From Mobula birostris (lineage: Eukaryota): DNA of 64,000 bases. The stretch is taken from NCBI RefSeq assembly GCF_030028105.1, contig NC_092379.1, positions 28,823,821-28,887,820 of the forward strand, in the 5' to 3' direction. The notes below the pieces were generated by a model, which saw nothing but the letters and a program-made list of their open reading frames with translations, was not told the origin of the DNA and did no database searches. The position numbers and the translations under genes are program-made. Shown here piece by piece: positions 1 to 64,000 of the stretch (position 1 is its first letter; every line of letters starts with the position of its first letter).

Positions 1-1389
1 TTCTCCTGGCAATCAGAAGACACAAACGCCTGAACCAACGTAGAACAGCATACGAATAAAGAATATATTCTATCCTGGTGGTATGACGCCAGTGAATGGC
101 GCAAATGGGTGAAATATTGACTCACATCACAGTCTTCCTTGTTATGTCTTTACGCCTTATAGTCTCTCTGCTCTACATGTATGTTGCACTTTAATTTGCT
201 TCCTGGTATTGTTTACCTTTTTCAACCACGCTGCCCTGTGTAATAAATAGACGAGTATGAACAAAATATTTGAAGACATTATTTCCTTGTATCTCGGTAT
301 ACGTGGCAATAATAAAATAATTCCATTTCCATCTGAGGTCAACCTCAGACCCATTATACATAGCTGTCAGATTAATCTACAATGAATTTGGCACTCTTTT
401 TAAAATCTGTTTCTGTCAATCCTTCTTCTCTCTCGTTTTCCCTCCCTTTTTCTCTCTTTATCGCTCCCTCTCGTTTTTATCTTTCCCTCTCACTGTCTCA
501 TTCTTTCCTCATTCCTCTCCTATCCTCACTGGTAATTCTTCAATGAAGGGCAACAAAGTTGTCAAAAACAAGTCTAGTAAAATTGCTAACAGCGAAGTGA
601 CGTTCAGAGCAAAAGAGTTATGACAAGAACAACAAATTGCACTGGACGTTCATTATGAAAATAACACTTATATCTTTCATTACGCATTGATTTCGAGAGC
701 TGTTTCTCAGTCTTGACGACACGTTGCTCTTGAACGTGGCTCCATTAAGTCTCCAAAGCTCTCTTTCCTTCTCACTACTTCTTTCTTCACGTGCTTTTTT
801 CTTCCCTCTTTCCCGGTTTATCCATCCCTATGTCTTGCTTCTCCTTCCCCACTCTCCTCCCAGCTGGTCTTTCTCTCGATATCAATCAAGCTCCCTCCTT
901 TCCCCACTCTAACCTTTTCCGCTCCCTCGCTCTTTTTCCGACCACGCTCTCGCTCTCCTCCTACATCTCTTTACTCTTTCTTCTACTTCCCTCTCTTTGG
1001 CATCATTTTTCTCTCTCTCGATCTGTGTCGCTCTCCTTCATTCATTCACTTTCGCTCGCCCTTCACCATATTTCGCTCTCCATATTTCTTTGGCTATCTT
1101 GCTTTCTCGTTTCTCACGCATTTCTCTCGAATTCCTTCCGTCCGCTCATATGTCACAACACACTGTTTTCATTTATCCTCATCTAACTGGCTTTCTCTAT
1201 TGCACATCTGAACCCATACATAAGGGTCATGCCAATGACAGTAGAGAGAAAGAGGGCAGAATTTGCTCGGAGGAGAAATGGTAGTGCTTTGCAGAGCGTA
1301 TACCTCGTCGCTGCAGCCTTGAGGAGCCCCTCCGGAGGGAGAATGCGATGACGTCTTCGCCCCATGGACGAGCTTAATTTGAAGGTTGA

Positions 1390-1880
1390 GGAAACAACCG
1401 AAGGCACCCGTTAGAGCAAGCAAACACTGAGAACACTTTGGTGTCCGGATCCTCTATTGCCGTGGAACGTTAAGTACGGAATTGTGCAATGCTATTCCGT
1501 GAAGTCCAGCAAAATCCTCCAGAACATAATTAAGCGGAAAATATGCCATTTTTGTACAGAGACCCGAAGGCCTGACCGATCTGCCTTCGCCTAAAACTAT
1601 ATCTCCAGTCATGAATGTTTTCGTAGATTTTCCAGAATATTGAACGCACAACATATAGACTCCGCCAGATTGCAAGTTACTGCAGCACAACGACACCGTC
1701 TGCCCTTCCAACGTCATCAAATCTCTCCTATTGGGGTTACAAAATCTGCACCGCTCGTCCCTGTTACAAACCTTGAATGTTTGAGCAGCGCCGGAACGCA
1801 CTGACAGATTCAACAGGTAGAATAGTCGATAAAAAAAAAAGAGCCACCATGTGGTAGTTGTATCGGCAACATCGTACATT
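1390..1880 (-). pseudogene. Degenerate TCR V-like pseudogene (family D)
   Basis: Leader-like MVALFFLSTILP (~1815-1850); acceptor tttgtaacag; exon begins GTSGADFV..(frameshift)..RRDLMTLEGQTVSLCCS. Homologous to 30705-31200 and 60385-60795; intron resembles that of the 6438-6719 V. No clean RSS. Confidence 0.6.
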
Positions 1881-2757
1881 AACTCAATTAAACAGATAAT
1901 GATTTGAAGATGTTTCTCTGAAGAAGACAAGTGATTCAGGTAAGGACTAGCAGAGACTTTCTGGGAGACTCTGTACTTTCGTTTCGAAGTATATCGACCG
2001 TTTTCTTCTAAAATAGATCATGAGAATGGACTGACGTTGATTGACTATCTTCCTCTCCTCCTACTTTATCACTCTCTCTCTCTTACTCTCTCTCTCTCTC
2101 TCTCACTGTCCCATTCACCCTTTCCCCTCATTCTATCCGCTATCATTTTTTCTCTTCCGTTTTGTACTGTATTTTCCTTTCTCCTTCACTGTCTGATGTC
2201 TCTCACTGTCTCACTTCATCTCTCTGACGTCCGCCTCTCTATGTCCTCATCCTATTCGACTCTCTCAGATTCTCTCTGTCACTGTCAAGTCCTCGTTCCA
2301 ATTCCTGCATTCTCGATCCTTCTTTCAGATCTTTCCCAGCCACCTCTCCGCATCCCCTTTCCCAGAAGATGAAAACGGCCCCAGATAAATGAATAACAAT
2401 ACAAAATTACGATACGTAGAATTTGCTTCCAGTGGAAGGCCTCTTGCAATCCTCTCTCACAAAGAGCTGCGGAGGCAGTGACTTCCCTTAAAAGACAGAG
2501 ATTTAGTTTGCATCTTCAAGGAATCGGGGATATCTGCAAGCTTCTGTAAAAGATAAACAAAGAACTAAGAGGAGTCTCACATAGCTTGGTCTTTCTCTGC
2601 TTGCCTTTGACTGTAAACGTGGAACTAGTCCCGGTTACGGCGACAACTATTCCTTGTTCAAGTATCCAATGTCCACGTCTCGCATACTTACAAAACAGAG
2701 TAGGGAGCTACTGCAACAATGTTTTACGGAAAGGGAAATCCCGACCACAAAGATAAA

Positions 2758-3967
2758 GGCTACGTCCACACTAGACCGGATAAATTTGAAAACGACAGGC
2801 GTCCACACTAGGCGTTTTTTTCAAAATATCTCTGTACACACTACACCGGATATTTGGGCGATATTACTCCACTCTGCAAGCGCAGAGCCATCTACAGAAA
2901 ACAAGCGAAGAGGAAACGGGTTAATATTTACGTTTCCGCGGCGGCGTCGTGCTATTTCCATTCGTCAAAAACTAAAATAACAGTAACAACAGCGAAAGAA
3001 AGTTTTCAGCTATGTCTTCGAGGAATAGAAAGAAAATCTCTGCTGGGAAAACCAGACCGGACTTCTTCGTTTAGACAGACAATGAAGTCGAGCTGTTTCT
3101 GCGAGTTACAAAAGACTACAAAGCCAGCACAGAAGTGGAGATGTTTAATTCCAAACAAACTATTAACGTAGACAATAAAGTAAACAACACACGCATGTAG
3201 CCGTCCTCTACCCAAGATCAACAAGATCAACAATTACAAAATGTTAAATGGTCGACTCGACATAAACTACCAATCTCACATCAAACCCAAACCAATTAAG
3301 AGCAGAAAATGGCACTCAACTCAAATTGAAATACTAACTACTAAGTCAGATAAGTGCAGCAATTCATTTTCCCCCACACAATTAAAGCATGGAATAATCT
3401 TAATCCTCACACAGTCACACAATCAAACCCAATTAAATTTAAGGCACATTTTCTGCTTCAGAAATCTCCTTCTTAAGCCCACCCTCCGCCAGCTCCCGTT
3501 TAAATTCCATGCGGAATATTTTGGAGGAGTAAGAACCAAGAGAGTGGAATTTTCTGCCGGTAGACCTGCGTAGTATTTCTGACATTAATGTTTTTAAAGA
3601 TAGACTCAATCAATTCAATTTAGGGGAACTAGTCAAAAAAGTTCACTTTACAATTTAGCTCTCAGACCGTTCGCACCACACTGACAGCATGTTATAACAG
3701 CTGTCCGACAGTGCTTGCGCAGTACCAAGCAGAAGCAGAAAAAGCATTGTTGTTGTGGTGTTGTCATGAAACGTTTTTAAATCTCTCCGTTTACCCGGTT
3801 CACACTACAACGCGAAACAGTCGTTTTCAAATTTACACAGCCTGGAGAGTGTTTTCGAAACTCTCCGTTTTCGGGGGCTGAAAACGCCGTTTCAATGTGG
3901 ACGGAGGGACCAAGCGAAAAGAAAAAGCTTCGTTTTCAAAATTATCCGGAGTAGTGTGCACGTAGCC
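2758..3967 (+). mobile_element. Non-autonomous PIF/Harbinger-like DNA transposon
   Basis: Terminal inverted repeats GGCTACGTCCACACTAGACCGGATAAATTTGAAAACG (2758) and CGTTTTCAAAATTATCCGGAGTAGTGTGCACGTAGCC (ends 3967). Flanks AAA/TTA. Internal Myb/SANT-like remnant FV*TDNEVELFLRVTKDYKAS at ~3065-3130. Confidence 0.75.
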
Positions 3968-4162
3968 TTAGGGTGAGGTGGATGTTCTTTCACCAGAATA
4001 TCGGGCATGTTTGATGTTTTATGAGCTATGGTTGCTTGTCTGCTGAAGAAACAACTGTGATCGAGCAGCTTCTACCTGTATTGGAGATCACAAGGGTAGA
4101 TAATACTGGTGTTAAATCAATGTGAATATCGAGAGGGCAATGTAAATATTGAGAACACAATG

Positions 4163-4568
4163 AGCTGGAAGGCACAAAGATAACCAATGGAATCTGGAAG
4201 AGTCCCGAAAATATTTAAATGGTACTGTTGGCCAGTGTTGTTCAGCGAACCTGAAATCCTGAGCGGAATGCCTTCAGATTGAACCGCGTTTCCATTCCAG
4301 AATATTATCAACAATTTTTTCAGAGATTTTCCAGAATGTTACCAGTTTCCGAGTAGCTGCATCTCAGTGACACAGTCTCTCCTTCATCGATTATTAATTC
4401 CCGCCCATCCTGAGTCGCCGAGTTTGCCCTACTTGAATCTGTCAAAACTCCCAGAGCGTGTGAGCGGAGCCGAGTCGCATTGACCACGAAGGACAAGTGC
4501 TATCCGATGAGGCCGAGACACACCAGGGAGAGCAGCCATTAGGATCATCCACCAACACAGAGAAACAT
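4163..4568 (-). pseudogene. TCR V pseudogene (family D-related)
   Basis: Leader 4524-4568 is 45 bp (1-nt deletion). V exon 4163-4438 reads NSATQDGRELIIDEGETVSLRCSYSETGN, then a deletion of the WYxQ motif, then SGKSLKKLLIIFWNG...YHLNIFGTLPDSIGYLCAFQ. Degenerate heptamer CATTGTG at 4156-4162. Confidence 0.85.
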
Positions 4569-4958
4569 GTTGTCTGCATTAAATCAATAATAGGATTTTA
4601 TGAAATTGTTACTGGAGAGAAGGTGATAGATGGAGTTCAGATGCAGAAGAGACTCAGTGGACCTAGAAAGAGTGTCTCTCGCACCTCATTCGTCACTTAC
4701 TCAAGGCGTAGGATTATGGTATTAATCAGAACAATTATTTGTCCACAGAATCTCTCAGTTTCCCACTCATGATCCCTCCTGGCGATCTTCTTCCTGTAGC
4801 CTGATTTTTTTCCACACAGGCCCTCCTTGCTTTGTTTCTCTTCAGTAAATAACTTCTAAACTGTGTGTCACTCTTTTATCCTTTCTCCTTCCACTTCTCT
4901 TTTCCTTTCTCATTTTTGTTCTCCCTCTCTTTTACCCAATTTGCTTTTGCTTTCTCTA

Positions 4959-5109
4959 NNNNNNNNNNNNNNNNNNNNNNNNNNNNNNNNNNNNNNNNNN
5001 NNNNNNNNNNNNNNNNNNNNNNNNNNNNNNNNNNNNNNNNNNNNNNNNNNNNNNNNNNNNNNNNNNNNNNNNNNNNNNNNNNNNNNNNNNNNNNNNNNNN
5101 NNNNNNNNN
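4959..5109. other. Assembly gap (151 N)
   Basis: Run of N. Confidence 1.
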
Positions 5110-5253
5110 CTGTGCCACATTGAAGAACACATTTTGTATAATAAAGATTATACGATGTTGAAATTCGGAAAGAGTTTGTTCACTTGTTTTACTGTTCCGT
5201 AAGGCGCCTGGAGACAATGCAGCGATTAATATCACGTAGACCAATTCTGGGAT
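5110..5253 (-). pseudogene. Possible leader plus start of a V exon running into the gap
   Basis: 46-bp leader-like segment 5208-5253 (ATC start, LVYVILIAALSP, GC donor), degenerate acceptor ctttattatacaa, then ..NVAQ abutting the N run. Confidence 0.35.
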
Positions 5254-6437
5254 ATGTGCAGACAACCGAAGGTTGGATGCTGATGTTAGAGAATGAAGAT
5301 GATACCTGGAATGGCGAAATGGCCTGTTCTTTCTCCTCTTGCCAATGATTGTTACGTTGTAACTCATTCTGGTTACTTTGGTTGACTGTTCAGAAATTTG
5401 ATCGGCTCAGCTCATTTTCTCAGTAATCAGAGCAGAAAGCATTGTGACGATAGTCAAGGGCAAAAACGAGAACTTCTTTCTTCTGTGGTTCCGGATTTAA
5501 AAGGAAAATGGACTCCCTCTCCACGAGGCACTTACACGGAAGCTTCTTTCGGAGTGCAGTGGCTCTCCTCGGAGCAGATGGTTCAGCAGCCTCGGTGTTT
5601 ATAATGCTGAAGATGCTGTCTGCCAAAAATAAAAACATATCGATTGAACGGTTTTCATCTGTGTTGCAGAGAGAAGGGTAAGCATTGTTGGACATATAAA
5701 GTTTTGATCTGGCTTACACAGTAGACCGAGGTCACTTCTCCTGGCAAAAGCAGCCGGGGTATTGAGACTTCGATACGATTGAGAGACATTGCCTTCAGAT
5801 TGTGAGCTGAATATGGTGGAATCAGAACAGGAAAGGTAGGCAACCTGCGACCAGATAGGGAACAGCTATCGGGAAGCTGGGGGGAGCGGGGTCGAAATAG
5901 GTTATCTAATAATTCTCGGGGGGTGGAGCAGGTTGGACAGAAGGGATTTTACTTTGATCAGAAGAAGAGAAAGGGAACGGGATTCCTAGAACATTTGAAC
6001 ATTCAGAAATAAAACTTAATAACGTCGTTTTGCAGATACCCCATGGGAAAATACGGTGCGGTTCCTTCAGTTTGCATTTTGCCTCATCCTGCTGTTGGTG
6101 GAAGCCGGCAAGGTCCAACTCTCCCTTTATATCAAAACGCCACCCTCTTCTGTGCATCTTTCGGTCCTCCTCCCCTTCCAGTTCGAAACTGTAAGCAAAT
6201 AAAGAAAAGCAATAAGCAACGTCTTTTCTGAGCATAGGAGTCGGGTGTTCAATCTCTTGTCGCCTAACGGTGTTGTCTTCATAGGGCTCTGACCTGGGAA
6301 GCTTTGAAGGTGCCTGAGTCTCGTGGCTGAGCTCACTTTGATGTGGAGGTTAGGCTGAGGTCACCCTCTGGTATGAGAGCTCACTGCAGTCAGGATCTAT
6401 TATTTGTCCAGATCCGCTTGCATCCCCAAAATCTGTG

Positions 6438-6719
6438 GGCTAATTTGTGCAAAGATACAGCGCAGAAACCCACACAAGAACTCCGGAGATTGTTTCCTGC
6501 TCTGGAAATCCGACATCCTGACAGGGTTGTCTTCAGACCGAGCCCCGTGTGCAAGGATGAACATTGTAATGATTTTTTTCCTAAAGTTTCCACGATGTTA
6601 ATTGTTCCACAGATAAGCAATGGCATATCCTGAGTAATTTCAGCTCAGTGACATGCTCTGTCCTTCCTAGTTCAATAATTCCTTCCGATCCTGAGTCAAC
6701 TAATCCGCCCCGTTCGTAC
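6438..6719 (-). pseudogene. TCR V pseudogene exon (family D-related); no leader seen, CR1 lies immediately upstream
   Basis: GTNGAD*LTQDRKELLN*EGQSMSLS*NYSGYAIAYLW...VLVWVSALYLCTN*, with several stops and a frameshift. RSS CACAGAT-23-ACAAATAAT at 6399-6437. Confidence 0.85.
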
Positions 6720-6769
6720 CTCTAACAAACCCAAAGTTTGCGAGGGGCGCCGGATAAATATGGGTAGAG

Positions 6770-8375
6770 TTAAGAAACTGCAAGGTTTAAGGAACCCTGC
6801 CGGCAGCTATGTACAAGCCTCCCGACAGCAGGTAGAATGTGGAGCACAGATCACAAGAGGAAATAGAAAAGGCGTCTCAAAGGGTAATGTTATGTTAGTC
6901 ATGGGAGATGTCAACATGCAGGTTGATTGGGAAAGTCAAGTTAGATATGGAGCTCAAGAGAGTGAGTTTGTTGAATGACAATGAAACGGCATTTTAGAAC
7001 AAATTGCCCGTCACCCTACAAGGGGATCAGTTGTACAGCTTTGGGTGTTGTGTAATAAACTGGAGATAATTAGTGACCTTAGTATACAAGAGCAATTTGA
7101 AGGCAGTCCTCCCAATATGATTGAATTCAACTTGAAATTTGCCAGTGAGAAAGTAAAGTCTGACGAAACAGAATTTCAACACAGTAAATAAAATTTCAGT
7201 GGTATGAGAGAGGAGTTGGTCAACGAACTCAGAGTGGAGGACTTGGGAGGACAGGCTGCAAGGGAGGACAGCAGAGCAGTAAGTGCGTGAAATTCTGGGG
7301 AAAATGAGAAAGGTGCCCGATAGCTGTATCCAAAAATGAGGAAACACGCAAATGGAAAAGTGGTACAACCGTGGCTGACAAGGGGAGTCAAAGCTAATAT
7401 AAAGGCAAAAGAGCGGATATACAGCAACGTAAAAATTAGTGGCAAGACAGAGGATCACGACGCTTTCAAAACCCTAGAGAACAACTAAAACAACCATCAG
7501 CAAACAATAGCAAAATGGATACTATAAGGTTTTTTTTTCAACAATGTAAAATAATAAAAGCGAGATGAGAGTGCATATAGAAAGCAAGAAACTGTCGACG
7601 AAGAAATAATGCTGGGAGACAAGTTGATGACAGATGAATGATATGATTATTTCGCATCAGGCTTCCCTGTGGAATATCCGAGCAGCGGGTCAGACATGCA
7701 AGGGTGCAAGGGAAGACATGTGAGTGCAATTACAGTTACAAGGGCGAAGGTCCTCAAAACGCTGAAGGACAGAAGGGTATATAAGTCATCCGAACAGATG
7801 AACTGCATACTTGCGCCCTAAAAGTTGTAGCGGTAGAGATTGCGGAGGCATCAGGAATGATTTTTCAAAATCATTGTCAGTGATATAGATGATGGAATAT
7901 ATAGCTGTGTTGCCAAGTTTTGTAGATGATACAAAGATGTATGGAAGGATAAGTCGTTCAGAAGAAACTTGCAGGCTGCAGGAGGACAGAAAGATTAGGA
8001 AAATGGGTCAGAGAGTGGCAGACGAAGTACAATATACCAAGATGAATGTCAACCCATTGGTATATGAAATAAATGTGCAGACTATTTCGTCAGCAGGGAG
8101 AAAATCCAAAATTCTACGATGCGAAGAAATTTGGTGGATCCAAGTGCAGAACGGCCGGACGGTTAACTTGCAGGAAGAGTCGATGTGAGGAAGGCAAATA
8201 AAATGTTAGCATTCATTTCAAGATGTCCAGAATACATGAGCAGAGATATAATGCAAAGGATTTGTAAGACAAGCGAGGCCTCACCTTGAGCATTTTGAAC
8301 AGTTTTGGGTTGCTATTTTAACAAAGATGTACTGACATTGGAAAGGGTTCAGAGGACATTCACAAGGATGACACC
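6770..8375 (+). mobile_element. Degenerate CR1-type LINE (endonuclease remnant and RT 3' part, internally deleted)
   Basis: GDVNMQVDWESQV...ESEFVE endonuclease motif and FVDDTK RT motif. The 3' part is duplicated at 42840-43312. Confidence 0.8.
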
Positions 8376-8558
8376 GTCACTCCCGCAAGCAAAGCAGCAT
8401 TCCAACTAACAGAAAAATGTAGTCAGTAATTTCTCCCCTTTCCCCTGGAGTTTAGCCTTCTTAAGTCAATCACGTGACAGTGGTGGCTATGTGTTTGCGC
8501 CCGGCTGTTTGCCGGCAAAGTGCTCACTCTAGCGAGCGCTCACTGCATCACGGAGGTC

Positions 8559-8597
8559 GGATTTTGTCCAGAGCCGTCATCGCCTTGCAACACTGTG
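8559..8597 (-). other. 23-RSS of the 8598-9022 V pseudogene
   Basis: CACAGTG + 23 nt + ACAAAATCC. Confidence 0.95.
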
Positions 8598-9022
8598 GGC
8601 AGCATGGCACAAAGATAAACGGCGGAGTCAGAAACAAGAGCACCAGAGATGTTCAAATGGACTGCCTTGTTGTCACGCTGCCAACCAGCGGTAAACCTCG
8701 CTGGATTCTGGTCCATTATCCCAGTGCTATATACCGTCAGCAAATTATCTTGGAGATTCCACCCGATGCTGAATGTACCAAAAAATATATGTAGGATCGC
8801 CAGTGTAATTACAGTTCATTGTTACACTTTATTCTTCCGCAATCGTTAATTCAAGAGGCCATTGCGTCACCGAATCTTTCCCATTTGTTCCTGGAATAAA
8901 AGGACAGAATGCATGAACAGATCGGGCTTTCTTCGTACATACAGAACAGATATAGGCCGTTACCGCGGGCACTCACCGGGTATCATAGTCAATATAATCA
9001 GCAGATAACACTGAGAATTCAT
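8598..9022 (-). pseudogene. TCR alpha/delta-like V pseudogene (family B)
   Basis: Leader MNSQCYLLIILTMIP 8977-9022 with GTGAG donor. V exon 8598-8890 reads GTNGKDSVTQWPLELTIAEE*SVTMNCNYT...WYIQHRVESPR(+1 nt)LLTVYSTG...SDSAVYLCAML; one in-frame TAA plus a frameshift. Confidence 0.95.
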
Positions 9023-9289
9023 GATGTCTGCCTTCAAACTCGACCGAAAGAGAGCTTACTTTCAATAAGATAATATCCTTGACTGATATTGAAGAGTAAA
9101 CTCAGAACTGCAGCGTATTTCAGCTTGCGTAAATCTGGGGGCGTTGCCCTGCCAATGGATTGATTGACTGTGAGCACCGATCTGCGCTGGGGGATGTGCT
9201 TTGTGTACTAGTCTCTTGTCACTATGCGGTTCAGCCTTCTCTCTCCAGGAAAGTTGTTGTCGCTTGAGTCTTGTCGACGGACGAGAGTT

Positions 9290-9420
9290 GGATGAAAAAT
9301 TTGCAGATGTTCAAAATCCAATGTTCAAAAACTTAGGAGGGAGTCAGCAGGTCAGGCGGAATCTGTAGAAAATGTAAATAGTCGACATTTCGGCCCAAGA
9401 CCCTTCTTCGGGACTGAGAA
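9290..9420 (-). mobile_element. Penelope-element terminal fragment (copies at ~44650-44760 and 55310-55455)
   Basis: Similar to the terminal sequence of the Penelope copies at 17065-17210 and 63400-63499 (cagcaggtcaggc...gtcgac...gagacccttc). Confidence 0.6.
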
Positions 9421-9635
9421 GTAAGCAGGGGGATGCATAAATTAAACCGTGAAGGAACATGAAAGAATCTGACTGAAAGGGATAGGTGAAACCAGATAGC
9501 TGGGAAAGGCCAAGCGCTGTAGAAGTAAGAATCTGACGATCTTATTAAGGCATGATCTGACTGAATTTCGGAGCAGGTTCGACGGGTCAAACGGCATACT
9601 CCTAGTCTTATTTCTTATGGCCTTATGTTCGGCCC

Positions 9636-9830
9636 TTCCACGGTCATTAATTTCCTCATATCCTGAGTTACCGAATTTACCCCACTCGTATTTGTAACAA
9701 ATCTCGGAGAGCGTGAGTGGTGCCGAATCTTAATAACGGTGTAGAACACGCGCAAACTGTTGAAGAAGAAATTATCCAGACAGAGCAGCCATTAATATCA
9801 GCAACAAACACCAGGGGGATACGGTGTCGG
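9636..9830 (-). pseudogene. Truncated V pseudogene (leader and FR1 only)
   Basis: Leader-like CLLLILMAALS; exon start TSGVNSVTQDMRKLMTVEG, cut off by a CR1-tail/SINE sequence. Duplicate at 55670-55870. Confidence 0.75.
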
Positions 9831-9869
9831 CCTTGACATCAACAACAGGATTGCATCAAATTGTGAGCC

Positions 9870-12335
9870 AGCTGAAGGTAATTACGTCACGTCAGGAGCA
9901 TCAGAGGCTAGGGGGAGACACGTGACCTTCCTCCCGAACGGGATTGGTATAATGCCTATGATGTGCCTTCGACTTGCAAGGCGTGTTGGCTCTTGGTCAG
10001 ATTCTCTTAGGGCTTCATTTTACCCCTCTTACTTTGCATAGTGTAGTAGATGTCTGTTGTGTCTTCTTAATGGCAGATGTTGGAGACCTGAGAGATCCAG
10101 AGTCGCCCAGGGAACTACATCTGGAAGGAATGCATCTGACTGAAGCTCCTTGAAGACCATGGTAGGGATCTGGAATGACCAGCTCAATGACCTTCGGCTT
10201 GTACGGCAGAGCGAGACGATAATCGATCGGAGTCATAGGGAAGTAGCCAGTAGAAGCTGCAAGAGGCAAGTGGCTATTGGACTATCAGGTGAAATGGAAA
10301 TGTGAATACACAGCACAGCTGTGGTCATTCCTGTCAATAATAAGAATATTTTTCTGCATACCAATCTGGGGGATAAATTCACAGGGGAATGCTAAGGTGC
10401 CAGGGCTACTGAAAAGGAGCATAGGCCCGTGCTGCAGATGGGAAAGAGGAAGAAGAAAGGAGTGGTAGCGATAGGGGACTTAACAATCATGAGAACAGAC
10501 AGGAGATTCTGAGACTGCGAGCACAGCACCTTGATGGTATTCTGCCTCCCACATGTCAGTTTCGAATCGCGTCCACGACATTTTAGAGAGGAAGGGACAG
10601 CATCTAGATGCATGGTACACATTCGCATCAATGACACGCGAAGAAAGAGCAAAAGAGATCTTGAAAAGCGTATTTGCAAAGCAAGGAAGAAGGCTCTAGC
10701 AGATGTTGACCGGTTCGAGGGATGTGCAGTTACTATTACAAGGCTCAAAGAGCCGAAAGAGCTAAGTCACCTGTACAAGGTGAACTGCAACCTCAGGTTC
10801 TGAAAGATTAGTGGTAGAGATTATGGCGATATTATTAATGATCTTTCAAAATTACTGGACTGTGGTATTGTGCCAGAGGAATGTAAAATTAGAAACGTCA
10901 CTTTACTGTTTAGGAAAGGAAGAAATTAAAGACCTTTTAGCCTGATATCAGTGGATGCGAATATGTTGGATTCAATTGTTAAGGATGAATTATGAAACAT
11001 TTGGTGACACAGGACCGGATAGGAGAAAGTCAGCATGGTTTCCTTAAGGAAAATATTGCATGCCGATCATGTTGGAATTATTTGAGTGGACTACACGAAG
11101 GTCAGATAAAGCGGGTGCAATGGATGTTGTATGTGAGGAGTTTCATAAGGTCTTTGCCAAGGTGCCAAACGTGAGGAAGCTTACCAAGTTAAGAACGTTT
11201 GGTATTACAGGAACGTTACTGGTATGGTTATAGCACCAGCTGTTTGGCAGAAGGTAGCGAATAGAACTAAAATAATCACTCTCTGGTTGGCTGCGGGTGC
11301 GAAGTGGTGCTCCACAGGGGTCCATGCTGGGACCAATGCTTCTTATGTTGTACATCAATGATTTAAATGATAGAATCCTTCGCTTTGTTGCCAGGTTTTT
11401 CCATATGATACGAAGACTGATGAAGGGTCAGAGTGTATTGATAATCTACAGAAGGCCTGAGACAAATGACCAGAATGGGAAAGAGAACGGTAAATGAAAT
11501 ATAACGTTGGAAAATGCATGGTCATGAACTTTGTTGGAAGAAGTAATTATGCAGACTATTTACTGAACGTGGACAAAAGCCAAAACGAAGATGTACAAAG
11601 ATGCAACGCGGCTTGGTAGTCCTTGTGCAGAACACTCTAAAGGTTAATTTTTTCGTAGAGTGGGTGGTGAGGAAGACACCAGACAACGTTAGAACTCATT
11701 TCAGGGGGTCGAGAATACAAGAGTAGGGATGTGACGCTGACGCTTCAAGGCACGAGTGAGGTCACACTTTGGGTATTGCGAACAGTTTTGGGCTCTTCAT
11801 TGAAGAAAAAATCCGCTCGCATTGGAGATATTTCAGAGGAGGTTGCCAAGGATGATTCCAGTAATGCAAGTGTTATCGTACCAGAAAAGTTTGATGCTTA
11901 TGAGCCTGTGTTCGCTGTAATTTAGAAGGATGAGGGGGAATCTCACTGAATCGTTTCGAATGTTGAAAGCCCCTAGGCAGAGTAGATGTGTAAAGGGTGT
12001 TTAATACGATGGGGGGGGGGGTCTAGGAGAATAGGGCAAAGAGTCAGGCGAGAGGCATCAACTTAATACAGAGATGCGGAGAAATTCCATCAGCGCGAGT
12101 GCGGTGAATTTATTGCATTTGTTAGCACAGGCAGCTGTGGAGGACAGGTGGTTGGGTATACTTAAGGCAGAGCGTGATATGTTTTTGATTAGCCACGGTA
12201 TCAAAGGTTCCGAAGGGACGGCCGAGAGTAGGGCTGCAGAAGGATCAAACGATCAGCCATGATTTAATGCAGGAGCAGATTCCATAGCCCAAAAGCCCTA
12301 ATTCTTCTATTAAGTTTTCTGGTCTTATGCTCTTA
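9870..12335 (+). mobile_element. Degenerate CR1 LINE retaining ORF1 (zinc-finger/SGNH esterase) and RT remnants
   Basis: PGNYI..C..LKLL..DLRLVRQSETIIDRSHREV and VAIGD...MV.CLP...VHI..ND ORF1 motifs; GAPQGSMLGP RT motif; CR1 tail ending ggtcttatg at ~12330. Duplicate at 55900-58355. Confidence 0.8.
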
Positions 12336-12974
12336 CCCTCTCTTTCAAAATGAACAAGCTTTAGCAGACTTTCAATCCTCGCTCTCGGACCTCATCGCGT
12401 GTCGTCTTCTTGCTGTATCGGGACCAGAATATGTCTCGTTCCCTTCTTTATCTCCCTTAATCACTCTTTTCACCTGTTTCCTCTCCTTTCCGCGCAGTCT
12501 CTGCACCCCGTTCTTTCCGTTTCTCTTTTTTTATGCCTTCCACTTTGCGTCTCTAACTGTCGTTCACTCACTTTCCCTTCCCCTTTCTCCCTCTCTCTCT
12601 CTCACACTCTCTCTCTCTCTCTGTCTCTGTCTCTCTCTCTCTTCTCTTTCTCTAGCTCTCTCTTCTATCTATCTCCTACCTCTTCTGCACGGATTGCATG
12701 TGGATGCTCCTAATAGGCAATCATTTATCCCTCGCATAGGTGTATTCCTTCCTGTCCAAAACTGTTAGTCGGGGTTCTGGGTGTGTTGTAGCTCTTATCG
12801 CCCTGCCCCTTCGTCCTCTTGTAGCCTTTGAGCAGGGAGGTTGTGTTGTCTCAGGACGGGGCGTTGTACGATGTTGAGCAGGATGCGGTGGGCTGCGGGC
12901 GCGCTCCGTTCCATGTGCGCATTGTACGCAGGATTTGTTCTGTCCAGATCGGCAATCACACTGCATTAGGGAAT

Positions 12975-13125
12975 GCTGATCATGCAAATAATTAGCGGAA
13001 CACTGCACAAGACAAAGCAGTCTCATCCTTCACCCCTCATCCTTCTAAATTACAGCGAACACAGACTCATATTTGAATCCAAGCAGTGGCCATTTTATGT
13101 CCAAACAACCTGAATTCTTCACCGG
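12975..13125 (-). pseudogene. 3' fragment of a V pseudogene with decayed RSS
   Basis: Homologous to 58815-58950, which reads HYLDSITFSGFVPGTAMYICMVS. Downstream ...gccgatctgg-ACAGAACAA matches the RSS flank of the 6438 V. Confidence 0.55.
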
Positions 13126-13146
13126 TGTAGTTTGCTCCTGATTTTC

Positions 13147-13160
13147 GCCGCCCTCTAGCG
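13147..13160 (-). promoter_or_regulatory. CTCF-type motif (distal)
   Basis: Minus strand CGCTAGAGGGCGGC, close to the CCASYAGRKGGCRS consensus. Duplicate at 59013-59026. Confidence 0.55.
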
Positions 13161-13752
13161 ACGGTTGACTGCATCACACCTCGCACACACAGTATGTACT
13201 TTCAACATAAATTCACTTTGAACAATGACCATTTCTCACAGTCCGGAAATGCAACGACCAAAATACTGTTTGCATTCTCTATCACGCTAAACATCCACAG
13301 GATCTGTCGCATTATCTAAATACTCAGTCTAAATCATAAGGAGCTACTGCAATATCCTTAATTTCAGCAGCATGACACTTGCTATTCTTTGTCAAACTAA
13401 AACAACGATTTGCCCACGCTCTGTTTTCCCCTCAGTGAACCGCTGTCCTATTTAAATATATTGCAGTTCCACTCCGGCCTTATTGCTTCTCCATGCAGAA
13501 GCTCGAACAATGTGGCCAAAGACAACGTCATTCTAGGTTGCCAATCGCGATATGCCGTTGAAGCAAAGAGGGTGGGTGAATGCACATTGCCGTATCCCGG
13601 AAATACATTATAAAGATCCAGTTTGAGTTTGCGTTGTAGTCATGAACTGTTCCATTACCTTCGGCGCCTTGTGTTGGTGATTGCAGCGCTGTTAAGTAGG
13701 GTACGTGACCACGGCTGATTTCAGTGTGCGCACTCCCAATTTACCGGCAAAA

Positions 13753-13766
13753 GACCCCCTCCAGTG
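13753..13766 (-). promoter_or_regulatory. RSS-proximal CTCF-type motif
   Basis: Minus strand CACTGGAGGGGGTC, 25 bp beyond the nonamer. Confidence 0.5.
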
Positions 13767-13791
13767 AGAGCTTTTTGCATTATACAGAACC

Positions 13792-13830
13792 AGTTTTTGT
13801 CCGGACCCGCCGTCTTAAGGCAACATCGTG
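13792..13830 (-). other. 23-RSS
   Basis: CACGATG + 23 nt + ACAAAAACT. Confidence 0.92.
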
Positions 13831-14262
13831 ATACTCATTGCACAGAGATAGATGCCAGAGTTCGTCACAAGAGCTTTAGCGATATTCAGTTGAGCCGTCT
13901 TGCTGCCTTTCGGCAAACTAGCGGTAAATGTCACTGGACAATCTGGATGCCGCTCCATTTTTCCTGTGCTATAAACCTTCAGCAAATACTTTGGAGATCC
14001 TCCACTATGTTGAATGTACCAAAAGGTATCTTCATCAGCGTCAGTGTAATTACAATTCATTGTTATGGTCTGCTCTTCCTTAGCCGTTTCGTCGGGAGGA
14101 TCCTGCGACACTGAATCTATCCCAGACGATCCTGCAAGAAAGGACTGAATACATTCACATCACTTGCTTGCATTGAACACCGGGGAAATTCGCGAGCCAC
14201 CTTAGCAGAGACTCACCAGGCAGCAAAGCCAAAGAAATCAGTAATAAACAGAGTGAAATCAT
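13831..14262 (-). CDS. Intact TCR alpha/delta-like V gene segment (family A, extra Cys)
   Basis: Leader 14217-14262 MISLCLLLISLALLP, GTGAG..TTGCAG intron, exon 13831-14131 GSSGIDSVSQDPPDETAKEEQTITMNCNYTDADEDTFWYIQHSGGSPKYLLKVYSTGKMERHPDCPVTFTASLPKGSKTAQLNIAKALVTNSGIYLCAMS. Canonical C-W-C present, no stops, adjacent RSS. Confidence 0.93.
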
Positions 14263-14432
14263 GGTGTATAATTTCGCTCTGAATCGAACGGCAGATTCCT
14301 TTCAGGACGTAATTATAGCAGATGTTGTGATGTGAGATTGTTTCAGCGGTACCTTTCACCTTGTGTAGGACAGAGGTTTTTTTTCGCGGTTTAAAGGATT
14401 CGCTGACAGAAAGAACCGATGCCTTCGACGAA

Positions 14433-14465
14433 ACAATCAGAATCTGCTTCGTGTCCATGCCGTCA
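14433..14465 (-). promoter_or_regulatory. Putative V promoter module: CRE half-site plus CCAAT-like box
   Basis: TGACG-20 nt-CTGATTGT, 171 bp upstream of the ATG. Conserved in family-A paralogs. Confidence 0.55.
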
Positions 14466-14502
14466 TTCTGCCTATTTCTTTGCTGTATACTGGTACCTCT
14501 TC

Positions 14503-14526
14503 CTTTCTCTCTCTCTCTCTCTCTCC

Positions 14527-14580
<54 letters not shown>

Positions 14581-14590
14581 TACACACAGA
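14503..14590. repeat. (TC)n(AC)n compound microsatellite
   Basis: Direct inspection. Confidence 0.95.
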
Positions 14591-14959
14591 GCAGTCTCAC
14601 GGTTTGTGGAACACCATCCGTAACCCTGCATGTTACTCAAAAGTGCCACAATCAAAGTGACAGTGTACTCGAACTGAATGTCAATCGAATAAATCAACCA
14701 TTTATTCCTCAGTCATTTTCTGACAGTGGGAAAAACATCCCTCGTTGCTACATGTCGATGTCAATATCATTTACTACTCCAATCGCCATGAGAGTGATAT
14801 CCTATCCAATATTTGCCCGGAATATAAAAACATTGTGTTCGCAGAGATTCCTTCATCCTTGAGGACATCTATCAAAGACAATTGCGACAAAGATGTTCAA
14901 TGTGCACTCGAGCTTTGCGAAGATCCTGCGTGAGCGTGTGATCTCTCATGGATTCAATG

Positions 14960-17900
14960 TAAGTTCTTTAGCTTGTACGATTTGTCTTGGCGGAAAATCG
15001 GTAGGAGGGGTGGCATTACTGCGTGGGATACTATTACAGCTACAGAAATGGTGGGTAATGTAGTAGGATCCTCTTTTGAGTCAGTATGGGTGGAAGTCAG
15101 GAACAGGAAGGCAGCAGTGACTCAATTGAAGGTATTCTATAGGCTCCCTGGTAGCAGCAGAGATGCAGCGGAGCACATTGGGAGGCAGATTTTGGAAAGG
15201 TGCAAAGGTAACAGTGTTGTTCTCATGGGTGACTTTAACTTCTCTAATATTGATTGGCACCTGATTAGCTCCAAGGGTTTAGATGGGGCAGAGATTGTTA
15301 TGTGCGTCAGGACGGATTCCTGTCACAGTATGTGGACAGGCCGACTAGGGGGAATGCCATACTAGATCTAGTAATAGGTAATGAACCGGGTCAGCTCACA
15401 GATCTCTCAATGGGTGAGCATCTGGGGGACAGTGCCCACCATTCCCTTGCCTTTAGCATTATCTTGGAAAAGGATAGAATCAGAGAGGACAGGATTTTTT
15501 TTTAATTGGGGAAGGGCAAATTATGAGGCTATAAGGCTAGAACTTGTGGGTATGAATTGCGATGATGTTTTTGCGGGGAAATGTACTATGGGCATGTGGT
15601 CGATGTTTAGAGATCTCTTGCAGGATGTTTGGGATAAAGTTGACCCGGTGAGGAAGATAAAGAATGGTAGGGTGAAGGAACCATGGGTGACAAGTGACGT
15701 AGAAAATCTAGTCAGGTGGAAGAAGGCAGCATACATGAGGTTTAGGAAGCAAGGATCAGATGGGTCTATTGAGGAATATAGGGAAGTAAGAAAGGAGCTT
15801 AAGAAGGGGCTGAGAAGAGCAAGAAGGGGGCATGAGAGAGCCTTGGCGAGTAGGGTGAAGGAAAACCCCAAGGCATTCTTCAATTATGTGAAGAAAAAAA
15901 GGATGATTGGCGTGAAGGTAGGACCGATTAGAGATAAAGGTGGGAAGATGTGCCTGGACGCTGTGGAAGTGAGCGAGATCCTCAATGAATACTTCTCTTC
16001 GGTATTCACAAATAAGTGGGAACTTGATGATGGTGAAGACAATCTGAGTGAGGTTGATGTTCTGAAGCATGTTCATATTAATGGAGAGGAGGTGTTGGAG
16101 TTGTTAAAAAACATTCGGACGGATAAGTCCCTGGGGCCTGATGGAATATTCCCCAGGCTGCTTCACGAGGCGAGAGAAGAGATTGCTGAGCCTCTGGCTA
16201 GGATCCTTATGTCCTCGTTGTCCACGGGAATGGTACCGTGGGATTGGAGGGAGAAGAATGTTGTCCCCTTGTTCAAAAAAGGTAGTAGGGATAGTCCGGG
16301 TAATTATAGACCAGTGAGCCTTACGTCTCTGGTGAGAAAGCTGTTGGAATAGATTCTTAGAGATAGCATCTCTGGGCATTTAGAGAATCATGGTTTGATC
16401 AGGGACAGTCAGCATCGCTTTTTAAAGGGCAGATCGTGTCTAACAAGCCAGATAAACTTCTTTGAGGAGGTGACAGGGCACATAGATGAGGGTAGCGCAG
16501 TGGATGTGATCTATATGGATTTTAGTAAGGCATTTGACAAGGTTCTACACTGTAGGCTTATTCAGAAAGTCAGAAGGCATGGTATCCAGAGAGGCTTGGC
16601 AAGGTGGATTCAGAATTGGCTTGCCTGCAGAAGGCAGAGGGTCATTGCGGAGGGAGTACATTCAGATTGGAGGATTGTGACTAGTGGTATCCCACAAGGA
16701 TCTGTTCTGGGACCTCTACTTTTCGTAATTTTTATTAACGACCTGGATGTTGTGGTAGAAGGGCGGGTTGGCAAGTTTGAGGAAGACACAAAGGTTGGTG
16801 GTGTTGTAGATAGTGTACAGGATTGTCGAAGATTGCAGACAGACATTGATAGGATGCAGAAAGGGGCTGAGAAGTGGCAGATGGAGTACAACCCGGAGAC
16901 GTGTGAGGTGCTACACTTTGGAAGGACAAACTCAATGGCAGGATACAATGTAAATGGCAGGATACTTGGTAGTGTGGAGGACAGAGGGATCTGGGGGTAC
17001 ATCTGCACAGATCCCTGAAAGTTGCCTCACGGGTGGATAGGGTAGTTAAGAAAACTTATGGGGTAAACAACAGGAATTCTGCAGATGCTGGAAATTCAAG
17101 CAACACACATTAAAGTTGCTGGTGAACGCAGCAGGCCAGGCAGCATCTCTAGGAAGAGGTGCAGTCGACGTTTCAGGCCGAGACCCTTCGTCAGGACTAA
17201 CTGAAGGAAGAGTGAGTAAGGGATTTGAAAGTTGGAGGGGGAGGGGGAGATCCAAAATGATAGGAGAAGGCAGGAGGGGGAGGGATGGAGCCAAGAGCTG
17301 GACAGGTGATTTGCAAAAGGGGATACGAGAGGATCATGGGACAGGAGGACCGAGAAGAAAGACAAGGAGGGGAGGGGGGACCCAGAGGATGGGCAAGAGG
17401 TATATTCAGAGGGACAGAGGGAGAAAAAGGAGAGTGAGAGAAAGAATGTGTGCATAAAAATAAGTAACAGATGGGGCACGAGGGGGAGGTGGGGCCTAGC
17501 GGAAGTTAGAGAAGTCGGTGTTCATGCCATCAGGTTGGAGGCTACCCAGACGGAATATAAGGTGTTGTTCCTCCAACCTGAGTGTGACTTCATCTTTACA
17601 GTAGAGGCGGCCGTGGATAGACATGTCAGAATGGGAATGGGATGTGGAATTAAATATGTGGCCACTGGGAGATCCTGCTTTCTCTGGCGGACAGAGCGTA
17701 GATGTTCAGCAAAGCGGTCTCCCAGTCTGCGTCGGGTCTCGCCAATATATAAAAGGCCACATCGGGAGCACCGGACGCAGTATATCACCCCAGTCGACTC
17801 ACAGGTGAAGTGTTGCCTCACCTGGAAGGACTATTTGGGGCCCTGAATGGTGGTAAGGGAGGAAGTGTAAGGGCATGTGTAGCACTTGTTCCGCTTACAC

Positions 17901-18651
17901 GGATAAGTGCCAGGAGGCAGATCAGTGGGGAGGGATGGTGGGGACGAATGGACAAGGGAGTTGTGTAGGGAGGGATCCCTGCGGAATGCAGAGAGAGGGG
18001 GGAGGGAAAGATGTGCTTAGTGGTGGGATCCCGTTGGAGGTGGCTTATGGGTGTTAGCTTTAATAAGTCGAGGGATAGAGTTTAAGAGTCGCGATATAAT
18101 GATGCAGCTCGAAAAAAAAAACTCTGGTTAGGCCACACTTGGAGTACTCTGCCCATTTCTGGTCGCCTTAGTATAGGAAGGATGTGAAAGCATTGGAAAG
18201 GGTACAGAGGAGATTTACCAGGATGATGCCTGGTTTATAGAGTATGCATTATGATCAGAGATTAAAGGAGCTAGGGCTTTCCTCTTCGGAGAGAAGGAGG
18301 ATGACAAGAGACATGACAGAGGTGTACAAGATAATAAGAGGAATAGATAGAGTGGATAGCCAGCGCCTCTTCCCCAGGGCACTACTGCTCAATACAAGAG
18401 AACATGGCTTTAAGGTAAGAGGTGGGAAGTTCAAGTGGGGTATTAGAGGAAAGTTTTTTATTCAGAGAGTGGTTGGTGCGTGGAATGCACTGCATGAGTC
18501 AGTGGCGGAGGCAGACACACTAGTGAGGCTTTAGAGACTATTGGACAGGTATATGGAGGAATTTATACGGGAGGTAGGATTTGACGGTCGGCACAACATT
18601 GTGGCCGAAGGGCCTGCACTGTGCTGTACAATTCTATGTTCTGTGTTCTAT
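14960..18651 (+). mobile_element. CR1 LINE, 5'-truncated ORF2 (endonuclease and RT), interrupted by a Penelope fragment
   Basis: VLMGDFNF, KSLGPDGIFPRLL, NYRPVSLTS, IYMDFSKAFDKV and GIPQGSVLGPLLFVIFINDL motifs. Long ORFs 15381-16352 and 16395-17018. Tail tctatgttctgtgttctat. Confidence 0.95.
17065..18043 (-). mobile_element. Penelope-like retroelement 3' fragment (GIY-YIG) nested in CR1
   Basis: GVIYCVRCSRCGLLYIGETRRRLGDRFAEH (17522-17821). Flanked by CTTATGGG at 17055 and 18044, and the CR1 sequence is continuous across the insertion. Confidence 0.92.
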
Positions 18652-18776
18652 CGCCCTGATGAAATGGACCTCGAGACCTTCATTGATTTGTGTACATCTC
18701 TTATACTGTTTCAGAACAGCTCCCCCTCTACCCATGGCCTGTTTTTAGGGTTCTTGCATCTCACTGCGATAATATG

Positions 18777-19085
18777 AATTCCAGGAGACAAATGTACACG
18801 CCAGAGTCCGATAGGGGAACCGCGAGGATACAGAGATATTGAAATGAACCATATTCCTATCTTGCTGCAGAAAAGCTGTAAAGGTCAGGGCACATTCTAG
18901 AGATTGTTACTCCTTTGTGCTGTACTGCTTCAGCAAGTATCTTAGACGTTCTCCTCGATGCTCAATATAAAAAAAGAATACACCTATTTTAGACCGAGTA
19001 ATTTCAGTTGTATAATATTGGCTGCGATGCTTAGCAGTTAATTTAGGAGTGTATTGCGCCACTGAATCTTCCCCGAGTGAAAACC
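18777..19085 (-). pseudogene. Degenerate TCR V pseudogene (family E)
   Basis: EDSVAQYTPKLTA...YIEHRGERLRYLLKQYSTKE*QSLECALTFTAFLQQDRNMVHFNISV...SDSGVYICLLE, with frameshifts and a decayed RSS at ~18738-18776. Confidence 0.85.
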
Positions 19086-20009
19086 CGTAATAAAGGACAG
19101 AATGTCTGGACAGCCTAGCTTCACATTCAACTGAATATATACACGCTGGTTAGTTTTTGCATAGGTTCATCGTACTGCATGGTCTATATGACAGTTGGGA
19201 AAAGCGGGAGCACTGCCGTCGTCGTTGATAAAATCATTCTGTTATTTAACACAGTTTTAGCGATACTGGAGAATGAGGTCAGACCCACCTTGAATCTATC
19301 TTGATCACAAATAAGCACCGATCAGAATGGCCTTTGACTTTAATCCAGTGTCACTGTCTGCCTGTGTGTCTCATCCCTCATATTCCGTCTCCCTTCTCAC
19401 CACACCTCTGTCAGACATACTAACTCTCTTCCTTAGAATTTAATAACAGTTGCTTGAATTAAGCGAATATTGATTCCAGAAAAAACAGAAATTAAGAAAA
19501 ACATTGAAGTTCCAAGTATTTTAAAATCTGAAGTTCGTAATGCAATAAGTAAGATTAAGAAAGGAAAAGATGCTTTTTATCACCGTCCTGTCGAGGTGTT
19601 TCAGCTCAAAATTCCGACTCTACTTTCGTATAATTCTTGACTCTGCTGCTCAGTTCCTCCAGCATTAGGTGTGTGTTGACCTAATGGTAAATTCAATTCA
19701 ATAAATAAGACTCTCTTACTGCTCTGATCAGCTCAACAAGTGAGGGAAGAGGGTTGCGATTTTTACGAGACATTCGGAGGCTTAAAGCAATCATGTCATA
19801 TGTCTATGCGCCCTTCGCCGCTGGTTCTTCAGAGTTGATTTACCACAGCCAGTTGAATATCCCGTCTGCGCCGCACGCAAAGCAGCTAACTATCTGAAAA
19901 ATAAGGCAGTAATTTCTCCCCTTCCGCTGGGAGTATGCTCCTAAACGCGGCCATCAGCTCCACTGGGCTTCACGCCGTGCAAACAAAAACTTCCTTCTAA
20001 CGTTTGCAT

Positions 20010-20500
20010 GTAACACACGGAAGTGGGAAGAGGATTCTCTTACATGAAAGAGCGCACCATATCAGCAGCCGAACATTTGAGACTCTCTGCCTGTCGCTGT
20101 CTTTGCACTTATTGGAGACAGCCACTCATCGGTCCTCTGAGAGGTCTGCTCCATCCAATATTCCTCCTCCGCCTCTCGGGGATGTGCTTCACTCCCTTTA
20201 GCATTATCAGCCTACGATGACCTTGTTTCTCCGCCGATGTATTTTGACTATAATGTGGTAGGGATATAAGCGCTGATACCAACTCAGAATATTTCCCCTC
20301 GCTAGAGGATTCATTAGACATTCCAAATCAGACAACTCCTTCCCTTCACTCCGAAGCAACGAGATCAATTTGTCTTTGAAGTCTCCAACCTCAGCTACGG
20401 GAAACTCGGGTTCCAATTCGGTACTCTCACTTCCACTGCACTCCTCTCTGTAGGCATGGGCCAGCTTCCCCCGGGACAACAACAGCACGAGGCTAAGCAA
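20010..20500 (-). mobile_element. Ty3/Gypsy gag (PNMA-like) remnant
   Basis: Frameshifted motifs FKDKLISLLRSEGKELSDLE, HRRLIMLKGVKHIPE, EEEYWMEQTSQ..DEW and QRQAESLKCSAADMVR resemble PNMA/Gypsy capsid (recognised from memory, not searched). Confidence 0.65.
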
Positions 20501-20539
20501 CTGCCGTCAGAACTTCCCTAGCCTGGACGAAAACTAAAT

Positions 20540-20721
20540 CGTTGCCCACTGCTTAGACAAACTGTCTACGTCACTGAACTTTGGTCCATCGGTTTTTGCA
20601 ACGAAAGGCAGAGCCATTCAACATTCCGGGAGGGTGCTTAACCCAGGAAATTCTGAGGTACTATGAGAAACTCACCAGACACAATTACTATGATAACCAG
20701 AAATAGGACCCTGATCTGGAT
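20540..20721 (-). pseudogene. V relic: leader, intron and first FR1 codons; the rest is replaced by gag
   Basis: 46-bp leader 20676-20721 (ATC start, IQIRVLFLVIIVIVS) with GTGAG donor, then TCA GTG ACG TAG (SVT*). A V-type 3' flank follows at ~19860-19990. Confidence 0.6.
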
Positions 20722-22742
20722 CAGCAGGGTTCCTATAAAATCGGGTTTATTACCAATTCTAGCCTCTCTGTTTGTAATTACCTCCGCCGAACTCTTTCTT
20801 CCCCGCTTCCTTTAATTCTTTATTGCTTCATTCGCCTCCCTTCCGTTACTTCCTTTGACTTCCTGTTTCTTTCATACTGCGCTGTCCTCTTTACCACAGC
20901 TTCGTTATTGCCATGCTATTCCAAACCTCTATCTCTCTCTCCACCCCCCCCCTCTTCCTCTCTCCCACTCTCTCTCTCTCTCTTTCTCTTTCCCTTTTGC
21001 CCCTCTCAATTTAACTTTTCGGGTTCTTTACGGTCCTACCTATTTCTTTTTCCGTGTACATCACTCGGTTCCTCTACTCCATCACTCCCAAATTCTTAGG
21101 AACTAGACGGTTGCTCAAGTGGAAAAGTGACATTCACCATGAGCGGGATAACTACCCTGTGTGAACTACTGATACTAATAAATTTCAATATTGCGTTGCA
21201 CATCATCGCATTGTAGCAGAGAGGGGAACAAAATGCAGATCACGATATATATAATTATGTGGGATTTCTTTTAGATAATGCACTACTAATCGACAGTATT
21301 TTGCACGACCGAGTTTGAGTCCCACACTTGCTGACTGAGGTAATTTCAAGTAAGATTAGTCGGTACAGTGTGAATTTATTAAGACTCATTTGAATGAAAG
21401 TTTGAATCAGAAAATATAAGAATTTGTTAAAAGTGCAAATAACAACGTAATACTGAAACAATTACTGGACATAAATAGAAATACTCAGTCTGCCTGGAAA
21501 CGACTTTGGAGATTAAAGTTTCAAACCTTTGCTGGGGACTGTGTACTCATTTAGGCAGTGTGATCAATGGGATTGTTTCATGCATAACACGAGGTTAAAA
21601 TGATAATTGTAAACTATCAAGTTAGAAGTTTGAAAACAGATGCTTTCATTCTTCTCTCCTTACTTCCACAGTAAACTGAGCATTCTGTCTGTTCCCTTTT
21701 CCAGTCGTGCAGGTAATACATTGTGTACAGAGATAGTTTCTGCTCTGAGTTTTTCAGAGTAATGGGCTGCAGGATGATACAGTTTGTTAACCCCCAATGC
21801 ACTAGTTGTGGTCTTACTCTTTGCTGCCATGGATTATTTTGTTATTTTGGCTGTTACTTTCTTCTGCGTTCTAAAAGTGTTTATCTTATACTATCTCATC
21901 ACACAGTGCAATGAAATGATCTGTATGATCGGAACCAATTCAACATTTCACAGTGTGTTGGCATATTTCACCTTTTAATAAACGCAACTCTAACTTCGAT
22001 ATTTAACAAGACATTGGAAGGACGCCGTTGTCATTGAAATATCTATTCTGGATAAATTAAACAATCTTGTTTTGTCTTATCTTGTCACTCCTATTCCTTC
22101 TTCACAGAACTATCACAATTGTATCCTCTATATGTATCATACTATAGATCCATAGGTTGTGTAACTTATGTAAATAATCAATAAAATGATAAGTATTTGT
22201 CACAACATCTTATCTTTCAGTGGCATACCATTGTTATGCATAGTCAAACGGAGGAACACTGGTTTTTCCCACTCCCTGATTTTCGTTATTGTATCAATGT
22301 CAATAGATTCCTCATGAGCATTCGCCTTGATCCGTAGCTGTTGATGTTGCACCGCATTCAATGTTTTCTATTTCCAGGTTCGAGATTAACCTCACTGTTG
22401 TTTCCTCAAGAATCCCTAACAATCTGGCAAAAGACAACGTTGAATATAGTTGACAACAGTGATATGGCATCCCATGCAAAAGAGGGTATTTAGATACTAT
22501 AGATATACAAGAAATATAATGTAATGGTTTCATTTGAGTTGAATGCAAGAATAGTACTCAAGCTTGACAGCTATTGCGACCGAGCGACGCCACTTTAAGT
22601 CGACCACATAACCTCACTAATATCTGTGTCCGCTCCTTGCAGTTAATTGGCAAAACAGGCCCGCCCCTGACATTTATTGAATCACCAAGAACTGCCTTAT
22701 TTTTGTCCTTGTCCATACCCGAAGTTTCCCTGCAAGAGCGTG

Positions 22743-22980
22743 GTTCCTCATAAACCAAAGGAACATGGTGCAGTGCAACAAAGAGCTCCAAGATATTCTT
22801 GGCGTTAACACTAACAGGACATTATGGAGGGCGTTCGAAATTTTCCTGCGATTATTTGAGAGATTCCCCGTAATGCTGATTGTACTAAAAGTAGTTACGC
22901 CAGCGCTATTGTTGTGTTCTCGCTTTCTCAAACTTTAGTTGAAGGGAACCCTAAATCGCTGATTTCCTTCGCTCAAGAAA
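22743..22980 (-). pseudogene. Highly degenerate V pseudogene
   Basis: F*YNQHYGESLK motif; 3' end aligns to NISGALV.DS.MYLC; RSS relic CACGCTC-23-ACAAGGACA at 22704-22742; V-type 3' flank at 22400-22700. Confidence 0.65.
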
Positions 22981-23129
22981 ATGTAGAATATTGGAAGATG
23001 CCTGGCTTGCACTAATCTAACTAGAAATCAGTTGGACGCCACTTCCCGACATTCATTAAGCAAAAGGCCAATGCAAACTAGAAGGAAGAAAGGAGTGGGG
23101 CATGGCGTCGGGTTTCTGACTCTGTCGAA

Positions 23130-23398
23130 AGGCAGTCTAGTTTCCAAGTAGTTACTTTTAATTGACAGATATTGGAAATCGCTGGTATAAGTAAAAATCA
23201 GTGTTATGGTCATTCGTTCTTCGAGCGTTAATTCAGGAGGGTCCTGTTTCACTAAATCTTCCCTCTTGCTTCTGCAAGAAAGAACACATGTAGGAGTATC
23301 CCTGGTTTTCAATAAAACCACGAGCCACTGATTGGCCATCACAGAGACTCACCGTACAGAACAGATAATGTAATTAGTAAGGAACAGAAGGGACCTAT
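23130..23398 (-). pseudogene. Truncated V pseudogene (leader and FR1)
   Basis: 46-bp leader 23353-23398 (ATA start, GPFCSLLITLSVLY) with GTGAG donor; TTGCAG acceptor at 23272; DLVKQDPPELTLEERMTITLIFTYT, frameshifted. Confidence 0.8.
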
Positions 23399-23779
23399 AG
23401 TGTTGGCAAAGGCAGCAGATCAGAAGCGAAATTGTAGGATGAGAATGGATCAGCGAAATCGGTCTCCGTGGGGATGACTTGGGATGTTTTTTCTGCTAAA
23501 GTATTAGATGATAAAGCGGAATTGGACTTATTTAGGCAGAAATCAGCATCCACTTTCGTTCTTTTCCTCTCTGCTATTTTTCCGTTCCATCAATCATCGA
23601 AGTCATCAGGGAATCTGATAACTATCGCTGCCCTAGAGACTCCCTGCACCCTTCATGCCTACCTTTCCACAAGCGTTTATTTTTGTCGTTCCCTCTCTAC
23701 CGTTGCTGATCTTCCTCTCATGCTCCCTGCTCGGTTGCAGTCGCTGAAACATTGAGTTATTGAGGCTCCAAGACAAATG

Positions 23780-23857
23780 GGTGACATGGTCGAGTGTTCA
23801 AGATGGATTAAATTTCCAATGCCTCTACATACGGGGGTTCCAATCCCACCGTGGTCT
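23780..23857 (+). pseudogene. Degenerate tRNA-like sequence (long variable arm, Leu/Ser type)
   Basis: A-box TGGTCGAGTG and B-box GGTTCCAATCCCACC at tRNA-like spacing. Acceptor stem pairs poorly. Confidence 0.5.
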
Positions 23858-25049
23858 GTTGAAGTAATTTCTGCTCTTGTTTATCTGTGTCGGTGAATTT
23901 ACTTTTTTTTTGAATGGAGAGAATGGACGTTTAAATCGAAGTGACGTCTAACGGGGACTCCATTGCTTGCAACTTCGGAAGCAGCTCTATTTCTTTCTTT
24001 AATATCTCTTTTTTTTTTGCCCTCTTCCAGGGTTCTTTTGAAGAGCCTGACCCAGAGTTGCATGATGACTTCAGTTCTTTGCGGAAATAGGGCGCGCTCC
24101 CGGGGCTCCACGACTGTGGCCGTTATTCGATATCAAGGATGCGGCCTAAGAGATTAATGGCTCAGGAGACGGGCGGACCGAAGGTCGGTGTCTCTGCAGG
24201 AATCCGGTGTATCCAGTGCACCGCAGAACGAAAACAGCGAGTTGGCTGCTGGCTGTGTGCCCCTAGACTCTCTTTATTTTGGCACAGAGGCCGGAAAACG
24301 GACTTTTGACATCGCAAATCGCCGATGATTCCTATGTCTCCCATCTGAATGTGAACCGGAGACACCCCTTTCTCCCTTATAAGGGAGAGAGAGACCTGTA
24401 GTACATCGAATACCGGGTGAACAAATAGTCTTTCGTGTAGTGCAAGTCTGTGTCTCTGCTGATGCTTTGCTGCACACTTAAGTGCACGGTGGCGGGTGCC
24501 GGTGTTTTTTTTCTTTTCTAGTGGGGGAGAGGGGATTGTTGATTTGCTGCTCTTTACGCGTTGGACCAAGGAGCTGGGGGTGGTCTTTGGGGTTCTAACA
24601 TTGAAATGTCGCTCATTCTTTGGGGGCACTCCTCTGTTTTTCCTGGATGGCTGCGAAGAAAAAGGATTTTAGGATGTATATGGCATATATTTCTCTCACA
24701 TTAATTGTACCTTTGAAGCCTTTGAAATCTAATTAGTGTTGACAAAAGAAGAAATAGGGACACATGACTTGAAATATTCAGCTAGTCTAAAAAGGTCTGA
24801 GGGGAGAGGACGTTCAGGCTTTACATCAGCAGGTTCTCCTGTAAAGGGCCCTAGCGCGAAAAAAGTAATCTCATAGATATTATATTTTTCAGGATGGCCA
24901 TTGCTGATCCAGGGTGAGAAGGTTAACGTGATTACGGCCCTCCTTAGATCAATTAATCGTAAAAGTCAACGTGGAAGAGCACAGCCTTTCCAAATCAGCC
25001 TGAAGTATACTATATCTGTTTTGAACAGAAGAGAGCAGTGACGTTACGA

Positions 25050-25470
25050 TCCACACAGAGATCTTCCAATGCACATGAAGCCACAGTCAGCGCCGTGGAC
25101 GTAAGTTCCATCATCAGGAGACTGAACCCGTGGAAAGTACGAGAACTGGGTGGTGTCTAAGCCACTGTGGTTAGTTGCTGCACAACTCAGTTCGCGGGGC
25201 TACATGCAGAACGTTTTCACCTCATCCCACTACAATATCAGGCTCCCACCTGGCTTAGAAGATCACTATTAAGTTTGCTCCTCAGGAAAAACATAAAGCA
25301 ACGTGTCTTATTGACCACCGGCCAATGACTCTGAATCTCTGAATCCATCATCATTACGTGATCATGGCACAGATTAACTCCAGCTATCCAGCCAAACTCG
25401 ACCCACTGCTGTTCACTACTGTCAAAGCAATTCAACAGTGGACGCCTACTTCCTAGTCTTACATGCATCT
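25050..25470 (+). mobile_element. Rex1/Babar-type LINE RT fragment
   Basis: Decayed DV..I.RRLNPWK, CTTQFAG, DHRPMTL and LDPLLFT motifs. Confidence 0.65.
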
Positions 25471-25749
25471 ACAGGTGGACGTTAAGCGAACTCACATTCG
25501 ATAGACAGCTGTTATCGGCTGCGCTATGTAAAGCCCCAGTTTGGGTGCGCGTTGTAATCAGGAACATTCCTTTAGCTGCGGCGCCCTGTGCTGCTAATTG
25601 CAGCGATCTGAAGTAAGGCAGGAAGCCATGGCTGATTTCCGGGTGCGTCCCTCCCACTTTCTGGGCAAAACGACGTCCTCCACTGAGAGCATTTCGCATT
25701 ATTCAGGACCTGTTTCTTGTCCGGACCGCCATCTGCATTCAACTTTATG

Positions 25750-26183
25750 ATACTCATTGCACAAAGATATATGCTGGAGTCAGAAACATGAGCTTAAACG
25801 ATCTGCAGTTGAGCTGTCTTGTTGCCTTCCTGCAGACTAGCGGTGAATGTCACTGGGCAATCTGGATGCCGCTCCATTCTTCCTGTGCTATATACCGTCA
25901 GCAAATAATTTGGAGGTTTTCCACAATGCTGAATCCACCCAATGATATCTGCATCATCGTTGGTATAAATACAGTTCAGTGTTATGGTCTGTCATTTTTC
26001 AGCCGTTATGTCGGGAGGATCCTGCGTCACTGACTCATTAAACTAGTCGTTCCTGCAATGAAGAGCAGAATACATCAACATCGCTGTCATGTATTCAACG
26101 CCGGAGAAATTCACTGGCCGCCTTCGCAAAGACTCACCAGGCAGCACAGCCAATGCAAACGCTAATGAACAGAAGGAAATCAA
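25750..26183 (-). pseudogene. TCR V pseudogene (family A, extra Cys)
   Basis: TTG start; leader 26138-26183; exon 25750-26052 with a frameshift, TGA and TAA; contains ERHPDCPVTF. RSS CATAAAG-22-ACAAGAAAC at 25712-25749. Confidence 0.92.
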
Positions 26184-26355
26184 GCTGTCTAATTTCTTGC
26201 TGCATCGACCGGCAGCCTCCTTCCAGGTCGTAAATATCACTTAGCAGTTACTGTTGTGTGGATCGTTGAAGCGGTACCATTTATTATATGTAAAACCGGG
26301 GACATTTCCCTGGTTAAGTAATTCGCTAACGCTAAGAACCGAGCCTTTCTGAGCG

Positions 26356-26387
26356 CCAATCAGAATCCGTTTTGTTTCCATTCGTCA
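26356..26387 (-). promoter_or_regulatory. Putative V promoter module
   Basis: TGACG-19 nt-CTGATTGG, 173 bp upstream of the start codon. Confidence 0.55.
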
Positions 26388-27312
26388 TTCTGGGTTTTTC
26401 TCCGCTCGTTCAAGGTCCCGCGTCCACCTCTCCGCGCCCCCCCCCCGCGCTCTATCCCGTCTCTCTGTCTCTCTTTCTCTCTGTCTCACACACTCTCTTT
26501 CTCAGTGTGCCCAACTGCCTCCGCCCCCTGTTCTCTGCAAAATCACAGCATATTCACATAGTTATCGATGTGTAATCCAAATCAGTTATGAATTTCCACG
26601 TGGTCACTTCGTCGTCTTCGTCAATATTACGCTGGAAGTATTTGTTTAGCCATTTGTTTATTTAGTTAGTTATTTGGAGGTATATCCCATAATTGTCCCT
26701 TAGATCAACATTTATCAGTCTTCCGCCATTGAACTAGTTATTCAATATTAGCAAGTGTTCATCTGGTTGTTCCCTAATCTTTGTTTGCTCTTAGGGAGCC
26801 AATCTCCTATCCATGCCAATAAACTCCTGATAGCATCCTTTAAGCAGCCACCCCTCCTTTCACATCTGGTATCGTCCTCTCGCCTGACCCATTTCCACCC
26901 TCAGGCCACTCTATCTTTGGGGGAGCTAATGCTAATAGACGCCACCTGAAATTTATCTTCATCTAAGCATTTAGTGTTACAGCTAATAGGATGCTGTCTG
27001 GTCATTTATACCCTCAGTGTCTTTAGGTTGCACTCATCTTCACTGCTAATCCCTCAAGGTGGTGGAAAATGATGTCCAGCAAAAAAAAAAAAAAAAATAG
27101 CCACAAGATATTGGTAGAGGCAAGAAAGGGAGACATGGTCACCGAGATGTAGTGGAAATGTTCCAGAAAACTGCTACGATATCCCTAGGTAAAGCTAAAT
27201 TTAAGAAGTTTTCCACAAAGTTTGGCGCATTTTGCTGCTGAATGCCGCGTTTTAAGTTGACCACGTGATCCTAATGCTCTGTACGTGCAGCTGTTCCAGT
27301 TTCCCAGCAAAA

Positions 27313-27326
27313 GTCGCCCTCTAGTG
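27313..27326 (-). promoter_or_regulatory. RSS-proximal CTCF-type motif
   Basis: Minus strand CACTAGAGGGCGAC, 13 bp beyond the nonamer (27340-27348). Confidence 0.6.
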
Positions 27327-27378
27327 ATCACACAAGGCTGGATGTTGCCCGTAACCGCTGTCTCCCTGCAACACTGAG

Positions 27379-27671
27379 TGGTCCATTGTACAGAGGTATA
27401 CGCCAGAGTCCGGGACAAGAATTCCAGAGATATTTCAATGAGCTTATTCTGTGTTTGTGCACATCAGCGAAGACCTCGTCCAATAATCCGGAGGCCATTC
27501 TAGTGTTCCTGAACCATATAGCTTCAGCAGTATTTTTCCGAAATTTTCCGCAATGCTGAGTGTATCAAAAATGTTTGCATGAATTCGTGTATAATTTCAG
27601 TGTTATGATCTGGCTTTCGTCAGAAATGAATTTAGGAGCATCCCACATCATTCAATTGTTCCCTCTCGTCC
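27379..27671 (-). pseudogene. TCR V pseudogene exon (family C); its leader is displaced to ~30300-30345 by a CR1 insertion
   Basis: GTRGNN*MMWDAPKFISDESQIITL...NISGILVPDSGVYLCTMD; RSS relic CTCAGTG-23-GCAACATCC. Confidence 0.88.
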
Positions 27672-27681
27672 CTGACTTAGT

Positions 27682-30268
27682 CCATAAGACCGTAAGACAA
27701 AGGAGCAGAAGTCGGCCATTCGGCCCATCGAGTCCGATCCTCCATTTTATCATGAGCTGATCCATTCTCCCATTTAGTCCCACTCCCCCGACTTCTCACC
27801 ATAACCTTTCATGCCCTGGCTACTCAGATAACATCAATCTCTGCCTTAAATACACCTAATGACTTGGCCTCCACTGCTGCCCGTGGCAACAGATTCCATA
27901 GATTCACCACCCTCTTCGCTTTTCTGTTCTGAATGGGGGTCGCTTAATACTTAAGTCATGCCCTCTCGTACTAGACTCCCCCATCATGGGAAACATCTTT
28001 GCCACATCTACTCTGTCCATGCCTTTCAACATTCGAAATGTTTCTATGAGGTCTCCCCTCATACTTGTAAACTCCAAGGGATACAGTGCAAGAGCGGACA
28101 AACGTTCCTCATATATTAACCCGCTCATTCCCGGAATCATTCTAGTGAATCTTCTCTGTACCCTCTCCAAAGTCAGCACATCCTTTCTTAAATAAGGAGA
28201 CCAAAACTGCCCACAGTACTCCAACTGAGGTCTCACCAGCGCCTTAAAGAGCCTCAACATCGCATCCCTGTTCCTATACTCTATTCCTCTAGACACTTTC
28301 CAACATTGTATTTCATTTGCCACTTCTTTACCCATTCATCCAATCTATCCAAGTCTCTCTGCAGACTCTCCGTTTCCTCAGCACTACCGGCTCCTCCACC
28401 TATCGTCGTTTCGTCAGCAAATTTAGCCACAAAGCCATCTATTCCATAATCCAAATCGTTGATGTACAATGTAGAAAGAAGCGGCCCCAACACGGTCCCC
28501 TGTGGAACACCACTGGTAACCGGCAGCCAACCAGAATAGGATCCCTTTATTCCCACTCTCTGTTTCTTGCCAATCAACCAAAGCTCTATCCAAGTATGTA
28601 ACTTTCCCGTAATTCCATGGGTCTTATCTTGTTATGTAGCCTCATGTGTGGCACCTTGTCAAAGGCCTTCTGAAAATCCAAGTATACAACATCCACTGCA
28701 TCTCCCTTGTCTAGCCTACCTGTAATTTCCTCAAAAAATTGTAATAGGTTTGTCCAGCAGGATTTTCCTTTAAGGAATCCATGCTGAGTTCTGCCTATCT
28801 TATCATATGCCTCCAGGTAGTCTGTAACCTCATTCTTGACAATCGATTCCAACAACTTACCGACCAGCGATGTTAAGCTAACAGGTCTATAATTTCCTTT
28901 TTGCTTCCCTGCCCCCTTAATTATATCGGAGTGATATTTGCAATCTTCCAGACCTCCGGAACCATGCCAGAATCTATCGACTTTTGAAAGATCATCGCTA
29001 ATGCCTCCGCAATCTCCACAGCTATTCCTTCAGAACACGAGGGTGCATTCCCTCTGGTCCGGGTGATTTATCTACCCTTAGACTATTCAGCTTCCTTAGT
29101 ACTTTCTCTGTCGTTATCGTGACTGCGCACACTTCTCTTCTCTGACACCATAGAGTGTCCGGTATACGCTGATGTCCTCCTCAGTGTAAACCGATGCAAA
29201 ATACTCGTTCAGTTCCTCCACCATCTCCTTATCTCCCATTACAATTTCTCCAGCATTTTTTTCAATCGGTCCTATATCTACTCTCACCTGTCTTTTACTC
29301 TTTATATACTTGAAAAAGATTTTAGTATCCTCTTTGATATTATTGGCTAGCTTCCTTTCATAGTTCATCTTTTTCCCTCTCAATGGCCTTCTTAGTTTCC
29401 TTTTGTAAGCTTTTAAAAACTTCCCAGTCCTCTGTCTTCCCACTAATTTTTGCTTCCTTGTATACCCTCTCCTTTGCTTTAACTTTGGCTTTGACTTTCT
29501 TGTCAACAACGGTTGCATCCTTTTTCCATTCGAAAATTTCTTCTTTTTTGGAATATACCTGTCTTGCACGTTCCTCACTTCTGGCATAAACTCCAGCCAC
29601 TGCTGTTCTGCTGTCTTTCCCGCCAGTGTCCCTTTCCAGTCAACTTTGGCCAGTTCCTCTCCAATGCCACTGTAATTTTCTTTACTCCACTGAAATAACG
29701 ACACATCAGATTTCGGCTTCTCTTTTTCAAATTTCACAGTAAACTCAATCATGTTATGATCACTGCCTCCTAAGGGTTGCTTCACCTCAATCTCTCTAAT
29801 CACCTCTGGTTCATTACACAATACCCAATCCAGTAGAGCCGATCCCCTAGTGGGCTCAACAATAAACTGTTCTAAAAAGCCATCTCGCAAACATTCTACA
29901 AATTCTCTCTCGAGATCCAGTGGCGACCTGATTTTCCCAACCCACTCGCAAGTTAAAATCCCCCACAATTATCTTAACACTGCCCTTCTGGCAAGCCTTT
30001 TCTATTTCCTGCTGTAATTTGTAGTCCACATCACTGCAGCTCTTTGGAGGCCTATAAATAACTGCCATCAGGGTCCTTTTACACCTGCGATTTCTTAGCC
30101 CAACCCATAATGATTCTGCACCTTCGGATCCTATAATCACCTCTTTCTAATGATTTAATATCATTTGTTACCAATAAAGCCACGCCTCCCCCTCTGTCTA
30201 CCTTCCTATCCTTCCGATACATCGTGTATCCGTGGACGTTCATCTCCCAGAGACATGCATCCTTTAGC
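27682..30268 (-). mobile_element. CR1 LINE (endonuclease, RT and 3' tail) inside a V intron
   Basis: ORF-track pieces 27904-28335, 28281-28577 (GVPQGTVLGPLL, FADET), 28586-28855 (YLDFQKAFDKVPH), 29114-29968 and 29856-30140; tail cttacggtcttatgg. Confidence 0.95.
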
Positions 30269-30299
30269 TACTGAACTAGCGTGGCACTCGCTGGTCATG

Positions 30300-30345
30300 T
30301 ATGCCGGATGACGAATGTAATTAATGATAAACGGAGGGGACACAT
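30300..30345 (-). pseudogene. Family-C leader (MCPLRLSLITFVIR), splice donor deleted
   Basis: Homologous to the leaders at 46021-46066, 38425-38470 and 52200-52245, and followed by the same intron sequence (gaccagcgagtgccacg). Confidence 0.75.
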
Positions 30346-30704
30346 ACTCGCTGGCTTCAGCCTCGGCAGAACGGCAACTTACTTCCGAGAATTTATCACT
30401 ATGTCAAGTATTGAAGATTGAAACTGTATCAAACTAGACTTCACTGTGTCCTGCTCAACGATGGCAGTTAAAACAAATTGAGGCTACATGAAGACAAATC
30501 AGAATCCGCTTTCTTTGTATTCCCATTTTTGCCTATTTCCTGACACTATAAATCTCTCTCTCTCTCTTTCTCTCATGTTATCTGAAATCATCAGCCTTTT
30601 AAGTTATCGACGAATTCCTTTTAATCTTACAGCATGCCGCTGGATATTCCTTGTCAATAGCACTCCAAATATTTATTGCCGTGGACCAGCTGGATTTGAA
30701 TGCT

Positions 30705-31200
30705 GAGGAGATACCGAAGGCACCCGTTAGAGCAAGCAAACACTGCGAACGCTGAGGTGTCCGGATCCAGTATCGTTGTGGAAATTTGAGTGCTGATCTG
30801 CGAACGCTATTCAGTGGTGTCGGGCACAACGCTCCCGAAGATAATTAAGCATTTTTTTGCCCAGAGACCAGAAAAAACTGAACGGACTGTCCTCTAGACC
30901 AAAATCTCCAATCTTGAATATTTTCATCGGTTTTCCAGAATATTCAACGCACAACATATAGGCTCTGCCAGATTCCAAGCAACTGCAACTCAGTGACATG
31001 GTCTGTCCGTCCACGTTCATTAAATCCCTCCTATTGGGTTCACAAAATCTGCCCCACTCGTCCCTGTAAGAAGTCCCGAATGTTTGAGGGGCGCCGGAAC
31101 GCAGTGACCCTGCAGGACACATTCGGACCGATTAGACAAATTCAACAGACAAAGTAGTCGATACAGAGAAATTCCAAGGGTTGGTTGTAGCGGGAACATG
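30705..31200 (-). pseudogene. Degenerate TCR V-like pseudogene (family D)
   Basis: Acceptor cttacag at 31064; GTSGADFVNP(frameshift)RRDLMNVDGQTMSLSCS...; paralog of 1390-1880. Confidence 0.6.
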
Positions 31201-31499
31201 GTACATTGCATAATGTAAACAGAGCTGGATTTGAAGATATTACTCCGATTAAAGAGAAGAAAATTCAAGTAAAGAAAAGCAGAAGGTTTCCGAGAGAACC
31301 GGCGCATCGTTTCGAAGCATATGCGGATTTTATTTCTAGATTAGGGCACTGTAGCAATCTTAAGACTGCAGTAGAGTAAATCGACTACTCCTTCAAACGC
31401 CCTCCATGCATTTTGCCTCCGCCTCACTCCGTCATGCTTCTGTTCGTCTCCTTCTTTGCTCTCTGTTACTGTCACTTTAAAGGGGGAGTTAAAGTGTTA

Positions 31500-31880
31500 T
31501 TACGTGTTATCACACATCAGGTGATTACACATGGGTTTGAGTACAGAGTACAGAGAGGAAATTAAGAACCTGGTGGCATGGTGGAAGACAATAACCTATC
31601 CCTCAACGTCAGCAAGACGAAGGAATTGGTTGTTGACTTCAGAAGGAGTAGCCGACCGCACGTCACAATTTACATCGGGGGTCCGCAAGTGGAACAGGTG
31701 AAAAGCTTTAAGTTCCTCGGGGTTAATATCACAAATGACCTTGATTAGGCCCAACAAAGCAGAGTCCGTTGCCAAGAAGGCTCACCATCCACTTTACTTC
31801 CTGAGAAAGCTAAGGAAATTTGGCCTGTCCCCTGAAACGCTCACTAATTTTTAAAGACGCACTGTAGAAAGCATTCCCAG
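31500..31880 (+). mobile_element. Rex1/Babar-type LINE fragment
   Basis: EDNNLSLNVSKTKELVVDFRRS...VEQVKSFKFLGVNITNDL...KKAH..LYFLRKLRKFGLSP motifs. Confidence 0.8.
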
Positions 31881-32283
31881 GACCAATTTTACACAGATGC
31901 TAGAATTCAACATAACAGCTTGAAAGCTATGCAATTGAGCCGTCAGTTGCCTATATGCAAACTAGTGATAAATTTTACTCGGCAATCTGGAGGCCGCTCC
32001 ATTACTGCTGTGCTATAATTTGCTACTCCACAATGTTGATTGTACGAAAATCTATCTGAATCAGCGTAACTGTAATCACATTTGAGTGCTATGGACTATC
32101 CTCTCTCAGCCGTTCAGTCGGGAGGATCCGGCGTCACTGAATGCTTCCCATTCATTTCAGCAATAAAGGACACAATGCTTCAACATAGCTGGCTTGTATT
32201 AAACGCCGGGGAAATTCGCTGGCCATCTTCGCAGGCTCCCGAGGAAACACAGCCAATGAAATCAGTCTAAAACAGAGATTAGA
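31880..32283 (-). pseudogene. TCR V pseudogene (family A); 3' end lost to Rex1, ATG lost to (TTAGA)n
   Basis: HSVTPDPPD*TAERG*SIALKCDYSYADSDRFSYNQHCG...MERPPDCRVKF, with stops and deletions. Confidence 0.85.
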
Positions 32284-32640
32284 TTAGATTAGAGTAGATT
32301 AGATCATATTAGATTCAATTTTATTGTCATTGTGCCGAGAACAGATACAAAGGCAATGAAATGCATTTATTAAGAGAGGGACAGCATGGTGTCTAATGTC
32401 TGTCTAGATCGAACGGCAGATTTATTCCAGAACGTAATTACCACTCAACAAATATTGTGGTGTGAGATCGTTTCAGCACTACCTTCACTTTATGAAAGGC
32501 CGGGGGCGTTTCCCTGGTTAAGGATTCACTGACAGGAAGAACCGAAACCTTTCCGAGCACCGAGCAGAAACAGCTTTGCTTCCATTCGTCATTCTGCTCG
32601 TTTCTCCGTTCCTTCAAGGGCGCAAGCACCCACCCCACCC

Positions 32641-32643
<3 letters not shown>

Positions 32644-32688
<45 letters not shown>
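32644..32688. repeat. (TC)n microsatellite
   Basis: Direct inspection. Confidence 0.95.
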
Positions 32689-32691
<3 letters not shown>

Positions 32692-33344
32692 AAAGGGAGA
32701 GATGGAGAGATTACTGCCGATCCCCAGTTGGGGATATCGGTAGAAAAAGAATGCTTCATACTGACTGTAACATCGAAATAGTGACTGCTGACTCCTCTCT
32801 CGCTTTTGAACGAGCCATATCAGTCTTTCATTTATTAGTGAGAGAGAGAGACAGAGAATGCCTGTAAAACGATGAAATATTACAATAAGCAGCTAGCTTT
32901 TGTTCTACTGTAGACCAAGCCCCTCTTTGTGTTTGTGGTTGTTTCGATGGTGGTTGGTGGTGGAAATGCTGATGCTTTATGCTAGAATAAGTAAGAGAGG
33001 CAGAAGCTGGTTAGGTTAATGCTGCTTGTCGCTGATTGTGCGAGCGATGTGACAGGGGAATTTTAGGTTTGTATCTTTTTTTTCTAATATTGATGCATTT
33101 TGTTTTTGTTCTGTTTTAAGGATGTCTGTGGAGACTATAAATTTCAGGTTGTGTATTTTGTACCTCTTAGATTTTAATCGGAGCCATTGAATCAAGCTGG
33201 GCATTCGTTTCGCTGTAACCTGGTACATCTGACAACAACAAATATATAATATACATACACCAGTTTCATGTAACTGTGAGCGTTTGCAAAGGGAAGGAAT
33301 ATATTAGGCTGTCCTTCATTAGTTCAGAGAACATGGGTTGAGCA

Positions 33345-33690
33345 GGAAAGTGGCGGGGTTGGTGGCTGCAGAGCGCCTATCATGACACCCTGGCGATATC
33401 TGGTGTCATGTCCCAGGGATTCGGTTCGATTCCGAACTTCCGATGCTGTCAGCGGATACTTACATGCTCAGCTTCCACAATTCCCGAGTTGCTATGTTTT
33501 TCACTGCTTGAAAAAGACGCTCTGGGTAGCACGTGTTCGTGATCGGAGGTTCAGTGAATGTACATATTAAGAGGAATTTGCGAAATTGGACAGATAAATC
33601 AGTTGACAATAAGACCATAAGATACAGGAACCAATGTAGGCCATTTGGCTTGTCGAGTCACCTCCGCCATTTCAGAGGAGAAGGTGTCAT
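33345..33690. mobile_element. tRNA-derived (HE1-like) SINE plus CR1-tail fragment; duplicate at ~46850-47190
   Basis: cccagggattcggttcgattcc B-box-like head, followed by cataagatacaggaaccaatgtaggccatt. Confidence 0.5.
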
Positions 33691-34856
33691 GATGGAATTA
33701 TTTGATACACTAAACATACAATTAAAATGATATTTTCAGAAAGTTGAAACATACCTTTGGAAACAGATGCTATCAGTTTGTGCTCCTTCGACAGTAACCG
33801 GACGTTCTCACTGTTTCTCTCTTCCATCGGTGGGAAAAAAGACAAAGTTTTCAAAGCAAGTTCCCATGAAACAACAATAGACTATTCCCACTTGCAAGAG
33901 TATTAAACTGCAGGATGAAATTGAATATTAATCTTGGTATGACCTATCTCTTTATTTCCTGCCTGTGCTGCATTTTTAGACGTCTGTTACAGTTTAGTTT
34001 TGTATCCTTTTATTGTTTTACTTTGTACTGCCTCGATAAGCTGTGCAGTGAATTCATCTGAATAAGCAGAATCAATGCAATAATGCCACAATAATTTTTA
34101 AAAAATTGTTTTTAATTTAGATATGCAGCAAAATGCTACACGTGGTGATAACATCGGATCCGTTAAATCTGACTGGGAAACAGGATTATACAAGCAATCA
34201 ATCTGTTGTGATCCCATTCCCTCTCTCTTTCTTCGCTCACTTTTATACTGAAAATGCCTGCAAAATATGAATCTCAGGATAGTGTGCGGTCACGTATATG
34301 TACTTCAATCATAAATTTAATTCAAACATTGAACCTTTTCTCATAGCTTGTGAATGCAACGACCAAAATAGTATCTGCATTCTCTAACACGCTAAGCATA
34401 GGCAGGTTCTGCCGAATTATCTAAATACTCAGTATAAATCATAAGTAGCTGCTGCAACATTCTTAGTCTCAGCAGCATATCACTTGCAATTATTTGTCAA
34501 TTGGAAAAAGTCCAATTTTCACACCCTCTGTTTTCCTTTAGTCCGCCATTGTGCCATTTAAATATATCCCGGTTCCACTCCGTCCTCATTATTTCACACT
34601 GCAGATACTTGAACAAAGTGGCCAAACACGATGTCAGACAAGGCTGTCAATCGTGATATGCCGTTGCTGCAAAAGATAGTGGGTGATTATACATTCCGGT
34701 ATCCCAGAAAGTTATAAACTCAGTTTCTGACCGCGTTGTAATCAGGAACTTCTCCTTTAGCTTCGGCGCCTTCTGCTGCTGAAAGCAGCGCTCTTAAGTA
34801 GGGCACGTGACTGTGACTGATTTCTGGGTGCGCCCTCTGCAGATTCCTCGGAAAGA

Positions 34857-34870
34857 GGCGCCCTCCAGTG
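34857..34870 (-). promoter_or_regulatory. RSS-proximal CTCF-type motif (second candidate at ~34828-34842)
   Basis: Minus strand CACTGGAGGGCGCC, 26 bp beyond the nonamer. A tandem motif CTGCAGAGGGCGCAC lies further out. Confidence 0.65.
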
Positions 34871-34896
34871 AGAGCTTTTTGCAAATATACAGAACC

Positions 34897-34935
34897 AGTT
34901 TTTGCACGGACCCGCCGTCCCCATATAACAGTGTG
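34897..34935 (-). other. 23-RSS
   Basis: CACACTG + 23 nt + GCAAAAACT. Confidence 0.92.
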
Positions 34936-35358
34936 GTGCTCGTTGCACAGAGATACATGGCAGAGTCCGACACAAGAGCTTCACGGATATTCAATTGAGA
35001 CGTCTTGCTGCCTTTCTGTAAAGTAGCAGTAATCCTCTCTGAATACCGCTGCGTTCCTCCTGTGCTATATAACTTCAGCAAATAATTTGGAGCTCCTCCA
35101 CTATGTTGAATGTACCAAAGGATATCTGCATTAGCGTCGGTGTAATTACAGTTCAGTGTTATGTTCTGTCCTTCCTCAATCGTTCTATCGAGAGGATCCT
35201 GCGTCACTGTATCTTTCCCACTCGTTCCTGCAAGAAAGGACAGAACACATCAACAACGCTGGATTGTATTGAATGCAGGGCAAATTCGCTAGTCAGCTTC
35301 TCTGAGACTCACCAGGCAGCACGGTCAATGCAATCAGCAATGAACAGAGAGAAATCAT
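34936..35358 (-). CDS. Intact TCR alpha/delta-like V gene segment (family A, short form)
   Basis: Leader 35313-35358 MISLCSLLIALTVLP; exon 34936-35227 GTSGKDTVTQDPLDRTIEEGQNITLNCNYTDANADILWYIQHSGGAPNYLLKLYSTGGTQRYSERITATLQKGSKTSQLNIREALVSDSAMYLCATS. GT-AG intron, no stops. Confidence 0.94.
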
Positions 35359-35528
35359 GGTGTCTAATTTCCGGCTGAATCGAACGGCAGTTTCCTCCAG
35401 GACTTTACTATCACAGCAGATGTTGTGGTAGTAGATTGTTTCAGCGATACATTTTACCTTGTGTAAAACCGGAGGTGATTCTCTGATTAAAAGATTGGCT
35501 GACAGAAAGAACCGAGCCTTCCTGAGCA

Positions 35529-35560
35529 CCAATCAGAAGCTGTTTTGTATCTAATCGTCA
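35529..35560 (-). promoter_or_regulatory. Putative V promoter module
   Basis: TGACG-19 nt-CTGATTGG, 171 bp upstream of the ATG. Confidence 0.6.
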
Positions 35561-35566
35561 TTCTGC

Positions 35567-35570
<4 letters not shown>

Positions 35571-35630
<60 letters not shown>
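35571..35630. repeat. (TC)n microsatellite
   Basis: Direct inspection. Confidence 0.95.
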
Positions 35631-35635
<5 letters not shown>

Positions 35636-36189
35636 TCTGTATAATCACAAGATACTCACATACCTATCAAAGTGTAATTGAACATAATTAAGACTTTTCA
35701 CGAGTTCGCTTCTTCAAATTTGACAATATCCCGCTGGAAGTATTAGATTCCTTTACTGTTTTTGTATTGGTGGTTAGTTTTTTGAAGATATATCCTACAG
35801 TAGGCCCTTAAGTCAACATGTTTCAATCTTCCTGCATTGAACTACTTATTCAAAGGTCATCAGTAATTCAACAAATATTTCCTAATCTTTGTTTGCTGCG
35901 AGGGTGCCAATTTCTTATCTATGCCAATAGACTCCTGACAGCACTTTCTGTGTAGCGATCACTTTCTTCGAAAAACAAACCTCACCTCTGGCATTTCCCT
36001 TATAATTTCTTCCATTCACCTCAAGATATCATCCTCCCGCATGAGCCATTTCCACCCTGAGGTCAAAGCGCTAGTTGTCCACTTTATTTATTCCCCTTAT
36101 CATATCATACACAGCTATTAATTTATCCCTTACTTTCCGTCGTTCCAAAAAGAAACGTCCTTGCTCCCGGAAACTGAAATGTCCCGTGG

Positions 36190-37142
36190 AGTCGGAAGTC
36201 GGAACTCCGGAACCAGAGTCTGGACAGCGACTCGGAAAGGGGTCTTCACTTGGACTCGGAACCCGGGCCTCGGCTAGGACTCGGGACTAGAATCTTGCCT
36301 AGGTCTTAGGAGGAGGACTTGGATCTGATTTGAAATTCAACTGGGACTTGGATCGGAATTGACACTCGAATGGGACCTGGAACTCCAGGCCTTGACTTAG
36401 ACTGGACTGAGACTGGACTGAAACATGAATCCTTGACTTGGACTGGACTAGAACACGAATCCCTAACCTGGACAGGACTGGAACACAAAGCCTTGACTTG
36501 GAGTGGACTGTAACACGAAACAGCGAGCCGGTGCACCTCCTTGGATACAGAATATGGGGCCGGGACTCCTCTTAGACACGGAACACAGAGCTAGGACCCC
36601 TCCTTGAGTAAAAGACAAAGGGTCGGGACTCTTCTTTTACACAGAACACTGAACACGAAGAGACAGATATCGACTCAAGGTGGCGGCAAACTGCTGGACC
36701 TACCTAGCGAAGGCGAGGACACGAACAGACAAGAATACACCACAATAGACTGTTCCTTATATTGACGAGACAAGGCCTCACTTTCACCCCGGCGGGTTAA
36801 CTTGACAGGGATTCTGACAAAGTCACAGACGCGGTTGCAGACCAGCTTACAGACGAGGTTGCAGAGAAGGTTACAGACGAGGTTACTGATGAAGGTTACT
36901 GACAAAGTTTCAGAAGAGGTTACAGACGAGGTACAGACGATGTAACTCACGGGATTCTGAAGGGAACAGTCCAACCACTATCACTGGACCCCAGAGCTAT
37001 TTATGTTGCCAGCCCGAGACAACAATCAGGTGCGTCAGTTAAGTCCCCCGATGGGACAAGGGAAAAGCAAAATAACCGGAGTACCGAATCCACGGAATGG
37101 ACCGTGAACCAAAATGCGCACTTCACGGACTGGACGGTGACA
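36190..37142 (-). mobile_element. Probable LTR-type element remnant with internal tandem arrays; duplicate at 49790-50908
   Basis: Minus-strand start TGTCAC; ~35-bp GACTTGGACTGGACT..AACACGAA repeats; 12-mer (ACAGACGAGGTT)n at ~36822-36945. No coding motif recognised. Confidence 0.4.
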
Positions 37143-37442
37143 TCCGTAAATTGTTCTGCTAAATGGAGGCCGAACTGGGGAAGTCAAAACTGAGCCTATT
37201 TAGCCAGTGATCTGAATGGAACTAGGACACTGTCTGTTTCTTAATAATTTGCTCTAATTCTAATGTATTTGTCGATCTCACACATCCGTCCTTCTTTATA
37301 CTTAAAGTGGCACTTCATTTCTAGCAATGGATCTCCGTCCTTGGTCCGTCATTCGTGACTCCCTTAAATTTTCGTCGCCGTGGCACGCTGTGTCTGTCTC
37401 TGTAGTCCAATCTAGCCCGATATTTGTGTAGCCCATACCCCC

Positions 37443-37475
<33 letters not shown>

Positions 37476-37989
37476 CACCCCTCCCCCCACCCCCCTCGCT
37501 ACCTAGCGCTGTGGGGAAATCCGTTTACAAGCTGCCATTTCACTCGGTATTCCGGTATTCAATGTCAATATGAAATAAAATCAATTGTTCTCCACTTTTA
37601 AGAAGCTAATGTTAATAGAGTCCACCTGAAATTTATCTTCATCAGAAGGATTTACATGACAGCTTAGCCGATGCTGTCTAGTCACATGCACTCGCAGTAT
37701 CTCCAGGTTGCACTCATCTTCACTGTTAATCGCGCAAGCTCGTCAAAAATTATGTCCAGACAATTGTTAACCACACAATATTGTTATAGGCAACAGACAC
37801 ACAGCATTGTTATGGACACTGAGATATAGTGAAAAATGTTTCGGAAAAATGCCACAGTAATATGAGGTAGAGCTGAACTCAAGAAGTCTTCCTCAATGTT
37901 TGGCGCATTTTGCTGCTGAATGCAGCATTTTAAGTCGACAGGGTGATCCTTATGCTTTGTGCGTGCGGCTGTTCCAGACTCCCAGCTAA

Positions 37990-38003
37990 GGCGCCCTCTA
38001 GTG
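37990..38003 (-). promoter_or_regulatory. CTCF-type motif
   Basis: Minus strand CACTAGAGGGCGCC, a near-consensus match. The adjacent RSS nonamer is deleted. Confidence 0.65.
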
Positions 38004-38043
38004 ATCACGAGTCCTGACCCACAGTGTCCCTGCAATTCTGTAG

Positions 38044-38470
38044 GGTGCATTGCACCGAGGTATACACCACAGTCTGGGACAAGAACGCCAGCTAGTATAA
38101 ATGAGCTGACTCTGCATCTGTGTATATCAGCTGAAAATCTCGCCGATCATTCTGGAGGTTTCTCCAGTGCTCCTGAGCCATATACCTTCAGCATTTATTT
38201 TTTGAGATATTCCGCCATGCTGAGTGCATCAAAAATATTTGCATTAGTTCTTGTTAATTGCAGTTTAGTGTTACGAGCTGACTTATGTCAGCCGTTAATT
38301 TGGTAGCATGCTAGATCACTGAAACTTTCTCTCTCGTCCCTGCATTAAAGGATAAAATGCACTAATATCCCTGACTTGCACTGAACTCACGCGGCACACT
38401 CTGGTCATATGTGCAGCGTCTTGCCTTTCAGAATGACGAAAATATTGAATACGAAACAAAGGGAGCACAT
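38044..38470 (-). pseudogene. TCR V pseudogene (family C)
   Basis: Leader MCSLCFVFNIFVILK with GC donor; KVSVI*HATKLTADISQLVTLNCN*; frameshifts; RSS destroyed. Confidence 0.9.
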
Positions 38471-39329
38471 GCTTCTGCCTTCAGTCTCGATAGGACGGCA
38501 GATAACTTCCAAGAAATTATAACTATGGCCGATGTTAGGAAGTAAAATCGTATCAAAAATAGATCTTACAGTGACCTGCTCAACAATCAGTAGATAAAAC
38601 GGAGCCGAGGCTCTATGAACATGAAAAAGAAAATCCAATTTCGTTGATTTCCGCCTTCTTCCTTTTCCCCCCTCACTATAAATCCTATTCCCTATCTCTC
38701 TATCATTTTCCCTCCTCTCTCTCCACTCCCTGTTTCTCTAATACCTTTCAATCTATCAGCATCCCGCGAGATATTCCTTGTCAATAGTACACCAAATATT
38801 TACTCCCTAATATTTTTCCATAAGTGAGCCGATCTCCTATCCACGGCAATAGACTCAATTGAGAATTTATTTAATGCAGTTGCTTTCGGCCTCATATCTT
38901 AATGCCTCATTTCTCAGAATGTAATGACCCTGTACGTCCTGTACACCGTGTACCATAAAGAAGATCTTGCGAAAGTGTTCAAAGTCGTGACCGTGTATTG
39001 CAGACAACAAGGGGAAATGGATATTGAGGTGTCTCGAAAATCTGTTAACTTCCTATTTGCACCTATAAACTGAATTTAGGCCGAGACTTCTGCGATCCTG
39101 CCAGACTAAGGCAAACGAGTGACCCTCCTTTGTCTTTGCGTCCATTCTTGATTCGCTCTCCGGACAGCGCTCTGTGCACCAGCTAGCGACTGTAATTCCG
39201 TGCCGATTATTCCCCTTTAACGGTGCGTGCTGCAAGGCAGAAAGATACAATGAAGAGTTCGACGCAAGAGCCTCGGTGATGTATCACTGAACCATCTTCG
39301 ATCATTTCGCAAAGCAATGGTAGACAGCA

Positions 39330-39720
39330 AAACATCAATTAACGACAAGTTGGGGTGCGGAAAAGAGGCAGAGATGATGCTATGAAGACAGTCTCCCCTC
39401 AGTATCAACAAAACAAATGAACGGGCCATCGACTTCAGAAAGGGAGAGGGCGAGCGAAAATAACCAATAACTTTTTGAGATTCAGCACGTAGGCGCTATG
39501 TCCAAGGAAGCTCAAAATGGCATCAAGACCTCAGTAGGCAAAATAAAATTCGCACGTCCCCATTGACCCGGACTAATTTTTGCTGAGCCCTATAGAAAGC
39601 ATCATTTCCAGGCGCATTATTGTTTGAATGGGAAATATGCTGCACGTGACTACAATAACTTCAGCCGAGTTATAGACACAACCTAGCATCTTACTGACAG
39701 AATATGAATTTTGCCTGCAC
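39330..39720 (+). mobile_element. Rex1/Babar-type LINE remnant
   Basis: Decayed LSINKTNERAIDFRKG and IESI...GN...RDYNNFSRVIDT motifs. Confidence 0.5.
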
Positions 39721-40519
39721 TCTTGCTGAATCAGTGAAACAGCAGGCTCATTCAAAATATTACCCATTCTTGATATTCGTTCATTCTCCCCTCCAATCCG
39801 GCAACAGATATAGAAACATCAGAGTCAATCTCTAAAATTCTATTAAAAGACAACTGCAAAGTTCCCCTGTAAGAGGAGTTGAACACTTAACGTCACAAAC
39901 GAAATCAAAGGAAATTCACCATTTCGTCACCTTGCACAACACTTTCGTTGCAGCTGCTTAACTGTATTGCCAATTCTGTTGTTGACTCAGCTTGGACACC
40001 TTCAATGCCCAATGCAATGATTTGATGCCTGTAAAGATATGCAAGGCAGTATTTTCACTGTACCTCGGTGGACAAGTCATTATCTAACCAAAGCCTAAAC
40101 CAGCTGGTCAGTCTGGGTGAGTAAGCAGGGAGAGTCAAAAAATTAAGCCGGCATTATTTAAGTATAGGATATATGATTAGCGAGTAAACGTGGCAGTGTT
40201 TGTGTTCGGAATTATATTTCACTTGTCGCCGTGCTAATTGCTGCCCCCCTGATATCTCCAGGAACCCGGTTTCAATTCGACCACTAAAGTTGTCTGAAGG
40301 TATGTCTTGACGTGCCCATGTGTCTCGCCTCCTCCGGAATCCGAATGTCCATAAGACCATAAGATATAGGGACAAAAGTACGTCATTCAGCCCATCGAGT
40401 CTGCTCTGCTATTCAATATTGGGCTGATCCAATTCTTCCATCATCGCCATTCCTCTGCCTTCTCTCCATTCCCTTTGATGTCCAGGCTAATCAAGAACCT
40501 ATCTATCGCTGCCTGAAAT

Positions 40520-42170
40520 CAGCGGTCCCCAACCACCGGGCCGCGGACTGGTTCCAGGCCGCGAAGCGTGCGCTACCGGGCCGCGGGGAAACAATATGAT
40601 TTGGTGATATGAAACGATATGAGTCAGCTGCACCTTTCTTCATTCCCTGTCACGCCCATTATTGAACATGAACGCCCGCGAACTCATTACTCACGCAAGG
40701 ACATCAGTTGGTCATTAACCTACAGCAATTCGATGACTGTAAAGCAAACGCCACTTGAGAGTTATTTGAAATAGATGGTAGGAGATATAAAATGCCTGAC
40801 AATGATAATAACGCAGAGACAGTTGAGGCCGAGTATACAAAATAAAACAAAGCTTCCTTCAACAGAAAATGCGGCGAGTGGTACTTAAACTATGGCTTTA
40901 TTACGACCGGTGACTCGCACGCTCCAAGCCCCCTGTGTGTGATATGTGGAGACAAATTGTCTAATAAGGCAATGAAGCCCTCAAAGCTCATTCGGAACCT
41001 TGAGTACATGCACCTTGCACTTAAAGAAAAAGCCGTTGAGTTTTTTGAGCGGAAGAAACGTGAGCAAGCGGAACGGTAACAACTGCTGACAGCAACCACC
41101 TCAACAAATGCCGCTGCTCCGAGAGCGTCGTACTTAGTCGCTAACCGTATTGCTAAGGCTAAGAAGCCTTTCACTGTTGGTGAAGAATTGATTCTGCGTG
41201 CTGTCAAAGACATGTGCTGTGAACGGTTGGGAGAAGCTGCAGCTAACAAGATGGCACAGGTTTCTCTTTCAGCTACCACAGTTTCAAGGAGATTCGATGA
41301 CATAGCGGAGGACATCGAAGCACAGCTGTTGGAACGGCTTAACGAGTCTGGTTTCACTACCCGAGTCAAAGAGGTTGGTCCTGAATGACAGTCTACACAC
41401 TGTGTCACACACAGGGAAATTCTGGCTAGCTGAAAAAACGTCACCTGACCTTAACAGCGTATTGTGTGACGTTATTGAAGTTATCAATCACATCAAAGCA
41501 AAAGCCCTGCCTTCACGTCTGTTTGAGCAGCTTTGCGAGGAAATGGATACAGAGCACAAACGGCTTCCCTTAAACACTGAAGTCAGGTGGTTATCAAGGG
41601 GGAGAGCCTGTGTGACATCTTCAACCTGTTCAATGAACTCAATTTGTCATTTCAGGGGAGAATGACAACTGGCTTCAAGTTGGCAGTTAGAGTGTCTGCT
41701 TTCACAGCCAAACTGGAACTGTTGGGACGGCGAATGGACAGGAGCATATTTGACATGTTCCCAACATTAGCTTGGAATGTGGGAGAAAATGAGGCTCACA
41801 GCTGGTGCACGAAAACCTATCTCCGCTGTCGACAGAATTTGAGCGTTACTTCCCAAGTGCAAATGACCCAAGACGTGGAAAGGATGAGTCCGTGACCCAT
41901 TTGTTAATGTCCCTGGGGAATCATCTATGTCAGCGCGAGAAGATCAATTCCTCGAGTTTGCAAATGACGGTGGGCTGAAAAGTATGTTTGACATAACGTC
42001 TCTTCCGGCATTCTGAATCAAAGTCAAGGCTGAATATAGTGACAGAGCCACGAAAGCACTGAAAACGTTGCTTCCATTTCCAACATCATATCTCTGCGAA
42101 GCGGAGTTTTCTGCAATGAATGCAAAGAAACTAAATTGCGGAATAGACGGGACATAAGGAACCCTCTTAT
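40520..42170 (+). mobile_element. hAT (Buster/Charlie, ZBED5-like) DNA transposon, internally deleted
   Basis: 5' TIR CAGCGGTCCCCAACC; PSPLCVICGDKLSNKAMKPSKL..., ASYLVANRIAKAKKPFTVGEELIL, HCVTHRE, LPFPTSYLCEAEFS motifs. Inserted in a CR1 tail. Confidence 0.9.
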
Positions 42171-42839
42171 AGTTGACTTATCACTATATTTAGGAGAGGA
42201 AAATATGCGCTGTGTGTTTAATATTAAATTCGTTAGATAAACCCTTTTAGAAACGAAATTGAGTGATTAGATTAGATTATTAGATTATGAGGACACGCAG
42301 TCCTCTTTTATTCGTCATTTAGTAATGCATGAATTAAAAATGATACAATATTGCTCCGGTGTGATATCACAAAAACCCAGGACAGACCAAGACTGAAAAT
42401 CTAACAAGAGCACATAATTATAACGTATAGTTACAACAGTGCTACAATACTATAACATGCTGAAGAACAATCCATGGCACAGTAAAAAAGTTCAAAGATT
42501 CTCGAAAGTTACACATCTCACGCAGACGGGAGAAGGAAGAAAACTCTCCCTGCCATAACCGCCACAGTCCGACTCTGAGTCGTCCTAAAACTTCGAGCTC
42601 TGATCAGCCCTCCAACACCGAGTACCGAGCACCATATCTGTCCGAACGTTTCGACCTCAGTCTCGGTCGCCAAGAGCAGGCAAAACCGGGGATTTGGGGG
42701 CCTACCCTTAGGAGATTCTCGATCGCACAGTAACAACAACAGCGAACCAGGCATTACAGAAATTTCTCCAGATGTTCCTCTGCTTCTCACACCTGTCTTC
42801 ATCAAATCTGAATTGTCCACGGCCCCTATTTAACAGATA

Positions 42840-43312
42840 TGATATCATTTTCACCGGAATATGGAATATATGGCTGTGTTGCGAAGTTTGTAGATGATAC
42901 GAAGATTGATGGAAGGATAAGTCGCTCTGAGGAAGCATGTAGGGTACAGAAGGAAAGAAAGATGAGGAGAATTGGCGAGAGAGTTGCAGACGAAGTACAA
43001 TGCACCAAAGCCCATATCATGCATATTGGTATGAGAAATAAATGTCCAGAATCTACGATACAAGGAGACTTGGAGGATCCAAGTGCAGAACACCCTGACT
43101 GATAACTTGCAGGTAGAGTCGGTGGTGAGGAAGGAAATACAATGTTAGCATTAATTTCAAGATGTCCAGAATACATGGGCAGAGCGTAATGCAGAGGATT
43201 TATAAGACACGTGAGGCCTCACCTTGAGCATTCTTAACAGTTTTGGGTTCCTATTCTACCAAAGATGTACTGGCATTGGAAAGGGTTCAGAGGACATTCA
43301 CATAGATGGCAC
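42840..43312 (+). mobile_element. CR1 RT 3' fragment (duplicate of ~7890-8375)
   Basis: CVAKFVDDTKIDG; strongly similar to the 7.9-8.4 kb copy. Confidence 0.8.
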
Positions 43313-43458
43313 AGTCAGTCCCGCAAGCAAAGCAGCTGTCCAACTAACTGAAAAATGTAGTCAGTAATTAATCCCCTTTGCCCTGTAGTGCCGCCTTCTT
43401 AAGTCAATCACGTGACAGTGGTGAATATGTGTTTGCGCCCCGGATGCTTTCCGGCAAA

Positions 43459-43473
43459 GGGCTCCCTCTACCG
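43459..43473 (-). promoter_or_regulatory. RSS-proximal CTCF-type motif
   Basis: Minus strand CGGTAGAGGGAGCCC, 24 bp beyond the nonamer. Confidence 0.5.
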
Positions 43474-43497
43474 AGCGCTCACTGCATCACGGAGGTC

Positions 43498-43536
43498 GGA
43501 TTTTGTCTGGAGTCGTCATCGCCTTGCAACACTGTG
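43498..43536 (-). other. 23-RSS
   Basis: CACAGTG + 23 nt + ACAAAATCC. Confidence 0.95.
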
Positions 43537-43969
43537 GACATCATGGCGCAAAGATAAACGGCGGAGTCCGACACAAGACCAGCAGAGATGTTCAAATGGG
43601 CTACCTGGCTGCCACGCTGCCAACCAGCGGTAAACCTCGCTGGACATTCTAGATGCCGTTCCATCGTGCCAGTGCTATATGCCTTCAGCAGATATCTCGG
43701 AGATTCCACGCGATGCTGAACGTACCAAACAATAGAGTTAGGATTGCCAGTGTAATTACAGTACAGTGTTACAAATTGATCTTCCACAATCGTTAATTCA
43801 AGAGGCCATTGCGTCACGGAATCTTTCCCATTTGCTCCTGCAATAAAAGGACAGAATGCATGAACAGTTTCGGCTTTCTTCAGACATACGGAACAGATAT
43901 AGCGCGTCACCGTGGAGACTCACCGGACATCATATTCAATAAAATCAGCAGATAACAAAGAGAATTCAT
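43537..43969 (-). CDS. Intact TCR alpha/delta-like V gene segment (family B, extra Cys)
   Basis: Leader 43924-43969 MNSLCYLLILLNMMS; exon 43537-43837 GANGKDSVTQWPLELTIVEDQFVTLYCNYTGNPNSIVWYVQHRVESPRYLLKAYSTGTMERHLECPARFTAGWQRGSQVAHLNISAGLVSDSAVYLCAMM. No stops. Confidence 0.94.
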
Positions 43970-44948
43970 TGTGTCTGGCTTCAAACTCGATCGAAAGAGA
44001 GCTTATTTTCAACAAGTTGATATCCTTGACCGTTATTGAGGAGTAAAATCAGATCTGCAGCATATTTCAGCTGGCGTAAATCTAGGGGCGTTGCGTTGCC
44101 TGCCAATGGATTGATTGGCTTTAAAAAACTCATCAGCTCCGGTCCGTGCACCAATCACAGATCGGTTTGTTTCAGTTCCTCTATATAGTTTTATACATTC
44201 GACGCCCGGAGCCTTAAATAGCGCCGCGCTAGCCTCTGTGCGAGAGTGGTTATACTTCACTTTCTCTCTTGCGTTCTTCTTCCAGTCAGGATCCCATTTC
44301 TATTTCTCTCTCCTCCCGATGTTTATCGCTCTACTCTCTGTTCTGCCGATCACCATCTCTTGTTCTTTCACTTCTTGATTTCTCTTTACGTCTCTCCGAG
44401 TTATCCACTTTGTCATTCCATCATACCAAACCGCCCACTTTCGCCTCCCATTTTACTCACCATCTCAACCGCCCACCGTTTTCCCTGGATATCACTTCCT
44501 CTGCTCACTCGTAAACCGAAACTCACACTGAGACGTATTTATCGTCACATTTCTCCCTGCGGAAAAACGGCGAAACGCCACTGAGGCAGACAATAAGAAA
44601 AAAACTTGTTCACTCGGGGGAACGGGGGATGTGCTTTCGCTTGAGTCTTGTGGACGGACGAGAGTTTGGTGAAAAATTTGCAGATGCTGAAAATCCTATG
44701 CAATTCCCAAAACTCTGGAGGAAGTCAGCAGGTCAGGCGGAATCTGGGGAAAATATAAATACGGGATTTGTCGATCTCACCTCTTCTCCTTCGTTGTAGT
44801 TTCAATGACACTTCATTTCTAGCAATGGATCTTCTTCTTTGCTCCCTCTTTCGGTTCTCTCCAATATTTCCGTTGCTGTTTCACTCAATAGTTCTCTGTC
44901 TACCTCTGTATTCTAATCTAATCCATTTTGTCTACCCCATACCCCCGG

Positions 44949-44950
<2 letters not shown>

Positions 44951-45004
<54 letters not shown>
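44951..45004. repeat. (TC)n microsatellite
   Basis: Direct inspection; homologous arrays at 37444-37472 and 51221-51266. Confidence 0.95.
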
Positions 45005-45007
<3 letters not shown>

Positions 45008-45571
45008 TCACTTCGCGCTCCCCACAGCTTGCATACTCAGCCACAGCAATTCAATCAGATTTTTTTTTTCTAAATCATCATTGTAGATTTTAACTAGCAG
45101 TAGAAACAACCTTTAACCGATTGCCAGTTCACTTGGTATTCATTGTGAATCTTAAACAATACCATCCATTGCTCACCACTTTTAGAAAGCAAATGTCAAT
45201 ACAGTCTAATTGAAATTTATCTTCATCAGAAGCATTTAGTGTGTCAGCTAATCCGATGCTGTCTAGTCACATATACCCTCAGTATCTCCAGTTTGAGCTC
45301 ATCTTCACTGTTAACATTTCAAGGTGGTGAAAAAATTATATCCAGCCAAACGTCGTTGACCACAAGATATTGTTGCAGGCAACAGAAAGAGACATGGACA
45401 CCGAGATATAGTGAAAATGTTTCGCAAAAGCTGCCAAAATATTCAAAGGTAAAACTGAATTCAAGAAGTGTTCCTCAATGTTGGGAGCATTTTGCTACTG
45501 AATGCAGTATTTTAAGTCGACCAAATGATCCTCATGCTTCGTGCGTACGGCTGTAGCAGATTCCCAGCAAA

Positions 45572-45585
45572 GGCGCCCTCTAGTG
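45572..45585 (-). promoter_or_regulatory. RSS-proximal CTCF-type motif
   Basis: Minus strand CACTAGAGGGCGCC, 13 bp beyond the nonamer (45599-45607). Confidence 0.65.
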
Positions 45586-45636
45586 ATCACGCAAGGTTGG
45601 ATTTTTTCCGGCCCCGCTGTGTCTCACAATACTGAA

Positions 45637-46066
45637 GGGTCTGTTGCACAGTGGCATACACCAAAGTCTGGCACAAGAACTTCAGAGATATTTAAATGAG
45701 CTGACTCTGCCTTTGTGCATATCAGCTGTAAATCCCGCCGAACAATCTGGAGGCCGCTCCAGACTTCCTCAGCCATATACTTTCAGCAGTTATTTTTTGA
45801 AATTTTCCGCGATGCTGAGTGTACCAAAAATGTTTGCATTAGTTCCTAGGTAATTTCAGTTCAGAGTTATGGTCTGACTTCCGTCAGCTGTTAAGTTAGG
45901 AGCATCCTAGTTCACTGAATCTTTCCCTCTCGTTACTGCAATAAAGGACAGAATGCAGTAATATCCCTCACTTGCACTGAACTCACGTGGCACTCGCTGG
46001 TCATATGTGCAGCGTCTTACCTGTCAGGATGGCGAATGCAATGAATAAGAAACAGAGGGAACACAT
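45637..46066 (-). pseudogene. TCR V pseudogene (family C)
   Basis: Leader MCSLCFLFIAFAILT with GTAAG donor; TRGKDSVN*DAPNLTADGSQTITLN*NY; 1-nt deletion at the conserved Trp; RSS relic TTCAGTA-22-AAAAAATCC. Confidence 0.92.
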
Positions 46067-46119
46067 GCTTCTGGTTTCATCCTCGATTGGACGGCAGATA
46101 ACTTCCAAGAAGTTATCAT

Positions 46120-46170
46120 CTCTCTCACTCTCTCTCTCTCGCTCTCTCTCTCTCTCTCGCTCTCTCTCTC

Positions 46171-46215
<45 letters not shown>
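46120..46215. repeat. (TC)n microsatellite
   Basis: Direct inspection. Confidence 0.95.
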
Positions 46216-46216
<1 letters not shown>

Positions 46217-48362
46217 GATGCCAGTGGGAGAGATGGAGAAACTACTGCCTATTCCCAGCTGAGCATATCGGTATAAAAAGAATGCTTAATACTGACTATA
46301 ACATCGAAATAGTGAGAGCTGATTCCTCTCTCGCTTTTGAACCAGCCATATCAGTCTCCAATTTATTAGAGAGAGAGCGAGAATGCCTGTGAAACAATGA
46401 AATGTTGCAATAAACAGCTAGCTTTGTTGTACTGTGGACCAAGCCACTCTTGTGTTTGTGGTTGTTGGTGGAAATGCTGATGCTTTATGCTAGAATAAAT
46501 GAGAGAGGCAGGAGCTGGTTAGGTTAATGCTGCTTCTCGCTGATTGAGCAACGGATATGGCAGGGGACTTTTAGGTTCTTATCTTTTTTTCTGATATTGA
46601 TGCTTTGAGTTTTTGTTCTGTTTTAATGATGTCTGTGGAGACTTTAAATTTCAAGTTGTGTATTTTGTAGCTCTCTGAATTTAGGCGGAACCATTCAAGC
46701 AAGCTGGACATTCGTTTCGCTGCACCCTGGTACATCTGACAACAACAAATATATAATATACATAAACCAGTTTCATGTAACTGTCAGCGTCTGCAAAGTG
46801 AAGGAATATGTCAGGCTATCCTTCATTAGTTCATTGAACATGGGTTGAGCAGGAAAGTGGCGGTGGTGGTGGACTGCAAAGTGCCTATCATGACACCCTG
46901 GCGATATCTGGTGTCATGTCCTAGGGATTCGGTTCGATTCCGACCTTCCGATGTGTCAGCGGATACTTACGTGCTCAGCTTCCACAATTCCCGAGTTGCT
47001 ATGTTTTCCAATGCCCGAAAAAGACGCTCTGGGTAGCACGTGCTCGTGATCGGAGATCAGTGAATGTACATGTTAAGAGGAATTTGTGAAATTGGACAGA
47101 CAAATCAGTTGACAATAAGACCATTAGATATAGGAACTGAAGTAGGCCATTTGGCTTGTCGAGACAGCTCCGCCATTTCAGAGGAGAAGATGCTGTGATA
47201 GAATTATTCGATACACTAAACACATAAGTAAAAAGAGATTTTCAAAAAGTCGAAATATACCTTTGGAAACAGATGCTATCAATTTGTGCTCCTTCGACAG
47301 TAACGGGACGATCTCACTGTTTGTCTCTTCCATCCATGAGAAAAAAACAAAGTTCTCAAAGCATGTTCCCATGAAACAACAATAGACTATTCCCACTTGC
47401 AAGAGTATTAAACGGCAGCATGGAATTGAATCTTAATCTTGGTATGAACTATCTCTCTATTTCCTGCCTGCGCTGATTTTTATACGTCTGTTACAGTTTA
47501 TTTATGTATTCTTTTATTGTTTTACTTTGTACTCACTCAATAAGCTGTGTAGTGAATACATCTGGACAAAGAGAATCAATGCAATAATGCGACGATAATT
47601 AACAATTTCCGTTTTCAATTTAGATATGTAGCAAAATGCTGCACGTGGTGATAACATCGGATCCGTTCAATCCGATTGGGAAACCAGATTATACTAGCAA
47701 TCAATCTGTTGTGACCCCATTTCCTCTCTCTTCCTTCGTTCGCCTTTATACTGAAAATGCCTTCAAAAATATGAATCTCAGGATAGCATGCGGTCACGTA
47801 TATGTACTTTAATCATAAATTTAATTCAAACGTTGAACCTTTTTCTGACAGCTTGGGAATGCAACGACCAAAATAGTATCTGCGCTCTCCAACACGCTAA
47901 GCATCCGCTGGTTCTGCCGAATTATCTAAATAGTCAGTATAAATAGTAAGTAGCTGCTGCAACATCCTTAATCTCAGTAGCATGTCACTTGCAGTTACTT
48001 GTCAGTTGGAAAAAGTCCAATTTTCACACCCTCTGTTTTCCTTTAGTCAGCCATTGTGCCATTTAAATATATCCCGGTTCCACCCCGTCCTCATTATTTC
48101 ACACTGCAGATACTTGAACAAAGTGGCCAAAGACGATGTCAAACAAGGCTGTCAATCGTGATATGCCTTTGCAGGAAACGATGGTGGGCGATTGCACATT
48201 GCGGTATCCCAGAAAGTTATAAATCCCAGTTTGTGTCCGCGTTGTAATCAGGAACTGCGCCTTTAGCTTCGGCGCCTTCTGCTGCTGAATGCAGCGGTCT
48301 GAAGTAGGGCACGTGACTGTGACTGATTTCTGGGTGCGCCCACTGCAGATTCCTCGGAAAAA

Positions 48363-48376
48363 GGCGCCCTCCACTG
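48363..48376 (-). promoter_or_regulatory. RSS-proximal CTCF-type motif
   Basis: Minus strand CAGTGGAGGGCGCC, 25 bp beyond the nonamer. Confidence 0.55.
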
Positions 48377-48401
48377 AGACCTTTTTGCAATATACAGAAC
48401 C

Positions 48402-48440
48402 AGTTTTTGCACGGACCCGCCGTCCCCATATAACAGTGTG
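48402..48440 (-). other. 23-RSS
   Basis: CACACTG + 23 nt + GCAAAAACT, identical to 34897-34935. Confidence 0.92.
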
Positions 48441-48854
48441 GTACCCATTGCACAGAGATACATGGCAGAGTCCGACACAAGAGCTTCACGAATATTCAAT
48501 TGAGACGTCTTGCTGCCTTTCTGTAGAGTAGCGGTAATCCTCTCTGAATACCGCTGCGTTCCTCCTGTGCTATATAACTTCAGCAAATAATTTGGAGGTC
48601 CTCCACTATGTTCAATGTACCAAAATATATCTCTATTAGCGTAGGTGTAACTACAATTCATTGTTACGTTCTGTCCTTCCTCAGTCGTTATATCGGGAGG
48701 ATCCTGCGTCACTGAATATTGCCCACTCGTTCCTGCAAGAAAGGACAGAATATAACAACAACAATTGAATGCCGGGCAATCTCGCTAGACAGCTTCGCTG
48801 AGACTCACCAGGCAGCGCAGCCAATGCAATCAACACTGAACAGAGGGAAATCAT
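48441..48854 (-). CDS. Intact TCR alpha/delta-like V gene segment (family A, short form)
   Basis: Leader 48809-48854 MISLCSVLIALAALP; exon 48441-48732 GTSGQYSVTQDPPDITTEEGQNVTMNCSYTYANRDIFWYIEHSGGPPNYLLKLYSTGGTQRYSERITATLQKGSKTSQLNIREALVSDSAMYLCAMG. No stops. Confidence 0.94.
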
Positions 48855-49025
48855 GCTGTCTAATTTCTGGCTGAATCGAACGGCAGATTCCTTCCAGGGC
48901 GTTACTATCACAAGAGATATTGTGGCAGGAGATATTTTTAGCGATACCTTTCACCTTGTGTAAAACTGGAGGTGTTTCTCTGGTTAAAAGATTGGCTGAC
49001 AGAAAGAACCGAGCCTTCCTGAGCA

Positions 49026-49064
49026 CCAATCAGAAGCTGCTTTGTATCCATTCGTCATTCGTCA
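49026..49064 (-). promoter_or_regulatory. Putative V promoter module with duplicated CRE half-site
   Basis: TGACGAATGACG-19 nt-CTGATTGG, 172 bp upstream of the ATG. Confidence 0.6.
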
Positions 49065-49789
49065 TTCTGCCTGCATTGAAACACTTATTCAAAGGTCCTC
49101 AAGAGTTCATCCAGATACTTTCAAATTTTTGTTTGCTGCAAAGGTGCCAATTTCTTATCTACGCCAATAGACTCCGGACAGCACTTTCTGTGTAGCCACC
49201 ACTTTCTTCATAAAACAAAAAAACTTCACGTCTGGCATTTCCCTTGTAATTTCTTCCATTCGCCTCAAGGTATCATCCTCCCGCATGAGCCATTTCCACC
49301 CTTAGGTCAAAGCACTAGTTGTCCACTTTACTTATGCCCCTTATCAATCATACACAGCTATTAAGTGACCCCTTACCTTCTGTCGTTCCAAAAAGAAAGG
49401 TCCTTGCTCCCGGAAACTGAATGTCCCGTGGAATATAAATGCACTTGCGGATGTGTAACTGAATTTCAACATTACGATTGGTTCTCCTTTAATCGTCGCT
49501 GAACAGAGATAAATCTTTCCCAGACGATTCTGCAAAAGAGGGACAAAATGACTGAACATTCAATGCCCCCATTGCACATGCGAGACACCAGCTCACTATT
49601 TGTGCAAAGGTACGCCGAGCAGCATAACCCATATTATCGGTAAGGATCTGGAAGCACATAGTGTCCACTTTCAGGCGAGATGTGAGCCAGATTACATTCA
49701 AGAAGCTAATACCATAGACTGGCGAGAATTATGTCAGATACGCTACACCCAATCACTTTGTGAGAAACCTCCGTTGTTGCAAGAGGTTG

Positions 49790-50908
49790 TTTAAGGAGCC
49801 GACCCAAAAGCAAGACACTGACACCGAAGTACGAGGAACTGGACTAAGATTATCAAGAATGCAAGGGAAGTTGGGAAGCAGGATTGATCAGAGGGTAATC
49901 CAGGACAGAACAAAGCGTAAGCAGCGATGAGCGTAGCTGGACACGGACACAGGCCCTGGACTAGACTAGCACTCAGGACCTGGGACAGGACTTGCACTAG
50001 GAGTACAGGACCCGGACTTGGAACTTGGAACAAGGAGCCTGGACTAGGAACTCGGAACTCTGGAACTGGACTCTGGACAAGGAAGCTGGGTCTTATCTCG
50101 GACCCAGAACCAGGGCCTAGGCTAGGACTCGGGACTATGATCTTGGCTAGGACTCGGGAGAAGGACTTGGATCGGACTTGATATTCGACTGGGACTTGGA
50201 TCGGAATTGAAACTCGACTGGGACCTGGAACACGAATCCTTCACCTGGACTGGATTGGAACACGAAGCCTTGACTTGGACTGGACTGTAACACGAAACAC
50301 AGAGCCGGGACCCCTCCTTGGATATAGGATATGGGGCCGGGGCTCATCTTAGACACGGAACACCGAGCCACGAGCCCTCTTTGGGGAAAAGACGTAGGGC
50401 AGGGACACTTCTTATGCACAGAACACTGAACACGAAGAGACAGATCTCGACTCAAGCTAACAGCAAACAGCTGGCCCTACCTAGCGAAGGCGAGGACACG
50501 AGGAGACAAGTCTACACAACAATAGACTGTTCCTTATATTAACGACACAAGGCTCCAGTCTCACACCGGCGGGTTAACTTGACAGGGATTCTGACGAAGT
50601 CACAGACGAGGTCGCAGACAAGAACGCAGACGAGGTCACTAAAGAGGTCACTGACGAAGGTTGCTGACAAGGTTTACGAGCAGGTTTCAAACGAGGTTAC
50701 AGACGAGGTAACTCACGGGTTTCTGAAGGGAACGGTCCAGCCGTTATCAATGGACCCCAGAGCAATTTATGTTGCCAGCCCGAGACGAGAATCAGGTGCT
50801 TCAGTTAAGGCCCCCCACGGAACAAGGGAAAAATGAAATAACCGGACTACCAAATCCACGGACCGGACCGTGAACCGGAATGGTCACTTCGCTGAATGGA
50901 CCGTGGCA
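49790..50908 (-). mobile_element. Duplicate of the LTR-like repeat element at 36190-37142
   Basis: Same tandem arrays; this copy is longer at its low-coordinate end. Confidence 0.4.
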
Positions 50909-51216
50909 TCCGTAAGTTGGTCTTCTAAATGGGAGCTGAACCAGGGAAGTCAGAACTGAACCTATTTAGCTAGCGATCTGAATGGAACTGCGACACTTTC
51001 AGTTTCTTAATAATTTACTCTAATTCTAATGTATGTGCCGATGTCACAACTCCGTCCTTCGTTGTGCTTTAAATGATACTTCATTTCTAGCAATGGATCA
51101 CCGTCCTTGGCCCGTCTTTCGTGACTCTCTTAAATTTTCGTCACCGTGGCACGCTGTGTCTGTCTCTGTAGGCCAATCTAGTCCGTTGTTTGTCTACCCT
51201 ATACCTCCGCCGTCCA

Positions 51217-51269
<53 letters not shown>

Positions 51270-51762
51270 CACGCTCCCTAGCTCTGTGGGTACATCCGTT
51301 TACAAGCTGCAGTTGACTCGGTATTCCGGTATTCATTGTCTATATGAAAAACACCAATTGTTCTCCACTTTTAAGAAGCTAATGTTAATAGAGTCCATCT
51401 GAAATTTATCTTCATCAGTAGGATTTACATGACAGCTTAGCCGATGCTGTCTAGTCACATGCACCCTCCGTATCTCCAGGTTGCACTCATCTTCACTGTA
51501 AACCGCGCAAGCTCGTCAAAAATTATGTTCAACCAAATGTTAACCACACAATATTGTTATAGGCAACAGACACACAATATTGTTAACGACACTGAGATAT
51601 AGTGAAAAATGTTTCGGAAAAATGTCACAGTAATCGGAGGTAGAGCTGAATTCAAGAAGTGTTCCTCAATGTTTGGCGCATTTTGCTGCTGAATGCAGCA
51701 TTTTAAGTCGACAGGGTGATCCTTATGCTTTGTGCGTGTGGCTGTTCCAGTCTCCCAGCTAA

Positions 51763-51776
51763 GGTGCCCTCTAGTG
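51763..51776 (-). promoter_or_regulatory. CTCF-type motif
   Basis: Minus strand CACTAGAGGGCACC. Confidence 0.65.
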
Positions 51777-51816
51777 ATCACGAATCCGGACCCGCGGTGT
51801 CCCTGCAATTCTGTAG

Positions 51817-52245
51817 AGTGCATTGCACAGTGGTATACACCAGAGTCTGGGACAAGAACTCCAGATATATATAAATGAGCTGACTCTGCCTCTGCGTATA
51901 TCAGCTGAAAATCTCGCCGAACATTCTGGAGGTTGCACCAGTGTTCCTGAGCCATATATATTCAGTATTTACTTTTGAAGATGTTCCGCGATGCTAAGTG
52001 TATCAAAAATATTTGCATTAGTTCTTGTGTAATTGCAGTTTAGCGTTATGAGCTGACTTTCGTCAGCCGTTAATTTGGTAGCATGCTAGATCACCGAACC
52101 TTTCTCTCTCGTTCCTGCATTAAAGAACAAAATGCACTAATATCCCTGAGTTGCACTGAACTCACCTGGCACTCTCTGGTCATATGTGCAGCGACCTGCC
52201 TCTCAGGATGACGAATGTAATGAATACGAACCAAAGGGAGCACAT
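51817..52245 (-). pseudogene. TCR V pseudogene (family C)
   Basis: Leader MCSLWFVFITFVILR with GC donor; SVI* stop; same Trp-codon frameshift as other family-C copies; AHLYISGVLVPDSGVYHCAMH. Confidence 0.9.
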
Positions 52246-53668
52246 GCTTCTGGCTTCAGCCTCGACAGGACGGTGGATAACTTCCAAGAAATTATCGCTA
52301 TAGCAGATGTTAAGGAGTAAAATCGTATCAAAAAGGATTTCACGGTGCCCTGCTCAACGATTGGTCGAGAAAACGGAGCAGGTGCTCTATGAACACGAAA
52401 AAGAATCGGATTTCGTTGATTTTCGCTCTCTGCCTTTTCCCCCACACTGTAAATCTTCCTCCGCATCTCTCTCTCTTTTTTCCCTCCTCTCTCTCCACTC
52501 CCTATCTCTCTCTATCTATCTATTTATCTGTCTTTCTCTCTTTCTTGCTCTTTCTCTCTGTCCCTCTTTCTCACTCTCTTGCTCTCTTCCCGTCTTGTTC
52601 TCTGACACTTCAGCTCTCTTTCCGAACATTGATTTCTATTTATCTACCTCTTTTGTTCGCTCCATGAATTCATTATCGCTTCCTTTGCCTCTGCTCTCTC
52701 CCTTCTGACACCATGTCACCCCACGCTAACCAGCGTATTACTGAGTCATCCACCATGTCATGACTTTCGACTAGTCCTGCTATTTATCTTATCAATAGCC
52801 TTTTAATTCATTGACGAAATACCTTTCAATCAATCAGCATCCCGCTAGATATTGCTTGTCAATAGCACACCAAATATTTACTCGCTGACGTTTTTCCATA
52901 AGTGAGCCAATCTCCTGTACATTGCAATAGACTCAATTGAGAATTTATTTTCTGCAGTTGCCTTCCGCCTCACATCTTAATGGCTCCTTTCTCAGAATAT
53001 AAAGACCCTTTAAGTCCTGTTCACCGTGTGCCATGACGGAAATCATGCGAAGTGTTCAAAGTCGTGATTGTGTATTGTAGACAACAAGAGGAAATGGATA
53101 TTGCGATGTCTCGAAAGTCTTTTAAATTCTTATGTTTACCGACAAACTGAATTTAGGCCGAGCCGCCTGCGATCCTGAGAGTTGCCAGGTTAAGGCGAAC
53201 GAGTGACCCTCCTTCGTTTCCGCGTCGATTCTTGACTCGCTTTCCAGTCAGTGCTCTGTACACTAGCTAGCGACTGAATTGCCGTGTCGATTATTCCCCT
53301 TTAATGGTGCGTGCTGCATGGCAGAAAGATACAATGAAGAGTCCGACGCAAGAGCCTCGGTGGTGTATCATTGAACTATCTTCGATCATTTCGCAAACCA
53401 GTGGTAAACGGGAAAACATGTTTTCTATGTTTCTACATATCTAAGTTTCTATGTCTTGACGTGCCCATGTGTCTCGCTTCCGACGGAATCAGAAAGACCA
53501 TAAGACCATAAGATATAGCTACAGAAGTACGTCATTTAGCCCATCGAGTCTGTTCTGCATTGAATCATGGGCTGATCCAATTCTTCCAGTCGTCGCCATT
53601 CCTCTGCCTTCTCTCCATACCCTTTGTTGTTCATGCTAATCAAGAACTTATCTCTCTCAGCCATAAAT

Positions 53669-54432
53669 CAGTGGTCCCCAACCACCGGGCCGCGGACTGC
53701 TATTGGACCGCAAAACATGTGCCACCGGGCCACGGGGAAACTATATAATTTGCGGATATGAAACGATGTGAGTCATCTGCACCTTTCCTCATTCCCTGTC
53801 AAGCCCACTATTGAACTTGAACGCACGCGAGGTCATTACTCACGGGAGGACATCAGTTTGTCATTAACCTGCAACTATGCAACTACTCAATGAGTAAAAA
53901 ACAAAACGTCGCTTGAGAGTTTCTTTGTAAGAGATGGTAGGAGACATAAAAGGCCTAACGATGATGATAACGCAGAGACAGCTGAGGCCGAGACTGCGAA
54001 AAATAAAAAAAAAACAGAAGGCTTCCTTCAACAGAAAATGCAACGAGTCGTACATAAAATATGGCTTTATTGCGACCGGTGACTTGCAGGCTCCAAGCTC
54101 CCTGTATGTACTTTATGGAGACAAGCTGTCTAATGAGGCAATGAAGCCCTCAAAACTGCGACGGAACCTTGAGTCCAAGCATTCTGCATTTAAAGACAAA
54201 GCCGTTGAGTTTTTTGAGCAGAAGAATCGTGATCAAGCGGAACAGAAGCAAGTGCTGAAAGCCACCACCTCCACAAATGCTGCTGCTCTGAGAGAGTCGT
54301 ACTTAGTGGCTAGCCATATTGCTAAGGCTAAGAGGCCATTCCATTGTTGGTGAAGAATTGATTCTGCCTGCTGCCAAAGACGTGCGGTAAACTGTTGGGA
54401 GAAGCTGCAGCTAACAAGATGGCACAATTCAC
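53669..54432 (+). mobile_element. hAT (Buster/ZBED5-like) fragment, duplicate of the 40520 copy
   Basis: TIR CAGTGGTCCCCAACC; ORF 53934-54353 with KPSKLRRNLESKH...SYLVASHIAKAKRPF. Confidence 0.88.
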
Positions 54433-54546
54433 CTGTAGGGGACCTACTTTTGTCTTAACCAATCTTTTTCTTTTCACATATCTATAAAAGCTCGGGCTTT
54501 CTTCGCACATACGGAACAGATAGAGACCGTTACCGTGGAGACTCAC

Positions 54547-54592
54547 AAGGCATCATAGTCAATATAATCAGCAGATAACACAGAGAATTCAT
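54547..54592 (-). pseudogene. Orphan family-B leader exon (V exon deleted)
   Basis: MNSLCYLLIILTMMP with GTGAG donor; the intron breaks into a CR1 scrap (FYRYVKRKRLVKTKVGPL) and then the hAT. Confidence 0.85.
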
Positions 54593-55669
54593 GGTGTCTG
54601 GCTTCAAACTCGATCGAAAGACAGCTTACTTTCAACAAGTTAATATCCTTGACCGATATTGAAGGAGAAACTCAGATCTGCAGCTTATTTCAGCTGACGT
54701 TGCCCTGCCAATGAATTGATTGGCTGTGAGCACCGAGCTACGCCAGTCCGAGCACCAATCACAGATCGGTTTGTTCAGGTTCTCTATATGCTTTTAAAGA
54801 TCCGACGCCCGGAGCTGTAAATAGCGTTGTGCTAACCACTGTGCAAGAGTCGTTATACTTCACTCGCACTCTCTTGCATTCTTCTTCCAGACAGGCTCCC
54901 ATCCTTATTCCTTTCTCCTCCCGACGTTTTTCGCTCCACTCTATGTTCATCGATCACCATCTCTCGCTCTCTCACTTCATTTCTCTTACGTCTCCCTGAG
55001 TTATCCACTTTGTCATTCCATCATACCAAACAGCCCCCTTTCTCCTCCCACTTTACTCACCATATCAACCGCCCACCGTTTTCCCTGGATATCACTTCCT
55101 CTGCCCACTCGCAAACCGCAATTCACACTCAGACGCATTTATCCCCACATTTCTTCCCTCCGGCAAACGGGCGAAACGCCACTGACGCAGACAATAAGAA
55201 AAACGTCTTCACTCTGGGGACCGGGGAATGCGCGCTGTGTGTTAGTCTCTTGCCTCTCTGCGATTCAGCCTTCTGTCTCCAGGAAAAATTGTCGTCGTTT
55301 GTGTCTTGTGGACGGACGAGAGTTGGATGAAAAAATTGCAGATGCTGAAAATCCAACGCAACTCACAAAACGCTGGAGGAAGTCAGCAGGTCAGGCTAAA
55401 TCTGGGGAAAGTGTAAATAGTCGACGTTTCGGCCGAGACCCTTCTTTAGGACTGAGAATTAAGGGGGGATATGCATAAATTAAAATGTGAAGGAACATGG
55501 AAGAGTCTGACTGAAAGGCTACAGGTTAAAGTAGCTAGCTGGGACAGGCCAAGGACTGTAGAAGAAAGAAACTGATGATCTTATTAAGGCATGATCTTCT
55601 TCAATTGCGCAGCAGGTTCGACGGGTCGAATGCAATACTCCAAGACTTATTTCTTACGGCCTTACGTTC

Positions 55670-55870
55670 GGCCCTTCCACGGCCATTAATTACCTCACAT
55701 CCTGAGTCACTGAATTTACACCACTCGTACCTGTAACAAATCATGGAGAGCGTGAGTGGCGGCGGAACTTAATGACTGTTCATAACACGCGCAAACTGAT
55801 GAAGAAGAAATTATCCAGATAGAACAGCCATTAAAATCAGCAACAAAAGCGAGGGTGATACAGAGTCGGC
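55670..55870 (-). pseudogene. Truncated V pseudogene (duplicate of 9636-9830)
   Basis: tttgttacag GTSGVNSVTQDVR*LMAVEG, then SINE/CR1 tail. Confidence 0.75.
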
Positions 55871-55899
55871 ATTAACATCAACAATAGGATTTTTTTCAA

Positions 55900-58355
55900 A
55901 TTGTGATCCAGGTGAAGGTAATTACGTCATGTCCGGTGCATCAGAGGCTCGGGGGAAACACGTGCCCTTCCTCTCGAACCGGATTAGTATATTGCCTATG
56001 ATGTGCCTTCGACTCGACAGGCGTGTTGGGTCTAGGTCATCTTCTCTTAGGGTTTCATTTTACCCCTCTGACTTTACATAGTGTAGTAGATGGCTGTTGT
56101 GTTTTATTCATGACAGATGTTGCAGACCTGGGAGATCCAGAGTCTCCCAGGGAACTACATCTGCAAGGAATGTATCTGGAAAAGCTCCTTGCAGACCATA
56201 GTAGGGATCTGGAGTGACCATCTCAATGACCTTCGGCTTGTACGGCAGAGCGAGAAGATAATCGATCGGTGTCATAGGGAAGTAGTCACCGCGAAGCTGC
56301 AGGAGGCAAGTGGCTATTGGACTACCAATAGAAATGGAAATGTGAATAGACAGTTAGCGCAGCGCACCCCTGTGGTCATTCCTGTCAATAGTAAGAATAT
56401 TTTTCTGCATACCTATCTGGGGGATGAACTCCCAGGGGCATGCTAGGGAGACACGGCTAATGCAACGCAGCATAGGTACGTGCTGCAGATGGGAAAAGGG
56501 TGAAGAAGGCAGCGGTAGCGATAGGGGACTCAGCAATCATGGTAACAGAGAGCAGATTCTGTGGACGCGAGCACAGCACCCTGATGGTATGCTGCCTCCC
56601 ACATGTCAGTTTCCAACCGCGTCAACGACATGTTAGAGAGGGAGGAGCAGCATCCAGGTGCCATGGTACACATTGGCAACAATCACACACTAAGGAAAAG
56701 CAAAGAGATCCTGATAAGGGTATTTGCAAAACAAGGAAGAAGGCACGAGCTGATGCTGACGGGTACGAGGGATGTGCAGTTACTATTACAAAGCTCAAAG
56801 AGCCGAAAGAGTTAAGTTACCCGTACCAGATGAACTGCAACCTCAGGTTCTGAAAGAAGTAGTGGTAGAGAGTATGGCGATATTATTAATGATCCTTCAA
56901 AGTTATCGGTCTGTGGCATGGTGCCAGAGGAACGTAAAATTGGAAACGTCACTCTACTCTTTAAGAAAAGAAGAAACTAATGACCTGTTAGCCTGATCTC
57001 AGTGGTTGGGAATATGTTGGATTCAATGGTTAAGGCTGAAGTTACGGTTTGTTTGGTGCAGAGGACCAGATAGGAGAAAGGCAGAGTGGTTTCCTTAGGG
57101 AAAATATTGCCTGACGATCATGTTGGAATTATCGGAGGAGACTACGTGTAAGTCAGATAAAGCGGGTGCAATGGATGTTGTATGTGAGGAGTTTAGTAAG
57201 GCCTTTGCCAAGGTGCCAAATATGAGGATGCTTACCAGGTTAAAAACCTATGGTATTACAGGAAGTTTACTGGCATAGTTAGAGCACTAGCTGTCTGGCA
57301 GAAGGTTGCGAATAGCACTAAAATAATCACTCTCCGGTTGGCTACCGCTGTCAAGTGGTGTTCGCAGTGATCCGTGCTGGGACCAATGGTTCTTATGTTG
57401 TACATCAGTCATTTAAATGATAGAATCGTTCGCTTTGTTGCCAGGTTTGCAGATGATTCGAAGACTGACGAAGGGTCAGGGTGCATTGATAAAATAGGTA
57501 ATCTGCAGAAGGCCTGAGACAAATGACCAGAATGGGAAAGAAGTGGTAAATGAAATATAATGTTGGAAAATGCATGGTCATGCACTTTGTTGGAAGAAAT
57601 AATTGTGCAGACTACTTTCTGAAAGTGGACAAAAGGCAAACCGAAAATGTGCAAAGTTGTAACACGGCTTGGTAGTCCTTGTGCAGAACACCCTAGAGAT
57701 TAACTTTCTCGCAGAGTCGGCGGTGAGGAAGACAAATACAGTGTTAGAACTCATTTCAGAGGGTGGAGAATACAAGCGTAGGGATGTGATGCTGACGCTT
57801 AAAGGCACTGGTTAGGCCCCACTTTCAGTATTGTGAACAGTTTTGGGCTCCTCATTGCAGAAAAAAATCCGCTCGCAATGGATGATTCCAGTAATGCAAG
57901 TGTTATCATACGAGGAAAGTTTGATATTGACGAGTCTCTGTTCCTTGGCATTTAGAAGGATGAGGGGGATCTCACTGATTCCTTTCTAATATTGAAAGTC
58001 CTAGACAGAGTAGATGTGTAAAGGATGTTTCATATGGTGGGGGAGTCAAGGACAAGAGGGCATAGCTTCAGGCAAGACAACGTCACCTTAATACAGAAAT
58101 GCGGAGAGATTCCATCAGCGCGAGTGTGGTGAATGTGTTGCATTTATTAGCACGGGCAGCTGTGGAGGACAGGGGGTTAGGTATACATAAGGCAGAGCGT
58201 GATATGTTTTCAATTGGCCACTGTATCAAAGGTTCTGAAGGGAAGGCCGGGAGTGGGGCTGAGGAAAGGTCAATCGATCAGCCATGATTTAATGGCGGAG
58301 CAGATTCGACGGGCCAAATGCCCTAATTCTTCTGCTATGTTTTATGGTCTTATGG
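55900..58355 (+). mobile_element. Degenerate CR1 LINE (duplicate of 9870-12335)
   Basis: ORF1 motifs SLPGNYICKEC and VAIGDSAIMVTESRFCG..MVCCLP; RT remnants; CR1 tail. Confidence 0.82.
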
Positions 58356-58814
58356 TCTTACCCTCTCTTTCAAAATGGGCAAGTTGTAGCAGACTTTCAA
58401 TTTTTCGCTCTCGACCCTTGTCGCGCGTTTCCTCTTGCTGTATCCTTACCAGGAGATGTCTTCTTTCCTTCTTTGTCTCCCTTAATCACTCTTATCACCT
58501 GTTTCTCTCCTTTCTGACCATTCTCTCAGCCCTGCTCTTTCCGTTTCTCTTTTTTTTTTGTCCTCCACTTTTCTCTCTAACTTCCGTTCACGAAACTGCT
58601 ACTAGAGGTTCTAGGTGTATTATAGCTCTCGTCGCCCTGCCCCTTCACCCCCTTGTAGCCTCTGAGCAGAGAGGTTGCGCTGTCTCATGGCTCCTGAGGA
58701 CGAGAAGTTGTTCGATGTTGAGCAGGATGCGGTGGGCCGCGAGCGTCCTTCATTGCATGCGTCCATTGTACGCAGGATCTGTTCTGTCCAGATCGGCTAT
58801 CGCACTGAATTACG

Positions 58815-58950
58815 GAGGGCTGACCATGCAAATATACATAGCGGTACCAGGCACAAAACCACTGAACGTAATTGAATCCAAGTAGTGGCAATTTCATGTT
58901 AAACAACCTGAAATCATCACCGATGAAGCTTGCTACTGAGTTTCACTCTC
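58815..58950 (-). pseudogene. 3' fragment of a V pseudogene
   Basis: MISGCLT*NCHYLDSITFSGFVPGTAMYICMVS followed by a decayed RSS flank. Confidence 0.6.
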
Positions 58951-60384
58951 ATAAGTCAACCACGTGATTCTCGCAAATATTTGGGTGCGCCACTTCGACT
59001 TTTCTATCACGACCCGCCCTCTAGCGACGGTTCACTGCATCACACCTCGCACACACACTATGCACTTTCAACATAAATTCACTTTGAACAATGACCATTT
59101 CTCACAGGCCGGTAATACAACGACCAAAATACTATAAGCATTCTCTATCACGCTAAACATCCGCAGGATCTGTCGCATGATTTAAATACTCAACATAAAT
59201 CATAAGTAGCCACTGCAACATCCTTAATTTTAACAGCATGTCACTTGCTGTTATTTGTCAAACTAAAAACAACGATCTGCCCACGCTCTGTTTTCCTTTA
59301 GTGAACTATTGTCCTACTTAAATATATTGCAGTTTCACTCCGTCCTTATTACTTCTCCGTGCAGAACCTCGAACAATGTGGCCAAAGGCGAAGTCATACT
59401 ATGTTGTCAATCGCGATATGCTGTTGCAGCAAAGAGGATGGGTGAATGCACATTGCCGTATCCCGGAAATACATTATAAACACACGGTCTGGGTGCGCGT
59501 TGTAGTCATGAACTGTTCTATTACCTTTGGTGCCTTGTGTTGGTGATTGCAGCGCTGTTAAGTAGGGCATGTGACCACAGCTGTTTTCAGTGTGCGCACT
59601 CCCAATTCACCGGCAAAAGACGCCTTCCGGTCAGACCTTTTTTGCTTTATACAGAACCTATAAGAAACTGAGGGACATATGCTCACTCGCTTCAGCCCCG
59701 CTGGGATCGCGAATCACTTACAACAATGTATCAACATGACAGATAAGGGAGTGTAAAACGTATCGGAAGTAGACTGAATGGTGCAATGCTCAACGATTGC
59801 AAGATAAAACCAGAACAAAGGCTATATGAGCATTAGTCAGAATCCAGTTCCGTTGAAAGCCCGTTTTTGCCTTTTCCCACACTATAAATCTCTCTCTCTC
59901 TCTTTCTATCTCTCTCTCTCTAATTCTCTCTCTCTCTCTCTCTCCCTCTCTCTCTTTCTTTCACTCCCGCCGCCCCACTCTACCTGTCTCCATCTATCTA
60001 TTTATCTACCTTTCTCTCTATATCTCATTCTCTCTTTCTCACTCTTTTGCTCTATCCCTACCGACTTCTCTCTCTCATTCTCACTCCGGACATTGATTTC
60101 TACTTTTCTATTTATCTACTCAGTCTAGCTTTCTTCGGCATTCTGCCCCGCTCTATCCTTTTTCACACCATGTCACTGCATGCCAACCAGCATATCAGCG
60201 ACAATTCCAACGAGTCATCCGCAAAGTTAGGACTTCCACCTGTTGCTGTTATCTAACTTATGATTAGCCTTTTAAGTTATTGACGGAATACCTTTGAATC
60301 TTCCAGGACCCCGTTGGATATTTCTTGTCAATAGCACATTAATATTTATTCCCATAGAGGAAATGGGATTAAATGGTTAGCGGT

Positions 60385-60795
60385 CATGGAAGGCACCGGT
60401 TAGAGCAGACACACATTGCGAACACTGAGGTTTGCAGATCCAGTATCGCTGTGGAACTTTGAGTGTTGAACTGCGCAAAGTTATTCAGCGGAGTCCGGCA
60501 CGATGCCCCCGAACTTACTTGAGCGAAACATCTTTCCCCAGAGACCGGAAACATTACTGGACGTGTCTTCGCGTAGAACAATACAGTGACACGGTCTGCT
60601 CTTTCACGGTCATTAAATCCCTCCTTTTTGGGTTCACAAACTCTGCTCCACTCGTCCCTTTAACAGGCCCCGAATGTAGTGGGGCGACAGAACGCACTGA
60701 CCCTGCAGGACGCGCTCAGACCGATTAGACGGATTCACCAAGCAGAGTAGCCGATACAAAGACCATCGAGGGGTGGTTGTAGCGGGAACATCGTA
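60385..60795 (-). pseudogene. Degenerate TCR V-like pseudogene (family D)
   Basis: Leader-like segment with GTGAAT donor at 60738; GTSGAEFVNPKRRDLMTVKEQTVSLYCS; FR3-like SKFHSDTGSANLSVRNVCLL. Confidence 0.6.
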
Positions 60796-60824
60796 CATTG
60801 AATAAAGTAAACAGAGAGTGATTT

Positions 60825-63499
60825 AAGGCTCCATCTTCTTCGCACCGAAACCCTCTCCTCTCCACTGACACCCCCAGCCTCCCCCCACCCCGCTCTGATC
60901 CCAGTTCTCATCCGTGCCAGGTCTTTACCATCCCCTCCGACCTTCAACTGTCGGAGACAGAACGCTCTGTCCTCAGTAAGGACCTCACCATTGTCCCCCT
61001 TCGCCCACACCTCAGCGAGTTCCATGTTCGCCATGATGCGAAACTCTTCTTCCGCCGTCTCCGTCTCCCAGCCTACTTCTTCGGCAAGGACTCTTTCACC
61101 CCCACCGATGACCCCTTCTCCCGTCTTCAACCCTCCTCTTCTTCATGGACACCCCGCTCTGGTCTTCTGCCTCCTCTGCATCTCTTTATCGCTAACTGCC
61201 GACGGGATATCAACCGTCTCGACTTCACCGCACCTTGTTCCCATTCCAACCTCACTCCTTCGGAACGCTCTGCTCTCCGCTCCCTCCGCACTAATCCTAA
61301 CCTTACTATAAAACCCGCCGATAAGGGGGGTGCTGTTGTAGTCTGGCGTACTGACCTTTACCTTGCCGAGACACAGGGACAACTCGCGGATACCTCCTCT
61401 TATTTACCCCTCGATCGTGACCCCACTAAGGAGCACCAGGCCATGGTCTCCCACACCATCACCAACTTTATCCGCTGAGGGGATCTCCCATCCACTGTTA
61501 TCAACCTTATAGTTCCCACACCTCGCACTTCCCGTTTCTACCTCCTACCCAAGATCCACAAACCTGCCTGTCCTGGCAGTCCTATTGTCTTAGCTTGCTC
61601 CTGCCCCACCGAACTTGTTTCTGCATACCTCAACACGGTTTTATCACCCCTTGTTCAACCCCTTCCTAACTATGTTCATGACACTTCTCACACTCTTAAA
61701 CTTTTCGATGATTTTAAGTTCCCTGGCCCCCACCGCTTTATTTTCACCATGGATCTCCAGTCCCTGTATACTTCCATCCCCAATCAGGAAGGTCTCAAAA
61801 CTCTCCGCTTCTTTTCGGATTCCAGACCCAATCAGTTCCCCTCTACCACCACTCTGCTCCGTCTAGCGGAATAAGTCCTTACTCTTAATAATTTCTCCTT
61901 TGGCTCCTCCCACTTCCTCCAACTAAAGGTGTAGCTATGGGCACCCGTATGGGTCCTAGCTATGCCTGCCTTTTTGCTGGGTTTGTGGAGCAATCTATGT
62001 TCCGTGCCTATTCTGGTATCTGTCCCCCACTTTTCCTTCGCTACATCGACGACTGCATTGGCGCTGCTTCCTCCACGCATGCAGAACTCGTTGACTTTAT
62101 TAACTTTGCCTCCAACTTTCACCCTGCCCTCAAGTTTACCTGGTCCATTTCCGACACCTCCCTCCCCTTTCTAGATCTTTCTGTCTCTGTCTCTGGAGAC
62201 AGCTTATCCACTGATGTCTACTATAAGCCTACTGACTCTCACAGCTATCTGGACTATTCCTCTTCTCACCCTTTCTCTTGCAAAAACGCCATCCCCTTCT
62301 CGCAATTCCTCCGTCTCCGCCGCATCTGCTCTCAGGATGAGGCTTTTCATTCTAGGACGAGGGAGATGTCTTCATTTTTTAAAGAAAGGGGCTTCCCTTC
62401 CTCCACTATCTACTCTGCACTTAAACACATCTCCCCCATTTCACGTACATCTGCTTTCACTCCATCCTCCCGCCAGGAATAGGGTTCCCCTGGTCCTCAC
62501 CTACCACCCCACCAGCCTCCGGGTCCAACATATTAATCTGCGCAACTTCCGCCACCTCCAACGGGATCCCACCACTAAGCATATCTTTCCCTTCCCCCTC
62601 TCTCTGCTTTCCGCAGGAATCGCTCCCTACGCGACTCCTTTGTCCATTCGTCCCCCCCCCCCATCCCTCCCCACTGATCTCCCTCCTGGCACTTATCCGT
62701 GTGAGCGGAACAAGTGCTACACATGCCCCTACATTTCCTCCCTTACCACCATTCACGGCCCCAGACAGTCTTTCCAGGTGAGGCGACACTTCACCTGTGA
62801 GTCGGCTGGGGTGATATACCGCGTCCGGTGCTCTCGATGTGGCTTTCTGTATATTGGCGAGACCCGACGCAGACTGGGAGACCACTTTGCTGAACACGTA
62901 CGCTCTGTCTGCCAGAGAAAGCAGAATATCCCAGTGGCCACACATTCTAATTCCACGTCCCATTCCCATTCTGACATGTCCATCCACGGCCTTCTCTACT
63001 GTAAAGATGAAGCCACACTCAGTTTGGAGGAACAACATCTTATATTCCGTCTGGGTAGCCTCCAACCTGATGGCATGAACATCGACTTCTCTAACTTCCG
63101 CTAGTGCCCCACCTCCCCCTAGTACCCCATCTGATACTTATTTTTATATACACATTCTTTCCCTCTCTCCTTTTTCTCCCTCTGTCTCTCTGACTATACC
63201 CCTTGCCCATCCTCTGCTCCCCCCCTGCCCCCGCCGTCTTTCTCCACGGATCTCCTGTCCCATGATCTTCTCATATCCCCTTTGCCAAACACCTGTCCAA
63301 CTCTTGGCTCCATCCCTCCCCTTCCTGTCTTCTCCTATCACTTTGGATCTCCCCCTCCCCCTCCCACTTTCAAAATCTCTTACTAACTCTTCCTTCAGTT
63401 AGTCCTGACGAAGGGTTTCGGCCTGAAACGTCGACTGAAACTCTTCCAATAGATGCTCCCTGGCCTGCTGCGTTTACCAGCAACTTTGATGTGCGTTGT
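60825..63499 (+). mobile_element. Penelope-like retroelement (RT and GIY-YIG), 5'-truncated and frameshifted
   Basis: IKPADKGGAVVV, AMGTRMGPSYACLF, FLRYIDDCIG, PFLDL, GVIYRVRCSRCGFLYIGETRRRLGDHFAEH. Flanked by near-identical 13-mers CAGAGAGTGATTT (60812) and CAGAGAATGATTT (63500). Confidence 0.95.
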
Positions 63500-64000
63500 C
63501 AGAGAATGATTTGAAGATGTTTCTCAGATAAAAGAGAAGTTATTCAAGTAAGGACAATCAGAGACTTTCCGGCAACTTGTCGCTCTCGTTTCAAAGTATA
63601 TGCGGATTATACTTCTAAATACAGGGCTGATACTAACCACAGGATGGTCTGGCGTTAATTGACTCACCTCTCCCCCCACCGCTCCCCACCCCCTTCGTCT
63701 CCTTCACTGTCTGATCTCTCTCGCTATCTCTTAGTCTCAGTCCATCACTTCTGACTCCGCATCTCCGATTATCCTACGAATCGTCTCCGTCCGTATCTCT
63801 CTTACTCACTGTCACTTTCAAGTGGATGTGAAGGAGTTTATTTTTGCATTCTTTTAGTGTTTCACTTTCTACTACCTCGATAAGCTGTTTAATTAATGCA
63901 TCTGTTAAATCCCAGTCAATGCAATCATCCGACAAGAATAAAAAAGCATATCCAGCAAAATGCCCCACGTGATGATAACATCAGATCTGTCAAATCTGTT

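What the first reader, a model, noticed from the sequence alone, without database searches (positions are those of the whole stretch)
6361..51776. Co-oriented CTCF-type motif just beyond the RSS of almost every V segment
Seen in the sequence: a motif resembling the CTCF core (minus strand CAC/GTAGAGGGCGCC type) sits 24-27 bp beyond the nonamer in families A, B and D-related (6361, 8520, 13753, 25672, 34857, 43459, 48363) and 13 bp beyond it in family C (27313, 45572; the equivalent position at 37990 and 51763). Weaker traces occur at 18719 and ~22660. All have the same orientation, even though the flanking DNA differs a lot between families. Established knowledge: in mouse Igh, D-proximal VH segments carry CTCF-binding elements just 3' of the RSS, which stall cohesin-driven RAG scanning and raise usage; mouse Tcra V CTCF sites are mostly promoter-side. 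Inference: this fish TCR V array may use an Igh-like RSS-CBE architecture, which would make loop-extrusion control of V choice very old. I know of no description of this in cartilaginous fish, but cannot verify novelty.
Basis: partly seen in the sequence, partly recalled or inferred. Interest (0 to 1): 0.75.

Follow-up and report, generated by a model that had tools for sequence, protein, structure and literature searches.

The report
CTCF-type motifs behind ray TCR V signals
In this ray or skate T-cell-receptor V-gene array, every V segment is followed by a conserved stretch that starts with a same-direction binding motif for the DNA-looping protein CTCF, a layout known from mouse antibody heavy-chain genes; the motif is strong only behind dead V genes, and binding is untested.

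Summary
The motif block is real. All 13 minus-strand TCR alpha/delta-type V segments carry a homologous, co-oriented CTCF-core-like sequence. It lies 23-25 nt (families A, B, D) or 12 nt (family C) past the 23-RSS nonamer.

By a CTCF weight matrix, only 6-7 of the 13 beat shuffled flanks. The four strongest (scores 14.5-17.3) lie behind family C pseudogenes with broken RSSs. The four intact V genes score 9.7, 8.9, 6.3 and -2.0.

The flanks do not differ a lot: they align across families for at least 250 nt. The motif is the sharpest conservation peak in a multi-block module that also holds an E-box, ACTTAA and a second CTCF-like site.

- **Little skate:** strong motif at the same place behind 3 of 3 V segments.
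- **Teleost Chelmon rostratus:** 10 of 12.
- **Bamboo shark:** 0 of 6.
- **Shark-like contig:** 0 of 1.
- **Sucker, frog, lizard:** 0 of 30. Their arrays have co-oriented CTCF motifs elsewhere.

An Igh-like layout is therefore supported at motif level. A very old origin is not supported; lineage-specific gain is more likely. CTCF binding is untested.

The scan noted the same layout before in other windows of this genome.

The parts
37989..38007 (-). Strong CTCF-type motif behind pseudogene V38 (family C; heptamer broken, nonamer deleted)
   Evidence: PWM score 17.3, p 7e-7; IUPAC core with 1 mismatch
45571..45589 (-). Strong CTCF-type motif behind pseudogene V45 (family C; no CAC heptamer)
   Evidence: Score 17.3; 0 of 1000 shuffles reach it
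51762..51780 (-). Strong CTCF-type motif behind pseudogene V51 (family C; nonamer deleted)
   Evidence: Score 16.6
27312..27330 (-). Strong CTCF-type motif behind pseudogene V27 (family C)
   Evidence: Score 14.5; 0 of 1000 shuffles reach it
43459..43477 (-). Moderate CTCF-type motif 23 nt past the nonamer of intact V43 (family B)
   Evidence: Score 9.7, p 5e-5; shuffle fraction 0.025
34856..34874 (-). Moderate CTCF-type motif behind intact V34 (family A; G in place of the conserved A at matrix position 9)
   Evidence: Score 8.9
34828..34846 (-). Second CTCF-like site in the V34 module
   Evidence: Score 10.6
34764..34782 (-). Distal strong CTCF-like site of the V34 module, about 153 nt after the heptamer
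   Evidence: Score 14.4, p 4e-6
48362..48380 (-). Weak CTCF-type motif behind intact V48 (family A)
   Evidence: Score 6.3; shuffle fraction 0.057
48270..48288 (-). Distal strong CTCF-like site of the V48 module
   Evidence: Score 14.4
13752..13770 (-). Decayed homologue of the motif behind intact V13 (family A)
   Evidence: Score -2.0
13146..13164 (-). Strong same-strand CTCF motif 646 nt past the V13 RSS; its duplicate is at 59012-59030
   Evidence: Scores 15.0 and 10.45; the duplicated flank is 89% identical
25671..25689 (-). Decayed motif behind pseudogene V25 (family A; heptamer CATAAAG)
   Evidence: Score 2.7; the distal site at 25579-25597 scores 7.95
8520..8538 (-). Decayed motif behind pseudogene V8 (family B; perfect RSS, broken reading frame)
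   Evidence: Score 1.7; a G-to-T change at a core G
6359..6377 (-). Decayed motif behind pseudogene V6
   Evidence: Score 1.5
34705..34896 (-). Conserved post-RSS module of V34: CTCF-like core, TTTGCCGG-type block, GCGCAC, E-box, ACTTAA, GCTGCATTCAGCAGCA...GGCGCC. Homologous modules follow every V.
   Evidence: Alignment; identity profile; BLAST of the modules
34804..34809 (.). E-box CACGTG in the V34 module. It is also intact at 43409-43414, 48310-48315, 8471-8476 and 27262-27267.
34897..34935 (-). 23-RSS of V34. Other clear 23-RSSs are at 13792-13830, 43498-43536, 48402-48440 and 8559-8597.
34938..35210 (-). Intact V exon of V34. The other intact V exons are 13833-14114, 43537-43820 and 48443-48715.
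59467..59658 (-). Orphan copy of the family A module. The V and RSS are missing, the break is exactly at the nonamer end, and the motif is decayed.

Best explanation
An ancestral CTCF-binding element sits at the start of a conserved post-RSS module of about 170-200 nt. All V families of this batoid TCR alpha/delta array inherited that module through block duplication.

The motif reads in the forward CTCF orientation on the V coding strand. Bound CTCF would therefore face the side the V genes are transcribed towards, presumably D/J/C, and would stall cohesin extruding from that side. This is how the RSS-adjacent CBEs of mouse proximal VH genes work.

In this window the element is intact and kept by selection behind four family C pseudogenes. 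Each of these lies about 1-3 kb upstream of the next V gene, so they probably act as locus anchors or insulators rather than as helpers of their own dead V. The element is moderately preserved behind V34 and V43 and decayed elsewhere. V34 and V48 have a second strong site about 90 nt further on.

Shown here: sequence, position, orientation, conservation and occurrence in other species. Inferred: CTCF binding and any effect on recombination.
For: - **Motif strength:** the PWM scan gives 7 minus-strand hits at p<=1e-5 against 0.64 expected, and six of them lie within 650 nt behind a V RSS. The independent IUPAC check agrees.
- **Conservation between families:** identity is 0.73 at the motif and 0.2-0.29 in the spacer just before it.
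- **Conservation within family C:** 2 of 19 motif columns vary against about 42% elsewhere (Fisher p 0.003).
- **Fit to the CTCF matrix:** conservation per position tracks the information content of the matrix (rho 0.47, p 0.04).
- **Little skate:** V genes only about 50% identical in protein carry 16.7-17.3 motifs at the same place and strand.
- **The mammalian matrix applies in skates:** oriented MA0139.1 motifs mark skate TAD boundaries.
- **Known precedent:** the Igh layout is documented.
Against: - There is no occupancy data. No ChIP, ATAC or RNA run was on offer for this organism.
- Only about half of the copies pass a motif test, and intact V13 has none at the conserved position.
- The best sites follow dead V genes.
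- A non-consensus T at matrix position 4 is kept in 11 of 13 copies, and family A has G at the strongly preferred A9.
- The motif is one of several conserved blocks, so the constraint could belong to another factor.
- The copies are paralogues, so raw enrichment counts overstate the evidence.
Confidence: 0.55

Rival explanations
1. The post-RSS module is a regulatory element for another function, such as an E-box-driven germline or antisense promoter or enhancer-like element that opens the RSS. On this reading the CTCF-like core is bound by another factor or only resembles CTCF.
For: The module has several conserved islands. TCACGTG...ACTTAA is as conserved as the motif (0.64-0.83). The CACGTG E-box is intact behind 3 of 4 functional V genes but only 2 of 9 pseudogenes. 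The non-consensus T at matrix position 4 is conserved.
Against: The family C core matches the CTCF consensus with one mismatch. The same core recurs in the little skate where the rest of the flank differs. No transcripts were available to show promoter activity.
Confidence: 0.2
2. There is no function. The block is neutral flank carried along by recent block duplications or homogenised by gene conversion, and the CTCF likeness is chance in GC-rich DNA.
For: The array is built from block duplications of 83-89% identity. Families A and B show no extra conservation of the motif within the family. Half of the copies have decayed. CpG content of the module is not unusual.
Against: There is a between-family conservation peak against a 0.2-0.3 neighbourhood. 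The family C motif is conserved while the V exons beside it decay. Strong motifs occur in the little skate behind V genes about 50% identical. The shuffle tests also argue against chance.
Confidence: 0.15

Closest known systems
RSS-adjacent CTCF-binding elements of mouse D-proximal VH segments (for example the VH81X-CBE)
   Same: A CTCF motif lies within 100 bp downstream of the V RSS, all sites have one orientation on the V strand, and pseudogene V segments carry them too.
   Different: The locus here is TCR alpha/delta-type and the lineage is a batoid. The motif is part of a longer module with an E-box and a second CTCF-like site. The strongest copies follow dead V genes. Binding and an effect on V usage are shown in mouse but untested here.
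Mouse Tcra/Tcrd V-region CTCF sites
   Same: The type of locus is the same. Most sites point towards J-C (129 of 144 in mouse). Family C sites lie about 1-3 kb upstream of the next V gene.
   Different: The mouse sites are mostly upstream of V promoters or intergenic, not beside the RSS.
RSS-adjacent CTCF motifs in the Chelmon rostratus TRAV-like array
   Same: Strong motifs (13.8-16.7) lie 32 or 65 nt past the nonamer on the V strand, behind 10 of 12 V segments.
   Different: The flank sequence is unrelated, so this is probably an independent gain. I found no published description.

Membership tests
RSS-proximal V-segment CTCF-binding elements (Igh proximal-VH type) | Sequence matches the CTCF core motif at a significance used for site calling | tested here: met
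   Met for 6 of 13 at p<=1e-4 and 4 of 13 at p<=1e-5. It is not met for V6, V8, V13, V18, V22 and V25. The matrix was recalled from memory, but the IUPAC check agrees.
RSS-proximal V-segment CTCF-binding elements (Igh proximal-VH type) | Lies within about 100 bp downstream of the V RSS | tested here: met
   The core starts 12 or 23-25 nt past the nonamer.
RSS-proximal V-segment CTCF-binding elements (Igh proximal-VH type) | All sites have one orientation, pointing to the D/J/C recombination centre and convergent with anchors there | tested here: inconclusive
   The orientation is uniform and forward on the V strand. The position of J/C and of convergent partners lies outside the window. Only unverified scan notes place them on the expected side.
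RSS-proximal V-segment CTCF-binding elements (Igh proximal-VH type) | Occupied by CTCF and cohesin in rearranging lymphocyte precursors | not testable with these tools
   No ChIP, ATAC or Hi-C run was on offer for this organism.
RSS-proximal V-segment CTCF-binding elements (Igh proximal-VH type) | Raises the usage of the adjacent V during RAG scanning | not testable with these tools
   This needs repertoire data and mutants. Indirectly, the strongest sites follow V genes that cannot rearrange.
RSS-proximal V-segment CTCF-binding elements (Igh proximal-VH type) | Conserved beyond the neutral flank | tested here: met
   There is a between-family peak of 0.73. Family C has 2 of 19 variable columns, p 0.003. 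The feature is not met within families A and B.
Promoter-side V CTCF sites (mouse Tcra type) | CTCF motif just upstream of the V promoter | tested here: not met
   No hit at p<=1e-5 lies upstream of any intact V within about 1 kb. There are only weak hits (9.0-9.3) at 26890 and 36047, about 0.7 kb upstream of V25 and V34.

The most novel reading that the evidence does not exclude
RSS-adjacent, J-ward-pointing CTCF anchors are a recurrent solution that arose independently in batoid TCR alpha/delta arrays, a percomorph TCR alpha array and mammalian Igh. All jawed-vertebrate V arrays keep co-oriented CTCF motifs somewhere. In this ray the strong anchors are kept by selection behind dead V segments, which survive as carriers of loop anchors for the functional V gene that follows them.
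Probability: 0.3. Interest if true: 0.75.

Novelty: new member of a known kind. Interest (0 to 1): 0.55.

Why it matters
How loop extrusion came to control V(D)J recombination is known almost only from mouse and human. A batoid array, and a teleost array, with the Igh-type RSS-CBE layout gives natural, independent test cases.

It also gives a contrast within cartilaginous fish, since skates and rays have the layout and the bamboo shark does not. That contrast could show whether RSS-adjacent anchors change V usage.

Selection on motifs behind dead V genes suggests that some pseudogene V segments persist for architectural reasons.

Tried and rejected
- **The search for homologous proteins with V34:** no candidate. 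The HMM search of representatives was used instead.
- **The look-up of encoding contigs:** P0023 and P0096 are not on record, P0061 is a 952-nt assembled contig that ends within the gene call and gives no flank, and P0048 has no DNA.
- **The look-up of sequencing runs:** only DNA-type contigs of the organism and of a close relative, with no RNA, ChIP or ATAC.
- **Read laying at 80% likeness:** this mixed contigs of many paralogous V segments, so it could not serve as an orthologue test. I draw no conclusion from it.
- **Random-substitution test against a family-weighted consensus:** unstable because the ancestral 19-mer is uncertain. I use only the per-position trend.
- **CpG observed/expected:** the module is not a CpG island relative to the window, 0.7-0.9 against 0.69.
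- **Rfam:** no RNA family in the window.
- **REST/NRSE reading of the distal TTCAGCAGCA block:** only the left half-site matches by eye, so I dropped it.
- **RAG-mediated origin of the orphan module:** rejected, because the break is at the nonamer end and not at the heptamer.
Full report
**What is in the window**

All V segments lie on the minus strand. A tblastn search and three-frame reading find 13 V segments with a recognisable 3' end, plus one 5' fragment at 31946-32137. They are TCR alpha/delta-type, with 23-nt-spacer RSSs.

Four are intact: V13 (exon 13833-14114), V34 (34938-35210), V43 (43537-43820) and V48 (48443-48715). The rest carry stops or frameshifts.

The four family C members (V27, V38, V45, V51) also have broken RSSs. 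None has a usable CAC heptamer at the right spacing, and V38 and V51 have lost the nonamer.

The array grew by block duplication. The block at 32.6-41.3 kb (V34 plus V38) matches 46.2-54.4 kb (V48 plus V51) at 83-89% identity. The block at 7.9-13.8 kb matches 42.9-44.1 kb plus 54.5-59.7 kb.

**The observation**

Its best form reads TCACTAGAGGGCGCC, which is one mismatch from the CTCF core CCASYAGRKGGCRSY. The core starts 23-25 nt past the nonamer in families A, B and D and 12 nt past it in family C.

I scored it with the JASPAR MA0139.1 count matrix.

The window has 29 hits at p<=1e-4 against 12.8 expected. At p<=1e-5 it has 7 minus-strand hits against 0.64 expected per strand.

Scores at the conserved position:

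| V segment | Status | Score |
|---|---|---|
| V38 | pseudogene, family C | 17.3 |
| V45 | pseudogene, family C | 17.3 |
| V51 | pseudogene, family C | 16.6 |
| V27 | pseudogene, family C | 14.5 |
| V43 | intact, family B | 9.7 |
| V34 | intact, family A | 8.9 |
| V48 | intact, family A | 6.3 |
| V25 | pseudogene, family A | 2.7 |
| V8 | pseudogene, family B | 1.7 |
| V6 | pseudogene | 1.5 |
| V13 | intact, family A | -2.0 |
| V18 | pseudogene | -8.4 |
| V22 | remnant | -26.9 |

Against 1000 dinucleotide-preserving shuffles of each 100-nt flank, V27, V34, V43 and V45 are significant and V48 is borderline at 0.057. V6, V8, V13, V18, V22 and V25 are not. V38 and V51 fell outside the tested interval only because their nonamer is deleted; V38 carries the same 19-mer as V45 and V51 differs from it at one position.

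No comparable opposite-strand hit lies in any flank. An independent tool check with the IUPAC core and at most 1 mismatch finds exactly the three best sites, against 0.25 expected.

So the block and its orientation are real. 'Almost every V has a CTCF-type motif' is true only for about half of them by a motif test.

**The flank is a conserved module, not divergent DNA**

The downstream flanks of all families align for at least 250 nt.

Identity between families A, B and C runs as follows:
- about 0.55-0.6 through the RSS and its spacer;
- 0.2-0.29 between the nonamer and the motif, where the 12 versus 24 nt indel lies;
- 0.73 at the motif;
- about 0.6 over the following TTTGCCGG-type block;
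- 0.64-0.83 at TCACGTG...ACTTAA;
- about 0.6 at GCTGCATTCAGCAGCA...GGCGCC;
- 0.2-0.4 beyond that.

The AGAGGG centre of the motif is the longest run of near-invariant columns in the whole flank. It is better kept than the heptamer or the nonamer. Conservation per position follows the information content of the CTCF matrix modestly (Spearman 0.47, p 0.04). A non-consensus T at matrix position 4 is kept in 11 of 13 copies, and family A has G at the strongly preferred A of position 9.

The last block is itself a strong same-strand CTCF-like site behind V34 and V48 (score 14.4, at 34764 and 48270) and a weak one behind V25 (7.95). V34 has a third site at 34828 (10.6). V13, whose proximal motif has decayed, has a 15.0 site 646 nt further on at 13146. 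That site is kept in a duplicate at 59012.

The CACGTG E-box is intact behind V8, V27, V34, V43 and V48. The module is not a CpG island relative to the window and matches no Rfam family.

**Is the motif under constraint?**

In family C, 2 of 19 motif columns vary, against 43% of columns in the V exon and RSS and 42% downstream. Fisher's test gives p 0.003, and only 1.4% of all 19-column windows are as conserved. These V genes are dead, so the motif is being kept for its own sake, or this is a roughly 1-in-70 chance result.

In family A the motif (6 of 19 variable) is no better kept than the V exon. In family B (3 of 19) it is no better kept than anything else, and the pseudogene V8 has lost a core G.

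Each family C site lies roughly 1-3 kb upstream of the next V gene on the same strand: 51762 before V48, 45571 before V43, 37989 before V34 and 27312 before V25. That is a position comparable to the promoter-side sites of mouse Tcra.

**Other species**

A profile of the four intact V genes found 1780 relatives. I fetched the DNA around those that could be looked up. Species names for four assemblies were read from a paper's data list. The bamboo shark and the lizard are assigned from the papers that cite those accessions.

| Locus | Species (assembly) | V segments with a strong same-strand motif in the 200-nt flank past the V end |
|---|---|---|
| L003 | Little skate, Leucoraja erinacea (GCA_028641065.1) | 3 of 3 |
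| L007 | Teleost Chelmon rostratus (GCA_017976325.1) | 10 of 12 |
| L006, L008 | Bamboo shark (GCA_003427335.1) | 0 of 6 |
| L009 | Shark-like contig | 0 of 1 |
| L001 | Chinese sucker | 0 of 8 beside the RSS (one hit about 145 nt past it) |
| L002 | Spadefoot toad | 0 of 12 |
| L004 | Lizard | 0 of 10 |

- **Little skate.** The motifs score 16.7-17.3, on the V strand, about 24-31 nt past the nonamer. The V proteins are only 47-55% identical to those here, and DNA alignment to this window ends at the motif.
- **Chelmon rostratus.** The motifs score 13.8-16.7 and lie 32 or 65 nt past the nonamer, in a flank unrelated to the ray's.
- **Species without the RSS-adjacent motif**.

In the sucker, toad and lizard arrays, strong CTCF motifs are still 5-25 times more frequent than chance and mostly co-oriented with the V genes (8 of 10, 11 of 13 and 9 of 13). 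They lie 0.6-4 kb from the V genes.

The broadly shared feature is therefore a one-directional CTCF motif array. The RSS-adjacent placement looks lineage-specific: batoids, and separately at least one percomorph. The samples are small, one to three loci per species.

**What is known**

- In mouse Igh, several dozen D-proximal VH segments have CBEs directly downstream of their RSSs. These promote use of that VH during RAG scanning, and all VH CBEs share one orientation.
- ChIP-seq places Igh sites within 100 bp of the RSS for the proximal VH families. [quoted passage not shown]
- In the little skate, MA0139.1 motifs in ATAC peaks show the orientation bias at TAD boundaries expected for loop extrusion, so the mammalian matrix is a fair proxy in batoids.
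- Full-text searches found no description of RSS-adjacent CTCF motifs in fish TCR loci. The library is incomplete.

**Mechanism proposed**

Shown here: a forward-oriented CTCF-type motif just past the RSS, with uniform orientation, constraint in family C and conservation in a second batoid.

Inferred: CTCF binds the strong copies. Cohesin extruding from the D/J/C side is stalled there. This holds the neighbouring chromatin, and for RSS-competent V genes their RSS, near the recombination centre.

Because the best copies follow dead V genes, I think a locus-architecture role (anchors or insulators spaced through the array) is more likely here than a per-V boost of usage. V34 and V48 may rely on the distal 14.4 site.

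Unverified scan notes place a candidate E-alpha and a TCR-delta D-J relic 4.6-5.2 Mb at lower coordinates. That is the side these V genes and motifs point to. I did not test this.

**Earlier notes of this scan**

The same layout was noted before in other windows of this genome, in both TCR beta and TCR alpha/delta arrays. My results agree independently with three of those notes:
- that intact motifs sit behind dead V genes;
- that the little skate shares the motif;
- that the TCR alpha/delta version looks limited to skates and rays.

**Verdict**

This is a new member of a known kind, RSS-proximal CBEs, seen at motif level only. Binding data would decide the question.

Noticed in passing
59467-59658 (compare 13601-13791): An orphan copy of the family A post-RSS module, 88% identical to the V13 flank. 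The V exon and the whole RSS are replaced by unrelated sequence, with the break exactly at the distal end of the nonamer. The duplicated flank runs on to 59014.
   Followed up: partly
13146-13164 and 59012-59030, minus strand: A strong CTCF motif (scores 15.0 and 10.45) lies 646 nt past the RSS position, at the end of the duplicated V13-type flank, in the same orientation as the RSS-adjacent motifs.
   Followed up: partly
34804-34809, 43409-43414, 48310-48315, 8471-8476, 27262-27267: The palindromic E-box TCACGTG followed by ACTTAA is as conserved as the CTCF-like core. It is intact behind 3 of 4 functional V genes but only 2 of 9 pseudogenes.
   Followed up: partly
L007 (Chelmon rostratus, GCA_017976325.1), whole locus: A teleost TRAV-like array has strong CTCF motifs 32 or 65 nt past the nonamer of 10 of 12 V segments, on the V strand, in a flank unrelated to the ray's.
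   Followed up: partly
L001, L002, L004 (sucker, spadefoot toad, lizard): TRAV-like arrays have 5-25 times more strong CTCF motifs than chance. Most are co-oriented with the V genes but lie 0.6-4 kb away from them, not beside the RSS.
   Followed up: partly
32644-41258 versus 46175-54426; 7892-13791 versus 42861-44120 plus 54495-59658: The V array is built from large block duplications of 83-89% identity. Each block carries a family A or B V gene plus a family C pseudogene.
   Followed up: partly
15000-18500, 27900-30100, 61900-63100: Long ORFs with reverse-transcriptase-like sequence suggest LINE-type retroelements. Two of the three strong plus-strand CTCF hits (16621, 17473) lie inside the first one.
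   Followed up: no
40890-41900 and 53934-54353: ORFs that look like fragments of a hAT-type transposase, present in both copies of the large duplication.
   Followed up: no
18740-18776: Pseudogene V18 has an RSS-like signal with a spacer of about 13 nt instead of 23, directly followed by a decayed copy of the motif.
   Followed up: no
26890-26908 and 36047-36065, minus strand: Weak CTCF-like hits (scores 9.0-9.3) of similar sequence lie about 0.7 kb upstream of the family A V genes V25 and V34.
   Followed up: no
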